From Callorhinchus milii (lineage: Eukaryota): DNA of 64,000 bases. The stretch lies in contig NW_024704743.1 in assembly GCF_018977255.1 (NCBI RefSeq), positions 1 to 64,000 on the forward strand, in the 5' to 3' direction. Position numbers and translations under genes: made by a program. The notes below the pieces were generated by a model. That model was not told the DNA's origin and did no database searches. It worked only from the letters and a program-made list of their open reading frames with translations. Positions 1 through 64,000 of this stretch are shown piece after piece. Within the stretch, counting starts at the first letter, position 1. Each line of letters starts with the position of its first letter.

Positions 1-3000
1 CCCCCACCCCCCCCTTTACACCTGCCCTCACTCACCTCTCAAACGCCCCTATGTCAGTCGCTGTCTCTCCTCAGATCTCTACCTCGTCCCCTCCTGAAAG
101 CTTAACCCGACTTCTGCGTCGACCGCCACTCCCGGCAGCACATTGCGCCTCCTAACCACTCTCCGTGTCAATAAAATCCTCCCGAGACCCTCTTCACGTG
201 CGGTTCTCCGGCCGCTTGTCCAGCTAGGACCCCCCCCCTCCCCGTTTTGGCTGTGGGGTTAACGGAGCTGAGGGGGAGGATTCCCTGACCCCAGTGACTG
301 GTCGGCCCTCCAGGTCCTGCCGATGGATGAGCCGGGGCCGGGCTGGGCGGCCATCAGCCGTGAGTGCCCTGGGACACTGCGGCCCCTCCTGGCTCAGGAA
401 CCGGGGACCAGAGACCGGCACCGAGGGGGAGTGGGGGCTCGATACCCACATTCCATTGCAAGACATGTCATCTCGGGGCTCCGAGATGACCCCACTTCCC
501 CCATACCCCCACCCCTTCCCCCTACCCCCAATGGAGGACAGTCACCAGTTGGGTCATCTGACATCCGACAAGTGAGGTACCAGGAACTCCCTTCGAGCTT
601 CCCGGGAGCGCGTTCGGTCATACAACCCCTTCGTGTGGGGTAACGTCTCTGAGCACTTCAGGGGTCGCGGAAAGGAGGGCATTGAACTGGAGTCAGTAAC
701 TCGTGGGCTATAAGTGAGGGACGGGAGTCCTCACTGGAGAGAACTCGAGCCCCAAAGTCATAATAAATAATCTTACACCATCTCCCTCTCACCCCCTTCT
801 CACGTTCCCCCCCCACCCGAACACCCCACCACCTCTCTCTCTCTCTCTCTCTCTTCGCACCGTTTCTTTTCCAATTCCAACTCGGACATTCCAGACTCAG
901 AATCGTCTCGCAGGCTAAGACCAGGTGGAACTCCGGGCCTCGGGTGCCTTCGGGACACCCTCCTGACGTGAAAGGTGCTGCTGCGTAAATGTCGACTGCG
1001 GTCGCCGTTGAATCGGTCGGGTCCGAAGTGCGATCTTAAGAGCGAGAGCCCAGAATCCCAATTCATCCCCCAGCCGTCGACACTGTCACCCTCGCTCAGT
1101 CCATCAGTGAGATCTGAATGGTTTATGTTCCGTGCAAAGCCTTCTCTTTTTTTGGGGGGGCGGGGGTGTGTGGTGGTGGGGGTTGGGGTGAGTGGGGGGA
1201 AAGGAGGGAGGAAGTTAGAAGGCTTCAGGGTGCCCACAAACGTCCTGTTACCCCCCCCCCAACACCCGTCACGGAACAAGTCTCCGTAATTCTGAACGCA
1301 ATCAAATACGCGGTGACCAAAAAAAAAAAAGTCCTGATCATGATAATCCCGGCCTTTTTGACACAGCGCCTCCTCGCGTCTTCGAGACGTCTCAAAGCGC
1401 TTCGCAGGGTATACCGTCGCGTGTAGTGACTGCGTGATGATTTGCGACACAATGTCTCATCCGTCCGTATCCGGCGATGGTGATTTTTTTTTTCTTTTTT
1501 AAAAGAGAATCGGGGAGATATCACGGTCCCTTCGGTCAAACACCTCCCCCCCCCCCCCACCCAACCCCCGCCGGACACTTGGCAATGAATGAAGTCCTTC
1601 GAAATACAATCATCGTTGATTCCGCACGTTCAGAGTCGTGGGGGAGAGAGAGAGAGAGAGAGAAAACGGCGGGGAGGTGGCGGGGGTGGGGTTGAGGGGT
1701 TAACCAAACATTGTGGACGGACACCCTGTAGGTCATGTTCAAAGCCTTCTTTTTCGGGATGGGTGGGTGGAGGAAGGCAGGTTTCCCCCATGACACCCGC
1801 CACGTACCCTCGTTGGGGAGGAGTGTGTGTGTGTGTGTGTGTCTGTGTTGGGGGGGGGGGGGGGGGTGTTTGTCTTGCTGTAGCTTTGGCTCAAACTTTA
1901 CAGGTGTAGATCTCCTCTCGCTGTGTGCACTGCTTACACTCCACGTAGCAGCACCAACGCACCTGGCACTGACAGGCCCGGGTGACCACACGACTCTGGG
2001 TGTTGTGTCCGCGGCCACAGCAGATGCTGCCGCAGTTCTTGTCCTTGTAGCACTTGCGGGCAGCCGTGCCGGGGGAGTACTTGTTGGGGCGGCAGAAGCT
2101 GGGGGAGTCATCGATGTGGACCAGGTCGATGGTCCTGGGTATGTGGCTGTGCTGCAGGGCGGTGGCCGTGGCCGTGGCCTTCCTGGAGGCCACCATCTCG
2201 CCCTCTCCGTGGCCTCGTTTCTGGCGCTGCCGATCTTCAGCGAGCCCTCGTACTTGTGCTTCAGGAGCTTGCCGATCTCGTGGAAGGGCAGGAGCTGCCG
2301 CCAACAGGTACGGACGGTGCAGGAGCCGGACACACCGTGACACTTACAGGTGGTCTCGACACCGGACTTGATGACCTGCGAGAGAGAGAGAGAGCGAGAG
2401 AGAGAGAGAGAGTGAGTGAGTCACCCACCTACGGAGTAGCCGAGGACCTTAAACCCTCTGGTCCCTCACACAGCGTGCAACCGCTCGCTCGCTCGTTCAC
2501 TCACTCACTCACTCACTCACTCACTCACTCACTCGACAACAACAACAACAGGCGTGGCAAGGGAGGGGGCGGGCGTGGGGGGGGAGCGGTCGAGGCAGAG
2601 GGACTGTGGGTGGGGGCAGAGAGAGGCTGAAGGAATGAGTGATGACGGTGGGGACGGGACGGGACGGGCCAGAGGGGACAAGGTGTGGGGTGGGGGGTGG
2701 GGGAGTGGGGAGTGTGGTGGGTGGGTTGAGACAGAGAGTTCAAGAGATTTGGGCATAATGGCTGAGTTATCAGATGATTTAACTAGTTATTAATAATACC
2801 TACCGTTAATAACTAACGGTATTATTAATTAACGCGGTTACAAATTAATAGGAACGGTTCATATGAATATAACTAACGCCCACAACCAGGTATTAATTAC
2901 AATTAACGTCAATGAGTAACAGTGGCAATAAATGATTATTATTAATCATTAATATTGCAAATAATAACCTGATGTCTTGGATGACGCCCCTCACGTCTCG

Positions 3001-3230
3001 GGAGGACAATTCAAAGCTCCTCGCGAGACTGAACTGAACCGGGAGTGCGAGTGACGTTTCATCCGAAAGGACTCTCGACAATTTGGGGCTCTCTCCCCCC
3101 CCTCACACCCCCCCACCCCCCTATCACCCCAGTCCTCGCCGGGCTCCACTGGCTCCCTGTCTCGCACATGTTTTCAAACCCTTTCGCGCCCTGGCACCCC
3201 CCCACACCCCCCCCCCCCCAACCCAACTCC
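1..3230. repeat. Left arm of a long inverted duplication (runs off the window start); reverse complement of 9634-12879
   Basis: Direct comparison: nt 15-20 TTTACA pairs with 12860-12865. ORFs recur in mirror image (800..1450- / 11425..12077+, 2893..3081- / 9658..9975+). Differences are mostly homopolymer/microsatellite lengths. Confidence 0.97.
1891..2375 (-). pseudogene. wnt9a: wnt9a last coding exon, left copy, 1-nt deletion frameshift at ~2207-2208
   Basis: Acceptor ctctcgcAG at 2377-2376, then [19 protein letters not shown]. Length is 485 nt versus 486 nt for the right copy (GCCACGGAGAG vs GCCACGGGAGAG). The ORF track splits it over two frames (1536..2333 and 1891..2343). Confidence 0.85.
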
Positions 3231-4109
3231 AACACCCGTTGCCTCCGTTCCACCGCTTTCAGCCCCGACCCCCACACAGAAACTCTTGGAACGCTCTCCC
3301 TCCATCCCTCTCTCCGCCTCGCCCCCCCCAACCCTTCCTGCCCCACCACCTTCAGGTCGGGCCCGAAGACCTTTCTCGGGGACCCTAACCTGCGTGAGGG
3401 GCTCAAGTGCTTGCGAGCGCGAGCGCCTGAGCGCTTGAGCACTCAAGCGCGTGAGCCGCGGCTGCCCCCGAAATACCTGTCAGGATGACGGAACCAGGAG
3501 CGGAGCCGACACGTGTGTCCCCCCCCCGCCCCCCCACCCCACTCCCGCCACCTGGGCTCAGATCAGGGCAGCAATCCAACCCCATGTTCATACAGGAAAA
3601 ATCTCCCGCTGCCAACCGCAGCTCCTTCCCCACGGGAAGTAAACAGATTTGGCGACGTCAGTATGAGTTCCTCTCTAGGTGTGATTATACGCAGCCACGC
3701 ACATCATAATCTGGCCCGAGCTGCAGGAAATCATACGCTGGTTTGTGGCAGTCGGCAAGTGTTTCTAACCCCCGTGCGTGTGGACAGGCGGCGCAGTGTC
3801 GGGGGGAGCTTCACTCTGCCTCTAACCCCCGAACCTGGGAGCGTGGACGGACGCACGGTGTGGAGGGAGCTTTACTCCCGTCTCTCACGCTCCCTTCTCT
3901 TTCCAGACAGTCCACCTGAACAGGCAGACGAGGCTCCTGTTTAACATCGCACCCGAAGGACGGCGCCTTCGACATTGCGGGACCGCTCGCACCCGCCCCC
4001 CCCCCCTCCCTCCCACCCCCCACCCCCCAACTCTGCACTGGAGCATCCGCTTAGACTATGAGCTCAAAGTCCTGCTTTGGGGCTTGAACCAATTAACCTT
4101 GTGAGCCTG

Positions 4110-4144
<35 letters not shown>

Positions 4145-4454
4145 GCGAGCCAGGCTGAGAGCAGTGTGTTTACTTGTCCCCAAGGCGTAGAAACGGAGAG
4201 AGAGAGAGCGAGAGAGCGAGAGCGAGAGAAAGACTAAAAAAGAGAGCGAAGGAGAGAAGAGAGCGAGACGGAGAGAGAGAGGGGAGAGAGAGAGAGAGAG
4301 AGAGAGAGAGTAGGTGAAAGGAAATTAGTTTGAGCGGTGAATGTAATGGAGACCTGAAGTCATGAATCACCTCATTCTCACGCTGGACCAGCCGGGCCGG
4401 CAATGACAACACAGCCTGTTAACCAGAATGCGGTCATTGACCGGGCAAAGCTGT

Positions 4455-4541
4455 GCACACTCACTCCCGCTCGCCTCGGAGACAGGAGGTTCGTGGGTTC
4501 GAGCCCCCCGAACGTCTGAGCTCACAGTCCAGGCTGACGGG

Positions 4542-4574
<33 letters not shown>

Positions 4575-4930
4575 TGCGTGTGCGAGAGAGAGAGAGAGAG
4601 AGAGACGCACTGTCAGAGACTCCGTCCTTCAGATGAGACGTTAAACCTCACTCACGCGCTCCCCGTCTGTGCCCTGTTTCAGGCAGACGTTAAAGACCAC
4701 CCACCGCGCTGTTGTGGGGGTGGGGGGGGGGGGGGGGGTGGGGTGGAAAAGAGAAGGTAGTTTCGCTCTCTCTCTCTTTTTCTCTCTCTCTCTCTCTCTC
4801 TATCGGTTCCCTGGGCCGCAATCCCCCAAATAACACCGAAGCCGTTTGTAGGGAATTTCTTTGCTCGCAAATTGGTGCTGTTTTTTGCCTACGGAATACA
4901 CAGTCACTACACTTTACGGTAAGATCTTGG
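4455..4930 (+). mobile_element. Deu-domain SINE family B (SacSINE1/AmnSINE-like). Other copies at about 3930-4100-, 13140-13310+, 16580-16810-, 20990-21190-, 32035-32270+, 46200-46370-, 54040-54295-
   Basis: GTGGGTTCGAGCCCC...CTGAGCTCACAGTCCAGGCTGAC...GCACTGTCAGAGAC.CCGTCCTTC.GATGAGACGTTAAACC...CAGGC.GACGTTAAAGA resembles the Deu domain as I recall it. Confidence 0.75.
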
Positions 4931-5695
4931 GAAGGTCACGGGTCCCACCCCAGAATGATCTGGGGGCGTATTAAAAATAATAATAATAATAATCCTTGCG
5001 TTTGATACAGCGCCTTATCACGTTCTCGAGGCGTCTCAAAGCGCTTCACGGGATATACTGTAAAGTGTAGTGACTGTGTATTTTGTTTCGCGGGCGTCCC
5101 ACAAACAGTCGTGGATGGAGTGACCAATCTGTTCCCTTCCTCCCAAATTAATATTAATAATATAATAAGAAGAACCCTTGCATTTGGTATTGCACCTCAT
5201 CGCATCGTTGAAGGGTCTCAAAGCGCTTCACAGGATTCAACAACAACAAGTTGCATTTACGTAGCCTCCTTCGCGCCGGGAGGACACCGTAAAGTGTAGT
5301 GACTGCGGGTTTTGCGGGCGAACTGCGGCAGGCAGTTCGCACACCGCCACGTCACCGCAAACAGCCGTGAAGTGGGCCAGCGATTCGATCCGGGGGGACT
5401 TGCGTGCGATTGGCTGCGATTTGTTTGGCCCGCAAAACACACAGTCACTACGCTGTGCAGCGTAGCCTGCAAAGCGCTCTGAGACGTCTCGAAGACGTGA
5501 TAAGTTGATAAGTCTGGCGTAGTGGGGAGGGAAGGGGTGGGAGCGCGAGTGAGGTGGCGGTGGGAGGGCGGCGGGGGCGGCGGGGGGTGGTGGGGGGGGA
5601 GTGAGCGCTAAGCCAGGAGTGGGAGAGAGGAGAGGCACGAGCGAGCGGGCGAGCGAGCGAGTGAGCGAGCGTCAGCGAAGGAAGCACTTGCTCTC

Positions 5696-5729
<34 letters not shown>

Positions 5730-6144
5730 GGTGATGACGTACTGAGATTGTAACACAAGGCAAAGGCAGAATGAGTCAGGAATGTTATTCCTCCCGACAG
5801 ATGTGTGAGGATGAAAAATGAAGGCAGAGAGCGAAGGGGGCTCACTTGGGAAGCACTTTACAGGCTGCTCAGTGTTTGAGAGCCTCTGCGAGACCCGCAG
5901 CCTTTTGGCCGGCAACCCAACTCCACGTCAGGCCTCTCGCCCGGACCTTATGCTAAGCCTCTGCTTGGCTCCAACCCTCGCGCTCTCGCCTCTGGGCTAG
6001 AAGGTCACACACACACACACACACACCCTCACCCACTGAGCGCTCACGGTCCAGGCTGACGCACCAGCGCAGAGCTGGGGGGGGGGGAGGTGGGGTGTGT
6101 GGGTGGGGCGGCGGCGGGGGGTGGGGGGTGAGACAGAGACAGAG

Positions 6145-6176
<32 letters not shown>

Positions 6177-6260
6177 CAGGGGAATGGGGTTAGAGTAGAG
6201 AGCTCCAGTGTAATGGGGTGTGGGGGGGGGGAGAGCGAGCACCAGCGCAAACACGATGGG

Positions 6261-6294
<34 letters not shown>

Positions 6295-6558
6295 GAGAGT
6301 AGGGGAATAGGGAAATCTCGGAGCTGTGGCTTTTCTGCTGCGGAGAACAATTCCTGTCTGCAGTCGTGGGTTTTATTAGAGACAGATGCACACTCCGCTC
6401 ATCTGGAGCCCAAACCCTTCTGGGGATCAAGGCTTCCCTGATCCAATGCAATAATAATAATAATAATCATCGCAGCCCCGACAGAAACTGCGGCAAAATG
6501 GCTTCTCGAGACCGTGGCCGTTTGGGCGGGATCTGGCGGGGCGGCAAAACGGCGGCAG

Positions 6559-6592
<34 letters not shown>

Positions 6593-6841
6593 CAACGACA
6601 ACAACAACAGTAACAATAACCGTCCTTGGGCTTGACCCGGCGCCTCTCGGCGTCTCGAAGCGCTCCGCGGGAGATACCGTGAAGCGTGGTGACTTGGGTA
6701 TTTTGCGTGGGCGGAACGCGGCGGCCAAGGTCTCGAAGGGTCGGGGTGCGTGGGGTGGGGGGGGGGGGGGGTGGGCAAGGAGGGAGCGAGGCCAAGAGAT
6801 GGAGAGGGAGAGCGAGAGAGAGAGACGGGGAGAAAAGGTAC

Positions 6842-7107
6842 CTTGATGCCCACGTTGGTGTTGTGAAGGTCCACTCGGGCTCTCAGGTCCTTGTTGGACT
6901 TCTTCTGGCCGATGAACTCCTTGACGAACTTGTTGCTGTACCGGAGGTTGTCTCCGCAGCCCCCCCACTGCCAGGCCTCGCGGTTCTCCAGATCCGGAGC
7001 CTCGTCGCACGTGCAGCGTTCCATACGCCCGGCGCTGCAGGCCTTGGCCACCGCGTGCGTCAGCCCGGCCGAGGAGATAGCGTAGAGGAACGCTGTCTCT
7101 TTAAAAC
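6842..7107 (-). CDS. wnt9a: Wnt-9a exon 3 (266 nt, phase 1 to 0)
   Basis: AG at 7109-7108, GT at 6841-6840. Encodes (G)[53 protein letters not shown]...[11 protein letters not shown], typical of Wnt9a. Confidence 0.96.
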
Positions 7108-8584
7108 CTGAGGGTGAGGCGAAAAAATCGTCATCGTCGTCGTCGTCGTCGTAACGGTAAAACTCACGTAAGTCCAATCAGTGTAAATCATACAATCGCC
7201 TAAGACTTTCAGGGTGGTCCAATTGGCGGCCCATGGGCCGCATCCGGCCCCCCAAACCCACCGACGTGAGGACGTCAGGGATTTGGACCCGAGCTGGGGG
7301 TCGCGATCAGGAGGGGGTGGAGGGTGGTGGGTGGGGGGGGGTGTGGGGGTGGGTAGGAGGGCGTCCGAGGATGCGTGGGATGGAGTTCCAAAGGGCGGGA
7401 GCAGAGAGGCTGAAGGGTGGGGAGGGCCGGGCGGGGGAAGGTGGAGCAAGCCTGAACGGAGGGCGGGGAGAGGTCTACTTGCAGTCACAGAGGTTGGATG
7501 GAGCAAAGCCATGGAGGGCTTTGAAGGAGACACAAAAATAGCTGCAGCTCAATGAGGCCATTCCCGCCCTCAGCGCCGTCTAAATTATACACCTGTCCAC
7601 CTCCCGTTCGTGAGTTAATAATCCGCACGAGTTGGACGCGACTCGAGACTTTACGTAAGTTGAGACGTCTCAAAGCGCTTCTGGGAAGCGTAGTGACTGT
7701 GTGCTTTGTGGGCGAATCGCGGCAGCCAATCGCGATCATCTTCGCGGCTTCTTTTTTGCGAGACGTCGCTCTGAGCGTTGGCCTCACGAGACACACAGTC
7801 ACTACGCTTTGCCGTACAAATCCTGCGAAGTGCTTTGAGACGCCATCCACCCGGAACCCAATTTCCCTGCTCTTTAATAATAATAATAATAATAATAATA
7901 ATCGTCGGGAGGATGTCTCGAAGCGTTTTACCAGATTTAGTGTGAAGTGTAGTGACTGTGGGTCAAGCTGACGGCCCCACGAACAGCCGTGAAGTGAGCC
8001 GGTCACCTTTATCTGGACTGTGAGCTCAGATTCCCCTAACGTGGGGTTTGAACCCACAACCTCCTCGAATCGTAGACTCTTTCAGCACAGAAGTCCCCTC
8101 GCCTCGCCCCCTCCCACGCCTCGCCCTCTCCCTCGCCTCGCCCCCTCCCTCGCCCTCTCCCTCGCCTCACCCCCTCCCTCGCCTCACCCCCTCCCTCGCC
8201 CCCTCCATCACCTCCTCCAAAGCCCGTCTCAAGACCCTCTTCTTCGACCGCGCCTTCAGCCACCCTCCCCACCCCCCCCCCCCCCCCCACCGAACCCTCC
8301 CGGCCCTCCACCCTCTCCTGAGCCCAGCCCCCAGCCCCAGCCCCCATCCCCCAGCTCGGGGCACATCCCTGACCGTCCGGCGCCCCGGGAGCGTCCTCCC
8401 GACTCTTCCCGAAACGCCCTCAGACAAAGTCCCCGAACCCCTGACGCAAGTGGCCGGTGGGCGGCTTCGCGCCCGCGGGACACCAGCTGTGGCCAAAATG
8501 GCCGCCCTCGCACCACCTTTGAGGGTTTTGAGGCCCGAGGGTGCGGCGCGCGGGCGCGGGCGGGCGCGGGCGGGCGCGACTGAC

Positions 8585-8844
8585 CTCTCTTGAGAAGGTT
8601 GCTGCGGTAACGACCCTCCAGGGTGCAGTTCCACCTCTCGAAGTGGAACTGGTAGCGGCACTCCAGGGCGGACATGCTGATGGCCTCTATGAGGGTCTCG
8701 GCCACCCCGGGGTCCCGCCGACACATGCGTCGCTGTTTCCTCTCCAGCTTCAGCCGGTCGCAGGCCTTGAAGTGCGCCTTGCCCTGCGCCAGACCCGACT
8801 CGTGGCTCAAAGGGGGGATGGTGAGTGGTTCATGACCTGTGAGT
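8585..8844 (-). CDS. wnt9a: Wnt-9a exon 2 (260 nt, phase 2 to 1)
   Basis: AG at 8846-8845, GT at 8584-8583. Encodes [12 protein letters not shown]...[71 protein letters not shown] is the Wnt9a rather than Wnt9b form. Confidence 0.96.
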
Positions 8845-9633
8845 CTGAGAGAGAAGCACCGGGGAGGGGGACGGGGTCGGGGGACGGGACGGGGGGGGGG
8901 GGGGGAACGGGGTTATCAGGGCGGTCACACAATTCCCTGCACCCACGATCGACCCGCAATCCCTGACCTTCCCCACCTGCCCCTCTATTTGCCCGGCGGT
9001 CAGTAGGGACCCGGTTAAGTCGGTTGGTGGGGGGTGGGAGGTGCGGGGGTGGGGGGGGTAACTGCCGCCTTTGGCCCACAAAACACCCCCCCCCATCCCC
9101 ACCCCCACCCCCCCCCACCCCACCCCAGCGATGTATTGGAGCGACAGCTGAATCCTGAGATGGGGGTTTTGAACCCACAACCTTCTGACTCACATTATTA
9201 TTATTATTTTTATTAACATTATTATGACCGTCATAAGGAAAACTTGCCTAAGGTTTCGCCCGGGTCCTCTCACTTCCCAGGCGGGCGCTCTTAACCACTG
9301 CGCTTACGGGGGGGACTCCTTAATACCCCGTAAAGTCCCTCTTTCAGACATATTTTCATTGCATCAAAGACCAGGATTATTTACAATGTTATTTTAAGCC
9401 GTGTGCTAATTATCACGTTGAAACGGTTATGAAACGGCGGGTTTTCCCGCCCCCCCCCCCCACCACCTCCCCCCCCCCCCCCCCCCGCCGCCCCATATTT
9501 CAGGGGGACCTCCTATGAGGGATATCGCTGTGTAAATCTCTGCTTAGCTTCAACTTAGCTGAATTTTCTGGTAACGAAAACAGTGTGTATTTAATTTAAG
9601 GCCGTCTGAAGTTCAGATTTTATTTATTGTTTC

Positions 9634-12600
9634 GGAGTTTGGGATGGGGGGGGGGGGGTGTGGGGGGGGTGCCAGGGCGCGAAAGGGTTTGAAAACATGT
9701 GCGAGACAGGGAGCCAGTGGAGCCCGGCGAGGACTGGGGTGATAGGGGGGTGGGGGGGTGTGAGGGGGGGGGGAGAGAGCCCCAAATTGTCGAGAGTCCT
9801 TTCGGATGAAACGTCACTCGCACTCCCGGTTCAGTTCAGTCTCGCGAGGAGCTTTGAATTGTCCTCCCGAGACGTGAGGGGCGTCATCCAAGACATCAGG
9901 TTATTATTTGCAATATTAATGATTAATAATAATCATTTATTGCCACTGTTACTCATTGACGTTAATTGTAATTAATACCTGGTTGTGGGCGTTAGTTATA
10001 TTCATATGAACCGTTCCTATTAATTTGTAACCGCGTTAATTAATAATACCGTTAGTTATTAACGGTAGGTATTATTAATAACTAGTTAAATCATCTGATA
10101 ACTCAGCCATTATGCCCAAATCTCTTGAACTCTCTGTCTCAACCCACCCACCACACTCCCCACTCCCCCCACCCCCCACCCCACACCTTGTCCCCTCTGG
10201 CCCGTCCCGTCCCGTCCCCACCGTCATCACTCATTCCTTCAGCCTCTCTCTGCCCCCACCCACAGTCCCTCTGCCTCGACCGCTCCCCCCCCACGCCCGC
10301 CCCCTCCCTTGCCACGCCTGTTGTTGTTGTTGTCGAGTGAGTGAGTGAGTGAGTGAGTGAACGAGCGAGCGAGCGGTTGCACGCTGTGTGAGGGACCAGA
10401 GGGTTTAAGGTCCTCGGCTACTCCGTAGGTGGGTGACTCACTCACTCTCTCTCTCTCTCTCGCTCTCTCTCTCTCTCGCAGGTCATCAAGTCCGGTGTCG
10501 AGACCACCTGTAAGTGTCACGGTGTGTCCGGCTCCTGCACCGTCCGTACCTGTTGGCGGCAGCTCCTGCCCTTCCACGAGATCGGCAAGCTCCTGAAGCA
10601 CAAGTACGAGGGCTCGCTGAAGATCGGCAGCGCCAGAAACGAGGCCACGGGAGAGGGCGAGATGGTGGCCTCCAGGAAGGCCACGGCCACGGCCACCGCC
10701 CTGCAGCACAGCCACATACCCAGGACCATCGACCTGGTCCACATCGATGACTCCCCCAGCTTCTGCCGCCCCAACAAGTACTCCCCCGGCACGGCTGCCC
10801 GCAAGTGCTACAAGGACAAGAACTGCGGCAGCATCTGCTGTGGCCGCGGACACAACACCCAGAGTCGTGTGGTCACCCGGGCCTGTCAGTGCCAGGTGCG
10901 TTGGTGCTGCTACGTGGAGTGTAAGCAGTGCACACAGCGAGAGGAGATCTACACCTGTAAAGTTTGAGCCAAAGCTACAGCAAGACAAACACCCCCCCAC
11001 TCCCCCCCCCCCCAACACAGACACACACACACACACACACTCCCTCCCCAACGAGGGTACGTGGCGGGTGTCATGGGGGAAACCTGCCTTCCTCCACCCA
11101 CCCATCCCGAAAAAGAAGGCTTTGAACATGACCTACAGGGTGTCCGTCCACAATGTTTGGTTAACCCCTCAACCCCACCCCCGCCACCTCCCCGCCGTTT
11201 TCTCTCTCTCTCTCTCTCTCTCCCCCCCACGACTCTGAACGTGCGGAATCAACGATGATTGTATTTCGAAGGACTTCATTCATTGCCAAGTGTCCGGCGG
11301 GGGGTTGGGGTGGGGGGGGGGGGCGGGGAGGTGTTTGACCGAAGGGACCGTGATATCTCCCCGATTCTCTTTTAAAACAAGAAAAAAAAAATCACCATCG
11401 CCGGATACGGACGGATGAGACATTGTGTCGCAAATCATCACGCAGTCACTACACGCGACGGTATACCCTGCGAAGCGCTTTGAGACGTCTCGAAGACGCG
11501 AGGAGGCGCTGTGTCAAAAAGGCCGGGATTATCATGATCAGGACTTTTTTTTTTTTGGTCACCGCGTATTTGATTGCGTTCAGAATTACGGAGACTTGTT
11601 CCGTGACGGGTGTTGGGGGGGGGGTAACAGGACGTTTGTGGGCACCCTGAAGCCTTCTAACTTCCTCCCTCCTTTCCCCCCACTCACCCCAACCCCCCAC
11701 CACCACACACCCCCCGCCCCCCCAAAAAAAGAGAAGGCTTTGCACGGAACATAAACCATTCAGATCTCACTGATGGACTGAGCGAGGGTGACAGTGTCGA
11801 CGGCTGGGGGATGAATTGGGATTCTGGGCTCTCGCTCTTAAGATCGCACTTCGGACCCGACCGATTCAACGGCGACCGCAGTCGACATTTACGCAGCAGC
11901 ACCTTTCACGTCAGGAGGGTGTCCCGAAGGCACCCGAGGCCCGGAGTTCCACCTGGTCTTAGCCTGCGAGACGATTCTGAGTCTGGAATGTCCGAGTTGG
12001 AATTGGAAAAGAAACGGTGCGAAGAGAGAGAGAGAGAGAGAGAGGTGGTGGGGTGTTCGGGTGGGGGGGGAACGTGAGAAGGGGGTGAGAGGGAGATGGT
12101 GTAAGATTATTTATTATGACTTTGGGGCTCGAGTTCTCTCCAGTGAGGACTCCCGTCCCTCACTTATAGCCCACGAGTTACTGACTCCAGTTCAATGCCC
12201 TCCTTTCCGCGACCCCTGAAGTGCTCAGAGACGTTACCCCACACGAAGGGGTTGTATGACCGAACGCGCTCCCGGGAAGCTCGAAGGGAGTTCCTGGTAC
12301 CTCACTTGTCGGATGTCAGATGACCCAACTGGTGACTGTCCTCCATTGGGGGTAGGGGGAAGGGGTGGGGGTATGGGGGAAGTGGGGTCATCTCGGAGCC
12401 CCGAGATGACATGTCTTGCAATGGAATGTGGGTATCGAGCCCCCACTCCCCCTCGGTGCCGGTCTCTGGTCCCCGGTTCCTGAGCCAGGAGGGGCCGCAG
12501 TGTCCCAGGGCACTCACGGCTGATGGCCGCCCAGCCCGGCCCCGGCTCATCCATCGGCAGGACCTGGAAGGGCCGACCATTCACTGGGGTCAGGGAATCC

Positions 12601-12879
12601 TCCGCCTCAGCTCCCGTTAACCCCACAGCCAAAACGGGGAGGGGGGGGGGTCCTAGCTGGACAAGCGGCCGGAGAACCGCACGTGAAGAGGGTCTCGGGA
12701 GGATTTTATTGACACGGAGAGTGGTTAGGAGGCGCAATGTGCTGCCGGGAGTGGCGGTCGACGCAGAAGTCGGGTTAAGCTTTCAGGAGGGGACGAGGTA
12801 GAGATCTGAGGAGAGACAGCGACTGACATAGGGGCGTTTGAGAGGTGAGTGAGGGCAGGTGTAAAGGGGGGGGGGGGGG
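9634..12879. repeat. Right arm of the long inverted duplication (may extend to ~13063 if the left arm continues outside the window)
   Basis: Reverse complement of 1-3230; begins at a G-run around 9641-9670. Confidence 0.97.
10482..10967 (+). CDS. wnt9a: Wnt-9a last coding exon, right copy, intact (486 nt, phase 0 to stop)
   Basis: Acceptor ctctcgcAG at 10480-10481. Uninterrupted [28 protein letters not shown]...[47 protein letters not shown], including the [10 protein letters not shown] lipidation motif. Confidence 0.95.
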
Positions 12880-14316
12880 GGTTGATGCGGGAGGGAGGAC
12901 AAGGCAGGGCAATGGTACTGAAAGGTTGGCTCTGTCAAAGGCCACAGACGCAGACACGATGGGCCGAATGGCCTCCTTCTGGGCTGTCATTTGCGCTGTT
13001 TCTCTGTTATTTGTTGTCTTGTCACTTAAATCGACCGGAGATGCTGGTGCCTGGGGTGACAGACAGCATCTGTCGGGTCTGATTAAGTCCCTCGCGCTCT
13101 CAGAATTTCCCCTCCCTCACCCCCCTCCTCCACATCGGGAACTTTCAGCTCACATTAGCCACTAGGCTGACGTTCCAGTGTAGTAGTGGGGGGGGTGGGG
13201 GGTGGCGGGAAGAGTTGGGTCTGCGTCGAAGGAGGTGTCGTCCTTTGGATGAGACGTTAAACCAAAATCCCGTCTGTGCCCCGATCGGTCGGACGTTAAA
13301 GATCGTCGATGCTAATCCCGGGCTTCATTTTGGAAGCCAATTAATTGTGTGTTTTAAAAAGAAGAAGGAAGAGAACTTTGCCGACTAACAAACTAACGTT
13401 TGATCGAATCCTGCGTCGCCTTAAACCCTCGGGGCTGGGAGCTGGGGCAAGGTCGAATTCCGGGGGCTTCGGAGGAGGGAGGGAGGGAGGGGTGGGTGGG
13501 GAGGGGAGGGGTGGGGGGGCGGAAAGGCGAGACTTAGATGTGTTCGAGGGTTTGGTTGGTTCGAAGCTTCAGTCCGCGTGACAATCGCCTAACGTCGATC
13601 ATCTTAACATGTGGGATTTCTTAACGGGATTTCTCAACGAGAAACCCGAGTGACGTGGCTGGGGGTGTGCGTGTGTGCGCGCGTGTGTGTGTGTGTGAGG
13701 GGTGGTGGGGTGGGGTGGGGTGGGGGGGCGCGGGGGATAAGGGGGGTACTCTGTACTCCTAATTTCTAAAGTTCTGGAGGGAGGGAGCAAGAGAGAGAGA
13801 TGTTGGGATTGCACAGTCCTTCGGCACATCGCGCTCCGGGAATGAAAGTCGGGGAAAGTTGCGTGTGTGTGTGCGCGCGTGTGCGTGCGCGCGCGTGTGC
13901 GTGTGCGTGCGCGCGCGTGTGCGTGCGTGTTACGCGTGAGCGAGAACGATTTAAACCATCGCAAAGCAGGGACTCGAAATCCGAAGCAGAGAGAGGGGGG
14001 GAGTTAGCGACTGCCGTGGAGGTGTTGGAGAATCGAGTACTTATTGTACTTTTAACGATTTTAAAAATCCTTTTGGTCGCCCCCACACCCTCCTCCCCCC
14101 CCCCCCCACCGCGCCCCACCCCACCCCGCCCCACCCCAACCCCCCACCCCACTCCCACCACCCACCCTATGTAATGCCCAAATCAAGACACTCTGCCTTG
14201 TCATTAGAGAGACAGTAAGACGTAGAAGAAGATTCCTAAGGTGTGAGTTAGCGCGTGAAAGAGAGAGAGCGAGAGACGGAGTGAGCGCGTGTGAGAGAAT
14301 GAGTGCTGGTAAGTGT

Positions 14317-14353
<37 letters not shown>

Positions 14354-16019
14354 AGTGTGTTTGGGACGTCCTCCCGACGTGAAAGGCGTTATCCAAGTGT
14401 AATTTGTTGTCGTCGAATGTGTGGTGTGTGTGTGGGAGAGACGGGAGGGAGAGCGTGTGTGTGTGTGTGCGCGCGATTTGTGAGTGAGAGAGTGAGTGAG
14501 TATTGCGAGAGGATGATCGCGCGTGAGAGAGAGAGAGAGAGAGAGAGGAAAAGAGAGGGCGACGAGAGCCAGAAAGGAAGTGAGTCTGAATGCGGAGGAG
14601 AGAGTGAGTGTGCGAGCGAGCGAGCGAGCGAGCGAGAAAGAGAGAGGGGTCATTTAAGCAAATCCTCGCACTGAATTTCCTGTAATTATTTAAATATATT
14701 GTACTATTTAATATGGATATTTTGCTCTTGTAAATTGTAAATACTGAGGTTCTCTTGTGCTCCTGTGGTAACAGATATATTAGTAAATCAGGCACATATA
14801 TACTTTATACCGACAGAAAGGAGTGCAAGGACCGCCGTCCCACCATCTCGCTCGGGTGGCACTAACTTAACCTCTGGATGAGATTCCAGCCAGTATCTCA
14901 CTCTGTGGTGTGGGTGGGAGTGAGGGGTGGGGAGGGTGTTATTCTGTCCGCATGTACTTCCCCAACACCCCCCCCCACCCCCCACTGCTCACCCAACCCC
15001 CCCCCCCCCTTCCTCCCCCTCCCTGGGTTAGATTGCAATCCGTGACTCCCACCATCACCAAATCGGTGCTTTCCGCCCATCTCCGAACCCCTCCCCAGAT
15101 TGCCCACCCGACTTTTCCCTTCCTTAAGCCCCCACACCCACACCATTCTACCCCACCCCCTCCCACCGACCCACCCACCCACCCACTCACCCACCCTCCG
15201 CCCACCCCCGTCACGAAGCCCGTCTGGTTCTCCCAAACGAGTCCAGGCCCACGACCACCCTTCCTTGGTTACCGTCCATTAATTCCCCCCCCCCCCCCCA
15301 CCCCAACCCCGGGTAAAGAAATATTTCCTGATGCCCGCCCTGAAATTAACAATAATAATAATTAACAGGCGTTAATCAATGAATTGATCGAAAGTGACCA
15401 ATTTATGATGATTATCTTTCTCTGAAGGGCTTATTGCCCCCCGGGGAAAGCGACCCGGCACTCGACCGTAAACAGCCGGGTTCCTACTCACTGCTGGAGG
15501 CGTGCGGAGTGAGGGAACTCGCCCGGGAATCGAACCCGGGCCCTCTCGCTCTAACCACTGAGCTACAGGACTCCAAATTGCCCCATTTCCTCTCGTCCTG
15601 CGGCCCTGACGTACCCGAGAGCATCGTCCTGTCTCTCAATACCCATCGGGACAAATGCCTGTCCTACTGTAATTGCCAGACACCCGCCCCAATTTGGTTG
15701 GATTTCCCTTCCAACGCCCCGAGGCCGGTCTGGCCCTAACCCCCCTCCCACCCGCCCGCCCTCCCGCCCACCCACCCGGCTTACGGTCCCATATAAACCA
15801 ACCCCCCCTCCCCCCCCTCCCCTTCATCCCAGCGAGAGTCCACCCGCGGAGAGACGAAGAGGTGGACCGCGACCCACTTGCGGTCGGTGGCGCCAACGAA
15901 TCCGATTACTTTTCACACGTATTGTTCGGGGGGGAGAGGGAGGGAAGGGAGGGAGGGAGGGAGGGGGAGTTTGGGAGTGGGGGGGGGGGTGGGGGGGTGG
16001 GGGGTTCATTGGCAAAGGA

Positions 16020-16320
16020 GAGATATATATAATATATATTAAAACAAAACAAAGTTAAACGAAGTTTAAAATCTGGAAGGTGTCCCAGAGTGAGTTTTGT
16101 TTGTTACTTGCACTCCTGAGGGTAACGCTACTCAGGTTACCTTACGTCACTCTCTCGTTGAGAGGCTAAATTATTTTTCTTCTCTACCTCATGTGTATAA
16201 GCTTGTAGGTATTTTCTCATACTCTCAGAGCCACTGTTGAGAATGTATTTTTAAGTTATTGACCACCTTTGTATAACAGCAACAAACAAAAAAAAAGCAA
16301 CAGAAATTTGGGAAATAAAG
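16020..16320 (+). promoter_or_regulatory. Probable distal 3'UTR block and polyadenylation signal of wnt9a
   Basis: AT-rich unique island with AATAAA (16314-16319), a let-7 8mer seed match CTACCTCA (16184-16191) and a miR-130/301 seed match TTGCACT (16108-16114). A similar AT-rich island lies at ~14650-14820. Function is inferred. Confidence 0.45.
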
Positions 16321-17557
16321 GAAATGGATGAACGTTTCGGCGCAGTATCTTTTCTCCTTCGACCTTCTCGCTCTCTCTCGTCCCGATACACATTCGCGGC
16401 GCCGGGGGGTGTGGGTCGCTGGAGCTCTCGACGCTTAACCCCATTCCCCTGCTCGCTCTCTCTCTCTCTCTCTCTCTCTTCACTCCCCCCCCCCTACCAC
16501 CCCCATCATCTCTGAGCTGGTGCTCACTCTCCACCCCCCCACCCCACTGCTAGTCTCATGTCCTCGACGGGATTTACCGTCAAGTGTAGTGACTGCGGGA
16601 GAACGCAGCAGCTAATTGGCACACAGGGAGGTCCCCGCGAACAGCCATTAAGTGACTGAGCCATTTTATCTGGGAGATTGTCGGCCAGGATCCCGGGAGA
16701 GAGGGGGAGAGAGAGAGAGAGAGAGAGAGAGAGGAACTCCCTTCCCTTTTCCAACCTCGGTTTAACGTCTCATCCGAAGGACAGCACCTCCGGCAATACA
16801 GCACCGCCCCCTTAGCGCTGTAGTGACTTGTCGGTTGTGTAACCTCACAACAAGCCCCTTTCCCTTGCACCCCGAGTGAGTCGTGCTCAAGCGGAGTGAC
16901 TGCGCGTAGCGGGTTAGTTAGCGCGCCCCTCGCGAGCGAGAGGACCCGGGTTCGATTCCCGGGCGGGTCAGGGCGAAACCTTGGGCCAGTTTCCTTCCTC
17001 CACACGTGCGCACACACGCACACACACACACACGCACACACACGCGCACACACACACACGCGCACACGCGCGCCTCTGTTTACCCAACAGTATGTAGGCA
17101 CTCGGTCATTAGTCGATTGGTGGATCGCTTTCCGGGGGGGGGAGGGGAGGGGGCGCGTGGGGTGTGTGTGTGTGTGTGTGTGTGGGGGGGGAAAGGGGGG
17201 GAATGGGGTACAACGATCCCTCCCCGAAAAAAAAAAATCGGTCACTCAATCCGCCGCTGTTTGTGGGGGAGGGCGAGCGTCAGTGAGAAGAAAAGGAACC
17301 CGCAGCCAAATTCCGCAAATTTTTATCCCGAAGTTCCTGAAGGAAGCGGCTGTTGATTACTGATCACTGTGCGAGAAAGTGAGGATGTCGGACACCGGCT
17401 CTCACACACAATTTATTCAGCTGCACTTGGGAGAGGAACCTGGGAATGCACCAACACGGTTTGGAAATGAAACGTGACCCTCGCGGCAGAAATGGCCTTA
17501 ACTTTAGGGAAGAGAGCGAGAGAGAGCGAGAGAGAGAGAGAGAGAGAGTGGTGGGCC

Positions 17558-17906
17558 TGACTCTCTCTCTCCCCCTAACTCTCTCTCTCCCCCTGACTCT
17601 CTCTCTCGGACTCTCTCTCTCTCCCCCTGACTCTCTCTCTCTCCCCTGACTCTCTCTCTCTCCCCCTGACTCTCTCTCTCCCCGACTCTCTCTCTCTCTC
17701 TCTCTCTCCCCTGACTCTCTCTCTCCCCTGACTCTCTCTCTCCCCCTGACTCTCTCTCCCCCTGACTCTCTCACTCTCCCCCTGACTCTCTCTCCCCCTG
17801 ACTCTCTCTCTCTCTCTCTCTCCCCTGACTCTCTCTCTCCCCCTGACTCTCACTCTCCCCCTGACTCTCTCTCCCCCTGACTCTCTCTCCCCCTGACTCT
17901 CTCTCT
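17558..17906. repeat. (CTGA-(CT)n-CCCC) compound minisatellite
   Basis: Visible 16-20 bp periodicity. Confidence 0.9.
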
Positions 17907-18206
17907 GTCGCTAATATTGTCCGCACGCCCCTCTGTGTGTGTTAAAGCCACGATTGTTCGTGCTGTGACTCAGCTGAGATTACGATCGCCGCACAAGTCA
18001 CCCACAGAGCAAACAATCCCTCTTTATTATATCTCAGCATCTCATTTACAATGGGCGGCTTCGACAGGAACCTTTAGCCGAGGTGTCAGCCTGCAATTAC
18101 ACAGTCACTACACTGGATAACAATACCCCTGTGCAGCGCTTTGAGACGATTTAACAATTAAGCGAGCGACAGAACACACACACACACACACACACACATA
18201 GAGTGG

Positions 18207-18231
18207 NNNNNNNNNNNNNNNNNNNNNNNNN
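18207..18231. other. Assembly gap (25 N)
   Basis: N run. Confidence 1.
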
Positions 18232-18299
18232 GGGGGGGGGGGGGGCGGGGGGTAGGGGGTAGGGGGTGGGGGAGAGAAAAGACAGACACGCAGACAGAC

Positions 18300-19146
18300 A
18301 GCGTAGAGGGAACTTTCCCCTCTGTCTCTAACCCCTGACCTGGGGAGTGTGGATGGACGCACGGGGTAGAGGGAGCGTTACTCCGTCTCTAACCCCTGAC
18401 CTGGGGAGCGTGGACGTACGGGGTAGAGGGAGCGTTACTCCGTCTCTAACCCTGACCTGGGGAGCGTGGACGGACGCACAGGGTAGAGGGAGCGTTACTC
18501 CGTCTCTAACCCCTGACCTGGGGAGCGTGGACGGACGCACGGTGTAGAGGGAGCGTTACTCCGTCTCTTACCCCTGACCTGGGGAGCGTGGACGGATGCA
18601 CGGGGTAGAGGGAGCGTTACTCCGTCTCTAACCCTGACCTGGGGAGCGTGGACGGACGCACGGTGCAGAGGGAGCGTTACTCCGTCTCTAACCCTGACCT
18701 GGGGAGCGTGGACGTACGGGGTAGAGGGAGCGTTACTCCGTCTCTAACCCTGACCTGGGGAGCGTGGATGGACGTACGGAGGTAGAGAGGCGTTACTCCG
18801 TCTCTAACCCTGACCTGGGGAGCGTGGACGGACGCACGGGTAGAGGAGCGTTACTCCGTCTCTAACCCCTGACCTGGGGAGCGTGGACGCACGGTGTAGA
18901 GGGAGCGTTACTCCGTCTCTAACCCCTGACCTGGGGAGCGTGGACGGACGCACGGTGCAGAGGGAGCGTTACTCCGTCTCTAACCTGACCTGGGAGTGTG
19001 GACGGACGCACGGTGCAGAGGGAGCGTTACTCCGTCTCTAACCCTGACCTGGGGAGCGTGGATGGACGTACGGGGTAGAGGGAGCGTTACTCCGTCTCTA
19101 ACCCTGACCTGGGGAGCGTGGACGGACGCACGGTGCAGAGGGAGCT
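18300..19146. repeat. ~60-bp tandem minisatellite, about 14 units
   Basis: Unit AACCCTGACCTGGGGAGCGTGGACGGACGCACGGTGTAGAGGGAGCGTTACTCCGTCTCT; a dispersed ~1.5-unit copy at ~3800-3890. Confidence 0.95.
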
Positions 19147-19387
19147 CCAGCTCAGTGTTGGGGGAGCGCACCATTATCAAAGCCACTGTCTTCGGGTGTC
19201 CATCTTCCCTGGTGGTGGGGGTGGGGGTGGGGGGGGGGGGGGGGGGGGGTCGCCTCGACCGACACCAGTCACTACACACAACGGGAATCACTTGTGAGGC
19301 GCTTTGCGAGCGTGTGCCGAGCCATCCTCCGCTAGAAAGAGAAATGGACGACTCAACGGCCAACCCCACCGCAGCAACCCCGAGTAA

Positions 19388-20225
19388 ACACTCACTCACT
19401 CACTCACTCACTCACTCACTCACTCACTCACTCACTCACTCACTCACTCACTCACTCACTCACACATACTCTGTCACCCTCACACTCACTCATTGACATG
19501 GTTACTCACACACACACTCACTCACACACACACACGTTGTCTCGTTCACAATCGCATTCACTCTGACTCACTCACTCATCCATATTCACTCACACACTCA
19601 CTCCAATTTACACTCACTCACACCCCCCCCCACCCACTCAGACTCATACGCAAACTCCCACATACCCGCCCACACCCTCTCACCTACACGCACACACACA
19701 CACACACTCACACACACTCGCACACACACACACACTCACACACACTCGCAACTACTCTCTCACACATTGACACTCACGGTCTCACCCTTTCTCTCACACA
19801 GACTCTCTCGCGCACACGCACCCTGTCACACGCACACTCTGACACAACTCGCGCTCTCACACGTACGCACGCTCCGTCGCACACACTCTCTCACTCACAC
19901 ACACACACGCACACACTCTCTTTCTCACACACGCACACGCGCGCGCTCTGTCACACACGCGCTCACACACGCGCTCACACACACTCGCGCTCTCACACGT
20001 ACGCACGCTCCGTCACACACACGCTCTCACTCACACACGCACACTCGCTCTCTCACACGTACGCACGCTCCGTCACACACACTCTCTCACTCACACACAC
20101 ACACCACACTCTACAACACACACACACACACCACACACACACACGCTCTCTCACTCACTCACACACAAACACACACACACACGCTCTCTCACACGTACGC
20201 ACGCTCCGTCACACACACTCTCTCA

Positions 20226-20256
<31 letters not shown>

Positions 20257-20850
20257 CACACACACACACGCTCTCTCACACGGGAGAGAAAGTAGGGGAG
20301 AGAGAGAGTGTGAGACGTAGAGAGAGAGAGAGAGAGAGACAGAATGAGAGAGACGGAGTGAGAGAGAGAGACAGAGAGGGAGAGAGACAGAGCGAGACAG
20401 AGAGGGAGAGAGAGACAGAGCGAGACAGAGAGGGAGAGAGAGACAGAGCGAGACAGAGAGGGAGAGAGAGACAGAGCGAGACAGAGAGGGAGAGAGACAG
20501 AGCGAGACAGAGAGGGAGAGAGACAGAGCGAGACAGAGAGGGAGAGAGAGACAGAGCGAGACAGAGAGGGAGAGAGACAGAGCGAGACAGAGAGGGAGAG
20601 AGAGACAGAGCGAGACAGAGAGGGAGAGAGACAGAGCGAGAAACACACACAACACACACACACACAGAGGGGGGTAGAGAGAGAGAGAGCGCGAGACATA
20701 GAGAGAGAGAGAGTGAGTCAGACAGAGAGATACACACACTGTGGGGGTGGTGTGGGGGGAGAAGAGAGAGAGTGTGAGACAGAGAGTGAGAGCGAGAGAG
20801 AGAGAGAGAGCGAGAGACACACACACACACACAGAGGGAAAGAGAGAGCG
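19388..20850. repeat. Compound low-complexity block: (CACT)n, CA-rich, then a GA-rich 24-28 bp unit
   Basis: Direct inspection; unit GAGACAGAGCGAGACAGAGAGGGAGA at 20370-20640. Confidence 0.9.
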
Positions 20851-21031
20851 TCAAATCCGACGAAGTGTCTCAAACCCCTTCACGCAGTGAGTGAGTTATC
20901 CTGGGGTTAAATTGGGAGTTGGGCTGTGCTAACGAACACATAGTTGAAACCTGCTGCTGATCCTTTTGATAGCGGTGAGCGAGCGACTGATTTTATCTGG
21001 GGGATTGTTGGCCCGAGAGGGAGAGAGCGAG

Positions 21032-21062
<31 letters not shown>

Positions 21063-21182
21063 GAACTCGCTTCTCTTCTCTGATAAGAGTCACGCAATCA
21101 TTAACGACCGCCTGAACAGGGCACGGACGGGGAGCGAGGTTTAACTTCTCATCCGAAGGACGGCGTCTCTGACAACACGTCG

Positions 21183-21219
<37 letters not shown>

Positions 21220-21735
21220 TCCCTCCAGCGCTGCTCCCGGAGGGAGTGAGGGAGGGAGGGAGGGAGGGATAGGGAGTGAAGTGAGAGTAAAAAGGAGTAA
21301 CGGAGGAAGGGATCACAACAAGAACTCCTCGCGTTCGACGCAGCGCCGCGTCACGTCGTCGCGGCGTCTCAAGGCGCGTCGCAGAGTGCGCCGCACTGCA
21401 CGGTGCAGTGACTGTGCGTTTCGTGGGCGAAACGCGGCAGGCAATTTGCGCACAGCGGCGTTCCCCGCCCACACCAACAGTCGGGAACAAGAGGGACCAA
21501 ATTTTATTTGGAGGGGTTATTTGGAGGGGTTATTACCCCCGGAAAGCAATCCGCCAATCAACTGCTGACCGGGTTTCCTACCTACTGTTGGGCAAACGTG
21601 TGGCGGGTGGGGTGAGGAAACTTGCCCAAGGTTTTGCCAACCTCCTGTCTCGGAGGTGAGGGCGAGGAACCGACTGAACCGGGCTGTGACACGGGGAGAG
21701 AGCGATAGAGAGATAGAGCGTGAACAGAGCATGAA

Positions 21736-21769
<34 letters not shown>

Positions 21770-22061
21770 GTGATAGAGGGAGAGATGGATTAATAGAGAG
21801 ACGGGGAGATGGAATGATGGAGAGGAGAGCCGGGGGGGGGGGGGGAGAGACAAGAGAGGGCGAGAGAGAGTGGGAGAGGGAGAAAGAGAGAGAGCGAGAG
21901 ATGGAGAGAGGAGTGGGGGTGGAGGGGCGCGCGGGGGGGGAGAAGGAAAGAGGTGGGAGAAGAGAGAGAGAGAGAGAGAGAGAAAGAGGGGGCGAGAAGG
22001 GGGCGTGCAGCGAGAGAGATGTGGGGGAGTGCGAGGAAGCGATAGAGAGGGGGGAGAGAGA

Positions 22062-22096
<35 letters not shown>

Positions 22097-22549
22097 GAGG
22101 CGAGAGAGAAAGAGGAGTGGGGGAGAAAGAGAAAGAGAGAGAGAGGAGAGAGAGGAGAGAGAGAATCTTGGCAACGGGGGGCGGGGGGGGGGAAATCGAG
22201 AGGCTCTCTGCGTCTTTACCCCGGAGCTCAATAAGACACGACGCTGGGGCAAAGAGAGCGAGAGCGCGAGAGAGAGAGAGAGAGAGAGCGCGCGCGAGAG
22301 AGAGAGAGAGCGAGAGCGAGAGAGAGAGAGAGAGAGAGAGAGCAATTAGGCTCACAGCGCAGCCCTGAGGTATCTGTCCCCATTCACCTCCCAGTAACAC
22401 ATGGCACACAGACTGTGGAACAATTTACACCGTGTCTCGCTGACCAGCCTTCCCCACCAGCAAGTGGTTCGCAAAGCTCAGAGCGGCCCCTGCGGTCATA
22501 GCTTGGCTCTCGCCCCAGATCCACAGGTGCTGATGGGACCCAGGCAACG

Positions 22550-23000
22550 AGAGAGAGAGAGAGAGGGAGAGAGAGGGAGGGAGGGAGAGAGCGGGGAGGT
22601 TGGGGGGTTTGTGGAGAGAGAGGGAGGATGAGGGAAACAAGGAGGGAGAGAGAGAGAGAGAGAGAGAGAGTGAGCGAGGGAGAGGGTAGGGGGTAATGAG
22701 AGAGAGAGAGAGAGAGAGAGGGGGAGGGAGGGAGGGAGAGCGCGGGGAGGTTGGGGGGTTTGTGGAGAGAGAGGGAGGATGAGGGAAACAAGGAGTGAGC
22801 GAGAGAGAGAGAGAGAGTGAGCGAGGGAGAGGGTAGGAGGTAATGAGAGAGAGAGAGAGAGAGAGGGAGGGAGGGAGGGAGGGAGGGAGAGAGCGGGGAG
22901 GTTGGGGGGTTTGTGGAGAGAGGGAGGATGAGGGAAACAAGGAGGGAGAGAGAGAGAGAGAGAGAGTGAGCGAGGGAGAGGGTAGGGGGTAATGAGAGAG
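22550..23000. repeat. Three tandem purine-rich units of ~150 bp
   Basis: GCGGGGAGGTTGGGGGGTTTGTGGAGAG...GGATGAGGGAAACAAGGAG...GGGTAATGAGAG occurs three times. Confidence 0.9.
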
Positions 23001-24047
23001 TGAGAGAGGGAGGAAGGGAGGAATGAGAGAAGAGAGGGAGAGGGTAGAGAAGGGGGGAGAGGGAGGGAGAGAGGGAATGAGAGTGGGGGGGAGAAAGGGA
23101 GAAGGTGAGAGGGAGGGAGGGAGGGAGGGAGAGGAGGGAGGAAGGGAGGGGGAGAGGGAGAGGGAGTGAATGAGGTAATTCAGAGCACATGAACTGTCTG
23201 GATTTTTGTTGCTCAGTAAAATAAAACCATTTGCTGTTCCAAGTGTTAGTATTTTTCCTTCTTGTTTACAGTTGTTTACCTTCGCACCACAGGGGATACA
23301 CACACACACACACACACACATACACATACACGCATATATACACACGTGCACACACATGCACACACACACACACACATACACGACACACATACACATGCGC
23401 ATACATACATACATACATACATAAACATGTACACACACACACACATATACACACACACATGCATACACACACACGCATATATGCACATACACAGATCCAC
23501 CCGCATACATACGTACACACGCATACATACACATACACACGTACACGCACGCATACATACAACATACATACACATCCTTCCATGGAGTCCTGCAGTTGGA
23601 ACCCGGGCTTGATTCCCGCGCGCAATTGGCCGCCGCGTTTGGCCCACAAAGCGCACAGTCACTCCATTTCAAAGCGGATCCCGCGAAGCGCTTTGCGACG
23701 TCCTTCTGACGGGATGAGGCCCCTGTACCCAACGGAAGGATTATTATCATTAGTGACGCGAGAAAGGAAGACGGGCAGAAAGCGAGGAGGCAAAGGAAGA
23801 TTGATGGGAGGGGGCGGGGGCGGGGCGGGGCGGGGCGGGGGATGGATAGACCCTCCGATGATTGGACAAAGTCGTGGAACAGGCTTGGTGGCTGAATGGC
23901 CTCCTCCTGATCCTGGAATGAGAAGCCTTGGGGGGAGGCGTTGGCGGTGATGGTTGGAGGAGGCGACGGGCGCTGAACAGGTGTATTTGGGAAGAGGTGA
24001 GATTGGGAACTTTCGTAAGGGCACAGCCACTCAATGCACAGTGGAAT

Positions 24048-24063
24048 AGCGCCACCTAGTGAT
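24048..24063 (-). promoter_or_regulatory. Candidate CTCF binding site
   Basis: GCGCCACCTAGTGA matches the reverse CTCF core GCGCCMYCTRGTGG at all but the last base; unique sequence. Confidence 0.5.
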
Positions 24064-25568
24064 GACACCGAGCTCGGCTTCCCCCCACACCTGCCCCCCC
24101 ACCCCCACCCCACCACACACCTGCCCGACCCCACCCCACACCCGTCCCCCGCTCGCCCGTTATCGTCCTCGCCAGGGGTTATAATAATAATAATCCTGGC
24201 ACTTGATATAGCGCCTCATCACGCCTTCGAGACGTCTCAAAGCGCTTCCCAGAACATGCTCGACCGCGCAGTGACTGTGCATTTTTGCGGGCGAAACGCG
24301 GCAGCCGACTGCGCACCATCTTCAGGGGCAAACCCCACGTGGACTCTCCGCTCCTCCGCTGCCGGCCTGGCTCAGTCGCTCACAGTTTCGCCTCTGAGTC
24401 CAGAAGGTTGTGGGTTCAAGCCCCACTTCAGGGCTGTGAAGCCACGTGGCCTCCAGCCCACAGTTTGGGTGGGAACCACAGGAATTCACAGCGCAGAGAA
24501 AGGCCATTCGACCCATCGTGTCTGTGCTGCTCAATCCTGGTTTCAGTCCTGGTGACCTGCTCTTTCCCCACATCGCTGTCGTTTACTCCTCTTCGGGTCT
24601 CATTGCTGTAGATGGAGGCCTCACCTCGCAAGCGAGAGGACCCGGGTTCGATTCCCGGGCGGGACGGGGGCCAAACCTCCGTCAAGTTTCCTTACTCCAC
24701 GCGCGCACGCGGGCCTGTTTACCAGCAGTAAGCAGGAGCCGGGTTCTTAGTCGATTGCTGGATCCCTTTCCGGGGCTAACAAGGCCCCATACATGTGTGT
24801 AAAAAAAAAATCGGTCAACCAATTCACGAGCGGGTTGTGCGCGGACGCATCGGCTGCCGCGTTTCGCCCCGAAAGGCACGGTCGAGCCACTTCAACGACG
24901 TGTTGAGTGGCTGTACCAAGTACAAGGCTTCTTTACCCGATACGTGAATGTACAGCTTCTCGTCCCCTTCTGAAAGCCAACACGGATTCGGCGTAACCAC
25001 CGCGTCCGGCGGTGCCTTCCGTGCCCGGACCGCTTTGCGTGTCAAAGCATTTCTCCCAACCTTCCCCGTCCGTCAGTTCCCTAAAAGCATCCACAACACA
25101 CGACATTTACACGGCTCCCTTCACGCCGGGAGGACGTTCCCCCCCCCCGAAGGAGGGGGTGGAGGGCATGGGGAGGGGGGGGAGGGTGGGGCATAGGAGG
25201 GTGACCAAGAGCACGGTCGAAGAGGAGGGTCTTGAACGAAACGAGTCTGAACCTCCCCTGCCCTCCCACCGTCCACAAACAGTCGTGGATTGAGTTATTA
25301 TTATTATTATTATTTTCTTTGAAGGGACTATTACCCCCCACCTCCCACCCCGGATCCGCCAACCGACGAAACAACCGGGTATCCCACTGACTGCCGGGTA
25401 AACAGAGGCGTGTGCGTGCGCGTGCGCGGAGCGAGGCAACTCGTCTAAGGCTGGGAACCGAACCCGGGTCCCCTCGCTGGCGAGGCGAGGGCTCTAACCT
25501 CCGCGCCACCGGATTCAGGGACAGAATGGGCCTCTCTGATGCCTGAACAGTTCACGGCGGGACGAAGG

Positions 25569-25822
25569 CTAACATCTCCGCTGGTTTGCGGAGTGCTGCC
25601 CTGCCAGCCGGGCCCCAACATCCTGACGGTCATAGCACCGGGGAGATGAGGTCGCTCCTGTGTGTTCCGGAACTTTCCAGCAGCTGGTCGGCCTGGAGAG
25701 GAAGGGAGTGTTTACGCGCTCAGTGATGTTGGGCAGATTTGCGATGGGGTTCACCGCCCGAAGGCCTGACAGACGAAGGCTGTGAGAGACGTCACTAGTC
25801 GAGGTCTGAGCTCTTTCATCTC
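25569..25822 (-). CDS. Candidate unknown gene, terminal exon E9 ((G)DERAQTSTSDVSHSLRLSGLRAVNPIANLPNITERVNTPFLSRPTSCWK...NQRRC-stop)
   Basis: ggtctgtgcAG acceptor at 25824-25823, 254 nt open to TAG, unique island. Confidence 0.5.
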
Positions 25823-26204
25823 CTGCACAGACCGTAGGGTCAACCAACCCATTGAGCTTCTGCCAGGCCCCCACTCTCTCTCCCTCTCTCCCTCTCCCCC
25901 CATCGTGTCTGTGCTGGTGCTCGCTCCCCCACAGGAGCTCTCTACTCCCTACTCTAACCCCATTCTCCCCTGACCGGACGGGGGGGTGGGGGGTGGGGGG
26001 TGGGGGGGGGGGGGGGGTCGGGTTTAAAGTCTCGTCCAATAGACGGTGCATCAGACAGTTGCATTGCTCGAAGTCAGGCTCCGCTCTGAGAGGCTACTCT
26101 GGGTGGAGGGCGCGATGTAAGTTGTTGTTGTCGTGCCTGTGGTGAGACGGAGGGGGTGGGGGGATTGGGTGGGGCTTAAACCCACGATCGTCGGACTCAT
26201 AAAT

Positions 26205-26860
26205 TCTGTCACCCCAGGCACCAGCATCTCCGGTCGACTTAAGTGACAAGACAACAAATAGTGGAAATGACAGCCCAGAAGGAGGCCATTCGGCCCATCG
26301 TGTCTGCGTCTGTGGCCTTTGACAGAGCCAACCTTTCAGTACCATTGCCCTGCCTTGTCCTCCCTCCCACATCAACCCCCCCCCACCCCCCCCTTTACAC
26401 CTGCCCTCACTCACCTCTCAAACGCCCCTATGTCAGTCGCTGTCTCTCCTCAGATCTCTACCTCGTCCCCTCTTGAAAGCTTAACCCGACTTCTGCGTCG
26501 ACCGCCACTCCCGGCAGCACATTGCGCCTCCTAACCACTCTCCGTGTCAATAAAATCCTCCCGAGACCCTCTTCACGTGCGGTTCTCCGGCCGCTTGTCC
26601 AGCTAGGACCCCCCGCCTCCCCGTTAGTTAGTTAGTTAGTTAGTTGGGGCTTTGGCTGTGGGGTTAACGGGAGCTGAGGGGGAGGATTCCCTGACCCCAG
26701 TGACTGGTCGGCCCCTCCAGGTCCTGCCGATGGATGAGCCGGGGCCGGGCTGGGCGGCCATCAGCCGTGAGTGCCCTGGGACACTGCGGCCCCTCCTGGC
26801 TCAGGAACCGGGGACCAGAGACCGGCACCGAGGGGGAGTGGGGGCTCGATACCCACATTC
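26205..26860. repeat. Third, ~650-bp partial copy of the duplicated segment (direct to 1-453, inverted to 12424-13063)
   Basis: Near-identical sequence; the ORF-track peptides recur (26094..26414- vs 12845..13165+; 26734..27114+ vs 294..575+). Confidence 0.95.
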
Positions 26861-27299
26861 TGCTGCTGAGCCCCGTGAAATCCCCGCTTACCCCCAGCCC
26901 ACCCTCTCCGCCCCCTAAGCCCCCACTACCACCCTCTCTCTCTCCGCGCCACCCCCCCACCCCCACTCCTCCGCTCCCTCACTCTCTCCACCCTACCTCA
27001 CCCCCCCCACCCCCCCACCCCCACCCAAGAGCAGGACATGACCCGTGGCTGAGAGCTGGGAGATGGAGCCTGAGGCGGCTCAATGACTGGAGAAACCTTC
27101 ACCCTCGGCCCTGATAAACAGCGGGGTGGGGGGGGGGGGGGGGGGGGGCCACGTGTTAACCCCGGGGTGACTCCAGCCTCCCGCAGCCCCGGCTCAGTGT
27201 CTGCCTCCCTCCGCTTTTGTTTAATTGGCCGTTCGGTCAAGGCTGCTGTTTATTTTAAGAGTCAGTTTTTTTGTGTGTGTGCGAAACGCAGCCAAGAGA

Positions 27300-28610
27300 G
27301 CGCGCGCGCGCGTGTGTGTGTGTGTGCGTGTGTGTGTGTGCGTGAGAGTGTGTGTGTGTGACAGTGTGTGTGTGTGAGCATATGCGTGGGTGTGGGTGTG
27401 AATGTATGCGTGTGAGCGTGTGTGTGGGTGTGGGTGTGCGAGTGAGCATGTGTGTGAGAGTGTGTGGGTGTGTGTGTGTGAGCACGTGTGTGCGCGTGTG
27501 TGGGTGTGAGTGTACGTACGTGTGTGTGTGGGTGTGTACGCGTGTGAGTGTGTGTGTGTGTGTGTGAGCATGTGTCTGTGCATGTGTGTGTATGTGAGCG
27601 TGTGTGTGTATATGTACGCGTGTGTGTGTGTATATGTACACGTGTGTGTGTGAGAGTGTGAGTGTGTGTGTATATGTACACGTGTGTGTGTGAGAGTGTG
27701 TGTGTGTGTGTACATGTACGCGTGTGTGTGAGAGTGTGTGTGTGTATATGTACGCGCGCGTGTGTGTGAGAGTGTGAGTGTGTGCGTGTGTGTGAGTGTG
27801 TGTGTGTGCGCGTGTGTGCGAGCGCGTGTATCAGGGTGGTCCGTGTATTGGTGCCTCCTGTTTGTCCCTCGTCCCCTCCGCTCCACCATCAGCCACTACC
27901 CCCCGAACCTCTGGCACTCTCTCCCCCAATCCCCCCGCCTCGCCCCCTCCCTTCCTTTTTGATCGTGTTTACGGTCACCTCCCCCCACCCCCTCTCCCCC
28001 CCGGCTCGGGGTCAGACTCCGCCGCTGTCGAGCGCTCCGGGCGCCACCCCACGTGACGGGCGCTATATAAATGCCAGTTGTTGTCGTCGTAGTGTGAATT
28101 GGTCGTAGTCGTCATTGGTTCGGCCGTAGTCAGTGGTAATAATCCCATCCAAAACCAAAAATTGTCTCACACTCTCTCTGTCTCACACTCTCTGTCTCAC
28201 ACTCTGTCTCACACTCTCTCACTCTCACACTCTATCTGTCTCACACTCCACACTCTGTCTCACACTCTCACACTCTCTGTCTCACACTCTCACACTCTCT
28301 GTCTCACGCTCTCTGTCTCACACTCTCTCACTCTCACACTCTATCTGTCTCACACACTCTCTGTCCCACACTCTCTGTCTCACACTCTCTGTCTCACACT
28401 CTCTCACTCTCACACTCTATCTGTCTCACACACTCTCTGTCCCACACTCTCTGTCTCACACTCTCTCTGTCCCACACTCTCTGTGTCTCACGCTATGGAT
28501 CTCACACGCTCTTTGGCTCACACTCTCCGTCTCACACTCTCCATCTCACACTCTCTCTCTCTCTCTCTGTCCCACACACCAATGTGTCTCACACTCTCTC
28601 CGTCTCACAC
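27300..28610. repeat. Complex (GT)n block (27300-27830) and TCTCACACTCTCTG block (28160-28610)
   Basis: Direct inspection. Confidence 0.88.
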
Positions 28611-30274
28611 TCTACGTAACTCTCTCGGTTTCTGTCCGCTCCAGCCTTGTATTACAGCACAGACAGGAGGGAATAATTCCTTGTTTTCTGACAAGTGCTG
28701 CCCGCGGGGTTGTGGGGGTGGGGGGGGCGTGTGGTGGGTGGGAGGGGGGGGTGCGGGGGTGGGGGTGGGGGGGTGAACGGACCGCTCGCAGCATATCCAG
28801 ACGTGTCAATCCAGCCGAGATTCGCGCGCGGGCGTTCTTCAGTCGAAACTCAGCAGAAGGTTCCCGAGAGATGTTGTTGGCTCAGTTTCGCAGTAAATGA
28901 TACCGCGGAGTCCTGGGGCTGAGAGAGCTGAGAGCGCTCGCCTCGCGTGCGAGAAGACCCGGGTTCGATTCCCGGGCAGGGTGAAGCGTTAGCGAGCGCG
29001 AGCCTCTGCTCACGGAGCAGTGAGTAGGAACCCGCCAGTCAGCGGATTGGCCGATCGCTTTTCCGGAGATAAAAATCCCTTTCAAAATCCCCAAATCGAA
29101 ACGATGACGTTAACAATTTGATCGCTCAATCCGCGCCTGTTTGCGTGCCGAGGGGGGTGGGTGGGGGGTGGTGGTGGGGGGGTGGGGGGAGACGCTGCTG
29201 CGCGCGACCGGCTGCCGCGTTTCGCCCGCAAACCACCCGGTCCCGACACGTAACAGTATATCCCGTGAAGGGCTTCGAGACGTCTCGGAGATGTTGACAA
29301 GGGGCGGCATCGAATGTTTCGAGGATAGTCTGGAATCCTCTCCCCGAAAAGGCAATGGGGATTGTGTCTGGATCCAGACACGTTGTCAAGACCGAGGTGG
29401 ATAGACGTTTGTTAGGTCAGGGCGTTAGGGGATATGGAGCAAAGGCGGGTAATCGGAGCATTGGGAGTTGAGGCACCGATCAGCCGTGATCTTATAGAAC
29501 GGCGGAACAGGCTCGAGGGGCTGAATGGCCTCCTCCTAGTTTCTATGTTTCTATCTTGCCCTCCACCAGGCCTCTCTGTGGAAAAACATGCGCGAGGCCA
29601 GACTGGGGAGTCCTTTCCCCTCCGTTAGACTCTGAAGATCACTCGCCTGTCCAACAGCACCTTTGATCGTCACTACCGTAGTTATTCTTCCTTTTTTTTT
29701 GTTGCTCAGATGAGTGTCTGACACATACTGAAACCCATCAGGCTTCAGGTTGGTGAGAACCAAGGCTTGGGGGGGGTGCGTTGGGGGTAACTGCTGACCA
29801 GCTAAACCCACGCACAGCTCGGCCATCGAGAGCGCTGTCTGGCCAAGCTTCCGCGCCGCTTGTCCAGCCGAGGACCCCCCCCCCCCCCTCCCCGCTAGGG
29901 CTTTGGCTGCGGGGTTAACAGGAGCTGAGAGGGAGGATTCTGTGGTCCTGTCAACACATTGTGAAGGCTTCATTTTGGGAAAAATTCAACGTTCTGGGTC
30001 AGGAGCTGAATCAAAAGGAAAGTATTATTTTTATTACCAGAAACGAGGGAGTGGACACAGACAAGGCTGACACTACAGCTTTGATCATCATGACTCAGTC
30101 CCATTGTTAATGGTGCGATCACAGGCCAAAAGCTGCGTCAGAGAGATCGAGTTTCTCCCAGTTTCTCCCCCCACCACCCCACCCCACCCCACCGCACCCC
30201 CCCACCCCACACCCGCAGCTTGTCTGTCTAACAGCTACATTACAACGGTGGAGATCATCCAACAGTAAGTGGGT

Positions 30275-30311
<37 letters not shown>

Positions 30312-30506
30312 GGCTACAGCTGTGCGCTCGTGAGATCGTGAGATAGGGAGAGCCGTGCGCACATAACCATAACAAACACCTGAGACGTCACAAAGCGCTT
30401 CACAGGATATATTGTCATATGGATTGACTGTGTGTTTTGTGGGCGAGCGAGTGAGTGAGCGAGCGTGCGAGCGAGTGAGTGAGCGAGCGAATGAGCGAGT
30501 GAGTGA

Positions 30507-30541
<35 letters not shown>

Positions 30542-30711
30542 AGTGAGTGAGTGAGTGAGTAAATGAGTGAGGGAAGTGAGTGAGGTTGCCTCAGGCAGGT
30601 CCTGGATTTGATGTGAAGTAAGAATGAAAGAGGAAATGGGTGTGGAGCCCTCAAAAGCCACACAATCTGGACAGAGAGAAAGAAAGAGAGAGTGAGAGAG
30701 AGAGAGAAAGT

Positions 30712-30744
<33 letters not shown>

Positions 30745-30851
30745 GGATTTTCCCGGGCAATGTCTCACAACCTGTGGCTGACGGGGAGAGAGTTTGAGAT
30801 GTGTTTCTCAGGCTTGGGAACAAAGTGAAGAGAGAACGTGGAGTCCAAGCC

Positions 30852-31228
30852 AATAATAATAATAATAATAATAATAATAATCCTTGCATTTGATCCAGCG
30901 CCTTATCACATCGTTGAGACGCCTGCAACAGGGCTTCGCGGAACATATTGTGAAGTGTAGTGACTGTATATCTTGTGGGCGAAAATCGGCAGACAATCGG
31001 TTGTGGATTGCGTGACCAACATTTTTTTTCGGAGGGATTATTAGCCCCGGAAAGCGATCGGCCGATCGACTAACCACCGAGCTCCCACCGACTGTTGGTA
31101 AACAGAGACGTGTGTGTGCGCGGAGTAAGGAAACTCGCTGAAGGGTTCGTCCTGACCGGGAATCGAACCCAGGGTCCTCCCGTTTGCCTCTTGAAGCGAG
31201 TGCTCTAAACACTGAGCTACAGGACTCC
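30852..31228 (-). mobile_element. Full-length tRNA-derived SINE (family A: tRNA-Ala(CGC)-like head, Deu-SINE-like 3' part, (TTA)n tail)
   Basis: Head GGAGTCCTGTAGCTCAGT...GGGTTCGATTCCC, body GTTTCCTTACTCC...CTCTGTTTACC, tail CAGTCACTACACTT...GATAAGGCGCTG...AAATGCAAGGATTATTATT. Many copies in the window. Confidence 0.88.
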
Positions 31229-32123
31229 GAGGCTATTCAGCCCCCATCGAGGTTTCCCGAGATCGGGAGAGCCGTGCGCACATAATCATAATAAAGACCT
31301 TGTATTTGATACCGCACCTGATCACGTCATCGAGGCATCTCAAAGCGCTTCACAGGATATATTGTCATGTGGATTGACTGTGTGTTTTGTGGGCGAGTGA
31401 GCGAGCGAGTGAGCGAGCGAGTGAGCGAGTGATAGAGTGAATGCGCGGGTGAGTGAGGGAGTGAGGGAGTGAGCAAATGAGTGAGCGAGTGAGCGAGCGA
31501 GTGAGTGAGTGAGTGAGTGAGCGAGTGAGTGAATGAATGAGCGAGTGAGCGAGTGAGTGAGTGAATGAGCGAGTGAGCGAGTGAGCGAGTGAGCGAGTGA
31601 GTGAATGAATGAATGAATGAATGAATGAGCGAGCGAGCGAGTGAGTGAGTGAGTGAGTGAGTGAGCGAGTGAGCGAGCGAACAAGTGAGTGAGTGTGTGA
31701 GTGTGTGAGTGAGTGAGTGAGCAAGCGAGCGAACAAGTGAGTGAGTGAGTGAGTGAGTGAGTGAGTGAGTGAGTGAGTGAGTGAGTGAGTGAGTGAGTGA
31801 GTGAGTGAGTGAGTGAGGTTGCCTCAGGCAGGTCCTAGATTTGATTCGAAATAAGAACGAAAGAGGAAATGGGTGCGGAACCCCTCAAAAACCACACGAG
31901 AGAGAGAGAGAGGAGAGATCTGTTGCTCTATTACGTCACAGCAGATCTCTTTTAATCCCCCACTCCACCCCCCCACCCCCCCTCCCACCCACACACCCAC
32001 ACACACTCTTCCACTCTCTCTCCAGTTGTCAGCCCGGCTCAGTCGCTCGCTCTCTCTCGCCTCGGTTGAGGGTCGGGGAATCTGAGCTCACAGTCCAGGC
32101 TGATGTTCCAGGGCAGCGCTGGG

Positions 32124-32159
<36 letters not shown>

Positions 32160-32287
32160 CGTTAAACCTCACTCACTCCCCGTCTGTGCCCTGTTCAGGC
32201 GGACGGTAAAGATCTCCCGAGGCGCTGTCGGGGTGAGGGGGAAAGAGAGGGAATTTCTCTCTCTCCCTCCCTCTCTTGCTCTCTCAT

Positions 32288-32322
<35 letters not shown>

Positions 32323-32481
32323 TCGCTCTTGCACTCCCTCTTTGGCTCCTCTGTCTCCCCCAACCCCCTATTTCGCTCTCTCTGTTTCTGTGTGTGTGTG
32401 TGTGTCTCTCTCTCTCTCTCTCTCTCTCACCTCTCTCCCTCTAGCTCTCTCTCCCTCTCTCTCCCCCATCCTCCTCTCTCC

Positions 32482-32523
<42 letters not shown>

Positions 32524-32772
32524 CTCTCTCACTCTAGCTCTCTCTCTCTCTCTCTCAATCTCCCTGCCCACCCCCACCCCCCCCCCCCACCCCCCCGTCT
32601 CTCCTCTCTCTCGCTCTGTCTGTCTGCGTGGTATATAATTGTAGGTTGGCGCTGGGCTAGGGCTGGGTTACGAGCTTTGGTGCTCAGTATAATTGTGGTC
32701 TGAGACTGAGCTAAGTGGCCCGGAGACAACCCTCGCCTTTGTTTCAGGCTCCCCGCCTGGTTAATAACAGGC

Positions 32773-32797
32773 NNNNNNNNNNNNNNNNNNNNNNNNN
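32773..32797. other. Assembly gap (25 N)
   Basis: N run. Confidence 1.
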
Positions 32798-33606
32798 GGT
32801 GAGAGAAGGGGAAGAGTGAACGCAGATGCGATAACCTTGTCACAGACGTTCTGACGCAGTCCAGAGCAGCCGGACCCGGGCAAGAACCTTCAGGGCTCTC
32901 ACACGTACACACAAACACACACACACACACACACGCACACGCACACATCGCTCTCCCTACCATGACGCTCGCCTCGCAAGCGAGAGGACCTGGGTCCGAT
33001 TCCCGGGCAGGTCGAAACCTTCGGCGAGTCTCCTTACTCCGCACGCCTCTGTTCACCTCGCAATAAGTCGGAACCCGGTGGACGCAAAGCTTAACGCCAT
33101 GTCCTGACAGCGCTTCGGGACGTCTCAACGACGTGATGAGACGCTGTACCAAATGCAAGGATTATTATTATTATTATTATTATAAATGCGGGGCCACATT
33201 TGCATTTCGTGTAGGAACGTGGGAAAAGGCGATTCCCAGGCAGTGAGAGCCGGGAGGGTGTGGTGGGTGTGAGGGGAGGGTGGTGGTGGGGTGGTGGTGG
33301 GGGGGGGTGTAATGGCCTTGTCACCAATCTAAGCTCCTCCACCCTTCCTGAGAGGAGAGTTTAGCCAAAGGTTGAACCGTCGGCGAGGAGGAGAGATCGA
33401 AGTGTCGGGTTTATAAGGTGCTCCGGGGCCAATTTGCGGGATCTCGCTGCGAGCAAAATGGCCTCCACCTCCACCACCCCACCCCCACCCCCCCACCCAC
33501 CACCACCCCCTCCCCCAAAAAATATCTGCAGTCCTTGACGACCGTCCAGACATCACCTCCAGCACCTCAACAGGGCCTCAGTTCTTCAAACGTCTCAATG
33601 ATTAAA

Positions 33607-33900
33607 AGTTGGGACAGGACCATTAATGGGAGAGGTTCACCACAGACAATAAGGAAATGGCGGACAAACTAAACAAATACTCCGCCGCCTCAGATAACAC
33701 GAAGGAAACTGATAAGCGAGGTTTGCTCGGAGAGAGAGGGAGGGGGGGGCGGGGGTGGGGGGGGCGTAAAAGCGTTTTACAAACAGGACGGTTAGGAACA
33801 GGAGAAGGGGGAGGTGTCCGATAAATAAATCCCACGAAGGTTACAGGACAGAGAGAGAGAGAGAGAGAGAGAGAGACTGCGCCCCAAGGAAGCTGAGGCT
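33607..33900 (+). mobile_element. CR1 ORF2 fragment; second copy at 46976-47250
   Basis: DNKEMADKLNKY motif; the second copy also has a D.A.PDG..PR.L remnant. Confidence 0.7.
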
Positions 33901-34049
33901 CTCTATATGTTTAAGAATCGCAAGAAAAAAAATCCTTGGGTTCGACCCGGCGCTTCGAGACGTCTCAAAGCGCTTCACAGGATGCGCTGTGAGGCGCAGT
34001 GACTGCGTGAAGTGACCGAATTCTTTGACGTTATTCATTTGTTTTGTCA

Positions 34050-34600
34050 CCTCGCGGTCACAGCGGCTGAGACCCTCGTCACTTCCCGGCTGGACTATTC
34101 CGCTGCCCTCCTCGCCGGTCTCGCCAGCTCCACCGTACAACTGATTCAGAACTCCCCACACCCCCCCCACCCACCCATCCACCCCCTGACAAAACTCCGT
34201 CCCCCCCGCCCCCCCACCCCGTCACCCCAGCCCTCGCCAGGCTCCACCGGCTCCCAATCCACCAACGCATCGATTTCAAGATCCTCTCGCTCGTTTCCAA
34301 ACCCCTTCACGCACGCCCTGGCACCTCCCTCCCTCTCTCTCCGACCTGCTTAACCCCCCCTCTCCCCCACCACCCCCCCCCCAACCCACTCCCCCGCCCG
34401 CTGCCTCCGCTCGGCTGGCTCCGGTTTGTCCCTCGTCCCCTCCGCTCCACCATCGGTGGCCGTGCCTTCAGCCACTACCCCCCGAAACTCTGGGACTCTC
34501 TTCCTCAATCCCCCCCCCACCACCACTCCCCCACCTCCCCCGGGGCTCGGGGTCAGACTTTGCCCGCGATGCTACCCTGTGCGAAGGACGCTGTATATTT
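34050..34600 (+). mobile_element. L2-clade LINE 3' fragment. Similar pieces at about 3120-3370, 37530-37950, 42480-42830, 51740-52100-, 53210-53610, 58990-59200-
   Basis: AAETLVTSRLDYSAALLAGL here; LHWLP, FKILVLAFKA...LAPSYLSDLL and LWNSIP..LR in other copies. These are L2 ORF2 C-terminal motifs. Confidence 0.8.
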
Positions 34601-35267
34601 ATGTTGTTGAGGTAAACAGAGGCGTGTGGGTGTGGGTGTGTGTGTGGGTGTGTGCATGTGGGGGGGGGGGGGTGTGTGTGTGGGTGTTGTATGTGTGGGG
34701 GAAGGTGCGTGGGTGTGTAAGTGGGGGGAAGGTGCGTGGTGTGTGTAAGTGTGGGGTGTGTGTGGTGTGTGTGTGTGTGTGTGGTGTGTGTGGTGTGTGT
34801 GTGTATGTGTGGGGGGAGGGTGCGGGTGTGTGTAAGTGTGGGGTGTGTGTGGATGTGTGTGTGTAAGTGTGGGGTGTGTGTGTGTGTGGATGTGTGTGTG
34901 GGTGTGTGTATGTGTGGGGGGGAGGGTGCGTGGGTGTGTGTAAGTGTGAGGTGTGTGTGTGGATGTGTAGAGGTGTGTGTGGGTGTGTGGATGTGGGTGG
35001 ATGTGTAGAGGTGTGTGTGGGTGTGTGGATGTGGGTGGATGTGTAGAGGTGTGTGTGGGTGTGTGGGTGTGTGGATGTGTAGAGGTGTGTGTGGGTGTGT
35101 GTGTGGGTGTGTGTGTGTGTGGGGGTGTGTGTGTGTGCGTGCGGCGTAAGGAAACTGGCCTGAGGTTTCTCCCCCCCCCGGGGAGCAAACCCAGGTCCTC
35201 TCCCTTGCGAGGCGAGCTCCCTAACCACCGAGCCACCGGCGTCCACAAGAGTTTCTGCAGGAGAGGA

Positions 35268-35500
35268 GGGAGTCGTGCCAGAGGACTGGAGAGTGGCCAA
35301 CGCAATACCTATTTATATAAAGGGGGATAGAGCTCATCCAGGAATCTCCAGGAGGGGCCGTTAAATGTCGGATGATATTAGACCCTACATTGAACGATGA
35401 AGTAACCAGTCGTCTTGGGGAAGGAGAATATAATTGGGGGCTATCAGCAGCGATTTGTGAAGCCGAGGTCGGACTTGACCAACGTCATCCAATTCACCTC
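35268..35500 (+). mobile_element. CR1 LINE ORF2 fragment (reverse-transcriptase N-terminal region), degenerate
   Basis: Translates GVVPEDWRVANAIPIYIKGDRAHPGN and IGGYQQRFVKPRSDLTNVIQF, matching the CR1 motifs GxVPxDWRxANVxPxxKKG and QHGFxKxRSCLTNLIxF. Confidence 0.82.
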
Positions 35501-36048
35501 CGGTGCCAAGTGCGAAGAGGTCCCGAGACTTCTATGCCTCAACGATAGACTGCTTCCTCTTCCTGCCCCATGTCCCGCAGCATTACCCCTTCCCTCCCCC
35601 CATTCCTACCTGCCCCCCCTCCGCTCCCTCCGCCCTGCCTCCTCCCCTACACTCCCTCGCCCCCATTTCTCCTTCCTCCTCCCTCCCTCCCACCGTCGCG
35701 GAAAGAGAAGGGAGTTTCTCTCTCTCTCTCTCTCTCGCTTCTCTCTCTCTCTCTCTCCCGGTGTCCCCAAATAAAATCGGTCCCTTCCTCCACGGCCGTG
35801 CGCAATTGCGCTGCCGCCTTTCGCCAACAAAAACCCGCGGTCACTACACTTCCCAGCCTATTCCTGTGAAGCGCTATGAGAGACGCCCGGGGCCTTCGGG
35901 GGACCTTCCTCCCGACGTGTAAAGTCCCTGTGCAGTGTTGCTAATGATAATAATGATAATAATGATAAAGAAATAACGATGATCTTTGCCGCCTTTCCCG
36001 CGGGAGGTGCTTACGGGTCAAGCGTAGTGACTGTGCGTCTTGCGAAAC

Positions 36049-36079
36049 CTGTCACAGACGCGGTGGGAGACTGCCTGTG
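36049..36079 (-). CDS. Candidate unknown gene, mini-exon E8 (HRQSPTASVT+G; phase 0 to 1)
   Basis: Strong acceptor cttcctcttcccctgccAG. The donor CAG|GTTTCG is weak and abuts a SINE tail fragment. Confidence 0.3.
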
Positions 36080-37003
36080 CTGGCAGGGGAAGAGGAAGCG
36101 ATTTGTTGGCGTGGGATATTATGCTTGGAAGAGAGCGTGGAGCTCGGGACTGGCTCACGCTGACTTTGCCCAATGATTCCACGTCCAAACATTTTGAGAG
36201 AGAGTTTTTTTTTCTTTCTATTTGGAGCGAGTCCGGAGATCTTAAATTAGAATTCTTTTTGTTGCCGTTTTTAAGGTGGTTTCTTTTCGGCCCTTTCCCT
36301 CCGCGTCACACCCTGGGGTTAGAGTGTGGCTTGGTGCACGCTCCCCGCCCCACCCACCCACCCACCCACCCCCCTCCGCCCTCTCCCCTCTTCCCCCCAC
36401 TCTCTCTCTCTCTCTCTCTCTACCCCACCTCCCGACATCGTCGAGAGCGAGGCGACAGATGTTTGTGAGGTCGGGGATTCACGGCGTTACGGGGGAGCGA
36501 AGGCAGGTAGTTGGAGTTGAGGTACAGAGCAGCCATCATCTCACGGAATGGCAGGACAGGCTCGAGGGGCTGAATGGCCTCCTCCTGCTTCTGCGATTTT
36601 AAGGCTGAAAAGGTCGCACGGGCTGTGACTGCCTGGAATTCGGGTTCTCCGCAAGCGTTTTCGCAATCCGACCTCCCCTCCAACCCTCCCTCCCTCCCTC
36701 CCTCTCTCCCTCTCTCTCTCCCTCTCTCTCTCTCGCCAGCGTGACTCAAGGCATCGAGTCAAAGCTCCGCTGGTGCGTCGGGGGCCGGGTTTTTTCTGTG
36801 TTAAACTGTTATTGCAGTCCGAAACGTTGCTGGTAAATAATATATTCTGCCTGTGATTTTTTTTTTGTTGTTTTCTCAGCCCTTTCCCCTGTGTTTTCTC
36901 AGCTTGTGAAACTGGAGGAAGCGCATACACTCGTGCCTTCCCCTCTCAGGCATTGTGCAAACTTCCAGCACAGAAACAAGAGTCTTGCACAACCCGATAC
37001 CTT

Positions 37004-37045
<42 letters not shown>

Positions 37046-38072
37046 ACAAACCCTTTAATGCGCTTCCAAATTCCAAAGCGTATTCTCTTTGAAAAATGTT
37101 GCTCTGGGGTTGATTTCCTCGACTCCTTGTTCTCTCTCCTTTCTTTTCCCTTCCGTCGCCAGTCAAACCAACCCCCCCCACCCACCCCCCACCCCACACC
37201 CCCCCCCCCTCGCACACGTGCACACATACACACAACCGGCCCCCCCAGATCCCGCAAAGGAAACTCCTGTCAAGTGTAGTGACCGTCCACTGCTCATGAC
37301 AGCGCAGCGCAGCGCAGCCCGGCTCGTCGGCGGGATTTGGAAGGGCCGACCAGGCGCCGGGGGGGCAAGGAATCTTACCGCTCAGCTTCCGGTTAACCCC
37401 ACAGCCAAAGCCCTAACGGGTAGGGTGGTCCTCGCCGGACCGGCAGCGGGGAAGCTTGGCCAGGCAGAGCTCTTATTGGCAAGCTGTGCGGTTTTAGCTG
37501 GTTAGGCTCCAGCAAAACCCTGCAGCTCGTGTGCTCTCGCGCACCAGGCTCCGTGACACCCATCACTCCCACCCTCGCCCAACTCCGCTGGCCCCCCCAT
37601 CCCCCAGAGGATCGAGTTCAGCGCCTTGGGACGTCCCCCTCCCGACGTGAAAGACGCCCTATAAATGCAATCTTGTTGTTGTTGTTGTTGTTGTTGTTCA
37701 AGATCCTCGTCCTCGCCTTTAAGGCCATCCAATGCCTTGCCCCCTCCTACCTCTCTGACCTGCTGACTCCCGACCAACCTGCCCGCTCCCTCCGCTCATC
37801 AAGCTCAGGACTGCTCCATGTCTCCCGCCCGACCCGTCCTACCATCAGCCTCTCTGCCCCCACACTCTGGAACTCCATCCCACGGTCCCTTCGCCCTCGC
37901 TTCCTCCCTCGCCTCCTCCAAGGCCGGACTCAAGACCCTTCTCTTCTTGCTACATCAAATGCACGGATTAATATTATTATTGGGCGATTAGCACTGAGCG
38001 GGACAGACACTGACCCACTGAGACACCGCACCCCTTGGCCCATTCACCCCGTAGGCTTTGCTTTTTCTAGGG

Positions 38073-38445
38073 GCTCAGCCGGGGTGTCCGACACAGGTGG
38101 AAACCGTTGTTTAAGAGTCTCCAAACCTCAGCTGAGAATTCCCCGACTCCCACCTCCACGTGGAAATCCCAGAGAGAGATGGTTGGAATGGAATGCGCTC
38201 TCTCTCTCTCTCTCTCGCTCCCTGGAGGGACGCCCCTCCCCACCCCCGTTTACCTAATACCAGAGAGTATTAGGCGCAGGTTGGCGAGAGCCAAGGCTTG
38301 GAGGGGGCGCGGGGGGGAGCCCAGAGTGTGCGTTGGGGTAACTGCTGGAGTCCTACCAGCTAAACCCACACACAGCTCGGCCATCGAGAGCGCTGTCCGG
38401 CCAAGCTTTCCCAATGCTTGTCCAGCCGAGGACCACCCTCCCCGC

Positions 38446-38476
<31 letters not shown>

Positions 38477-38540
38477 GGGTTTGGCTTGTAGGGTTAACAG
38501 GAGATGAGGGGGAGGATCCCCTACCCCCCAGTGACTGGTT
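38073..38540. mobile_element. Unclassified interspersed repeat family C. Other copies at about 200-350, 26590-26760, 29580-29942, 37318-37515 (rc), 43793-44115, 44805-45180 (rc), 48195-48480, 52189-52703
   Basis: Recurrent blocks CTCAGCTGAGAATTCCCC, GGAAATCCCAGAGA, GAGAGTATTAGGCGCAGGTTGG, CACAGCTCGGCCATCGAGAGCGCTGTC and GGGTTAACAGGAGCTGAG. Confidence 0.8.
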
Positions 38541-38620
38541 TGCTTGTGAGGAGAGAACATACAGGAGACATCACCTGGTCCAGGTGTTGTCCAGCCAAGT
38601 GAGTTAGTTCAGTGAGTTAC

Positions 38621-38768
38621 CATCGCACGCCACCATCTAGTGGCTCGATGGAGGTACCGCAGCATCTCAACGTACACCGACTGGTCCAACCTTGAGCGCT
38701 CGCTCCGACGATCAGGAATCTGTGCCGTCTCGGACAACGATTCCTGAGCCGGAGACCGTAATATTCCA
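38621..38768 (-). CDS. Candidate unknown gene, exon E7 ((S)GILRSPAQESLSETAQIPDRRSERSRLDQSVYVEMLRYLHRATRWWRAM; phase 2 to 0)
   Basis: ctctctctgctccAG acceptor, ATG|GTAACT donor, 148 nt open in the frame required by E6. Confidence 0.6.
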
Positions 38769-39401
38769 CTGGAGCAGAGAGAGAGAGGCTCGAGAGGGGA
38801 GACCTCAGGCGGGGGGGGGCCCTGACCAGGACGACTCGCACTTACGCAGCGCCCTTCCCTTCAGGCGGGGGCGACTGTCTCGGAAGGCTTACAGGGCGGC
38901 AGAGCCCGACACCGAAGCCGGGGCAAGGAGGGGGAAGGTGACCGTGAGCACGGTTTAAGAGGAAGGTCTTCGGTCGTGATCTAAAAGAGGGGAAGGAGGT
39001 GTGGTGGTGCGGGTTGGTGGGGGGGGGGGGAGACGGGGGTGGGGTGGGGTGGGGAGGGGAAGGCGGAGGGATTAAGGGGCGAGAGTTCCAGAGTTGACAC
39101 ACGGGGACCTCGCACACAACATCAACTACAAGTGACGCCCCCCCCCCCCCACGCACTTTATAGCGAAGGCGCCATAGAAATTTACCGTAAACCTCTCTGA
39201 CTCTACAACAGACAACCGCAGTCCCAAGGGGTTGGGGGGGGGTGGTGGTTGGGGGTGGGGGGGGGGGGGGGTGATGGGGGAACGGGACAGAATGGCAGAT
39301 GTTACGATGTGCGGAGGAGAGGGGAGGGGTGGTGGGGGGGGGGTTGGGTGTTTTAGCAGCAGTTTGCTGACTGAGTCACTGACGAGCCTGCGAGAGGGGG
39401 G

Positions 39402-39436
<35 letters not shown>

Positions 39437-39760
39437 TGGGGACCTATTTAGGTTAACCCAGACAGCACACACGCACATCTGGGCTCCATCCTCTCTCGGT
39501 CCCAGCTCCGTCATACCCTGGGTGGGTGGGTGGGTGGATGGTGGGGGGAGAAGGGGAGAGAGAGAGAGAGAGAGAGAGAGAGACGCCATTGTCAGAGACG
39601 CGTCGCTCCCGGACGAAACCTTAAACCTCGCTGGAGGGTGGGGGGGGGGGGGGGACCCCCCGTCGGCGCTCGCCGGCCGTGGCGCCCTAAAGCCACTGCG
39701 CCGCGCACCCCACGCGTGGCGCGGGCCCGGGCCCGGACTTGGCCGGGTTCCTGGCTGCAC

Positions 39761-39977
39761 CTGCTCTGCGTGTCGGCTGGAACGCCAGGCGCGGCGCGAG
39801 GGGAAGTGTGGGGTGCGAGAGAGGGGCACTTGGCAGTGGGCTGCAGCGTCTCAGCTGGAGCGGGGTTGGGTTTTGGGTCGAAATTGGCTGCTTTTCCCAT
39901 CAGCTGCAGGTCGTCATAGGAACCGCACTCGGTCTTGAGTACCTCATTGGGATTACACTCATCCAGTGGTGAAACAG
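39761..39977 (-). CDS. Candidate unknown gene, exon E6 ((A)VSPLDECNPNEVLKTECGSYDDLQLMGKAANFDPKP...PADTQS; phase 1 to 2)
   Basis: ttcccgacAG acceptor, CAG|GTGCAG donor, 217 nt open with coding-like codon usage. Confidence 0.55.
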
Positions 39978-40139
39978 CTGTCGGGAACCCCCCCCCCCCC
40001 CCCCTCCTCCCATCCCACACACACACCCCCTCCTCCTCTCCTCTCTCTCTCTCTCTCTCTCTCACTCACTCACACACACGCGCACACACACACACACACA
40101 CACGATTTCTTTTTGGGACAAAAATATATATTGGGAGGG

Positions 40140-40500
40140 CACTGCAGCTCAGGGGTTAGAGCGCTCTCGCCTCGCAAGCCGAGAGGACCCGGGGTTCGAT
40201 TTCCCCCCGGGGCAGGTCGGGGCGAAACCTCGAGCATGTTTCCGCAGGCGCGCGCGCATACGCGCACACGCACGCACACGCACGCACACGCCTCTGTCGA
40301 CCCAACAGTAAGCAGGAACCCGGCTGCTGGTCGATCGGCTTTCTCCGGGGGGGGGGTAATGATCCCTTAAAAAAAAAATAATAGTTTGGTCATTCGATCC
40401 ACGACCGCTGGCGGGGACGCTGCTGTACGCAATTGGCTGCCGCGTTTCGCCCGCAAAATGCGCAGTCCATCGACTTTACCGTACATTTGTGCACAGCGGT
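40140..40500 (+). mobile_element. Family-A SINE. Other copies at about 16895-17270+, 21310-21690-, 24615-24880+, 28910-29080+, 46455-46660+, 50077-50360+, 55390-55925-, 62330-62620-
   Basis: Shared head, body and tail motifs; boundaries approximate. Confidence 0.8.
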
Positions 40501-40616
40501 GTCTCCCACGCCGGGGAGGGGACAATCTTATCGGGGGATAATTATGGTTAGAGCGAGCGCTCTAACCATCTCCTCCGAAGGACGGCGGCTCTGATCTCTG
40601 TTACTGCGGCGCTCTT

Positions 40617-40651
<35 letters not shown>

Positions 40652-41577
40652 CCCTCTCCCCACAACGCTGCGCTGAAGGATCAGCCTGGACTGTGAGCTC
40701 AGAATCTTTGCAGGACCACGGGGTAAGGGAGGGGGGAAGAGGGATCGAACCCACGACTTCTGTCAATCCCGCACCCCCCCCCCCACCACTCCCCCAGATA
40801 AAATCACCCATTAGCTCCGTGGCTGTTCGCGAGTACGCCCACCGCGCACAAACCGGCCGCCCGCATTTGTATAGCGCCCTTCACGTGGGGCGGGAGGGCG
40901 AGCGGGGGCGAGGCGGAGGGATTGAGGGGGAGAGTTCTAGACTTTCGGGGGTGGGGGTGGGGGGGGGTTAGCGGCTGAAGGGGACTGGGGAGGCTGGAGC
41001 CAGCCGAGCGGAGGCAGCGGGCGGTGGAGTGGGTGGGGGGTTGGGTACTGTGATTGGGAGCCAGTGGTGCTTGGCGAGGGCCGGGGTAAACGGGGGGTGG
41101 GGGTGGAGGGCGGGGGGGGGGGGTGCGGAGTTTTGCGCGGGCGAGTTGTGTTTTGCGTACGGTGGAGCTGGCGAGAGACCAGCGCGGGAGGAGGGCATTG
41201 GATCAGTCCGGCCGGGGAGTGACGAAGGCGCGGAGAAGGGCTTTGGCTGCGTTGGGGGGGGTGGGCGGGTGGGAGAGAAGCCGGGGGGCGCGGGTGGGGT
41301 GGGGGGGGTGGGGGGGGCTCGAACCCACAAATCTCTCCCAGCCCAGCGTGTGTGCGTGCGACAGAGAGAGCCTGAGCCAGGCTAAACCAGATGTGAGCTT
41401 CCAGCAGCTGTCTGTTCATTGCGGGAGCAATTATGGGTTAGATTTTTCTCACTCTGACGAAAGGAGTTTTTTTCCTTCCTGACAGATTCGAGACCCCCCC
41501 CCCCACCCCCCACCCCCCACCCGCCACCCCCCGGGGGGGGCGAGGCGGTGAGCGAGGAAAGGCGGGTGGGAGGTGGG

Positions 41578-41610
<33 letters not shown>

Positions 41611-42300
41611 GAGGACGTGGGGGGGGGGGAGAAAGAGAGAGAGCGAGAGCGAGCGAGAGAGAGAGAGAGAGAGAGATGTGTGGAAAGAATTGAATGCCGT
41701 CATTTTGACCCAAACCCAGGGTCAGTAATTGAGAGAAGTGTTTTCAGATGTGATGGAGGCTGATGTGAAGAAACATTCTGTGGGGATGGGGTCACTGGGA
41801 AACAGAGACGGGACTCCTTGTGCTGACAGAGAGCGAGAAGGAGGAGAGAGCGAGAGAGCGAGAGAGAGCGAGAGAGAGAGCGAGAGCGAGAGAGAGGGAG
41901 GGAGAGAGAGAGAACGAGGGAGCGCGGGGGAGGGAGGGAGAGCTTGGCAAGACGCCCTGGTTTTTCGGCTGTCATGGAGATGAGTTAACAACCCCCTCTG
42001 GGCCGCCTCTGCCTCCGACTGTAATGGTGTTCACTCCGCGCTCCGGGGGAAACCGCCCCCCCACTCCCTCGCCTTCTTTGAGGCACAGCTCAAGACCCTC
42101 CTCTTCGACCGCCCCCTTCGGTCACCCTCCTACCCCCCCCCCTCACCCCCCCTCCCTGCCCTCCACCCTTCCCAACCCTCAGCTCGGGTCCAAATCCCTG
42201 ACTGTCCAGCGCTGTGAAAGGCGCCGTGTAAATCTGATGTGTTGTTGTGGTGGTGGGTGTGTGAGCAGCCGTGTGTGCGTGTGATATGTGTGTGCGTGTG

Positions 42301-42334
<34 letters not shown>

Positions 42335-42349
42335 TGCTCGTTCTTCCCT

Positions 42350-42480
42350 GGAGTCCTGTAGCTCGGTGGTTAGAGCGCTCGTCTCGCAAGCGAGAGGACC
42401 CGGGTTCGATTCCCGGCCAGGGCGAATCACTGGGCAAGTTTCCTTACTCCAAACACACACACGCCTCTGTTTACCCAGCA
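42350..42480 (+). mobile_element. Family-A SINE 5' part with the best-preserved tRNA-like cloverleaf
   Basis: D arm GCTC/GAGC, anticodon arm CTCGT-CTCGCAA-GCGAG, T arm CCGGG-TTCGATT-CCCGG; continues into SINE body GGGCAAGTTTCCTTACTCC. Confidence 0.85.
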
Positions 42481-43256
42481 GAGGTTTCCCCCTCTCTCCG
42501 ACCTGCTTATCCCCCTCCTCCACCCCCACTCCCCCATCCGCTGCCTCCGCTCGGCTGGCTCTGGCCTCCTGCTCGTCCCTCTCGTCCCCTCCGTCCCACC
42601 ATCGGCGGCCGTGCCTTCAGCCACTACCCCCCTGAAACTCTCCCGCGATCCCTCCGCCTTGTCCCCTCCCTCTCCACCTCCAAATCCCGCCTGAAGACCT
42701 TCCTTTTTGATCGTGTTTACGGCCACCTCCCCCCCCCACTCCCACCCCCGGCTCGGGGTCAGACTCCGCTAGCGTCCAGCGCTCTGGGACGCCACCCCAC
42801 GTGACGGGCGCTACTTAACGCAAGTTGCTGTTACTGTGAAAATGTACAGAATACAATCACAATCCGTGCCGGAGCTTATGCTTCACGAGTCCCCAGCCTC
42901 GTCAGCTCTCCCCGCTCACTCCCGACTATTCCCTTCTCCCTCGTGTCTGCATCAAGTTTCCTCTTAAACACATTGATGCTTTTTGCTTGAACCGCAGATT
43001 CCGGCCCTGAGCTCCACATTCGCGTGAAGAAGTTCCTCCTAAACTCCCCGTTACATCTGTTGCCGTCTGCCTTACGTCTACGTGTTGGACCCTCGCTCTC
43101 GGCGGTTAGAGCTCTCGCCTCGCAAGCGAGAGCACCCGGGTTCCATTCCCGGGCAGGGGGCGAAACCTGAGGCGAGGTTCCTTACTCTAAACACACGCCT
43201 CTGTTTACCAGCGCTAAGTAGAAAGTAGAGTAGAGTGATGGAGGGACGGAGGGGGA

Positions 43257-43289
<33 letters not shown>

Positions 43290-43905
43290 CAGAAGGAGGG
43301 AGACAGAGACAGAAGGGAGCGAGGGAGCAAAAGGGAGTGAGCGAGGGAGGGAGGAGTGGTGGAGTGAGAGAGGGAGGGTGGGAGCTGAGACAAGGGTGTG
43401 AGACTGAGTGACGGGTTGGACTGAGCGTTGAGTCGGCAGTAAACACAGCTGAGAATCAAATGTCAGTGAGAGAGAGAGAGAGAGAGAGAGAGACTGAGAG
43501 AACGAGAGAGACTGAGAAAGAGACCGAGAGAGACTGAGAGACAGGGAGAGAGACCGAGAGAGAGAGAGAGAGAGAGAGACCGAGAGATATTAAGAGGCAC
43601 TGGAAGTGAGCAGTGCAATGAGATTGGACTAGTTGGCTGATGCGGAGACTTGACGATCAAATGATGTGCTGAGAGCATGTAATGTTTTATGGTTCTTTGT
43701 CACCAATGTCTGTGACCCTCAATGCTCCTCCCGGAGTGAGGTAAGCAGGGTCTCCTTGGGGCCAGGGTTGATCCAGGGTGTGTCTTTTTGGCCCAGTCGG
43801 GTGTCTGACACACATGGAAACCCATCACCAAACCTCAGCTGAGAATTCCCCGCCTCCCACCGACACATGGAAATCCCAGAGATAGATGGTTGGAATGGAA
43901 TGCGC

Positions 43906-43936
<31 letters not shown>

Positions 43937-45325
43937 TTCTCTCCCTGGAGGGACGCCCCCACTGCTTACCTAATTCCGGAGAGTATTAGGCGCAGGTTGG
44001 CTCTCCCGCCGCTTGTCCAGCCTAGGACCACCCTCCCCGTTGGTTAGGGCTTTGGCTGCGGGGTTAACGGGAGCTGAGGAGGGACGACTCCCCGCCGATG
44101 AGCCGGGCCGAGCTGCGCAGTGCCCTGGAGTACTGCAGACCTGCCCCCCCCGCGCCCCCCCCCCCTTACAAAAAAGGAAAGGAACAAAAAAATAAAATCC
44201 CCCCCCCCCTAAGCATTCTTGATACGTCAGCCGAGGGTTAAGAAATATCTGGCTCACCGCAGAGCTGTCCAACGACTGTTATTCTATATCCCCAAAGGGA
44301 GAAAACACGCAAAGAATAGGGGTTTCATGTTAACAGCATCTGACACGCTAACAAAGCACGGATGGAAAGGTCCAACACACGTGTGCGGAATTCTAATCCA
44401 GCGACTTGCTTAGAATATTCTTTCTTTGTCTGCCACCCCCCCCCCCATCCCCCCACTTCCCTCTCCCCCTCTCTACGCCTGTCCCTTCCTACTTCTGCGA
44501 CCTGCTAAGGCCCACATCAACCTGTCCGCTCCCTCTAATCACTGTGCCCCAACCTTCAGCCTCTCTACCCCCGTCCTTTGGACCTCCATCCCACAATCCC
44601 TTCGCCTCGCCCTCTCCCTTGCCTCAGTCACCCTCCTACCTCCCCACCCTCCAACACCCCCCACCCCCGATCCCAACCCCCAAGTCCCTGACTGTCCAGC
44701 GCCTTGGGTCGTCCCCCCCGCCGTGAAAGGCGCCGTGTTGATATAACTTGTTGTTGCCCAGACCGCCACCCTGCTATTGCTTATCTCCTTGGCCCAATTC
44801 AGTGACTGGCTCATCGGCAGGACCTGGAAGGGCAGACCAGTCAATTGGGGCAAGGACTTCTCCCACTCAGCTCCTGTTAACCCTGCAAAGCCTTAATGGG
44901 TAAGGGGGGGGGAGGTCCTAGCTGGACAAGCAGCGGGAAAGCTCTCTCGATAGCAATATCAATGGCAAGCGACGTGTGCTTTTAGATGGTTAGACTCCAG
45001 CAGTTACCCCAATGCACACTCTGGGGTCCCCAAGTCTTGGCTCTGGCCAATCTGTGCCTAATACTTTCTGGAATTAGGTAAGCGGGGGGGGGGGGGGGGG
45101 GGGCGTCCCTCCAGGGAGAGTGCGAGAGAGATAGAGAGAGAGAGAGAGAGCGAGGGAGGGAGGGAGTGCATTCCACTCCAATAAATGTGGTACTCTCTGT
45201 CTGTTTTGGATGCTCTTAAACATGGTGATGGTTTGCCACATGTGACAGACTCACGGCTTAACTTAGGTTATGATAATATTAATAATATCTGGGGGGGATT
45301 GTCGGCCAGGACAGTACCCCGGGCG

Positions 45326-45367
<42 letters not shown>

Positions 45368-45515
45368 TCCATTCTCTTTTCGACCAGGCAACACCCCCCC
45401 CCAACACCGCTGTATTGGAACGTCAGCTTAGACCGTGCGATTCCAAGTCCCGACATGCGGGGGCTTGAACCCACAACCTTCTGACTCAGAGGCGAGCGAG
45501 AGAGAGAGAGAACGA

Positions 45516-45563
<48 letters not shown>

Positions 45564-45689
45564 TCTAGCAACTGAACCGGGCTGGAAGGTCTTCTGTGCT
45601 GTAACGTTCCCTGGTTCTCCGAGCCAGTCGGAGTTTCTCAGTATCGGGTTATCAAGTCCCATTTCCATGAGGTCATCTCAGAGTCTCAC

Positions 45690-45762
45690 CTTTTCCAACC
45701 CACAAGGAGATGAACTTCCTTATGACCAAATTCCTTCGAGCCGCGACCATCTGTGCTGCCTC
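45690..45762 (-). CDS. Candidate unknown gene, exon E5 (EAAQMVAARRNLVIRKFISLWVGK+G; phase 0 to 1)
   Basis: ctctctctcAG acceptor, AAG|GTGAGA donor, 73 nt. Confidence 0.62.
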
Positions 45763-46063
45763 CTGAGAGAGAGCGAGAGAGCGAGAGAGAGAGAGAGAGA
45801 GAGAGTGAGAGAGCGAGAGGGAGAGAGAATATCCTTCCTGTAATGAGGTAATAGGTCTGTGTGCACTCACGAGCCAGAAACACGTCACTCGGGGCCTTAA
45901 ACACAATCCGCCAGCCCTTATAAATAAATCCGCGCCGCTTAACGTACGCGGCTACTACATTTGCGTCTCCGTTTCGATGTCAAACCGATTTGCGGACGGT
46001 TCACAAGCCCCGTAGCTCAGCGGTTAGAGCGCTCGCCTGACGGGGGAGAGGACCTGGGTCCTC

Positions 46064-46097
<34 letters not shown>

Positions 46098-46199
46098 CAG
46101 AGAGCCGCATTGTCAGAGACGCCGTCCTTCGGGTGTGAGATGTTAAACTTCACTCCCACGTTGTCGGTGGGAGGTAAAGAGAAGAGAGTTTCTCCCTCT

Positions 46200-46230
<31 letters not shown>

Positions 46231-46868
46231 GCTCTCTCTCTCTCTCCACCCCCAGCGCTGCGCTGGACAGTCAACCTGGACCGTGAGCTCAGAATCCCCG
46301 ACGTGGGGTTTGAACCCATGACCCACTGACTCAGAGGTGAGAGAGTGAGTGAGTGACTGAGCCAGGCTGACGTTATGGGCTGCGCACATAACAAGGCTTA
46401 TTATTTACCGTCTAGACACACTCTCGGCCACCCTGCCTGTCTGCTGCGTGAGTAAGCGAGAGGGTTCGAGTCCCGGGCAGAACGAAACATTGGGCAAGTT
46501 TCCTCACTCCAACACGCCTCTGTTTACCCAGCAGTAAGTAGGAAACCTGGTTGCCAGTCGTTTGGCGGGATGGCTTTTTCTGGGGAGGGGCGGGGGGGGG
46601 GGGGCGGGTAACGATCCCTTTCGAAAAAAAATAAGAACGCGATCACTCAATCCACGACTCGATCCGAAGGCGCGGTGGAAGAGGAGGGTCTTGGGGCGGG
46701 AGGGAGGGAGGGAGGGAGGGAGGGCGAAGGGACTGTGGGATGGAGATCCAAAGGATGGTGGGGTGGGGTGGTATGGGGGGGCAGAGTGGCTGAAGGTCTG
46801 ACCGACGATGATGGCGGGGAGGACCGGGCGGGAGACGTGGAGCTTGCCGGAGGGAAGGAGCGGACAGC

Positions 46869-46905
<37 letters not shown>

Positions 46906-47776
46906 TCCCTTCTGTTTTGCAACGGTCCCGCGGGATCTTTAACCTCCAGCTCAACTGGGTCTCGGATTAACGTCTAAAGTTGGGACAGGACCATTAATGG
47001 GAGAGGTTCACCACCAGACAATAAGGAAATGGCGGACAAACTAAATAAATACTCGGCCTCAGATAACACAAAGGAAACTGATAAGGTTTGCTCGGAGAGG
47101 GGGGGGGTGGGGGGGGGGGGGCGTAAAAGCGTTTTACAAACAGGACGGTTAGGAACAGGGAGAAGGGGAGGTGTCCGATAAATCCCACGAAGTTACAGGA
47201 CAGGGCGCCCAGCCCAGATGGATTGCTCCCAAGGAAGCTGAGGCTCCCAAGGCGCTGGACGGTCTGGGGATTGGGATTGGGATCAGGAGGGGTGGAGGGG
47301 AGGGAGGTAGTGGGTAGGGGGGTGACTGACGGCGAGGTCGAAGAGGAGGGACTTGAGACGTGCCTTGAAGGAGGCAGTGGAGGGGTGGGGGGGAAGGGGA
47401 AACGAGGCGAAGAGACTGTGGAATGGAGTTCCAAAGGGTGGGGGCAGAGAGGCTGAAGGTCCGACCACTGAAGACGTCTCGAAGACAGGATAAGGCGCTA
47501 ACATCAAATGGTTATTATTCTGTCTGGGGGAAAGTGGGGGTGGGGGGGTGAAGGGGGGAGGCAGTGGTTGGCAGAGTGAGACTGTTGACCAGGGGAGGGG
47601 GAAGGATTGGAAATGCAAGGATTATTATTATTATTATTATTATTATTACACCTGTTTACTCTGAGCAAAGTAGCTGTCAGATTCTCGCCCCGCCCCGCCC
47701 CGCCCCGGGAGTCAAACCCAGGTCCCCTCGCTCGCGCTCTAACCATTAAGCTACAGGACTCCACCGTGAAGCGGAC

Positions 47777-47887
47777 CTTATCGTCTTTCTTTAACCGTCC
47801 CTGCGAAAGGGGCCGTTTCTGCTGCGCGGGTCCGTCTGGCGAAGGGTTAACGCCGAGGCCCCCCGGCGACTGCGACTCGTCCGTGGG
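47777..47887 (-). CDS. Candidate unknown gene, exon E4 (PTDESQSPGGLGVNPSPDGPAQQKRPLSQGRLKKDDK; phase 0 to 0)
   Basis: ttcccacgttgcAG acceptor, AAG|GTCCGC donor, 111 nt open, unique island between SINE pieces. Confidence 0.55.
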
Positions 47888-48320
47888 CTGCAACGTGGGA
47901 ACACACCTCGATCCCCGGACGCTGCCCCGAAACAGCCGCACGCCCGTAGCCCCGTCTAATGGCACCTTCCCTTGTTACCGAGCCTCGCATTTGATACACC
48001 GCCTTATCACGTCTTCCAGACGTCCCTCAAAGCGCTTCACGGGAAACTCTGTAAAGTGTCGTGGCTTTGGCGAGCGAAGCGCGGCAGCCGTTTGACCACT
48101 GAGCTACTGCCCCGTGTTATAGCGGCGAATTCAACTGAGAAGACAGCAGCGGCGGCGGCGGCGGCAACAACAATTTGCACTTTTTTTTTTCCTGCCCAGA
48201 GCCGGGTGTCCGACACGGGCGGAAGCCCATCACCGTCGCTCGAGAGTCTCCAAACCTCAGCGGAGAATTCCCCGCCCTCCCACCTCCACGTGGAGATCCC
48301 AGAGATAGATGGCTGGAATG

Positions 48321-48354
<34 letters not shown>

Positions 48355-49169
48355 CCCCTGGAGGGAGGTATCCTGGTTACTTAATTCCAGAGAGTATCAG
48401 GCGCAAGGTGTTAGCAAGAGCCAAGGCTTGGGGAGGGGGTGGGACGGGGTGACTGCTGGAGCCTAACCAGCTGAACCCACATAGAATATAGAGAGGCGAA
48501 CACGCGAGAACAGTTGAGTGTGAGAGCGCTCGAAAGAGAGAGCGAGAGAGAGAAAGAAAGAGAGACAGACAGAGAGAGAGAGAGAGAGAGAGAAGGGAGC
48601 CCTCTGCAGGAATTGAGAGTGCGCTAACAATCCCTGTAGGACATCACAAGCCCATCATCGAAAGCTTTTCTCGAGCGCTTTCCTATAAAGCCTAACGACT
48701 GTGTGTTTTGTGGGCGAAACTTGGCTGTCCCTCTGCGCCCAGCGACGTCCCCGCAAACAGCCGTGAAAATAAACGTCGCGTTTTTTAATCTGTCGGCCGG
48801 GACACCGGGAAAGAGAGCGCGCGCGAGCGAGCGAGAGCGAGAGCGAGAGAGAGAGAGACTCCCTTCTCTTTCCCAATAGCATCACGGGATCTTCACCTGA
48901 ACTGAAGGGTGGAACCTCCAACAATGTAGTGCGCTCTCTCCTTCTCTCTCTCTCTCTCTCTCTCTGTCTCTCCCCCTCTCTCTCCTTCTCTTCCCCCAGT
49001 GGGGCTCGAACCCACAACCTCCCGAGCCTCCTGAGACACCCGTCGACAGAACGGAAATAGGCCACGCGGCTCACGGGAGCTCTCAACTCTCAACTCTAAC
49101 CCCACTTCCCCACGGAGTCTGTGCTGGTGCTCGCTCCACCACTGGAACCCTCCGCTCTAACCCCGTTCC

Positions 49170-49201
<32 letters not shown>

Positions 49202-49431
49202 CCCCCCAGTGGTGCCTGTGCTGGTGGGGGTGTAATTGAACCCACAACCTGTGACTCAGGGACGAGGGTGTGAGCCAAGCTGATCCGCCCGCTTCTCTGG
49301 CTTTGACATCGGTGTAAACACTGCCACCCCACTGTCCGGCCGGCCTCCATTACGCAATGCATTGTGCCGTGAGCTCGAAGACCACCCCCCACCCAACGAG
49401 TCACAAAAGACCACTGCCTGAGCCCACTCAC

Positions 49432-49545
49432 ATCCGTCGGGAATTGCTCAAACCCTCCGTCATCACAGTCTCTCAATGAGCCCTTCACATAGTTTGGCTC
49501 TTCTGCGCGCGAGTGGCTGAAAGACATCATTGATTCATCGACCGT
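49432..49545 (-). CDS. Candidate unknown gene, exon E3 (TVDESMMSFSHSRAEEPNYVKGSLRDCDDGGFEQFPTD; phase 0 to 0)
   Basis: gtctgtccAG acceptor, GAT|GTGAGT donor, 114 nt open, in a unique island. Confidence 0.6.
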
Positions 49546-52500
49546 CTGGACAGACGCAGCACAAATTCTGATTGAGTTACGTGATACTGAGTGTTGGGGG
49601 GTGAGGGGGGAGGGGGGGGGAAGAAAAGAGGAGGAGTGGGGTGGGGGGGAAATGGGGGAATTTGGGTTTTTACACTGCTACCCCTCGTTCTATCCGAGAA
49701 AGAGAGAAACATTCATCCTCGTGTTTGAATCGGGTGTTCGAGACTTCTCAAAACCTTTCGGCCATACAGAGTCATACACAGTCAACTCACTTTTTACAGT
49801 GTATCCTGTGAAGCGCTGTGAGACGTCTCGAAGACGTGATAAGGCGCTGTATCGCTCGCAAGGATTACTATTACATTCCAAAGCACTGCGCCCAGAATAT
49901 ACTGTAAAGTATAGAGTAAAGAGAAGGTGGTTTCTCTCTCCCAGACAATAACCACTCCACCGCCCCCTTCCCCGCACCCATCGATAAAACCAGTCGCTCA
50001 CTTCGCGGTTGTTTCCGATCACGACTGAAGACCTTTCCTCTTCGAACGTGCTTACGGTCACCTGCTCCCTCTCCCCACCTCGCAAGCCGGAGGACCCGGG
50101 TTCGATTCCCGGGCGGGGCGAAACCTTAGGCACGTTTCCTTACTCCGCACACCTCTGTTTAACCCAGCGGTCAGTAGGAACCCGGCTGTTGGTCGATTGG
50201 CGATCCCTTCCAAAAAAAAAAATGCGGTCACTCAATCCGCAACTGTCTGTGGGACACTGCTCCCAAAACACACAGTCACTACACTTTGCTGTATGTTCTT
50301 GAGACGTCTCGACGATGTGAGAAGGAGCTTTTTTCAAAGGCAAGGATTATTATTGTTATTCGGGACACCTTCACGATGTGATGAGGCGCTACATCCAATC
50401 GTAATAATCCTTGCGTTTGAGATATCTTCGAGACGTCTCAAAGCGCTTCACAGAATATACTGCAAAGTGTAATGACTGTGTATGTTGGGGGCTAAACGGG
50501 GCGGACCACTGCGCACAGCAGTGACCCACGAACAGTCGTGGATTGAGTGACCAAGCTACTGTAATTTTAATTTTACTTTCGAAGGAGTTATTACCCCCGG
50601 AAAAGCTTAACGGTGGGAGGGGGTGACTGCCGGGTCGAAGAGGAAGGTCTTCAGGGGGCGACCTGAAGATGGGGAAGGAGGAGGGAGGAGTGGGGGGCGA
50701 GGGGGGTGGGGGGGGGGGGGGGGGGGCGACGAGAGTCGAATCGAACCCGAATCCTCTCGCCTGCCCAGACGAGGACGGACGAGCGATGAAGAGGTTAACG
50801 TGGCGGGTGAGGAATGCGAGAGCGCGAGCGGGCGAGAGAGAGCGAGAGAGAGAGGGCGAGAGAGAGAGAGAGCGAGCGAGGAGGAAGAGCAAAGTCCATG
50901 ACTCACGGGGTTGTGAGTCGAGTCTGGAAAATTCCGTCACATTTCATCTTTCTTCCGATGACTCAGTAGAAAATCCCAGCAAAACACGCCGGGGGTGAAG
51001 GTCGCGCTCGCTGACACCCGGCCCAGCGTGAGGGAACGTGGGAGAGAGGAGAGCTGCGAATAAACAACTGGAACTTTTTCGAAGTCTATAAAACTCCCTC
51101 CGCGCTGCCGCTCCCAACAGCAACTTACTCCCCCCCCCACCCCACCCCACCCCGCCCCACCGCCCGCCCCACCATCGCCCCGGCCCTCCGCGCCATCGGC
51201 GGTCGAGCCCTCAGAGAGACCTCTCTGCCACCCCGCCCTTTGGAAGTCCATCCCGTAGTTCACTTCGCCTCCCTCCCTCCATTCGAGGCACGTCTCACAA
51301 CCCTCCTCTTCAACCGCGCTTTCGGACACCCTCCTTACCCCCACAACCCCCCCCCCCCCACCCCACACTCCCTGCCCGCCATCCCCTCCTGATCCCCACA
51401 ACCAGTCCGGGTCCAAATCCCTGAAGGGTGGCACCCTCAACAATGCAGTGCTCTCTCTGCCCCCCCGCTCTCTCTCTCTCCCCACCCCCCCAACCCCCGG
51501 ATTGTGAGCTCAGATGTGGGGCTCGAACCCCAACCTCCCGAGCCTTCCGAGATACCTGTCGACAGAACGGAAATAGGCCACACAGCTCACGGGAGCTCTG
51601 TACTCTACCCTGTTCTCTCTCCCCATCGTGTCTGTGCTGGTGCTCGTTCCCCCATCGGGGCTCTCCACTCTAACCCCAGGTCCAGCAGACCGAGTATGAC
51701 TGGCCTCAGGAGGAATAATAGGTGACAACCACAACAACTTGCATTTACACAGCACCCTTCATACTGGCTGGTGCCTCAGAGCGCTTAACAGTGGCAACGC
51801 CTGATACCGAGCCGGGGGGTGGGGGGGGGGGGGAACCGTGAGCACGGTCGAAGAGGAAGGTCCTCAGGCGCGATCTAAAAGAGGGGAAGGAGGCGGGCGG
51901 GGCGGAGGGATCGAGGAAGAGAGTTTCGGGGCGTAGTGGCTGAAAGCACAACCGCCAACGGTGGAGCGGAGGGAACGAGGGACAAACCGCACGAGGAGGC
52001 GGTGAGAGCGGCCGTGTGGGGGAGTAAGGAGGTCGGAGAGGTACGGGAGGCACCAGGGACTTGTAGACGAGTGTGAGAATCTTGAAGTTGATGGAAATGG
52101 GCGGTGGGGCGGGTGGTGGGGGGGGGGGTTTGCAGGGGGGAGCGGAGAGGAAGTGGTCTATAAAGGGGAAATATGGGCCTCCAAAATAGAAAAACATGCG
52201 TGAGGCCAGACTGGGGAAACCTGACCGGTTTAGCTTTCCCCTACGTTAGACTCTGAGGATCACTCGCCTGTCTAACAGCACCTCCGATAGTCACCACCGT
52301 CGTTATTGGGGTTTGTTTTTTTTTTGCTCAGCTGAGTGTCTGACACACGCGGAAACCCATCGCCGTTGCTTAAGAGTCTCCAAACCAAGCCGAGAATTCC
52401 ACGCCTTCCCCCCACCCCCCCCCCGACCCCCACCACCCCCCCCCCGCGTGGAAATTCCAGAGCTAGGAATGCGCACTCTCTCTCCTGCTCACCTAATTCC

Positions 52501-54296
52501 GGAGAGTATTAGGCGCAGGTTGGCAAGAGACGAGGCTTGAGGGGGAGCCCAGAGTGTGCGTTGGGGGTAACTGCTGGAGTCCAACCAGCCAAACCCACGC
52601 ACAGCTCGGCCATCGAGAGCGCTGTCTGGCCAAGCTTTCCCGCCGCTTGTCCACTAGGACCCCCCCTCCCCGTTGGGGCATTGGCTTGTAGGGCTAACAG
52701 GGACGCTTCCTTCAAAAAAAATAATAATAATTTGGTCACTCACTCCACGAATACTTGTGGGCTCACTGCTGTGCGCAATTGGCTGCCACGTTCCGCCCCC
52801 AAAACACGCAGTCACTGCCCTCGACAGTAGATCCCGTGGAGCGCTTTGAGACGTCTCGAAGACTTGATGAGGCGCTGCAACATTGTTAGTGTTATTATCA
52901 GAGAGAGAGAGATATGTGGGAATAGAGAATGGAGTTTCAGTGGTTCTCTCGTGTTTGGTATTATTTTTCTTCTCCACACGCCTCCATTCCCTCCCCTCCC
53001 CTCCCTGGTCACGTCAGGACACGTCTTGTTTTTCTACTTAACCAGAAAAGCTCAAGAGCCCGGTAACACCTTGTAACTCGCCTCCGAAACCTGCTAATGA
53101 TATTAACTCTACTCGTATAATCTTCCTTCCTGCTCAATCTCCTGCGCTCCTACTCTTTCTCTCTCTCTGGGCCTCTCCCCCCCCCCTCCCTCCCCTCACC
53201 CTTCCTGCTCCGCACCAGGCTCCGTGATCCCTATCACCCCACCCTCGTCATCGCCTTCAAAGCCCCTCCACGGCCTTGCTCCTCGCTACCTCTGTGACCT
53301 GCTAAGACCATATCGACCTGTCCGCTCCCTCTACTCAGTGGGCTCCAGCCTACTCCACATCCCCCGACCAGCCCCACCACCATCAGCAGTCGGACCTTCA
53401 GCCTCTCTGCCCAAACCTTTTGGAACTCCATCCCACCTCTTCGCCTCACCCTCCTCCGTCTCAAGACCCTCCTCTTCGACCATGCCTTCTCTCCCCTACC
53501 CTCCCTGCCCTCCAACCCTTCGGATCCCAACCCCCAGCTCGGGTCCAAATCCCTGACTGTCCAGCGCATTGGGACGTCCTCCCGATGGGAAAGGTAAACG
53601 TCATGTGTTGTTGCTGCTCCCAAGTTGTCCACCTCACGATTGGTGGGTGAGGTTTCCCTCTCTGACACACGCGCCCCAAATCCCTCCAAACTCGCTCCCT
53701 CTCTTCAAATCCCACCCGAGAACGTACCTCGTTGATGGTGCCTTCAGTCCCCCACCCCCTCTCCCAGCTCAGGATACCATTCCGTCTCTATCAAGAGCTT
53801 TGCGGTGTTTAATAAAAATAACACCTTGCAAATCGATTCTGCGTCTTATCGGTTGAAACCTCTCGAAGCACCTCACGGGCAGTTGAGTGTAGTTTGACTT
53901 TCTGACGACAATAGTTCTCGCATTTGACACAGCGCCTCATCACGTCTTCGAGACGTCTCAAAAGAGCTTCGCGGGATATGCCGTGAAGTGAATCGACTGT
54001 GTATTTTGTCCCGCACTGAGTGAGTGAATGAGCGATTTTATTTGGGGAGGGGGTGGGGGGGCAATTGTTGCCCGGGACACTGGGAGAGAGAGAAAAACTC
54101 GCTTCTCTTTTTGAGTAGTGCGATGGGATCTTTAACGTCCCGAACAGGCAGACCTGGGTCTAACATCTCATCCAAAGGACTGACAACACAACACAAACAC
54201 CAACTACACTGGAGCATCAGCCCAGACTACATAAGATCAGCGTAGGGGCTCAAACCTGACTTGGAAACAAGAGTGTTACCAACTGAGCCTGGCTGA

Positions 54297-54693
54297 TAAT
54301 AAATAATACTAATCCCTGCATTCGATATAGCGCCTTATCCCGTCTTCGAGACGTCTCAAAAGTTCTTCACAGGACACGCGGTAAAGCGGAGTGACAGTGT
54401 GTTTTGTGGGCGAAAACGCGGCAGCCAATTGAGCGCAGTAGCGTCCCCACAAGCAACCGTGGGTTGAGTGACCAAATTATTTACTTGGATGGGATTATTA
54501 CCCCCCCCCCCCACCCCGGCAAAGCAATCCATCAATCAACTAACAACCGGGTTCCGACTTGCTTCCAGGTAAACAGAGGTTTGTGGAGGCAGGAAACTTG
54601 CCGAAGGTTTCGCCCCGTCCCGCCCGGGATATCGAACGCGGGTCCTCTCGCTTGCGAGGCGAGCGTTCTCACCACTACGCTTCCGAGACTCCA
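54297..54693 (-). mobile_element. Full-length family-A tRNA-SINE
   Basis: Same head/body/tail order as 30852-31228. Confidence 0.88.
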
Positions 54694-56126
54694 CGAATGG
54701 ACCCGTCTGTGGTTTCGGGATAGACCCGTGAGTTCAGTGCGAGTGCCTCGGTAGGGGAGCCGGGCCGGGCCGAGCGGCTGTACTGTAATTCCTCGCGCGG
54801 GAAAAACAACAAGTGGAGGGATAGACGCAACAGGAAAAATGAGCGAGTTTGGAAGCCGCCGACTGCCTGGCGCACAGCTGCTGCCGTGCCGTGCCGTGCC
54901 GGGCCGGGCCAGGGGAGGGTAAGCAGCTCGACCACGGGTTGCGAGAGGAACAGGCGGTCTCACTGAAGTCACCGCAAATTGGACTCGAAACGGGAAGCCA
55001 GACATTGCCCCCCGTGGCTTTAACCGTAACCTCAGCCTCTGGTACCGCAGCCGAGAGGCTCACTCCGAGCGAGGGACGGAGGGAGCGAGGGAGGGAGGGA
55101 GGGAGGGAGAGCAAGTGTGTTTTTGTTTTGTTCCATGGAAAAACATATTTTCTCAAAAGACAGGCAAACCCAGTGATACGCAGACAGACAGAGACAGACA
55201 GACACACACACACAGTCTCACGCGCACAGAGTTGGCATTTGTCAAATCAGATTCTTGGTACAACTAAAATACGTTGTGATTTATGATTTTACCCCCAAGC
55301 GTCTCCGGTACCAATAGCAATCCTTGCCCCCCCCCACCCCCCCACCCCCGGTTTGTCGACCGCTTGCGTTTACGTCGCTGAGAGATTAGAATAATAAGCC
55401 TCGCGTTGAATATAGCGCTTTATCGCATCGTCCACCCGTCTCAAAGCGCCTCACTGGCACGTACTGTAAAACGTAGTGACTGTGTATTTTTAAGGGCGCA
55501 ACACGGCTGCCAATATCACTATTGTTCGGTCAGGATGTCAGTGGAAACAGGACAGGTAATTGGAGTTGAGGTACAGATCAGCCGTGATCTAATAGATCGG
55601 CGGGAACCGGCTCGAGGGGCTGAATGTCCTCCTCCTGTTTCGATGTTTCTACTTGCAGCTGCGACCCCAAAAACAGCAGTCGATTGAGTGACCAATTTTT
55701 TTCTTTATGGGTTGGGGGGGAAGAGGGGAATTATTACCCCCGGAAAGCGATCTGCCAGTTGACTAACAACCCACTTACTGCTCGGTAAAGAGACGTGCGC
55801 GCGTGCGCGTGTGCGCGGGCGGAGTAAGGAAACTTGCCCCAGGTTCCGCCGTACCCGGTGATCGAACCCTGAGTCCTCTGACTCGCGCGGCGAGCGCTCT
55901 GACCACGAGGCTACGGGACTCCGCGCTGACGGCCCGACGTGAAAGGCGTTGCATCAATTTCGTGCGAGAAATGAAACGGGAAGTGACCGAAACAGAGCAG
56001 CGAGCGGAGTTTAATGTAAAACCGTAGTGTAACGAGACAAGCATATCAGCGGGCCGGTCGTTAACCCCCCGGGGGAAAAAAACAGCCATTAAAGACCCCC
56101 AAATGTCACATAACATAACCCCCCAC

Positions 56127-56199
56127 CCCAACAATATCAGCAAGCAATTGCTGTGGATAATTGTGTAGCGACTCTGTATTTTGGAGGCAAACGCGACAG
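56127..56199 (-). CDS. Candidate unknown gene, exon E2 ((S)CRVCLQNTESLHNYPQQLLADIVG; phase 2 to 0)
   Basis: CCCTAAC branch-point-like motif followed by the first downstream AG at 56201-56200; donor GGG|GTGGGG. The pyrimidine tract is weak; phases bridge E1 and E3. Confidence 0.35.
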
Positions 56200-57004
56200 C
56201 TATTTTATGTATTGACATGAATGAGTAATTCGTTAGGGAAAGGGGTGGAGTTGGGGGGGGAAAATGGGGCGAATTGGTGACCAGGATACCGGGAGAGAGA
56301 AAACTCCCTTCTCTTTTCCCGACAGCACCTCAGGAGGTCTTTAACGTCCACCTGAACAGGGCACGGAGTGGGGGGTGAGGGATGGGGGGTGGGTGGGGAG
56401 TGAGGTTTAACGTCTCGTCTGAAGGAAGGGAACTCCAACCTCAATCTCCTGACTCAAAGGAAGGGACGCGAGTGATCGGACCGATGGGGCTGACAATTTT
56501 ATCAGATTGGCCCCCGGAAAGCGATCCGCCAATCGCCGAACGACCGGCTTCCTACCTACTGCTCGGGCGGGTCAGGAAACCTGCCCGAGGTTTCGCCCTG
56601 ACCCGCCCGGGGATGGAACCGCTCGCTAACCACCGCGCAACGGGACTCCAAATGCGCGAAACATTTGATTTGACACCCTATCGCCCCACCACCCGCCCTC
56701 GCCCGGCTCCACTGACCACCCCGTCCCCCCCCCCCGTCCCCCCAGAGGATAGAGTTCAAAATCCACGTCCTTCGAAAGTAACGTGACGGCGGGTGGGGGG
56801 GCGATAACCGTTGGGAGGTTAAACCGGCTGAAGCCGCACAGCTTGCCATCGAGTCACGCCAGCCACGGCCACTCTAACCGTTAAGGGGGTTTGGTTGACA
56901 AACAGTCAACACGATCGCCACGCGGCAGCCGGGCACGTAAGTGTCCCTGCACGCCCAGCACTGGCCACTGGGAGGCGCTCTGTCCTCATCAACCGGAGCC
57001 TCAC

Positions 57005-57084
57005 CTCCACTCGTGTGGGCGAAAGGCCAGTTGGAAGCGCTGGAAGCGCTGGCCTCCCCCGACCCAGTTATTGCACAATTCCAT
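57005..57084 (-). CDS. Candidate unknown gene, exon E1 (ATG; MELCNNWVGGGQRFQRFQLAFRPHEW + 2 nt)
   Basis: ctaATGG start context and strong donor GAG|GTGAGG (57004-57003). An in-frame pyrimidine-rich acceptor lies upstream at 57135-57134. Unique sequence. Confidence 0.45.
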
Positions 57085-57163
57085 TAGATTATAAAGCACA
57101 TCGTTGAATGTCTTCAGTCGAAAGGTAAGAACACTTGAAAACAAAAAACATTTGCGGGGCTAT

Positions 57164-57405
57164 GGGGTAAGAGCGGGGGGAGTGGGGACTGGTTGGGGTA
57201 AGAGCGGGGGAGTGGGGACTAGTTGGGGTAGAGGCGGGGGAGTGGGGACTAGTTGGGGTAAGAGCGGGGGAGTGGGGACTGGTTGGGGTAAGAGCGGGAG
57301 AGTGGGGACTAGTTGGGGTAAGAGCGGGGGAGTGGGGACTAGTTGGGGTAAGAGCGGGGAGTGGGGACTGGTTGGGGTAAGAGCGGGGGGAGTGGGGACT
57401 AGTTG
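57164..57405. repeat. 30-bp G-rich minisatellite, about 8 units
   Basis: Unit GGGGTAAGAGCGGGGGAGTGGGGACTAGTT. Confidence 0.95.
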
Positions 57406-58289
57406 GTAGCCCTTTCAGAGCCGGCACAGGCACATTGGGCCGAATGGCCTCCTTCTGCGCTGTAACCCGTCTGCTCCAAATCCAGGTCCAAATCCCGACT
57501 GTCCAGCGCCTCGGGACGTCCCTCCTGACGTGAAAGGATCTGCGGAGGTGTCATTTGTGGGGGTTGAAATGTTCTATGAATAACCGTAGTCCCCAACGAG
57601 GTTTAGCTGTGGGTGAGAGGTGGCGCACAAAGTGTGGGCGGTGTGTATAACAGTCTCGGTGTACGCGTGCGGGCGCGCGTATCTGCGCGTGCGTGCGTGC
57701 GTGCGCGCGCGTGCGTTTGGCGGTGTGGACAGCCTACCCCACACCTCCTGAGTCCACCATCAACAATATTGATCATCGCCGTCATCAGAATAATAATAAT
57801 AATCCTCGCATTTGACACGACCTCAGCGAGCGAGTAGCAAACGTGACGGAACGGGCTCCCGAGCGAGACAGGCGGTGGAGGCGGAAAACGGCATCGGCAC
57901 GAGGACAAACGGGACCGGTTTCTGCCGGAAAATAATATCGGGGGACACGGGATGTGGTTTGGGGCGCGACACCTCGAGCGACCGACAGCTGAAGTAATCC
58001 TACATTCATCACGTCATGTTCCCCCCCGGACCCCACCGCCCTTCATCACTCGCTCTCCCTCTCTCTTCGGCTCTCATTTCCCCCCACCCCGCTTCTCTCT
58101 CTCCCCCCCCCCCACCTCTCTCGCCCTCTCCCCCCCCTCTCTCTCTTCAGCCCACGTATATAAATTACAATTCCCACCCCTCCGCAAAAGTGTACGACGC
58201 GGGCTTCGAAGTCCGTGTCAGGATTTCGCCCCCAAAGAGTCTCAACGATCGAATGCCGACCGCAGAATCCTCCGGCCGGCAGCTTACGA

Positions 58290-58324
<35 letters not shown>

Positions 58325-58726
58325 CCCCACACATATTCGCCGCCCAAACATATCTTCACACGGTGACAGAGCGACTCTGTGACTGTCTCTCCGGCTCAAA
58401 CACAAGACACAAAGGCCTCATTGTTGTCAGTGTTGGGCAATACGTTGGCACAAAAGTGTAGGCGCCAAACCTCTTGTCATCTCTCTCGCTCTCCCTCCCC
58501 CCTCCTCTCTCTCTTCTCTCCCCCCCTTCTTCTCTCCCCCCTCTCTCTCTCCCCCTCTTCTCTCCCCCCCCTCCTCTCCCCCCCTCCTCTCTCTCCCCCA
58601 CTCCAAACTTTCTCCACTCTCTATCCCCCCCCCATTGCGCTCTCCCCACCTCTCTCCCCACCCTCTCTCTTTTGCTGCCCCCCCGTCTCTCTTTCTCTCT
58701 CTCTCTCTCTCCCCCCGCCATCTCCT

Positions 58727-58873
58727 CTACAGTAGTTTCCGGACTCTCCTGGTGTTGGTGTTGATTCGGGCCGTGGCTCGGTCAGTGGAGATTCCTATCA
58801 CGTCCAGGGTCTCGTCCTGACGTTCCAGCTCTGTCTCCGTGTCCAGGGCCAGACTTTTCAGCTTCCCGAGGAT
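58727..58873 (-). CDS. snap47: SNAP47 last coding exon (C-terminal SNARE motif)
   Basis: ctttcAG acceptor at 58875-58874; ILGKLKSLALDTETELERQDETLDVIGISTDRATARINTNTRRVRKLL-stop. Confidence 0.94.
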   Translation of the reverse strand: MLGKLKSLALDTETELERQDETLDVIGISTDRATARINTNTRRVRKLL

Positions 58874-59639
58874 CTGAAAGCGAGACCCGGAGAGATGCTC
58901 AGCTCGTTCCCACGGCAACGGGTCCCCAGCCCATCCCTAGCGCAACCGTCCCATCCCGTCCCCACGGCAGTGGGGTTTGACAAGGGCAAGGACTGGGGTA
59001 ATGGGATAACGGAGGTACGGAGTTTAGTCCGCGGCGGAGTTTTGAAGGGGAGACCGGCGAGGAGGGCGTTCGAGTCGTCGAGGCGGCAAAGGCGTGGACG
59101 AGTGTTTCAGCAGCTTTTAGAGTGAGATACGGAGGGAGGTGGGCAACGTGGAGGAAAATGGTCCGGACGTGAGGTAGGAAGGGAAGCCGGGGATGGTACC
59201 CAAGGTTTCGCTCTGCCCTGCCTGGGAATCGAACCCGGGTCCTCCGGCTTGCGAGGCGAGCGCTCGAACCACCCCAGGCTACAGGACCCGGCAATGACGG
59301 GTTGGAATGTTACCCCCCCCCCCTCCTCCTCCGGGGGTGAGGGGATGGAGACAGGTGTTGTCGGGGCTGTGAGCAGGCAGTGCTTCTGGGCAGACACGCT
59401 GAAAACTGACTGGGAGGTGGAAGGAAAGAGAAAATTGCTTCATTGACAGCTGTGGGCAGCAGCTGTACAATCTCTGACACAGCCCGTGGCACGGACTCAG
59501 GTTAGTAACTGTGAGGAAAAACTGAGTCTGGTCCCAGCGTCAGGGAATGAAAGGGTCAGTGTTTTGGGGAACGAGCCGGGCACGGTCTCTGGTGCCCTCT
59601 GTTGCTCACTCCCGGATTCACTGCTGGAGACAACACCTG

Positions 59640-59693
59640 CGAGAGAGAGAGAGAGATGGAGAGAGACAGAGAGGGAGACACACGGACAGAGAG

Positions 59694-59728
<35 letters not shown>

Positions 59729-59814
59729 CAGAGAGGGAGACACACAGACAGAGAGAGCGAGAGAGAGAGAGAGAGATAGAGATACAGAGAGGGAGACACA
59801 CGGACAGAGAGAGC

Positions 59815-59847
<33 letters not shown>

Positions 59848-60445
59848 GGAGACACACAGACAGAGAGAGCGAGAGAGAGAGACAGAGTGAGACAGAGAGG
59901 GAGACACACAGACAGACAGAGAGAGCGAGAGAGACAGAGCGAGACAGAGAGGGAGACACACAGACAGAGAGAGCGAGAGAGAGAGACAGAGCGAGACAGA
60001 GAGGGAGACACACAGACAGAGAGAGCGAGAGAGAGAGACAGAGCGAGACAGAGAGGGAGACACACAGACAGAGAGAGCGAGAGAGAGACAGAGTGAGACA
60101 GAGAGGGAGACACACAGACAGAGAGAGCGAGAGACAGAGACAGAGCGAGACAGAGAGGGAGACACACAGACAGAGAGAGCGAGTGAGAGACAGAGCGAGA
60201 CAGAGAGGGAGACACACAGACAGAGAGAGCGAGAGAGAGAGATACAGAGAGGGAGACACACAGACAGAAAGAGCGAGAGAGAGAGAGACAGAGCGAGACA
60301 GAGAGGGAGACACACAGACAGAGAGAGCGAGAGAGAGAGTAAGAGAGAGGGAAAAAGAGAGGGAGACACACGGACAGAGAAAGAGAGACAGAGACACACA
60401 TACACACACAGAGCCAGAGAGAGAGAGAGAGACACACACACAGAA

Positions 60446-60476
<31 letters not shown>

Positions 60477-60580
60477 GAGGAGAGTCAGAGAAAGAGAAAA
60501 CTCAGCGAGTGAGAGAGACTCAGAGCGAGAGAGAGAGAGAGAAAGAAAGAGAGAGAAAGACAGAGAGAGAAAGACAGAGA
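59640..60580. repeat. GA-rich minisatellite (~46-50 bp unit) in the last snap47 intron
   Basis: Unit GAGACAGAGAGGGAGACACACAGACAGAGAGAGCGAGAGAGAGAGACAGAGC. Confidence 0.9.
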
Positions 60581-60689
60581 ACCAGCACGAAAAAGGGGTG
60601 AGGGGAGGGCTCGGCATCAGCCTCCGCCACTGTTAAACGCTCCGAGACTCTGCCCCCCCCCCCGCAAGTTGCTGAAATTTAAGAGTGAA

Positions 60690-61140
60690 TCCGGGAGATT
60701 ATTTTAAAACAATAAAGGGTTCTGATAGGGGAGGCTACGGAGAAACTATTCCCTCCGATGGTATGGTGGTGGTGGTGATGGTGGTGGTGGTGGTGGTGGT
60801 GGTGGTGGGGGGGGAGCGGGGGGGGGGTCGCGGCGGGAATCGAGAACAAGGGGCATCATCCAAAAATCAAAGCCCGGCCATTTAGGAGCGAAATCGGAGG
60901 CGGTTTTTCACCCAAAGGGTTCGTGGAAATCTGGAACTCTTCCCCCCCCCACCCCCCCCCCCCCCAAATGCCTGTGGGCACTGAATCCATTCACATCGTC
61001 AAGACTGAGGTGGATTAGATGCCAGGGACACCGGGCAAAGGTGGGTAATCGGAGCTGAAGTACGGATTAGCCGTGATTTAATACGGTGACGGAACTGGCT
61101 CCAGGGGCTGAATGGCCTCCTCCTGTTCCTGTGTTTCTAG
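60690..61140 (+). mobile_element. CR1 LINE 3' end within a snap47 intron. Shorter CR1 tails at about 23850-23915, 29330-29550, 36460-36595, 55535-55650
   Basis: ...TTCACCCAAAGGG..GTGGAAATCTGGAACTCT...AGCCGTGAT...GGGGCTGAATGGCCTCCTCCTGTTCCT tail. Confidence 0.8.
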
Positions 61141-61197
61141 GGGAGGGCCTGCGGGTGTTAACGGACGCTCCCTCCCCTCACTCACTCACTCACTCAC

Positions 61198-61310
61198 CTG
61201 CCGGAGCTCGTGAACCTCGGACTCGGACACGCTCTGGGCCGTGACTTGCTGGAGCTGCCCCTCTCCGCTCGCTGTCCCGGGGTGCATCACCTTGTCCAGG
61301 AACCCGCTGG
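61198..61310 (-). CDS. snap47: SNAP47 third coding exon (113 nt, phase 1 to 0)
   Basis: cccactgcAG acceptor and CAG|GTGAGT donor; (A)SGFLDKVMHPGTASGEGQLQQVTAQSVSESEVHELRQ. Confidence 0.9.
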
Positions 61311-61672
61311 CTGCAGTGGGACACAAAAAGGTTTGGGGGGAATGGGGGGCATTCCCTGCTTATCCTGAACTGTCCCTCGCTCGTCTCCAGCCCCCCCCCC
61401 ACCCACCGCCCCTTCCCACCCCGGGCGCCCGATTGCGTCTCGAAGCGCTTCACAGGGTAATGTGGTGGTGGGGACTGTTTGTGGGCGGAGGGGGGTGTGG
61501 GGAAGGGAGACGTCGCATTCTCCGGGCGAAACGTTTCCGGGCCGAGCCGACCGCGCCCGGCGACGACGTTCCCCCCCAACTCCCCCCCCCACAGCGAACG
61601 CCCGTGGATCGAAGCCCACCCTCCCCCCAACCCCCCACCCCGACGTTACTTAAGAACCGTCGCCCGTCGCAC

Positions 61673-62177
61673 CTGATTTCCAGAGGGAGCCGGAGCTCTC
61701 GGACACGGGGGAGTCTCCCGGCCGGAAGATTCCCAGCAGCTCGTCCCGGAAGAGGACCTTGCGGCAGTACTGGACCTCCATGACGGACAGCGCGGCGGAC
61801 ATGCGGGCCGAGGTCAGGTGGTAGGTCACGTCCGGGCGGCCGATGAAGCGTTGCCGCACGGTGACCTGGTAGGGGCTGCGGACCCTGACCTCGTCCACCT
61901 CCTCCCGGAGGTACCGGTGGACGGGCCGAGATTCCCAGTCCAGGATGTCCAGGCCGGAGCACAGCACGCACAGCGCTCCCTGCTGGAGGCCGGTGTCCGC
62001 GTCCCGGGAGTACAGCACCGGCACCTTGACGATGAGTCCGCCCTCGGCCGCGCCGCCTCCTCCATTCCCGCTTCCTCCATTCCCGCTTCCTCCGGCCCGC
62101 CTCCTCCGGCCCCGCCCGCCGCCCGCGATCTGCTCCCGAACGGCCACCAGGGCGGCGACTCGAGCTGCGTCAAAAGC
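61673..62177 (-). CDS. snap47: SNAP47 second coding exon, with an apparent 1-nt frameshift in the GC-rich linker (~62045-62135)
   Basis: AG 62179-62178, GT 61672-61671. LLTQLESPPWWPFGS is in one frame and EGGLIVKVPV...VRSPYQVTVRQRFIGRPDVTYHLTSARM...SLWKS in another. 505 nt is one base short of phase consistency. Confidence 0.9.
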
Positions 62178-62299
62178 CTGACCACGACAACAACTCATTA
62201 CATTCACGTTCGATCAGTCATCTTAATCATTGGATGTCTCGAAGCGCTTCACACGATACACTAATCATTGGATGTCTCGAAGCGCTTCGCACGACACAC

Positions 62300-62324
62300 N
62301 NNNNNNNNNNNNNNNNNNNNNNNN
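62300..62324. other. Assembly gap (25 N)
   Basis: N run, preceded by a 38-bp direct duplication (62224-62299). Confidence 1.
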
Positions 62325-62763
62325 GGTTAAGGTGTAGTGACTGTGCGACCGGTGGGCGAGACCCACAGCAGCCTCTCCCACCAACGCCCGTGGATCGCGG
62401 TGACCGATTTATTGTCACTATTAATTATTTTGTTCCTTTGGAAGGGATTATTACCCCCCAGGAAAAAGCCATCCGCCGACCGACTTAGCGACCGGATTCC
62501 TACCTACTGCTGGGTCCGCGCAGCCGCGCCTGTGGAGTGAGGAAGCGCTCGGGAATCGAACCCGGGTCCCCTCGCTCGCGAGGCGACTGCTCTAACAATC
62601 GAGCGACAGGGAACTCCGCCACAGGAGCGTTCTAACCGATACGTAAGAAAAGTTTATTTGGTTGACCGTGTGTGGGTGGGGCTGTGCGGGGGGTTGGGGA
62701 GGGGGGGGCTGCGTGTGGGAGGGGGGGGGTGGGGGGGATCTGCCTTGTCGGAGGGGCCATTAC

Positions 62764-63296
62764 CTGTTAGCCACGTCCATGTCCGACTCGATCTTGTCCA
62801 GCCCCTTCGTGATGCGGTCAAACTGCTCCCCTTGGTGGTGGAGGACGGTCGTCGTGTCCTCCAGCCGCCTCTGGGAGCTGGTGGCCAGGCTGATCAGCTC
62901 CTTGCCCTTGGATGAGGGGCTTCCCCAGGGCGAGGCCGCGGCCCCCTCCCCGTTCCCGCTCCCCTCCCCGCCCCCCTCCTGGCCCAACAGCTGTTCCCTC
63001 CAGAAGTGTTCCAACACGTTGAAGACCGCTGCCCGGCTGGGCCGGAGCGAGGAGAACCAGTGCTTGTGGCCCCCGCTGGCTAGCACCGTCAGGGAGCTGA
63101 ACACCAGGCTAGACGTCTCCTTCCTGACCTCCAGCATCGCCGACAGCTCCAGGCGGACCAGCGGCTCCGGCCTCTCCTTCTCCGCCCGGAACACCAGTTG
63201 GCTGGGGGTCATCTGGAGGGTCCCATATGCCCAGCGCCGCTCGCCACTCACGTAGTAAGCTCCCGGCCAGGAGTACAGACACAGGTCACTGGTCAT
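62764..63296 (-). CDS. snap47: SNAP47 first coding exon (PH-like domain and start of first SNARE motif)
   Basis: ATG at 63296, upstream acceptor AG 63328-63327, donor GT 62763-62762. MTSDLCLYSWPGAYY...KHWFSSLRPSRAAVFNVLEHFWRE...RLEDTTTVLHHQGEQFDRITKGLDKIESDMDVANR matches my recollection of SNAP47. Synteny with WNT9A agrees. Confidence 0.95.
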
Positions 63297-63394
63297 TGCG
63301 ACTGCAACTCGATGACAGAGCGGAACCTGGGGCAGAACAACAACAACAACAACAACAATTTGCTAACTATCTTACATTTCGTGCCCGCCCCCTC

Positions 63395-63975
63395 CCCCTC
63401 ACCCTCACCCACACCCCCACCCTCACCCTCACCCACACCCCCACCCTCACCCTCACCTCACCCCACCCCCACACCCCCACCTCACCCCACACTCACCCCC
63501 ACACCCCACCTCACCCCCACACCCCACCCACACCCCCACCCCACCCTCACCCCCACCCCCACACCCCCACCTCCCCACCCCCACACCCCCACCTCACCCC
63601 CACCCCCACACCCCCACCCTCACCCCCACCCCGCACCCTCACCCCCACCTCACCCCACCTCACCCCCACCCTCACCCCCACCCTCACCCCACCTCACCCC
63701 CACCTCACCCCCACCCCACCCCCACCCTCACCCCCACCCTCACCCCCACCCTCACCCCCACCCTCACCCCCACCTCCACCCCCACCCTCACCCCACCCTC
63801 ACCCCCACCCTCACCCCCACCCTCACCCACCCTCACCCCCACCCTCACCCCACCCTCACCCCCCCATCCCCACCCCCACCCTCACCCCCACCTCACCCTC
63901 ACCCCCACCCCACACCCTCCACCTCACCCCCACTCTCACCCCCACCATCACCCCCCCACCCTCACCCCCCCCCAA
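63395..63975. repeat. C-rich (CCCTCACCCCCA)n array upstream of the first snap47 coding exon
   Basis: Direct inspection. Confidence 0.92.
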
Positions 63976-64000
63976 CCTCCCTCATCTCCAAGAGAGGTCC

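What the first reader, a model, noticed from the sequence alone, without database searches (positions are those of the whole stretch)
1..12879. wnt9a exons 2-3 sit in a 6.4-kb cassette between two >=3.2-kb inverted repeats, each carrying the last exon: an invertible ON/OFF-like architecture
Seen: exons 2-3 (minus) point at the left last-exon copy, which is frameshifted. The intact copy is on the plus strand, and no exon 1 was found on the minus strand to the right. Known: in human, WNT9A and SNAP47 are convergent, so with snap47 on minus, wnt9a should be on plus with exon 1 left of the window. Inference: flipping 3230-9634 between the repeats yields a perfect plus-strand gene (exon 2, exon 3, intact exon 4, UTR), with the defective copy lying antisense in intron 1. 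Three explanations remain: (a) a real duplication with the unique middle mis-oriented by the assembler, (b) a real inversion polymorphism switching wnt9a off/on by repeat recombination, (c) a purely artefactual duplication.
Basis: partly seen in the sequence, partly recalled or inferred. Interest (0 to 1): 0.8.

Follow-up and report, generated by a model that had tools for sequence, protein, structure and literature searches.

The report
Probable assembly false duplication at wnt9a
The apparent flip-switch around the wnt9a gene of the elephant shark is most likely a genome-assembly error at the broken start of a scaffold, where one 3.2-kb stretch was written twice and the neighbouring piece put in backwards, not a real on/off device.

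Summary
The layout is in the sequence: arms 1-3230 and 9634-12879 are 98.6% identical and inverted; wnt9a exons 2-3 (minus) point at the left, frameshifted exon-4 copy. But the window is the very start of a 125.6-Mb scaffold, so the left arm has no outer flank. The arms differ like consensus errors, not paralogues: 16 of 17 indels, and all 12 single-base ones including the frameshift, shorten the left arm; bases 454-3220 carry 14 indels and no substitution. The expected upstream block was not found: wnt9a exon 1 and most of the wnt3a-like neighbour, whose scaffold C62 ends inside an exon. Best reading (0.8): one real copy, assembled twice, terminal piece inverted. Against: no N-gap at the join; 0 of 39 other scaffold ends show this geometry; no reads were laid, so neither junction is tested. 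Rivals: heterozygous 6.4-kb inversion (0.08), real duplication with misoriented middle (0.08), real flipping cassette (0.04). The scan noted other local inverted duplications in this genome, none of this scaffold-end kind.

The parts
1..3230 (-). Left arm: inverted near-copy of 9634-12879 that runs into the first base of scaffold C2; probably a second, lower-quality assembly of the same locus
   Evidence: 98.6% identity; 16 of 17 indels shorten this arm; window = C2:1-64000
1891..2375 (-). Left copy of the wnt9a exon-4 coding part, frameshifted by one missing G in a GGG run at 2208; otherwise identical to the right copy
3221..3234 (-). Left junction (intron 3 continuing from the middle into the arm), a G-rich motif on the gene strand; gene-contiguous, expected to be real under every model
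3231..9633 (-). Single-copy middle (6.4 kb): part of intron 3, exon 3, intron 2, exon 2 and 0.8 kb of intron 1
6842..7107 (-). wnt9a exon 3, intact, 95% identical to catshark Wnt-9a
8585..8844 (-). wnt9a exon 2, intact, about 80% identical to vertebrate Wnt-9a
9628..9660 (+). Right junction: intron-1 sequence joined without an N-gap to the start of the right arm, at an imperfect G-rich look-alike of the left junction (3 extra bases and 1 substitution in about 17 bases, then a G run); the one join that is novel and suspect
9634..12879 (+). Right arm: end of intron 3, intact exon-4 coding part and proximal 3' UTR, continuous with single-copy sequence to its right
10482..10967 (+). Intact wnt9a exon-4 coding part with stop codon (161 aa)
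16314..16319 (+). First AATAAA downstream of the intact stop codon; candidate poly(A) signal, outside both arms (function inferred, not shown)
26205..26860 (-). Third, partial inverted copy (of 12424-13063) with 9 substitutions and 4 indels against the right arm; looks like a real, older local duplicate and serves as the internal control
58730..63296 (-). snap47 coding exons, facing the plus-strand wnt9a exon 4 across about 48 kb

Best explanation
The genome has one wnt9a, on the plus strand: exon 1, intron 1, exons 2-3, exon 4, UTR, then snap47 facing it. The assembly breaks in this GC- and G-run-rich block. The piece holding exons 2-3 plus the following 3.2 kb was put at the scaffold start in reverse, while the same 3.2 kb is also the start of the main sequence. 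So the two 'repeats' are two assemblies of one locus (possibly one from each haplotype), the left one from few reads and carrying homopolymer deletions, among them the exon-4 frameshift. The join at 9634 was made without a gap at a short G-rich look-alike, by a spurious overlap or a chimeric read. Shown: position at the scaffold start, error spectrum, missing neighbouring exons, gene order. Inferred: that the right junction does not exist in DNA, and how it arose.
For: (1) The window is C2:1-64000; the left arm ends at the first base of the scaffold. No telomere repeat in the window, 44 matches at the other end of C2. (2) In 1-3220 against 9645-12879: 16 of 17 indels shorten the left arm (binomial p=2.7e-4); 12 of 12 single-base indels do, nearly all in G or C runs; 3 substitutions in all; 14 indels and 0 substitutions in 454-3220. 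The third copy against the right arm has 9 substitutions and 4 indels (Fisher p=0.003 for the whole arm; 1.5e-4 for 454-3220, a range chosen after seeing the data). (3) The assembly is broken in this block: unplaced scaffold C62 carries an Arf-family gene and the last exon of a wnt3-paralogue on the same strand and ends inside that gene's exon 3; its exon 2 and the rest of exon 3 were not found (best non-self hits 56-60% and 52%); wnt9a exon 1 was not found. (4) The paralogous block on C23 is wnt9b(-), wnt3(+), Arf(+), with one copy of each wnt9b exon; C62(+), a missing block, then plus-strand wnt9a reproduces it. (5) 12 of the 15 listed members of the catshark Wnt-9a cluster are full-length-sized proteins of 364-377 aa from sharks and rays (13 with the query). 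(6) False duplications joined by wrong gap-filling, and false chimeric palindromes of raw-read length (7-17 kb), are described in PMC9516828 (passages and section 10); this structure spans 12.9 kb.
Against: No reads were laid, so depth over the arms and both junctions are untested. There is no N-gap at 9634, whereas a gap is the commonest sign between false duplicates (PMC9516828). The geometry is not a routine defect of this assembly: 0 of 39 other scaffold ends (15 kb each) have a >=1-kb inverted arm that runs off the end. The one-sided deletions show that the left arm is of poor quality and that the arms are nearly identical; they do not show that the left arm is not a real, very young copy. 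The 3 substitutions all lie in the 455 bp shared with the third copy and there the left arm matches the third copy (p about 0.003), which this model explains only by allelic difference or cross-polishing. Real local inverted duplicates do occur in this genome (third copy; C5 repeat).
Confidence: 0.8

Rival explanations
1. Heterozygous 6.4-kb inversion, no duplication. One chromosome has the normal gene, the other has exons 2-3 inverted between the two short G-rich look-alikes (a null allele). The arms are then the two alleles of one locus.
For: Explains the gap-free join at a look-alike motif, the arm that ends at the scaffold end and allele-like differences (a 12-bp GAGT microsatellite change, 3 substitutions).
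Against: Needs a rare null allele of a developmental gene in the sequenced animal. G-rich look-alikes are common here (7 matches of a 20-base motif within 2 edits and 134 G/C runs of 8 or more in the window), so a spurious join needs no real event. The reciprocal junction and all upstream sequence are absent from the assembly.
Confidence: 0.08
2. Real, very young or conversion-homogenised inverted duplication: a >=3.2-kb antisense copy of intron 3/exon 4/UTR lies in intron 1, and the assembler misoriented the middle between the two arms. The gene is intact; the frameshift in the left copy is probably still an error.
For: All junctions in the assembly would be real, so no gap is needed. The genome has other local inverted duplicates: the third copy, a 6.8-kb pair at 94-99.8% near the start of C5, and unchecked earlier notes. 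Assemblies often break inside repeats.
Against: No substitution in 2,767 bp requires an extremely recent event; the real-looking duplicates differ mostly by substitutions (third copy 9 to 4; the two non-tandem pieces of the C5 pair 15 to 3). The left arm has no outer flank anywhere in the assembly. A 3.2-kb inverted pair in the pre-mRNA around two coding exons would be expected to disturb splicing (inference).
Confidence: 0.08
3. Real invertible cassette: both arms exist and recombination between them flips exons 2-3, giving ON and OFF alleles in the population or in somatic cells.
For: Geometry alone. Inverted repeats of this size and identity mediate recurrent inversions in humans (PMC3961182, PMC6415612; search listing and abstract starts).
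Against: Needs the previous rival to be true first. Only one orientation is on record. The OFF state would cut exon 1 from exons 2-3 of a single-copy developmental gene (loss is perinatally lethal in mouse; recalled). No short crossover sites; the 'defective' copy looks like an error.
Confidence: 0.04

Closest known systems
False duplications in vertebrate assemblies (heterotype and homotype; false chimeric palindromes), Ko et al. 2022, PMC9516828 (passages and section 10 read)
   Same: Near-identical partial gene copy on the same scaffold, one copy error-rich, gene split with missing exons, total span (12.9 kb) inside the 7-17 kb range given for false palindromes.
   Different: Their criteria rest on read depth, discordant pairs and k-mer counts, none measured here; no N-gap between the copies; a 6.4-kb single-copy spacer rather than a plain palindrome.
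Gap-filling and contig-extension errors with low-coverage long reads (PBJelly, PMC3504050; DENTIST benchmark, PMC8848313; passages read)
   Same: Flank extension from few reads, inserted sequence of lower accuracy (89-95% in the benchmark), overfilled gaps suspected at inversions and scaffolding errors. The window has three gaps of exactly 25 N, a placeholder I recall from such gap-filling.
   Different: I do not know which programs built this assembly; the left arm is more accurate (about 99%) than unpolished fills; the 25-N convention is recalled, not read.
Inverted-repeat-mediated gene-disrupting inversions: F8 intron 1 and intron 22 inversions and other human polymorphic inversions (PMC6415612, PMC3961182, PMC8776779; search listing and abstract starts only)
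   Same: If real: kilobase inverted repeats above 98% identity, one inside an intron, whose recombination would separate exon 1 from the rest of the gene.
   Different: There both repeats are anchored in unique flanks and both orientations are observed; here the left arm has no flank and one orientation is known.
Site-specific invertible switches of bacteria (fim, Hin, shufflons; recalled)
   Same: Only the idea of a segment flipped between inverted sites.
   Different: Those use short crossover sites and a dedicated recombinase; the arms here are 3.2 kb of the gene's own intron, exon and UTR.

Membership tests
False duplication (Ko et al. 2022) | Haploid-level or lower read depth over each copy | not tested
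   No reads were laid on the locus.
False duplication (Ko et al. 2022) | Assembly gap between the copies | tested here: not met
   N runs only at 18207, 32773, 62300; the paper allows a read-depth gap instead.
False duplication (Ko et al. 2022) | Read-depth gap or discordant pairs at the join | not tested
   No reads were laid on the locus.
False duplication (Ko et al. 2022) | Erroneous k-mers enriched in one copy | tested here: inconclusive
   Proxy only: 16 of 17 indels and 12 of 12 single-base indels shorten the left arm; three can be polarised as left-arm losses (2208 by protein conservation, 265 and 309 by the third copy or repeat copies). No k-mer counts.
False duplication (Ko et al. 2022) | Copy bounded by a contig or scaffold end; gene left split or incomplete | tested here: met
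   Left arm ends at C2 base 1; exon 1 not found; neighbour C62 ends inside an exon.
Inverted-repeat-mediated polymorphic inversion (F8 int1h type) | Two inverted repeats of high identity, hundreds to thousands of bases | tested here: met
   98.6% over 3.2 kb in the assembly; whether both exist in DNA is open.
Inverted-repeat-mediated polymorphic inversion (F8 int1h type) | Each repeat anchored in unique flanks on both sides | tested here: not met
   Left arm has no outer flank; bases 12660-12879 match only C2:1-220 and the third copy.
Inverted-repeat-mediated polymorphic inversion (F8 int1h type) | Both orientations seen in molecules or individuals | not tested
   No reads; no second assembly of the species is held (no relatives).
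Site-specific invertible switch | Short dedicated crossover sites at the cassette ends | tested here: not met
   The repeats are 3.2 kb of wnt9a intron 3, exon 4 and UTR; the only short shared motif is a low-complexity G-rich one with 7 look-alikes in the window.
Site-specific invertible switch | Linked recombinase gene | not tested
   No family scan for recombinases was run; the genes identified in the window are wnt9a and snap47.

The most novel reading that the evidence does not exclude
Both arms are real: a very young antisense copy of wnt9a's last exon sits in intron 1 of the elephant shark gene, and recombination between the 3.2-kb arms flips exons 2-3, so that working and null orientations of a single-copy Wnt gene coexist among animals or among cells.
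Probability: 0.04. Interest if true: 0.7.

Novelty: not a real feature. Interest (0 to 1): 0.1.

Why it matters
If the best reading holds, the value is curatorial. The wnt3a-wnt9a block of a much-used reference for early jawed-vertebrate evolution is broken. Reading along the minus strand gives a frameshifted wnt9a without exon 1, and most of the wnt3a-like gene is missing, so gene surveys could wrongly call loss or pseudogenisation. No protein of this species identical to wnt9a exon 2 or exon 4 was among the listed hits (87 of 175 and best 120 of 673 candidates), while its Wnt-9b and SNAP47 were there. The fix is concrete: reverse 3231-9633, drop 1-3230, and place C62 in front of C2. If instead the arms are real and flip, it would be a built-in null-allele generator in a developmental gene, like the F8 inversions, and worth a population survey.

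Tried and rejected
Read evidence: one search listed 24 runs, 11 holding part of 3300-12800 (four at 0.45-0.49 of the words, seven at 0.05-0.18; no RNA holder on record). None was laid, so these shares are no evidence either way, and depth, junctions, splicing and the expressed exon-4 allele remain open.

Exon 1: not found by whole-genome search with catshark Wnt-9a; by the splice pattern GCNTAYTTYGGGTRAG (8 matches against 5 in the control; all 8 cut out and translated, none a convincing signal-peptide exon); by a start-to-YFG pattern (9 matches against 12 in the control, none plausible by eye); by local tblastn of ten N-termini (best E 0.18); or by a 31-residue query (0 candidates). These searches are weak: the splice pattern misses the wnt9b exon 1 of this genome, and the local tblastn scored that control exon only at E 1-5. 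So 'not found with these queries', not absence.

A same-species Wnt-9a protein that would reveal exon 1: none among the listed hits.

'Fold-back at scaffold ends is systematic here': rejected; 0 of 39 other ends show a >=1-kb arm running off the end, 1 of 39 (C5 start) has a large internal inverted pair, and the end of C6 has 0.5-kb inverted pieces at 95-97%. The survey saw 15 kb per end (35 kb for C5 start, 20 kb for C62 end) and mainly large scaffolds, of 1,762.

Missed-adapter palindrome in its simple form: rejected, the spacer is 6.4 kb of single-copy gene sequence. 

Terminal deletion with inverted duplication: disfavoured, because the wnt3a-like last exon and the Arf gene beyond it exist on C62 and there is no telomere repeat at this end.

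Overlap of the window with C62 ends: only dispersed-repeat matches of 75-87%.

Literature: searches 'wnt9a + Callorhinchus milii' (4 papers) and 'wnt9a/inversion/inverted repeat/elephant shark/holocephal', 3 of 5 terms (27 papers, 10 listed, none of those 10 with wnt9a) showed no report of this structure. Searches for the head-to-head order confirmed only that SNAP47, WNT9A and WNT3A are neighbours in human (PMC7892373 passages); the strand order in human is recalled. PMC6060547, PMC4593336 and PMC8836289 (passages) added nothing decisive. No supplements were read.
Full report
Observation. The repeat is in the sequence: self-BLAST aligns 1-3230 with 12879-9634 at 98.6% over 3,258 columns. Between the arms lie 6.4 kb of single-copy sequence with wnt9a exon 2 (8585-8844) and exon 3 (6842-7107) on the minus strand, with canonical splice ends and compatible phase. 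The left exon-4 coding copy (2375-1891) lacks one G of a GGG at 2208; the right one (10482-10967, plus) is intact and 84% identical to catshark Wnt-9a. snap47 lies on the minus strand at 63296-58730. Proteins labelled Callorhinchus milii match this genome at 99-100% (Wnt-9b; SNAP47), so the animal is the elephant shark, a chimaera.

The window is G000:C2:1-64000, the first bases of a 125.6-Mb scaffold. The left arm therefore stops at the end of the assembly and has no outer flank. The window has no telomere repeat; the other end of C2 has 44 matches. Write A for the arm, M for the middle and a prime for reverse complement. The assembly reads A'-M-A-rest. The same letters can be read as two overlapping pieces of one normal gene, M'-A and A-rest, with the first piece reversed. 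In that reading the repeat borders are simply the ends of the two pieces, and only one join, 9633/9634, is new.

How the arms differ. Outside the junction motif (1-3220 against 9645-12879) there are 17 indels and 3 substitutions. 16 of the 17 indels shorten the left arm (binomial p=2.7e-4); the exception is a 12-bp GAGT microsatellite change. All 12 single-base indels are left-arm losses, nearly all in G or C runs, and the frameshift is one of them. From 454 to 3220 there are 14 indels and no substitution. Three losses can be polarised to the left arm: 2208 by protein conservation, 265 and 309 by the third copy or dispersed repeat copies. An internal control behaves differently: a third partial copy at 26205-26860 differs from the right arm by 9 substitutions and 4 indels (Fisher p=0.003 against the whole arm; 1.5e-4 against 454-3220, a range picked after seeing the data). 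One-sided homopolymer loss without substitutions is what a low-coverage long-read consensus gives (recalled), and not how a pseudogene decays. This shows that the frameshift is probably an error and that the arms are nearly identical. It does not by itself show that the left arm is absent from DNA.

The block is broken. On C23 the paralogous block reads wnt9b (minus, 9941008-9950241), wnt3 (plus, 9976371-9989480), Arf (plus, from 10052333). Unplaced scaffold C62 (320,429 bases) has an Arf-family gene (minus, 274342-278235) and, at its right end, the last exon of a Wnt 132/160 identical to the C23 wnt3 last exon, also minus; I call it wnt3a by paralogy and position. C62 ends inside that gene's exon 3: its last bases encode RSAMNRHNNEAGRV before a GT donor. 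Its exon 2 and the rest of exon 3 were not found, nor was wnt9a exon 1 (weak searches, see Tried and rejected). So C62(+), a missing stretch, then wnt9a on the plus strand facing snap47, restores the order seen in the paralogous block and recalled for human. The start of C2 is a break in hard sequence (52-68% GC per kilobase over the first 13 kb, 36 G/C runs of 8 or more), not a chromosome end.

The suspect join. At 9628-9660 intron-1 sequence passes into the right arm with no N. The bases there resemble the left junction imperfectly (three extra bases and one substitution in about 17, then a G run). Such motifs are common here: 7 matches within 2 edits of the 20-base motif in the window. A spurious overlap, a chimeric read or a real template switch could all use it; the sequence cannot tell them apart. 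The arms also lack a poly(A) hexamer; the first ones are at 16038 and 16314, so the left 'last exon' is probably incomplete.

Results against my reading. No reads were laid, so depth and both junctions are untested. There is no N-gap between the copies. The geometry is not routine: 0 of 39 other scaffold ends show a >=1-kb inverted arm running off the end within the 15 kb examined; 1 of 39 (C5 start) has an internal pair of 6.8 kb, whose two non-tandem pieces differ by 15 substitutions and 3 single-base gaps. All 3 substitutions between the arms fall in the 455 bp shared with the third copy, and there the left arm has the third copy's base, at 274 and 298 also the base of most dispersed repeat copies. 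Allelic difference with conversion, or cross-polishing, would explain it; I could not test either. Earlier unchecked notes of this scan describe other local inverted duplications in this genome as real and old, which raised my odds for a real duplication a little; look-ups for this kind of scaffold-end case and for nearby notes returned nothing.

Mechanism and odds. Best: one locus assembled twice, terminal piece inverted, joined at a G-rich look-alike (0.8). Shown: scaffold-start position, error spectrum, broken neighbours, gene order. Inferred: that the join is not genomic, and how it arose. Rivals: a heterozygous 6.4-kb inversion that led the assembler round a loop (0.08); a real very young duplication with the middle misoriented (0.08); a real flipping cassette (0.04), which needs the duplication to be real and has no positive evidence.

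Comparison with what is known. It works like the false duplications of Ko et al. (PMC9516828; passages and section 10): same-scaffold partial gene copies, more erroneous k-mers, joins made by wrong gap-filling, and false chimeric palindromes of 7-17 kb. Their read-based criteria were not tested, and the N-gap criterion is not met, so I say 'most likely', not 'is'. Flank extension from few long reads, its lower accuracy and overfilled gaps at inversions are described in PMC3504050 and PMC8848313 (passages); I do not know which programs built this assembly. If real, the nearest systems are repeat-mediated inversions such as those of F8 (listing and abstract starts), but the left arm fails the 'anchored in unique flanks' test. 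Two literature searches found no report of this structure.

Verdict. Interest 0.1; the useful product is a specific correction to the assembly and a warning against calling wnt9a or wnt3a lost in this species.

Noticed in passing
G000:C62:319069-320429 (L028): Unplaced scaffold C62 ends inside exon 3 of a wnt3a-like gene, with an Arf-family gene about 41 kb downstream on the same strand; it probably belongs directly in front of C2, across a missing block with wnt3a exons 1-3 and wnt9a exon 1.
   Followed up: yes
window 26205-26860: Third, inverted copy of 12424-13063 with 9 substitutions, a 26-bp insertion holding TAAC repeats and an 11-bp deletion; unique flanks on both sides. The left arm matches it at all three positions where the arms differ by substitution; unexplained.
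   Followed up: partly
G000:C5:4436-11194 and 12460-19220 (L039, L040, L073): A 6.8-kb inverted pair, 99.8% identical over 4.2 kb, around a 1.3-kb tandem-repeat spacer; the translations show histone H2B-like and degenerate H2A-like frames (recognised by eye) and LINE debris. Real palindrome or artefact not tested.
   Followed up: partly
G000:C597, C1593, C1469, C1689 (L011, L013, L031, L032): Four small unplaced scaffolds carry related copies of a wnt7-like gene (name by eye), 83-97% alike with many gaps (105 gap openings in 3.3 kb between L011 and L031); either a local expansion or redundant low-quality contigs.
   Followed up: partly
G000:C173, C192, C193, C257, C725, C768, C1340: Seven more small scaffolds carry divergent Wnt-family exons, several in near-equal pairs; not identified.
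   Followed up: no
window 14640-14900 and 16020-16330: Two AT-rich, non-repetitive blocks downstream of the intact exon 4, the second ending in AATAAA at 16314; may be parts of a 3' UTR of about 5.3 kb.
   Followed up: no
window 12398-12673 and 207-479: Part of each arm is a dispersed repeat with dozens of 77-90% copies across the genome.
   Followed up: partly
window 18207, 32773, 62300; 18303-19145: Three gaps of exactly 25 N, one between the first two snap47 coding exons; a tandem array of about 60-bp units follows the first gap.
   Followed up: no
G000:C23:9950241 (L015:2241): wnt9b exon 1 lies only about 0.9 kb from exon 2 and about 26 kb from wnt3 exon 2, head to head.
   Followed up: partly

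What the first reader, a model, noticed from the sequence alone, without database searches (positions are those of the whole stretch)
25569..57084. Unrecognised nine-exon, ~366-aa gene hidden between wnt9a and snap47
Seen: short unique islands among repeats carry minus-strand AG/GT-bounded open frames that chain in phase: 57084-57005, 56199-56127, 49545-49432, 47887-47777, 45762-45690, 39977-39761, 38768-38621, 36079-36049 and 25822-25569 (1101 nt including stop). E3-E7 have good splice sites and protein-like peptides. The ORF track cannot show this as a gene. I recognise no domain. In mammals this interval holds PRSS38, but nothing here resembles a serine protease. Caveat: exons and frames were chosen by hand, and E2 and E8 are weak.
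Basis: partly seen in the sequence, partly recalled or inferred. Interest (0 to 1): 0.75.

Follow-up and report, generated by a model that had tools for sequence, protein, structure and literature searches.

The report
Doubtful hidden gene in elephant shark
Nine short stretches between two known elephant-shark genes do join into one open reading frame, but two of them lean on decayed repeat DNA and no protein relative or spliced transcript turned up, so the nine-part gene is likely a chance fit; a five-part middle section remains a roughly 30% candidate for a real, unannotated gene.

Summary
The window is Callorhinchus milii: a snap47 exon is 100% identical to V9KYU1_CALMI. The nine pieces exist, have AG/GT ends and chain into 1101 nt without an internal stop.

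The ends of the model fail. E2 has a very poor acceptor and overlaps a decayed SINE, E8's donor lies at a SINE edge, and E9 uses its fourth-best acceptor.

The core E3-E7 is borderline. A blind splice-plus-codon chain finder recovers it on the minus strand at P 0.01-0.06, but splice signals alone give P 0.45. Its codon bias is well below that of snap47 and wnt9a.

No homologue was found for E3, E6 or E7. A matched snap47 control found the C. milii protein and 16 others, and RefSeq- and UniProt-labelled C. milii entries are held. No protease motif and no Pfam family were found. The one RNA test was swamped by repeats and is uninformative.

Verdict: the nine-exon, 366-aa gene as drawn is about 5% likely; a 218-241-aa gene built on the core about 30%.

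The parts
57005..57084 (-). E1, proposed ATG exon; strong donor (9.3 bits, phase 2); 1.6 kb downstream of the snap47 stop. Uncertain.
56127..56199 (-). E2, rejected: acceptor -4.6 bits, first half overlaps a decayed SINE body, codon score -0.10 bits/codon
49432..49545 (-). E3, core candidate exon (acceptor 5.5, donor 8.0). In-frame ATG ATG at 49530/49527. An alternative acceptor at 49516 (4.6 bits) is in phase with the E1 donor and would make E2 unnecessary.
47777..47887 (-). E4, core candidate (acceptor 6.9, donor 3.3). A better in-frame donor at 47744 lies inside a tRNA-derived SINE head.
45690..45762 (-). E5, best splice-site pair of 124 non-overlapping candidates on both strands (21.9 bits); its pyrimidine tract is a (CT)n microsatellite; basic amphipathic peptide
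39761..39977 (-). E6, core candidate; weak acceptor (0.8 bits), Pro/Ala-rich; nearly fills its unique island (39737-39987)
38621..38768 (-). E7, second-best splice pair (17.1 bits) but no codon signal (0.00 bits/codon). Reading through its donor stops at TGA 38611-38609; ATTAAA at 37059.
36049..36079 (-). E8, rejected as drawn: donor 0.5 bits at the edge of a decayed SINE body
25569..25822 (-). E9, unsupported: fourth-best acceptor in its island, flat codon signal (-0.01 bits/codon), next poly(A) hexamer at 21508 in a repeat
58727..63326 (-). snap47 coding exons (flanking gene, used as positive control)
10481..10967 (+). wnt9a last coding exon, intact copy (Wnt Pfam E 2.5e-46); faces snap47 tail to tail
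1..3230 (-). inverted 98.6% copy of 9634-12879, carrying a second wnt9a last exon with a 1-nt deletion

Best explanation
The nine pieces are real sequence that chains in frame, but the chain is likely a chance fit in non-coding DNA between the facing 3' ends of wnt9a and snap47, not a protein-coding gene. How the fit arises: (shown) about 60-70% of the DNA is repeats, leaving about a hundred short islands; (shown) only 3.4% of island triplets are stops, so open frames of 25-80 codons are common; (shown) a (CT)n microsatellite supplies the pyrimidine tract at the best acceptor, and SINE remnants supply E2 and the E8 donor; (shown) most islands offer several AG and GT sites, so phases can be matched by choice. 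(Inferred) the islands themselves are likely regulatory or neutrally decayed DNA downstream of wnt9a.
For: With splice and phase terms alone the best minus-strand chain equals the shuffle mean (37.2 vs 37.2, P 0.45, 608 shuffles). Strong splice sites and strong coding scores fall on different exons: E5 and E7 splice 21.9 and 17.1 bits but code 0.08 and 0.00 bits/codon; E4 and E6 code 0.22 and 0.14 with splice 10.1 and 4.4. That is the pattern expected from picking by the sum. Core synonymous-codon score is -0.19 against 0.26-0.35 for 6 of 7 neighbouring exons (the seventh is the frameshifted wnt9a copy); GC3 is 0.63 against 0.73-0.89. E2 and E8 are SINE-linked. No relative was found for E7 (0 of 4 candidates), E3 (0 candidates) or E6 (1 spurious bacterial repeat protein among 1.84 billion). 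A 48-aa snap47 exon found the C. milii protein at 100% and 16 others, and RefSeq- and UniProt-labelled C. milii SNAP47 entries are in the collection. That genome's annotation used polyA RNA of ten tissues including testis and ovary (PMC3964593, passages).
Against: GC is lowest at codon position 2 in 5 of 5 core exons (16 of 3000 null sets). E5 and E7 rank first and second of 124 candidates. The homologue searches need shared 5-residue words and would miss a fast-evolving shark orthologue. One control gene does not prove that the whole C. milii proteome is held.
Confidence: 0.5

Rival explanations
1. E3-E7 are the coding exons of a real, fast-evolving, tissue-restricted gene missed by annotation. 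It would start at the ATG in E3 (218-219 aa) or at E1 spliced to the 49516 acceptor (241 aa), and end by reading through the E7 donor to TGA 38609, with ATTAAA at 37059. The product would be intracellular and mostly disordered, and would likely act as a scaffold through two basic amphipathic helices (E5, E7), possibly binding calmodulin- or centrin-type EF-hand proteins in germ cells or cilia. Every functional step is inferred.
For: Blind recovery of the five exons at P 0.01-0.06; codon periodicity P about 0.005; E3, E5 and E7 use the best local sites; model lengths; hydrophobic moment 0.92 in E7 and a loose IQ-like spacing in E5; same strand as snap47.
Against: No homologue or same-species protein; no Pfam, Atlas or PDB support; weak codon bias; E6 acceptor 0.8 bits; strict IQ and Sfi1 patterns absent.
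Confidence: 0.3
2. Some pieces (E5, E7, perhaps E3) are true exons of a spliced long non-coding RNA or of a decaying pseudogene, and the rest of the chain is chance.
For: E5 and E7 have splice scores equal to real exons but no codon signal. The core codon score lies between background and real genes (P 0.056). A decayed intron-containing gene was reported elsewhere in this genome (scan note e1-7811856, not checked here).
Against: An unbroken frame over five exons is not needed by a lncRNA and is not expected after long decay; no parent gene was identified.
Confidence: 0.15
3. The core exons are an alternative 3' end or read-through of snap47: the donor at 61198 (phase 0) would join E3 (phase 0) and replace the last SNARE-type exon.
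For: Same strand and compatible phase.
Against: Both C. milii SNAP47 records end with the exon at 58873-58727. None of the 18 fetched SNAP47-type proteins matches a candidate exon. Phase agreement has a 1-in-3 chance.
Confidence: 0.05

Closest known systems
PRSS38 (mammalian trypsin-family protease between SNAP47 and WNT9A; position and strand recalled, three papers naming both genes seen only as a search listing)
   Same: Same syntenic slot and, by recall, the same strand as SNAP47.
   Different: No trypsin motif set in six frames, no Trypsin Pfam hit in 197 island peptides, no signal-peptide-like start.
IQ-motif and Sfi1-repeat proteins (EF-hand-binding helices; Sfi1 consensus AX7LLX3F/LX2WK/R from PMC2173958, passages; IQ consensus recalled)
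   Same: E5 and E7 peptides are short, basic, amphipathic and contain Trp; E5 fits a loose hydrophobic-R-R-hydrophobic spacing.
   Different: Neither the strict IQ nor the Sfi1 consensus is met in 5 of 5 core exons; no Pfam hit at E<=1.
tRNA-derived SINEs and microsatellites of the C. milii genome
   Same: E2, the E8 donor and the longer E4 donor lie in such remnants; three SINE heads score as tRNA in Rfam.
   Different: E1, E3, E4, E7 and E9 show no repeat-HMM hit inside; E5 and E6 only weak 21-nt edge overlaps (E 0.014 and 0.19).

Membership tests
protein-coding gene (nine-exon model) | canonical AG/GT ends and one open frame | tested here: met
protein-coding gene (nine-exon model) | all exons have credible splice sites outside repeats | tested here: not met
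   E2 acceptor -4.6 bits and SINE overlap; E8 donor 0.5 bits at a SINE edge; E9 fourth-best acceptor
protein-coding gene (core E3-E7) | exon chain above chance | tested here: inconclusive
   P 0.012-0.061 with codon term, P 0.45 splice-only
protein-coding gene (core E3-E7) | codon bias like neighbouring genes | tested here: not met
   -0.19 vs 0.26-0.35; GC3 0.63 vs 0.73-0.89; periodicity is present
protein-coding gene (core E3-E7) | spliced transcript | tested here: inconclusive
   repeats swamped the tables; tissues unknown
protein-coding gene (core E3-E7) | frame-preserving conservation in related genomes | not testable with these tools
   no animal genomes are held (genome search is prokaryotic); protein searches negative but insensitive
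PRSS38 / trypsin family S1 | His-Asp-Ser motifs and trypsin domain | tested here: not met
IQ-motif proteins | [FILV]Qxxx[RK]Gxxx[RK] (recalled) | tested here: not met
   only a loose spacing in E5
Sfi1-repeat proteins | repeated AX7LLX3F/LX2WK/R (PMC2173958) | tested here: not met

The most novel reading that the evidence does not exclude
An intact orphan gene of five or six exons (E3-E7, with or without E1), missed by the public protein sets, occupies the slot that PRSS38 fills in mammals. It encodes a 218-241-aa disordered scaffold with two basic helices that dock EF-hand proteins in germ cells or cilia: a fast-evolving gene in a genome known for slow protein evolution.
Probability: 0.3. Interest if true: 0.45.

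Novelty: not a real feature. Interest (0 to 1): 0.2.

Why it matters
If the best reading holds, this is a cautionary case: in GC-rich, SINE- and microsatellite-dense chimaera DNA, in-phase AG/GT chains arise easily. If the core gene is real, it adds a taxon-restricted gene to an ancient wnt3a-wnt9a-snap47 block and shows that the elephant-shark catalogue misses fast-evolving genes. That would be useful to specialists but is not a new kind of system.

Tried and rejected
RNA. The run search listed no RNA holder; 8 of 12 rows were guessed-RNA runs with 0.01-0.04 of the words. I laid 4 of these 8 on 36030-56029 at 90% likeness. SINE transcripts swamped every table: 15 of 2074 joints were shown, none at a predicted junction, and the 32 pieces shown were at most 106 nt and all in repeats. 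No piece the size of E3, E4, E6 or E7 was listed. Tissues are unknown, contigs drop rare forms and most rows were hidden, so this is not counted for or against. A stricter likeness or a shorter stretch would have been the better use of the single call. E1, E2 and E9 lay outside the stretch.

Protein searches. Pfam: 0 of 8 exon peptides (E8 too short). 197 of 373 six-frame island peptides were scanned (the longer ones from 25-58.7 kb) and gave 2 sub-threshold hits (Nramp E 0.03, EGF_LRP2 E 0.044); controls found Wnt and GRAM but missed the 48-aa snap47 exon. ESM Atlas: no usable hit for E6 or E7. PDB: only a designed helical protein at E 0.2 for E7, none for E5. Metagenome scan with E7: 0 of 591 stretches confirmed. 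P0001 was rejected as a bacterial repeat protein. The joined peptide was not searched, and E1, E2, E4, E5, E8 and E9 were not searched in the large protein sets, so a relative seen only with the full length stays possible.

Other. Rfam: only 3 tRNA-like SINE heads. A plus-strand gene was rejected (chain scores 2-33, at null level). The idea that E9 lies in wnt9a intron 1 was dropped: no wnt9a first exon was found at 8.9-64 kb on the minus strand and the intact last exon is on plus.

Literature. Searches snap47+wnt9a (9 papers; listing, plus passages of PMC7892373), Callorhinchus milii+snap47 (1, listing), wnt9a+wnt3a+synteny+snap47 (0), jmjd4+snap47+synteny (0), wnt9a+elephant shark+synteny (3; passages of PMC3296468 and PMC6158797, wnt9a in references only), prss38+wnt9a (3, listing) showed no description of a gene here. 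No supplements were read; those of PMC3964593 could bear on annotation.
Full report
Identity of the locus. The last snap47 coding exon (58873-58730, minus) matches Callorhinchus milii SNAP47 V9KYU1 at 100% over 48 aa, and tBLASTn maps the whole 432-aa protein to 63296-58730. The wnt9a last exon scores Wnt Pfam E 2.5e-46 at 10482-10964 on plus. The finding therefore lies in the roughly 47-kb gap between the facing 3' ends of snap47 and the intact wnt9a last exon. By recall, human SNAP47 and WNT9A are also tail to tail with PRSS38 between them. No whole genome is held for this window.

Observation. The nine intervals have AG/GT ends, chain in phase and give 1101 nt, 366 aa and one terminal stop. 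Repeats cover 61% of the window by self-BLAST and TRF and 71% of 13.1-57.6 kb after adding repeat HMMs. At higher sensitivity E2 matches SINE bodies (HMM built without nearby copies, E 0.031) and E8's donor sits where a SINE body begins (E 3.4e-5). With recalled vertebrate splice matrices, E2's acceptor scores -4.6 bits, E6's 0.8 and E8's donor 0.5, against 1.8-13.3 for seven real acceptors and 6.2-12.0 for five real donors in the window. E9 uses the fourth-best acceptor of its island, and no poly(A) hexamer follows until 21508, in a repeat. The ends of the model are not credible.

The core. Of 59 minus and 65 plus non-overlapping candidate exons, E5 and E7 rank first and second overall; E3 is sixth and E4 twentieth on minus; E6 is outside the top 22. 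I wrote a blind chain finder (splice plus codon score, phase-compatible) and shuffled each unique island by dinucleotides. An earlier amino-acid-only version gave 3 of 60 and 1 of 60. With heavier masking P was 0.012-0.016 without an intron limit and 0.031-0.061 with introns up to 8 kb, but 0.45-0.65 with splice terms alone (608 shuffles). Real exons scored 6-32 each in the same model against 0.5-10.9 for the core. Synonymous-codon usage is unlike the neighbours: -0.19 against 0.26-0.35, null -0.35 +/- 0.10, P 0.056; the training set included the frameshifted wnt9a copy. Strong splice sites and strong coding scores fall on different exons. The core is a borderline signal in an interval that was flagged because it looked gene-like.

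Homology. E7 (49 aa) found no hit among 4 candidates, E3 (40 aa) no candidate, and E6 only a bacterial repeat protein among 1.84 billion representatives. The matched control, a 48-aa snap47 exon in the same mode, found 17 proteins among 46 candidates including the C. milii one, whose cluster holds UniProt and RefSeq-derived records. So E3 and E7 are probably not annotated in these frames in public C. milii protein sets, although the genome paper used polyA RNA from ten tissues including testis and ovary (PMC3964593, passages). The control hits were 58-70% identical, so a shark orthologue below about 55% would likely be missed. Pfam, Atlas, PDB, Rfam and metagenome searches added nothing. The RNA lay was uninformative (see Tried and rejected).

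How it most likely works. Most likely (0.5) the chain is a chance fit. Stops are 3.4% of island triplets, microsatellites give pyrimidine tracts, SINEs give extra sites, and islands offer several AG and GT choices. The islands would be regulatory or decayed DNA downstream of wnt9a; that function is inferred, not tested. The main rival (0.3) is a real five- or six-exon gene: start at ATG 49530/49527 in E3, or E1 joined to the in-phase acceptor at 49516, and stop at TGA 38611-38609 by read-through of the E7 donor, giving 218-241 aa. Its product would be intracellular and largely disordered, with basic amphipathic helices in E5 and E7 as likely binding sites. Strict IQ and Sfi1 patterns are absent (Sfi1 consensus from PMC2173958, passages), so EF-hand binding is a guess. 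Lesser rivals are lncRNA or pseudogene exons (0.15) and a snap47 3' extension (0.05).

Comparison and novelty. It is not PRSS38 or any trypsin-family gene, and it is not an IQ or Sfi1 family member. Six literature searches on the locus showed no description of a gene here, and the scan has no note near this place or on look-alike DNA. As drawn, the nine-exon gene is about 5% likely, so I class it as not a real feature, with a 30% chance of an orphan gene built on the core.

Caveat on the assembly. The window has a one-base shortfall in a snap47 exon relative to the database protein and a one-base deletion in the second wnt9a copy. Indel errors could therefore also hide or break true exons in this interval.

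Noticed in passing
window 1-3230 and 9634-12879: Inverted duplication at 98.6% (4 mismatches, 19 gap openings), each copy holding the wnt9a last exon; the minus copy has a 1-nt deletion that shifts the frame. wnt9a exons 2 (8844-8585) and 3 (7107-6842) lie on minus in the spacer, opposite to the intact plus copy, and no first exon was found. Probably a fold-back or haplotig join in the assembly; a real inverted duplication is not excluded.
   Followed up: partly
window 62123-62096: The snap47 exon is one base short of the database protein and changes frame here, next to a short GA-rich tandem duplication; likely an assembly indel.
   Followed up: partly
window 12424-13063 and 26205-26860 (also 1-453): An element of about 660 nt in inverted copies at 92.7% on both sides of the interval.
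   Followed up: no
window 35246-35668: Largest unique island in the gap; by eye it has a TATA-like box followed by a pyrimidine-rich stretch on minus, resembling a solo LTR remnant (recalled resemblance).
   Followed up: no
window 50881-51129: Unique island with two TGAGTCA (AP-1-type) sites, a TATA-like word and a GTGAGT donor-like site on minus; either an enhancer or a non-coding first exon upstream of E3.
   Followed up: no
window 31900-31360 and 30670-30380: Locally duplicated block (a unique stretch of about 90 nt, then a CACT array and a SINE body), seen by eye.
   Followed up: no
window 18320-19145: 60-nt minisatellite, 13.9 copies at 90% match.
   Followed up: no
window 59637-59582: A strong acceptor after a 900-nt (CT)-rich array inside the last snap47 intron, not used by either database SNAP47 record.
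   Followed up: no
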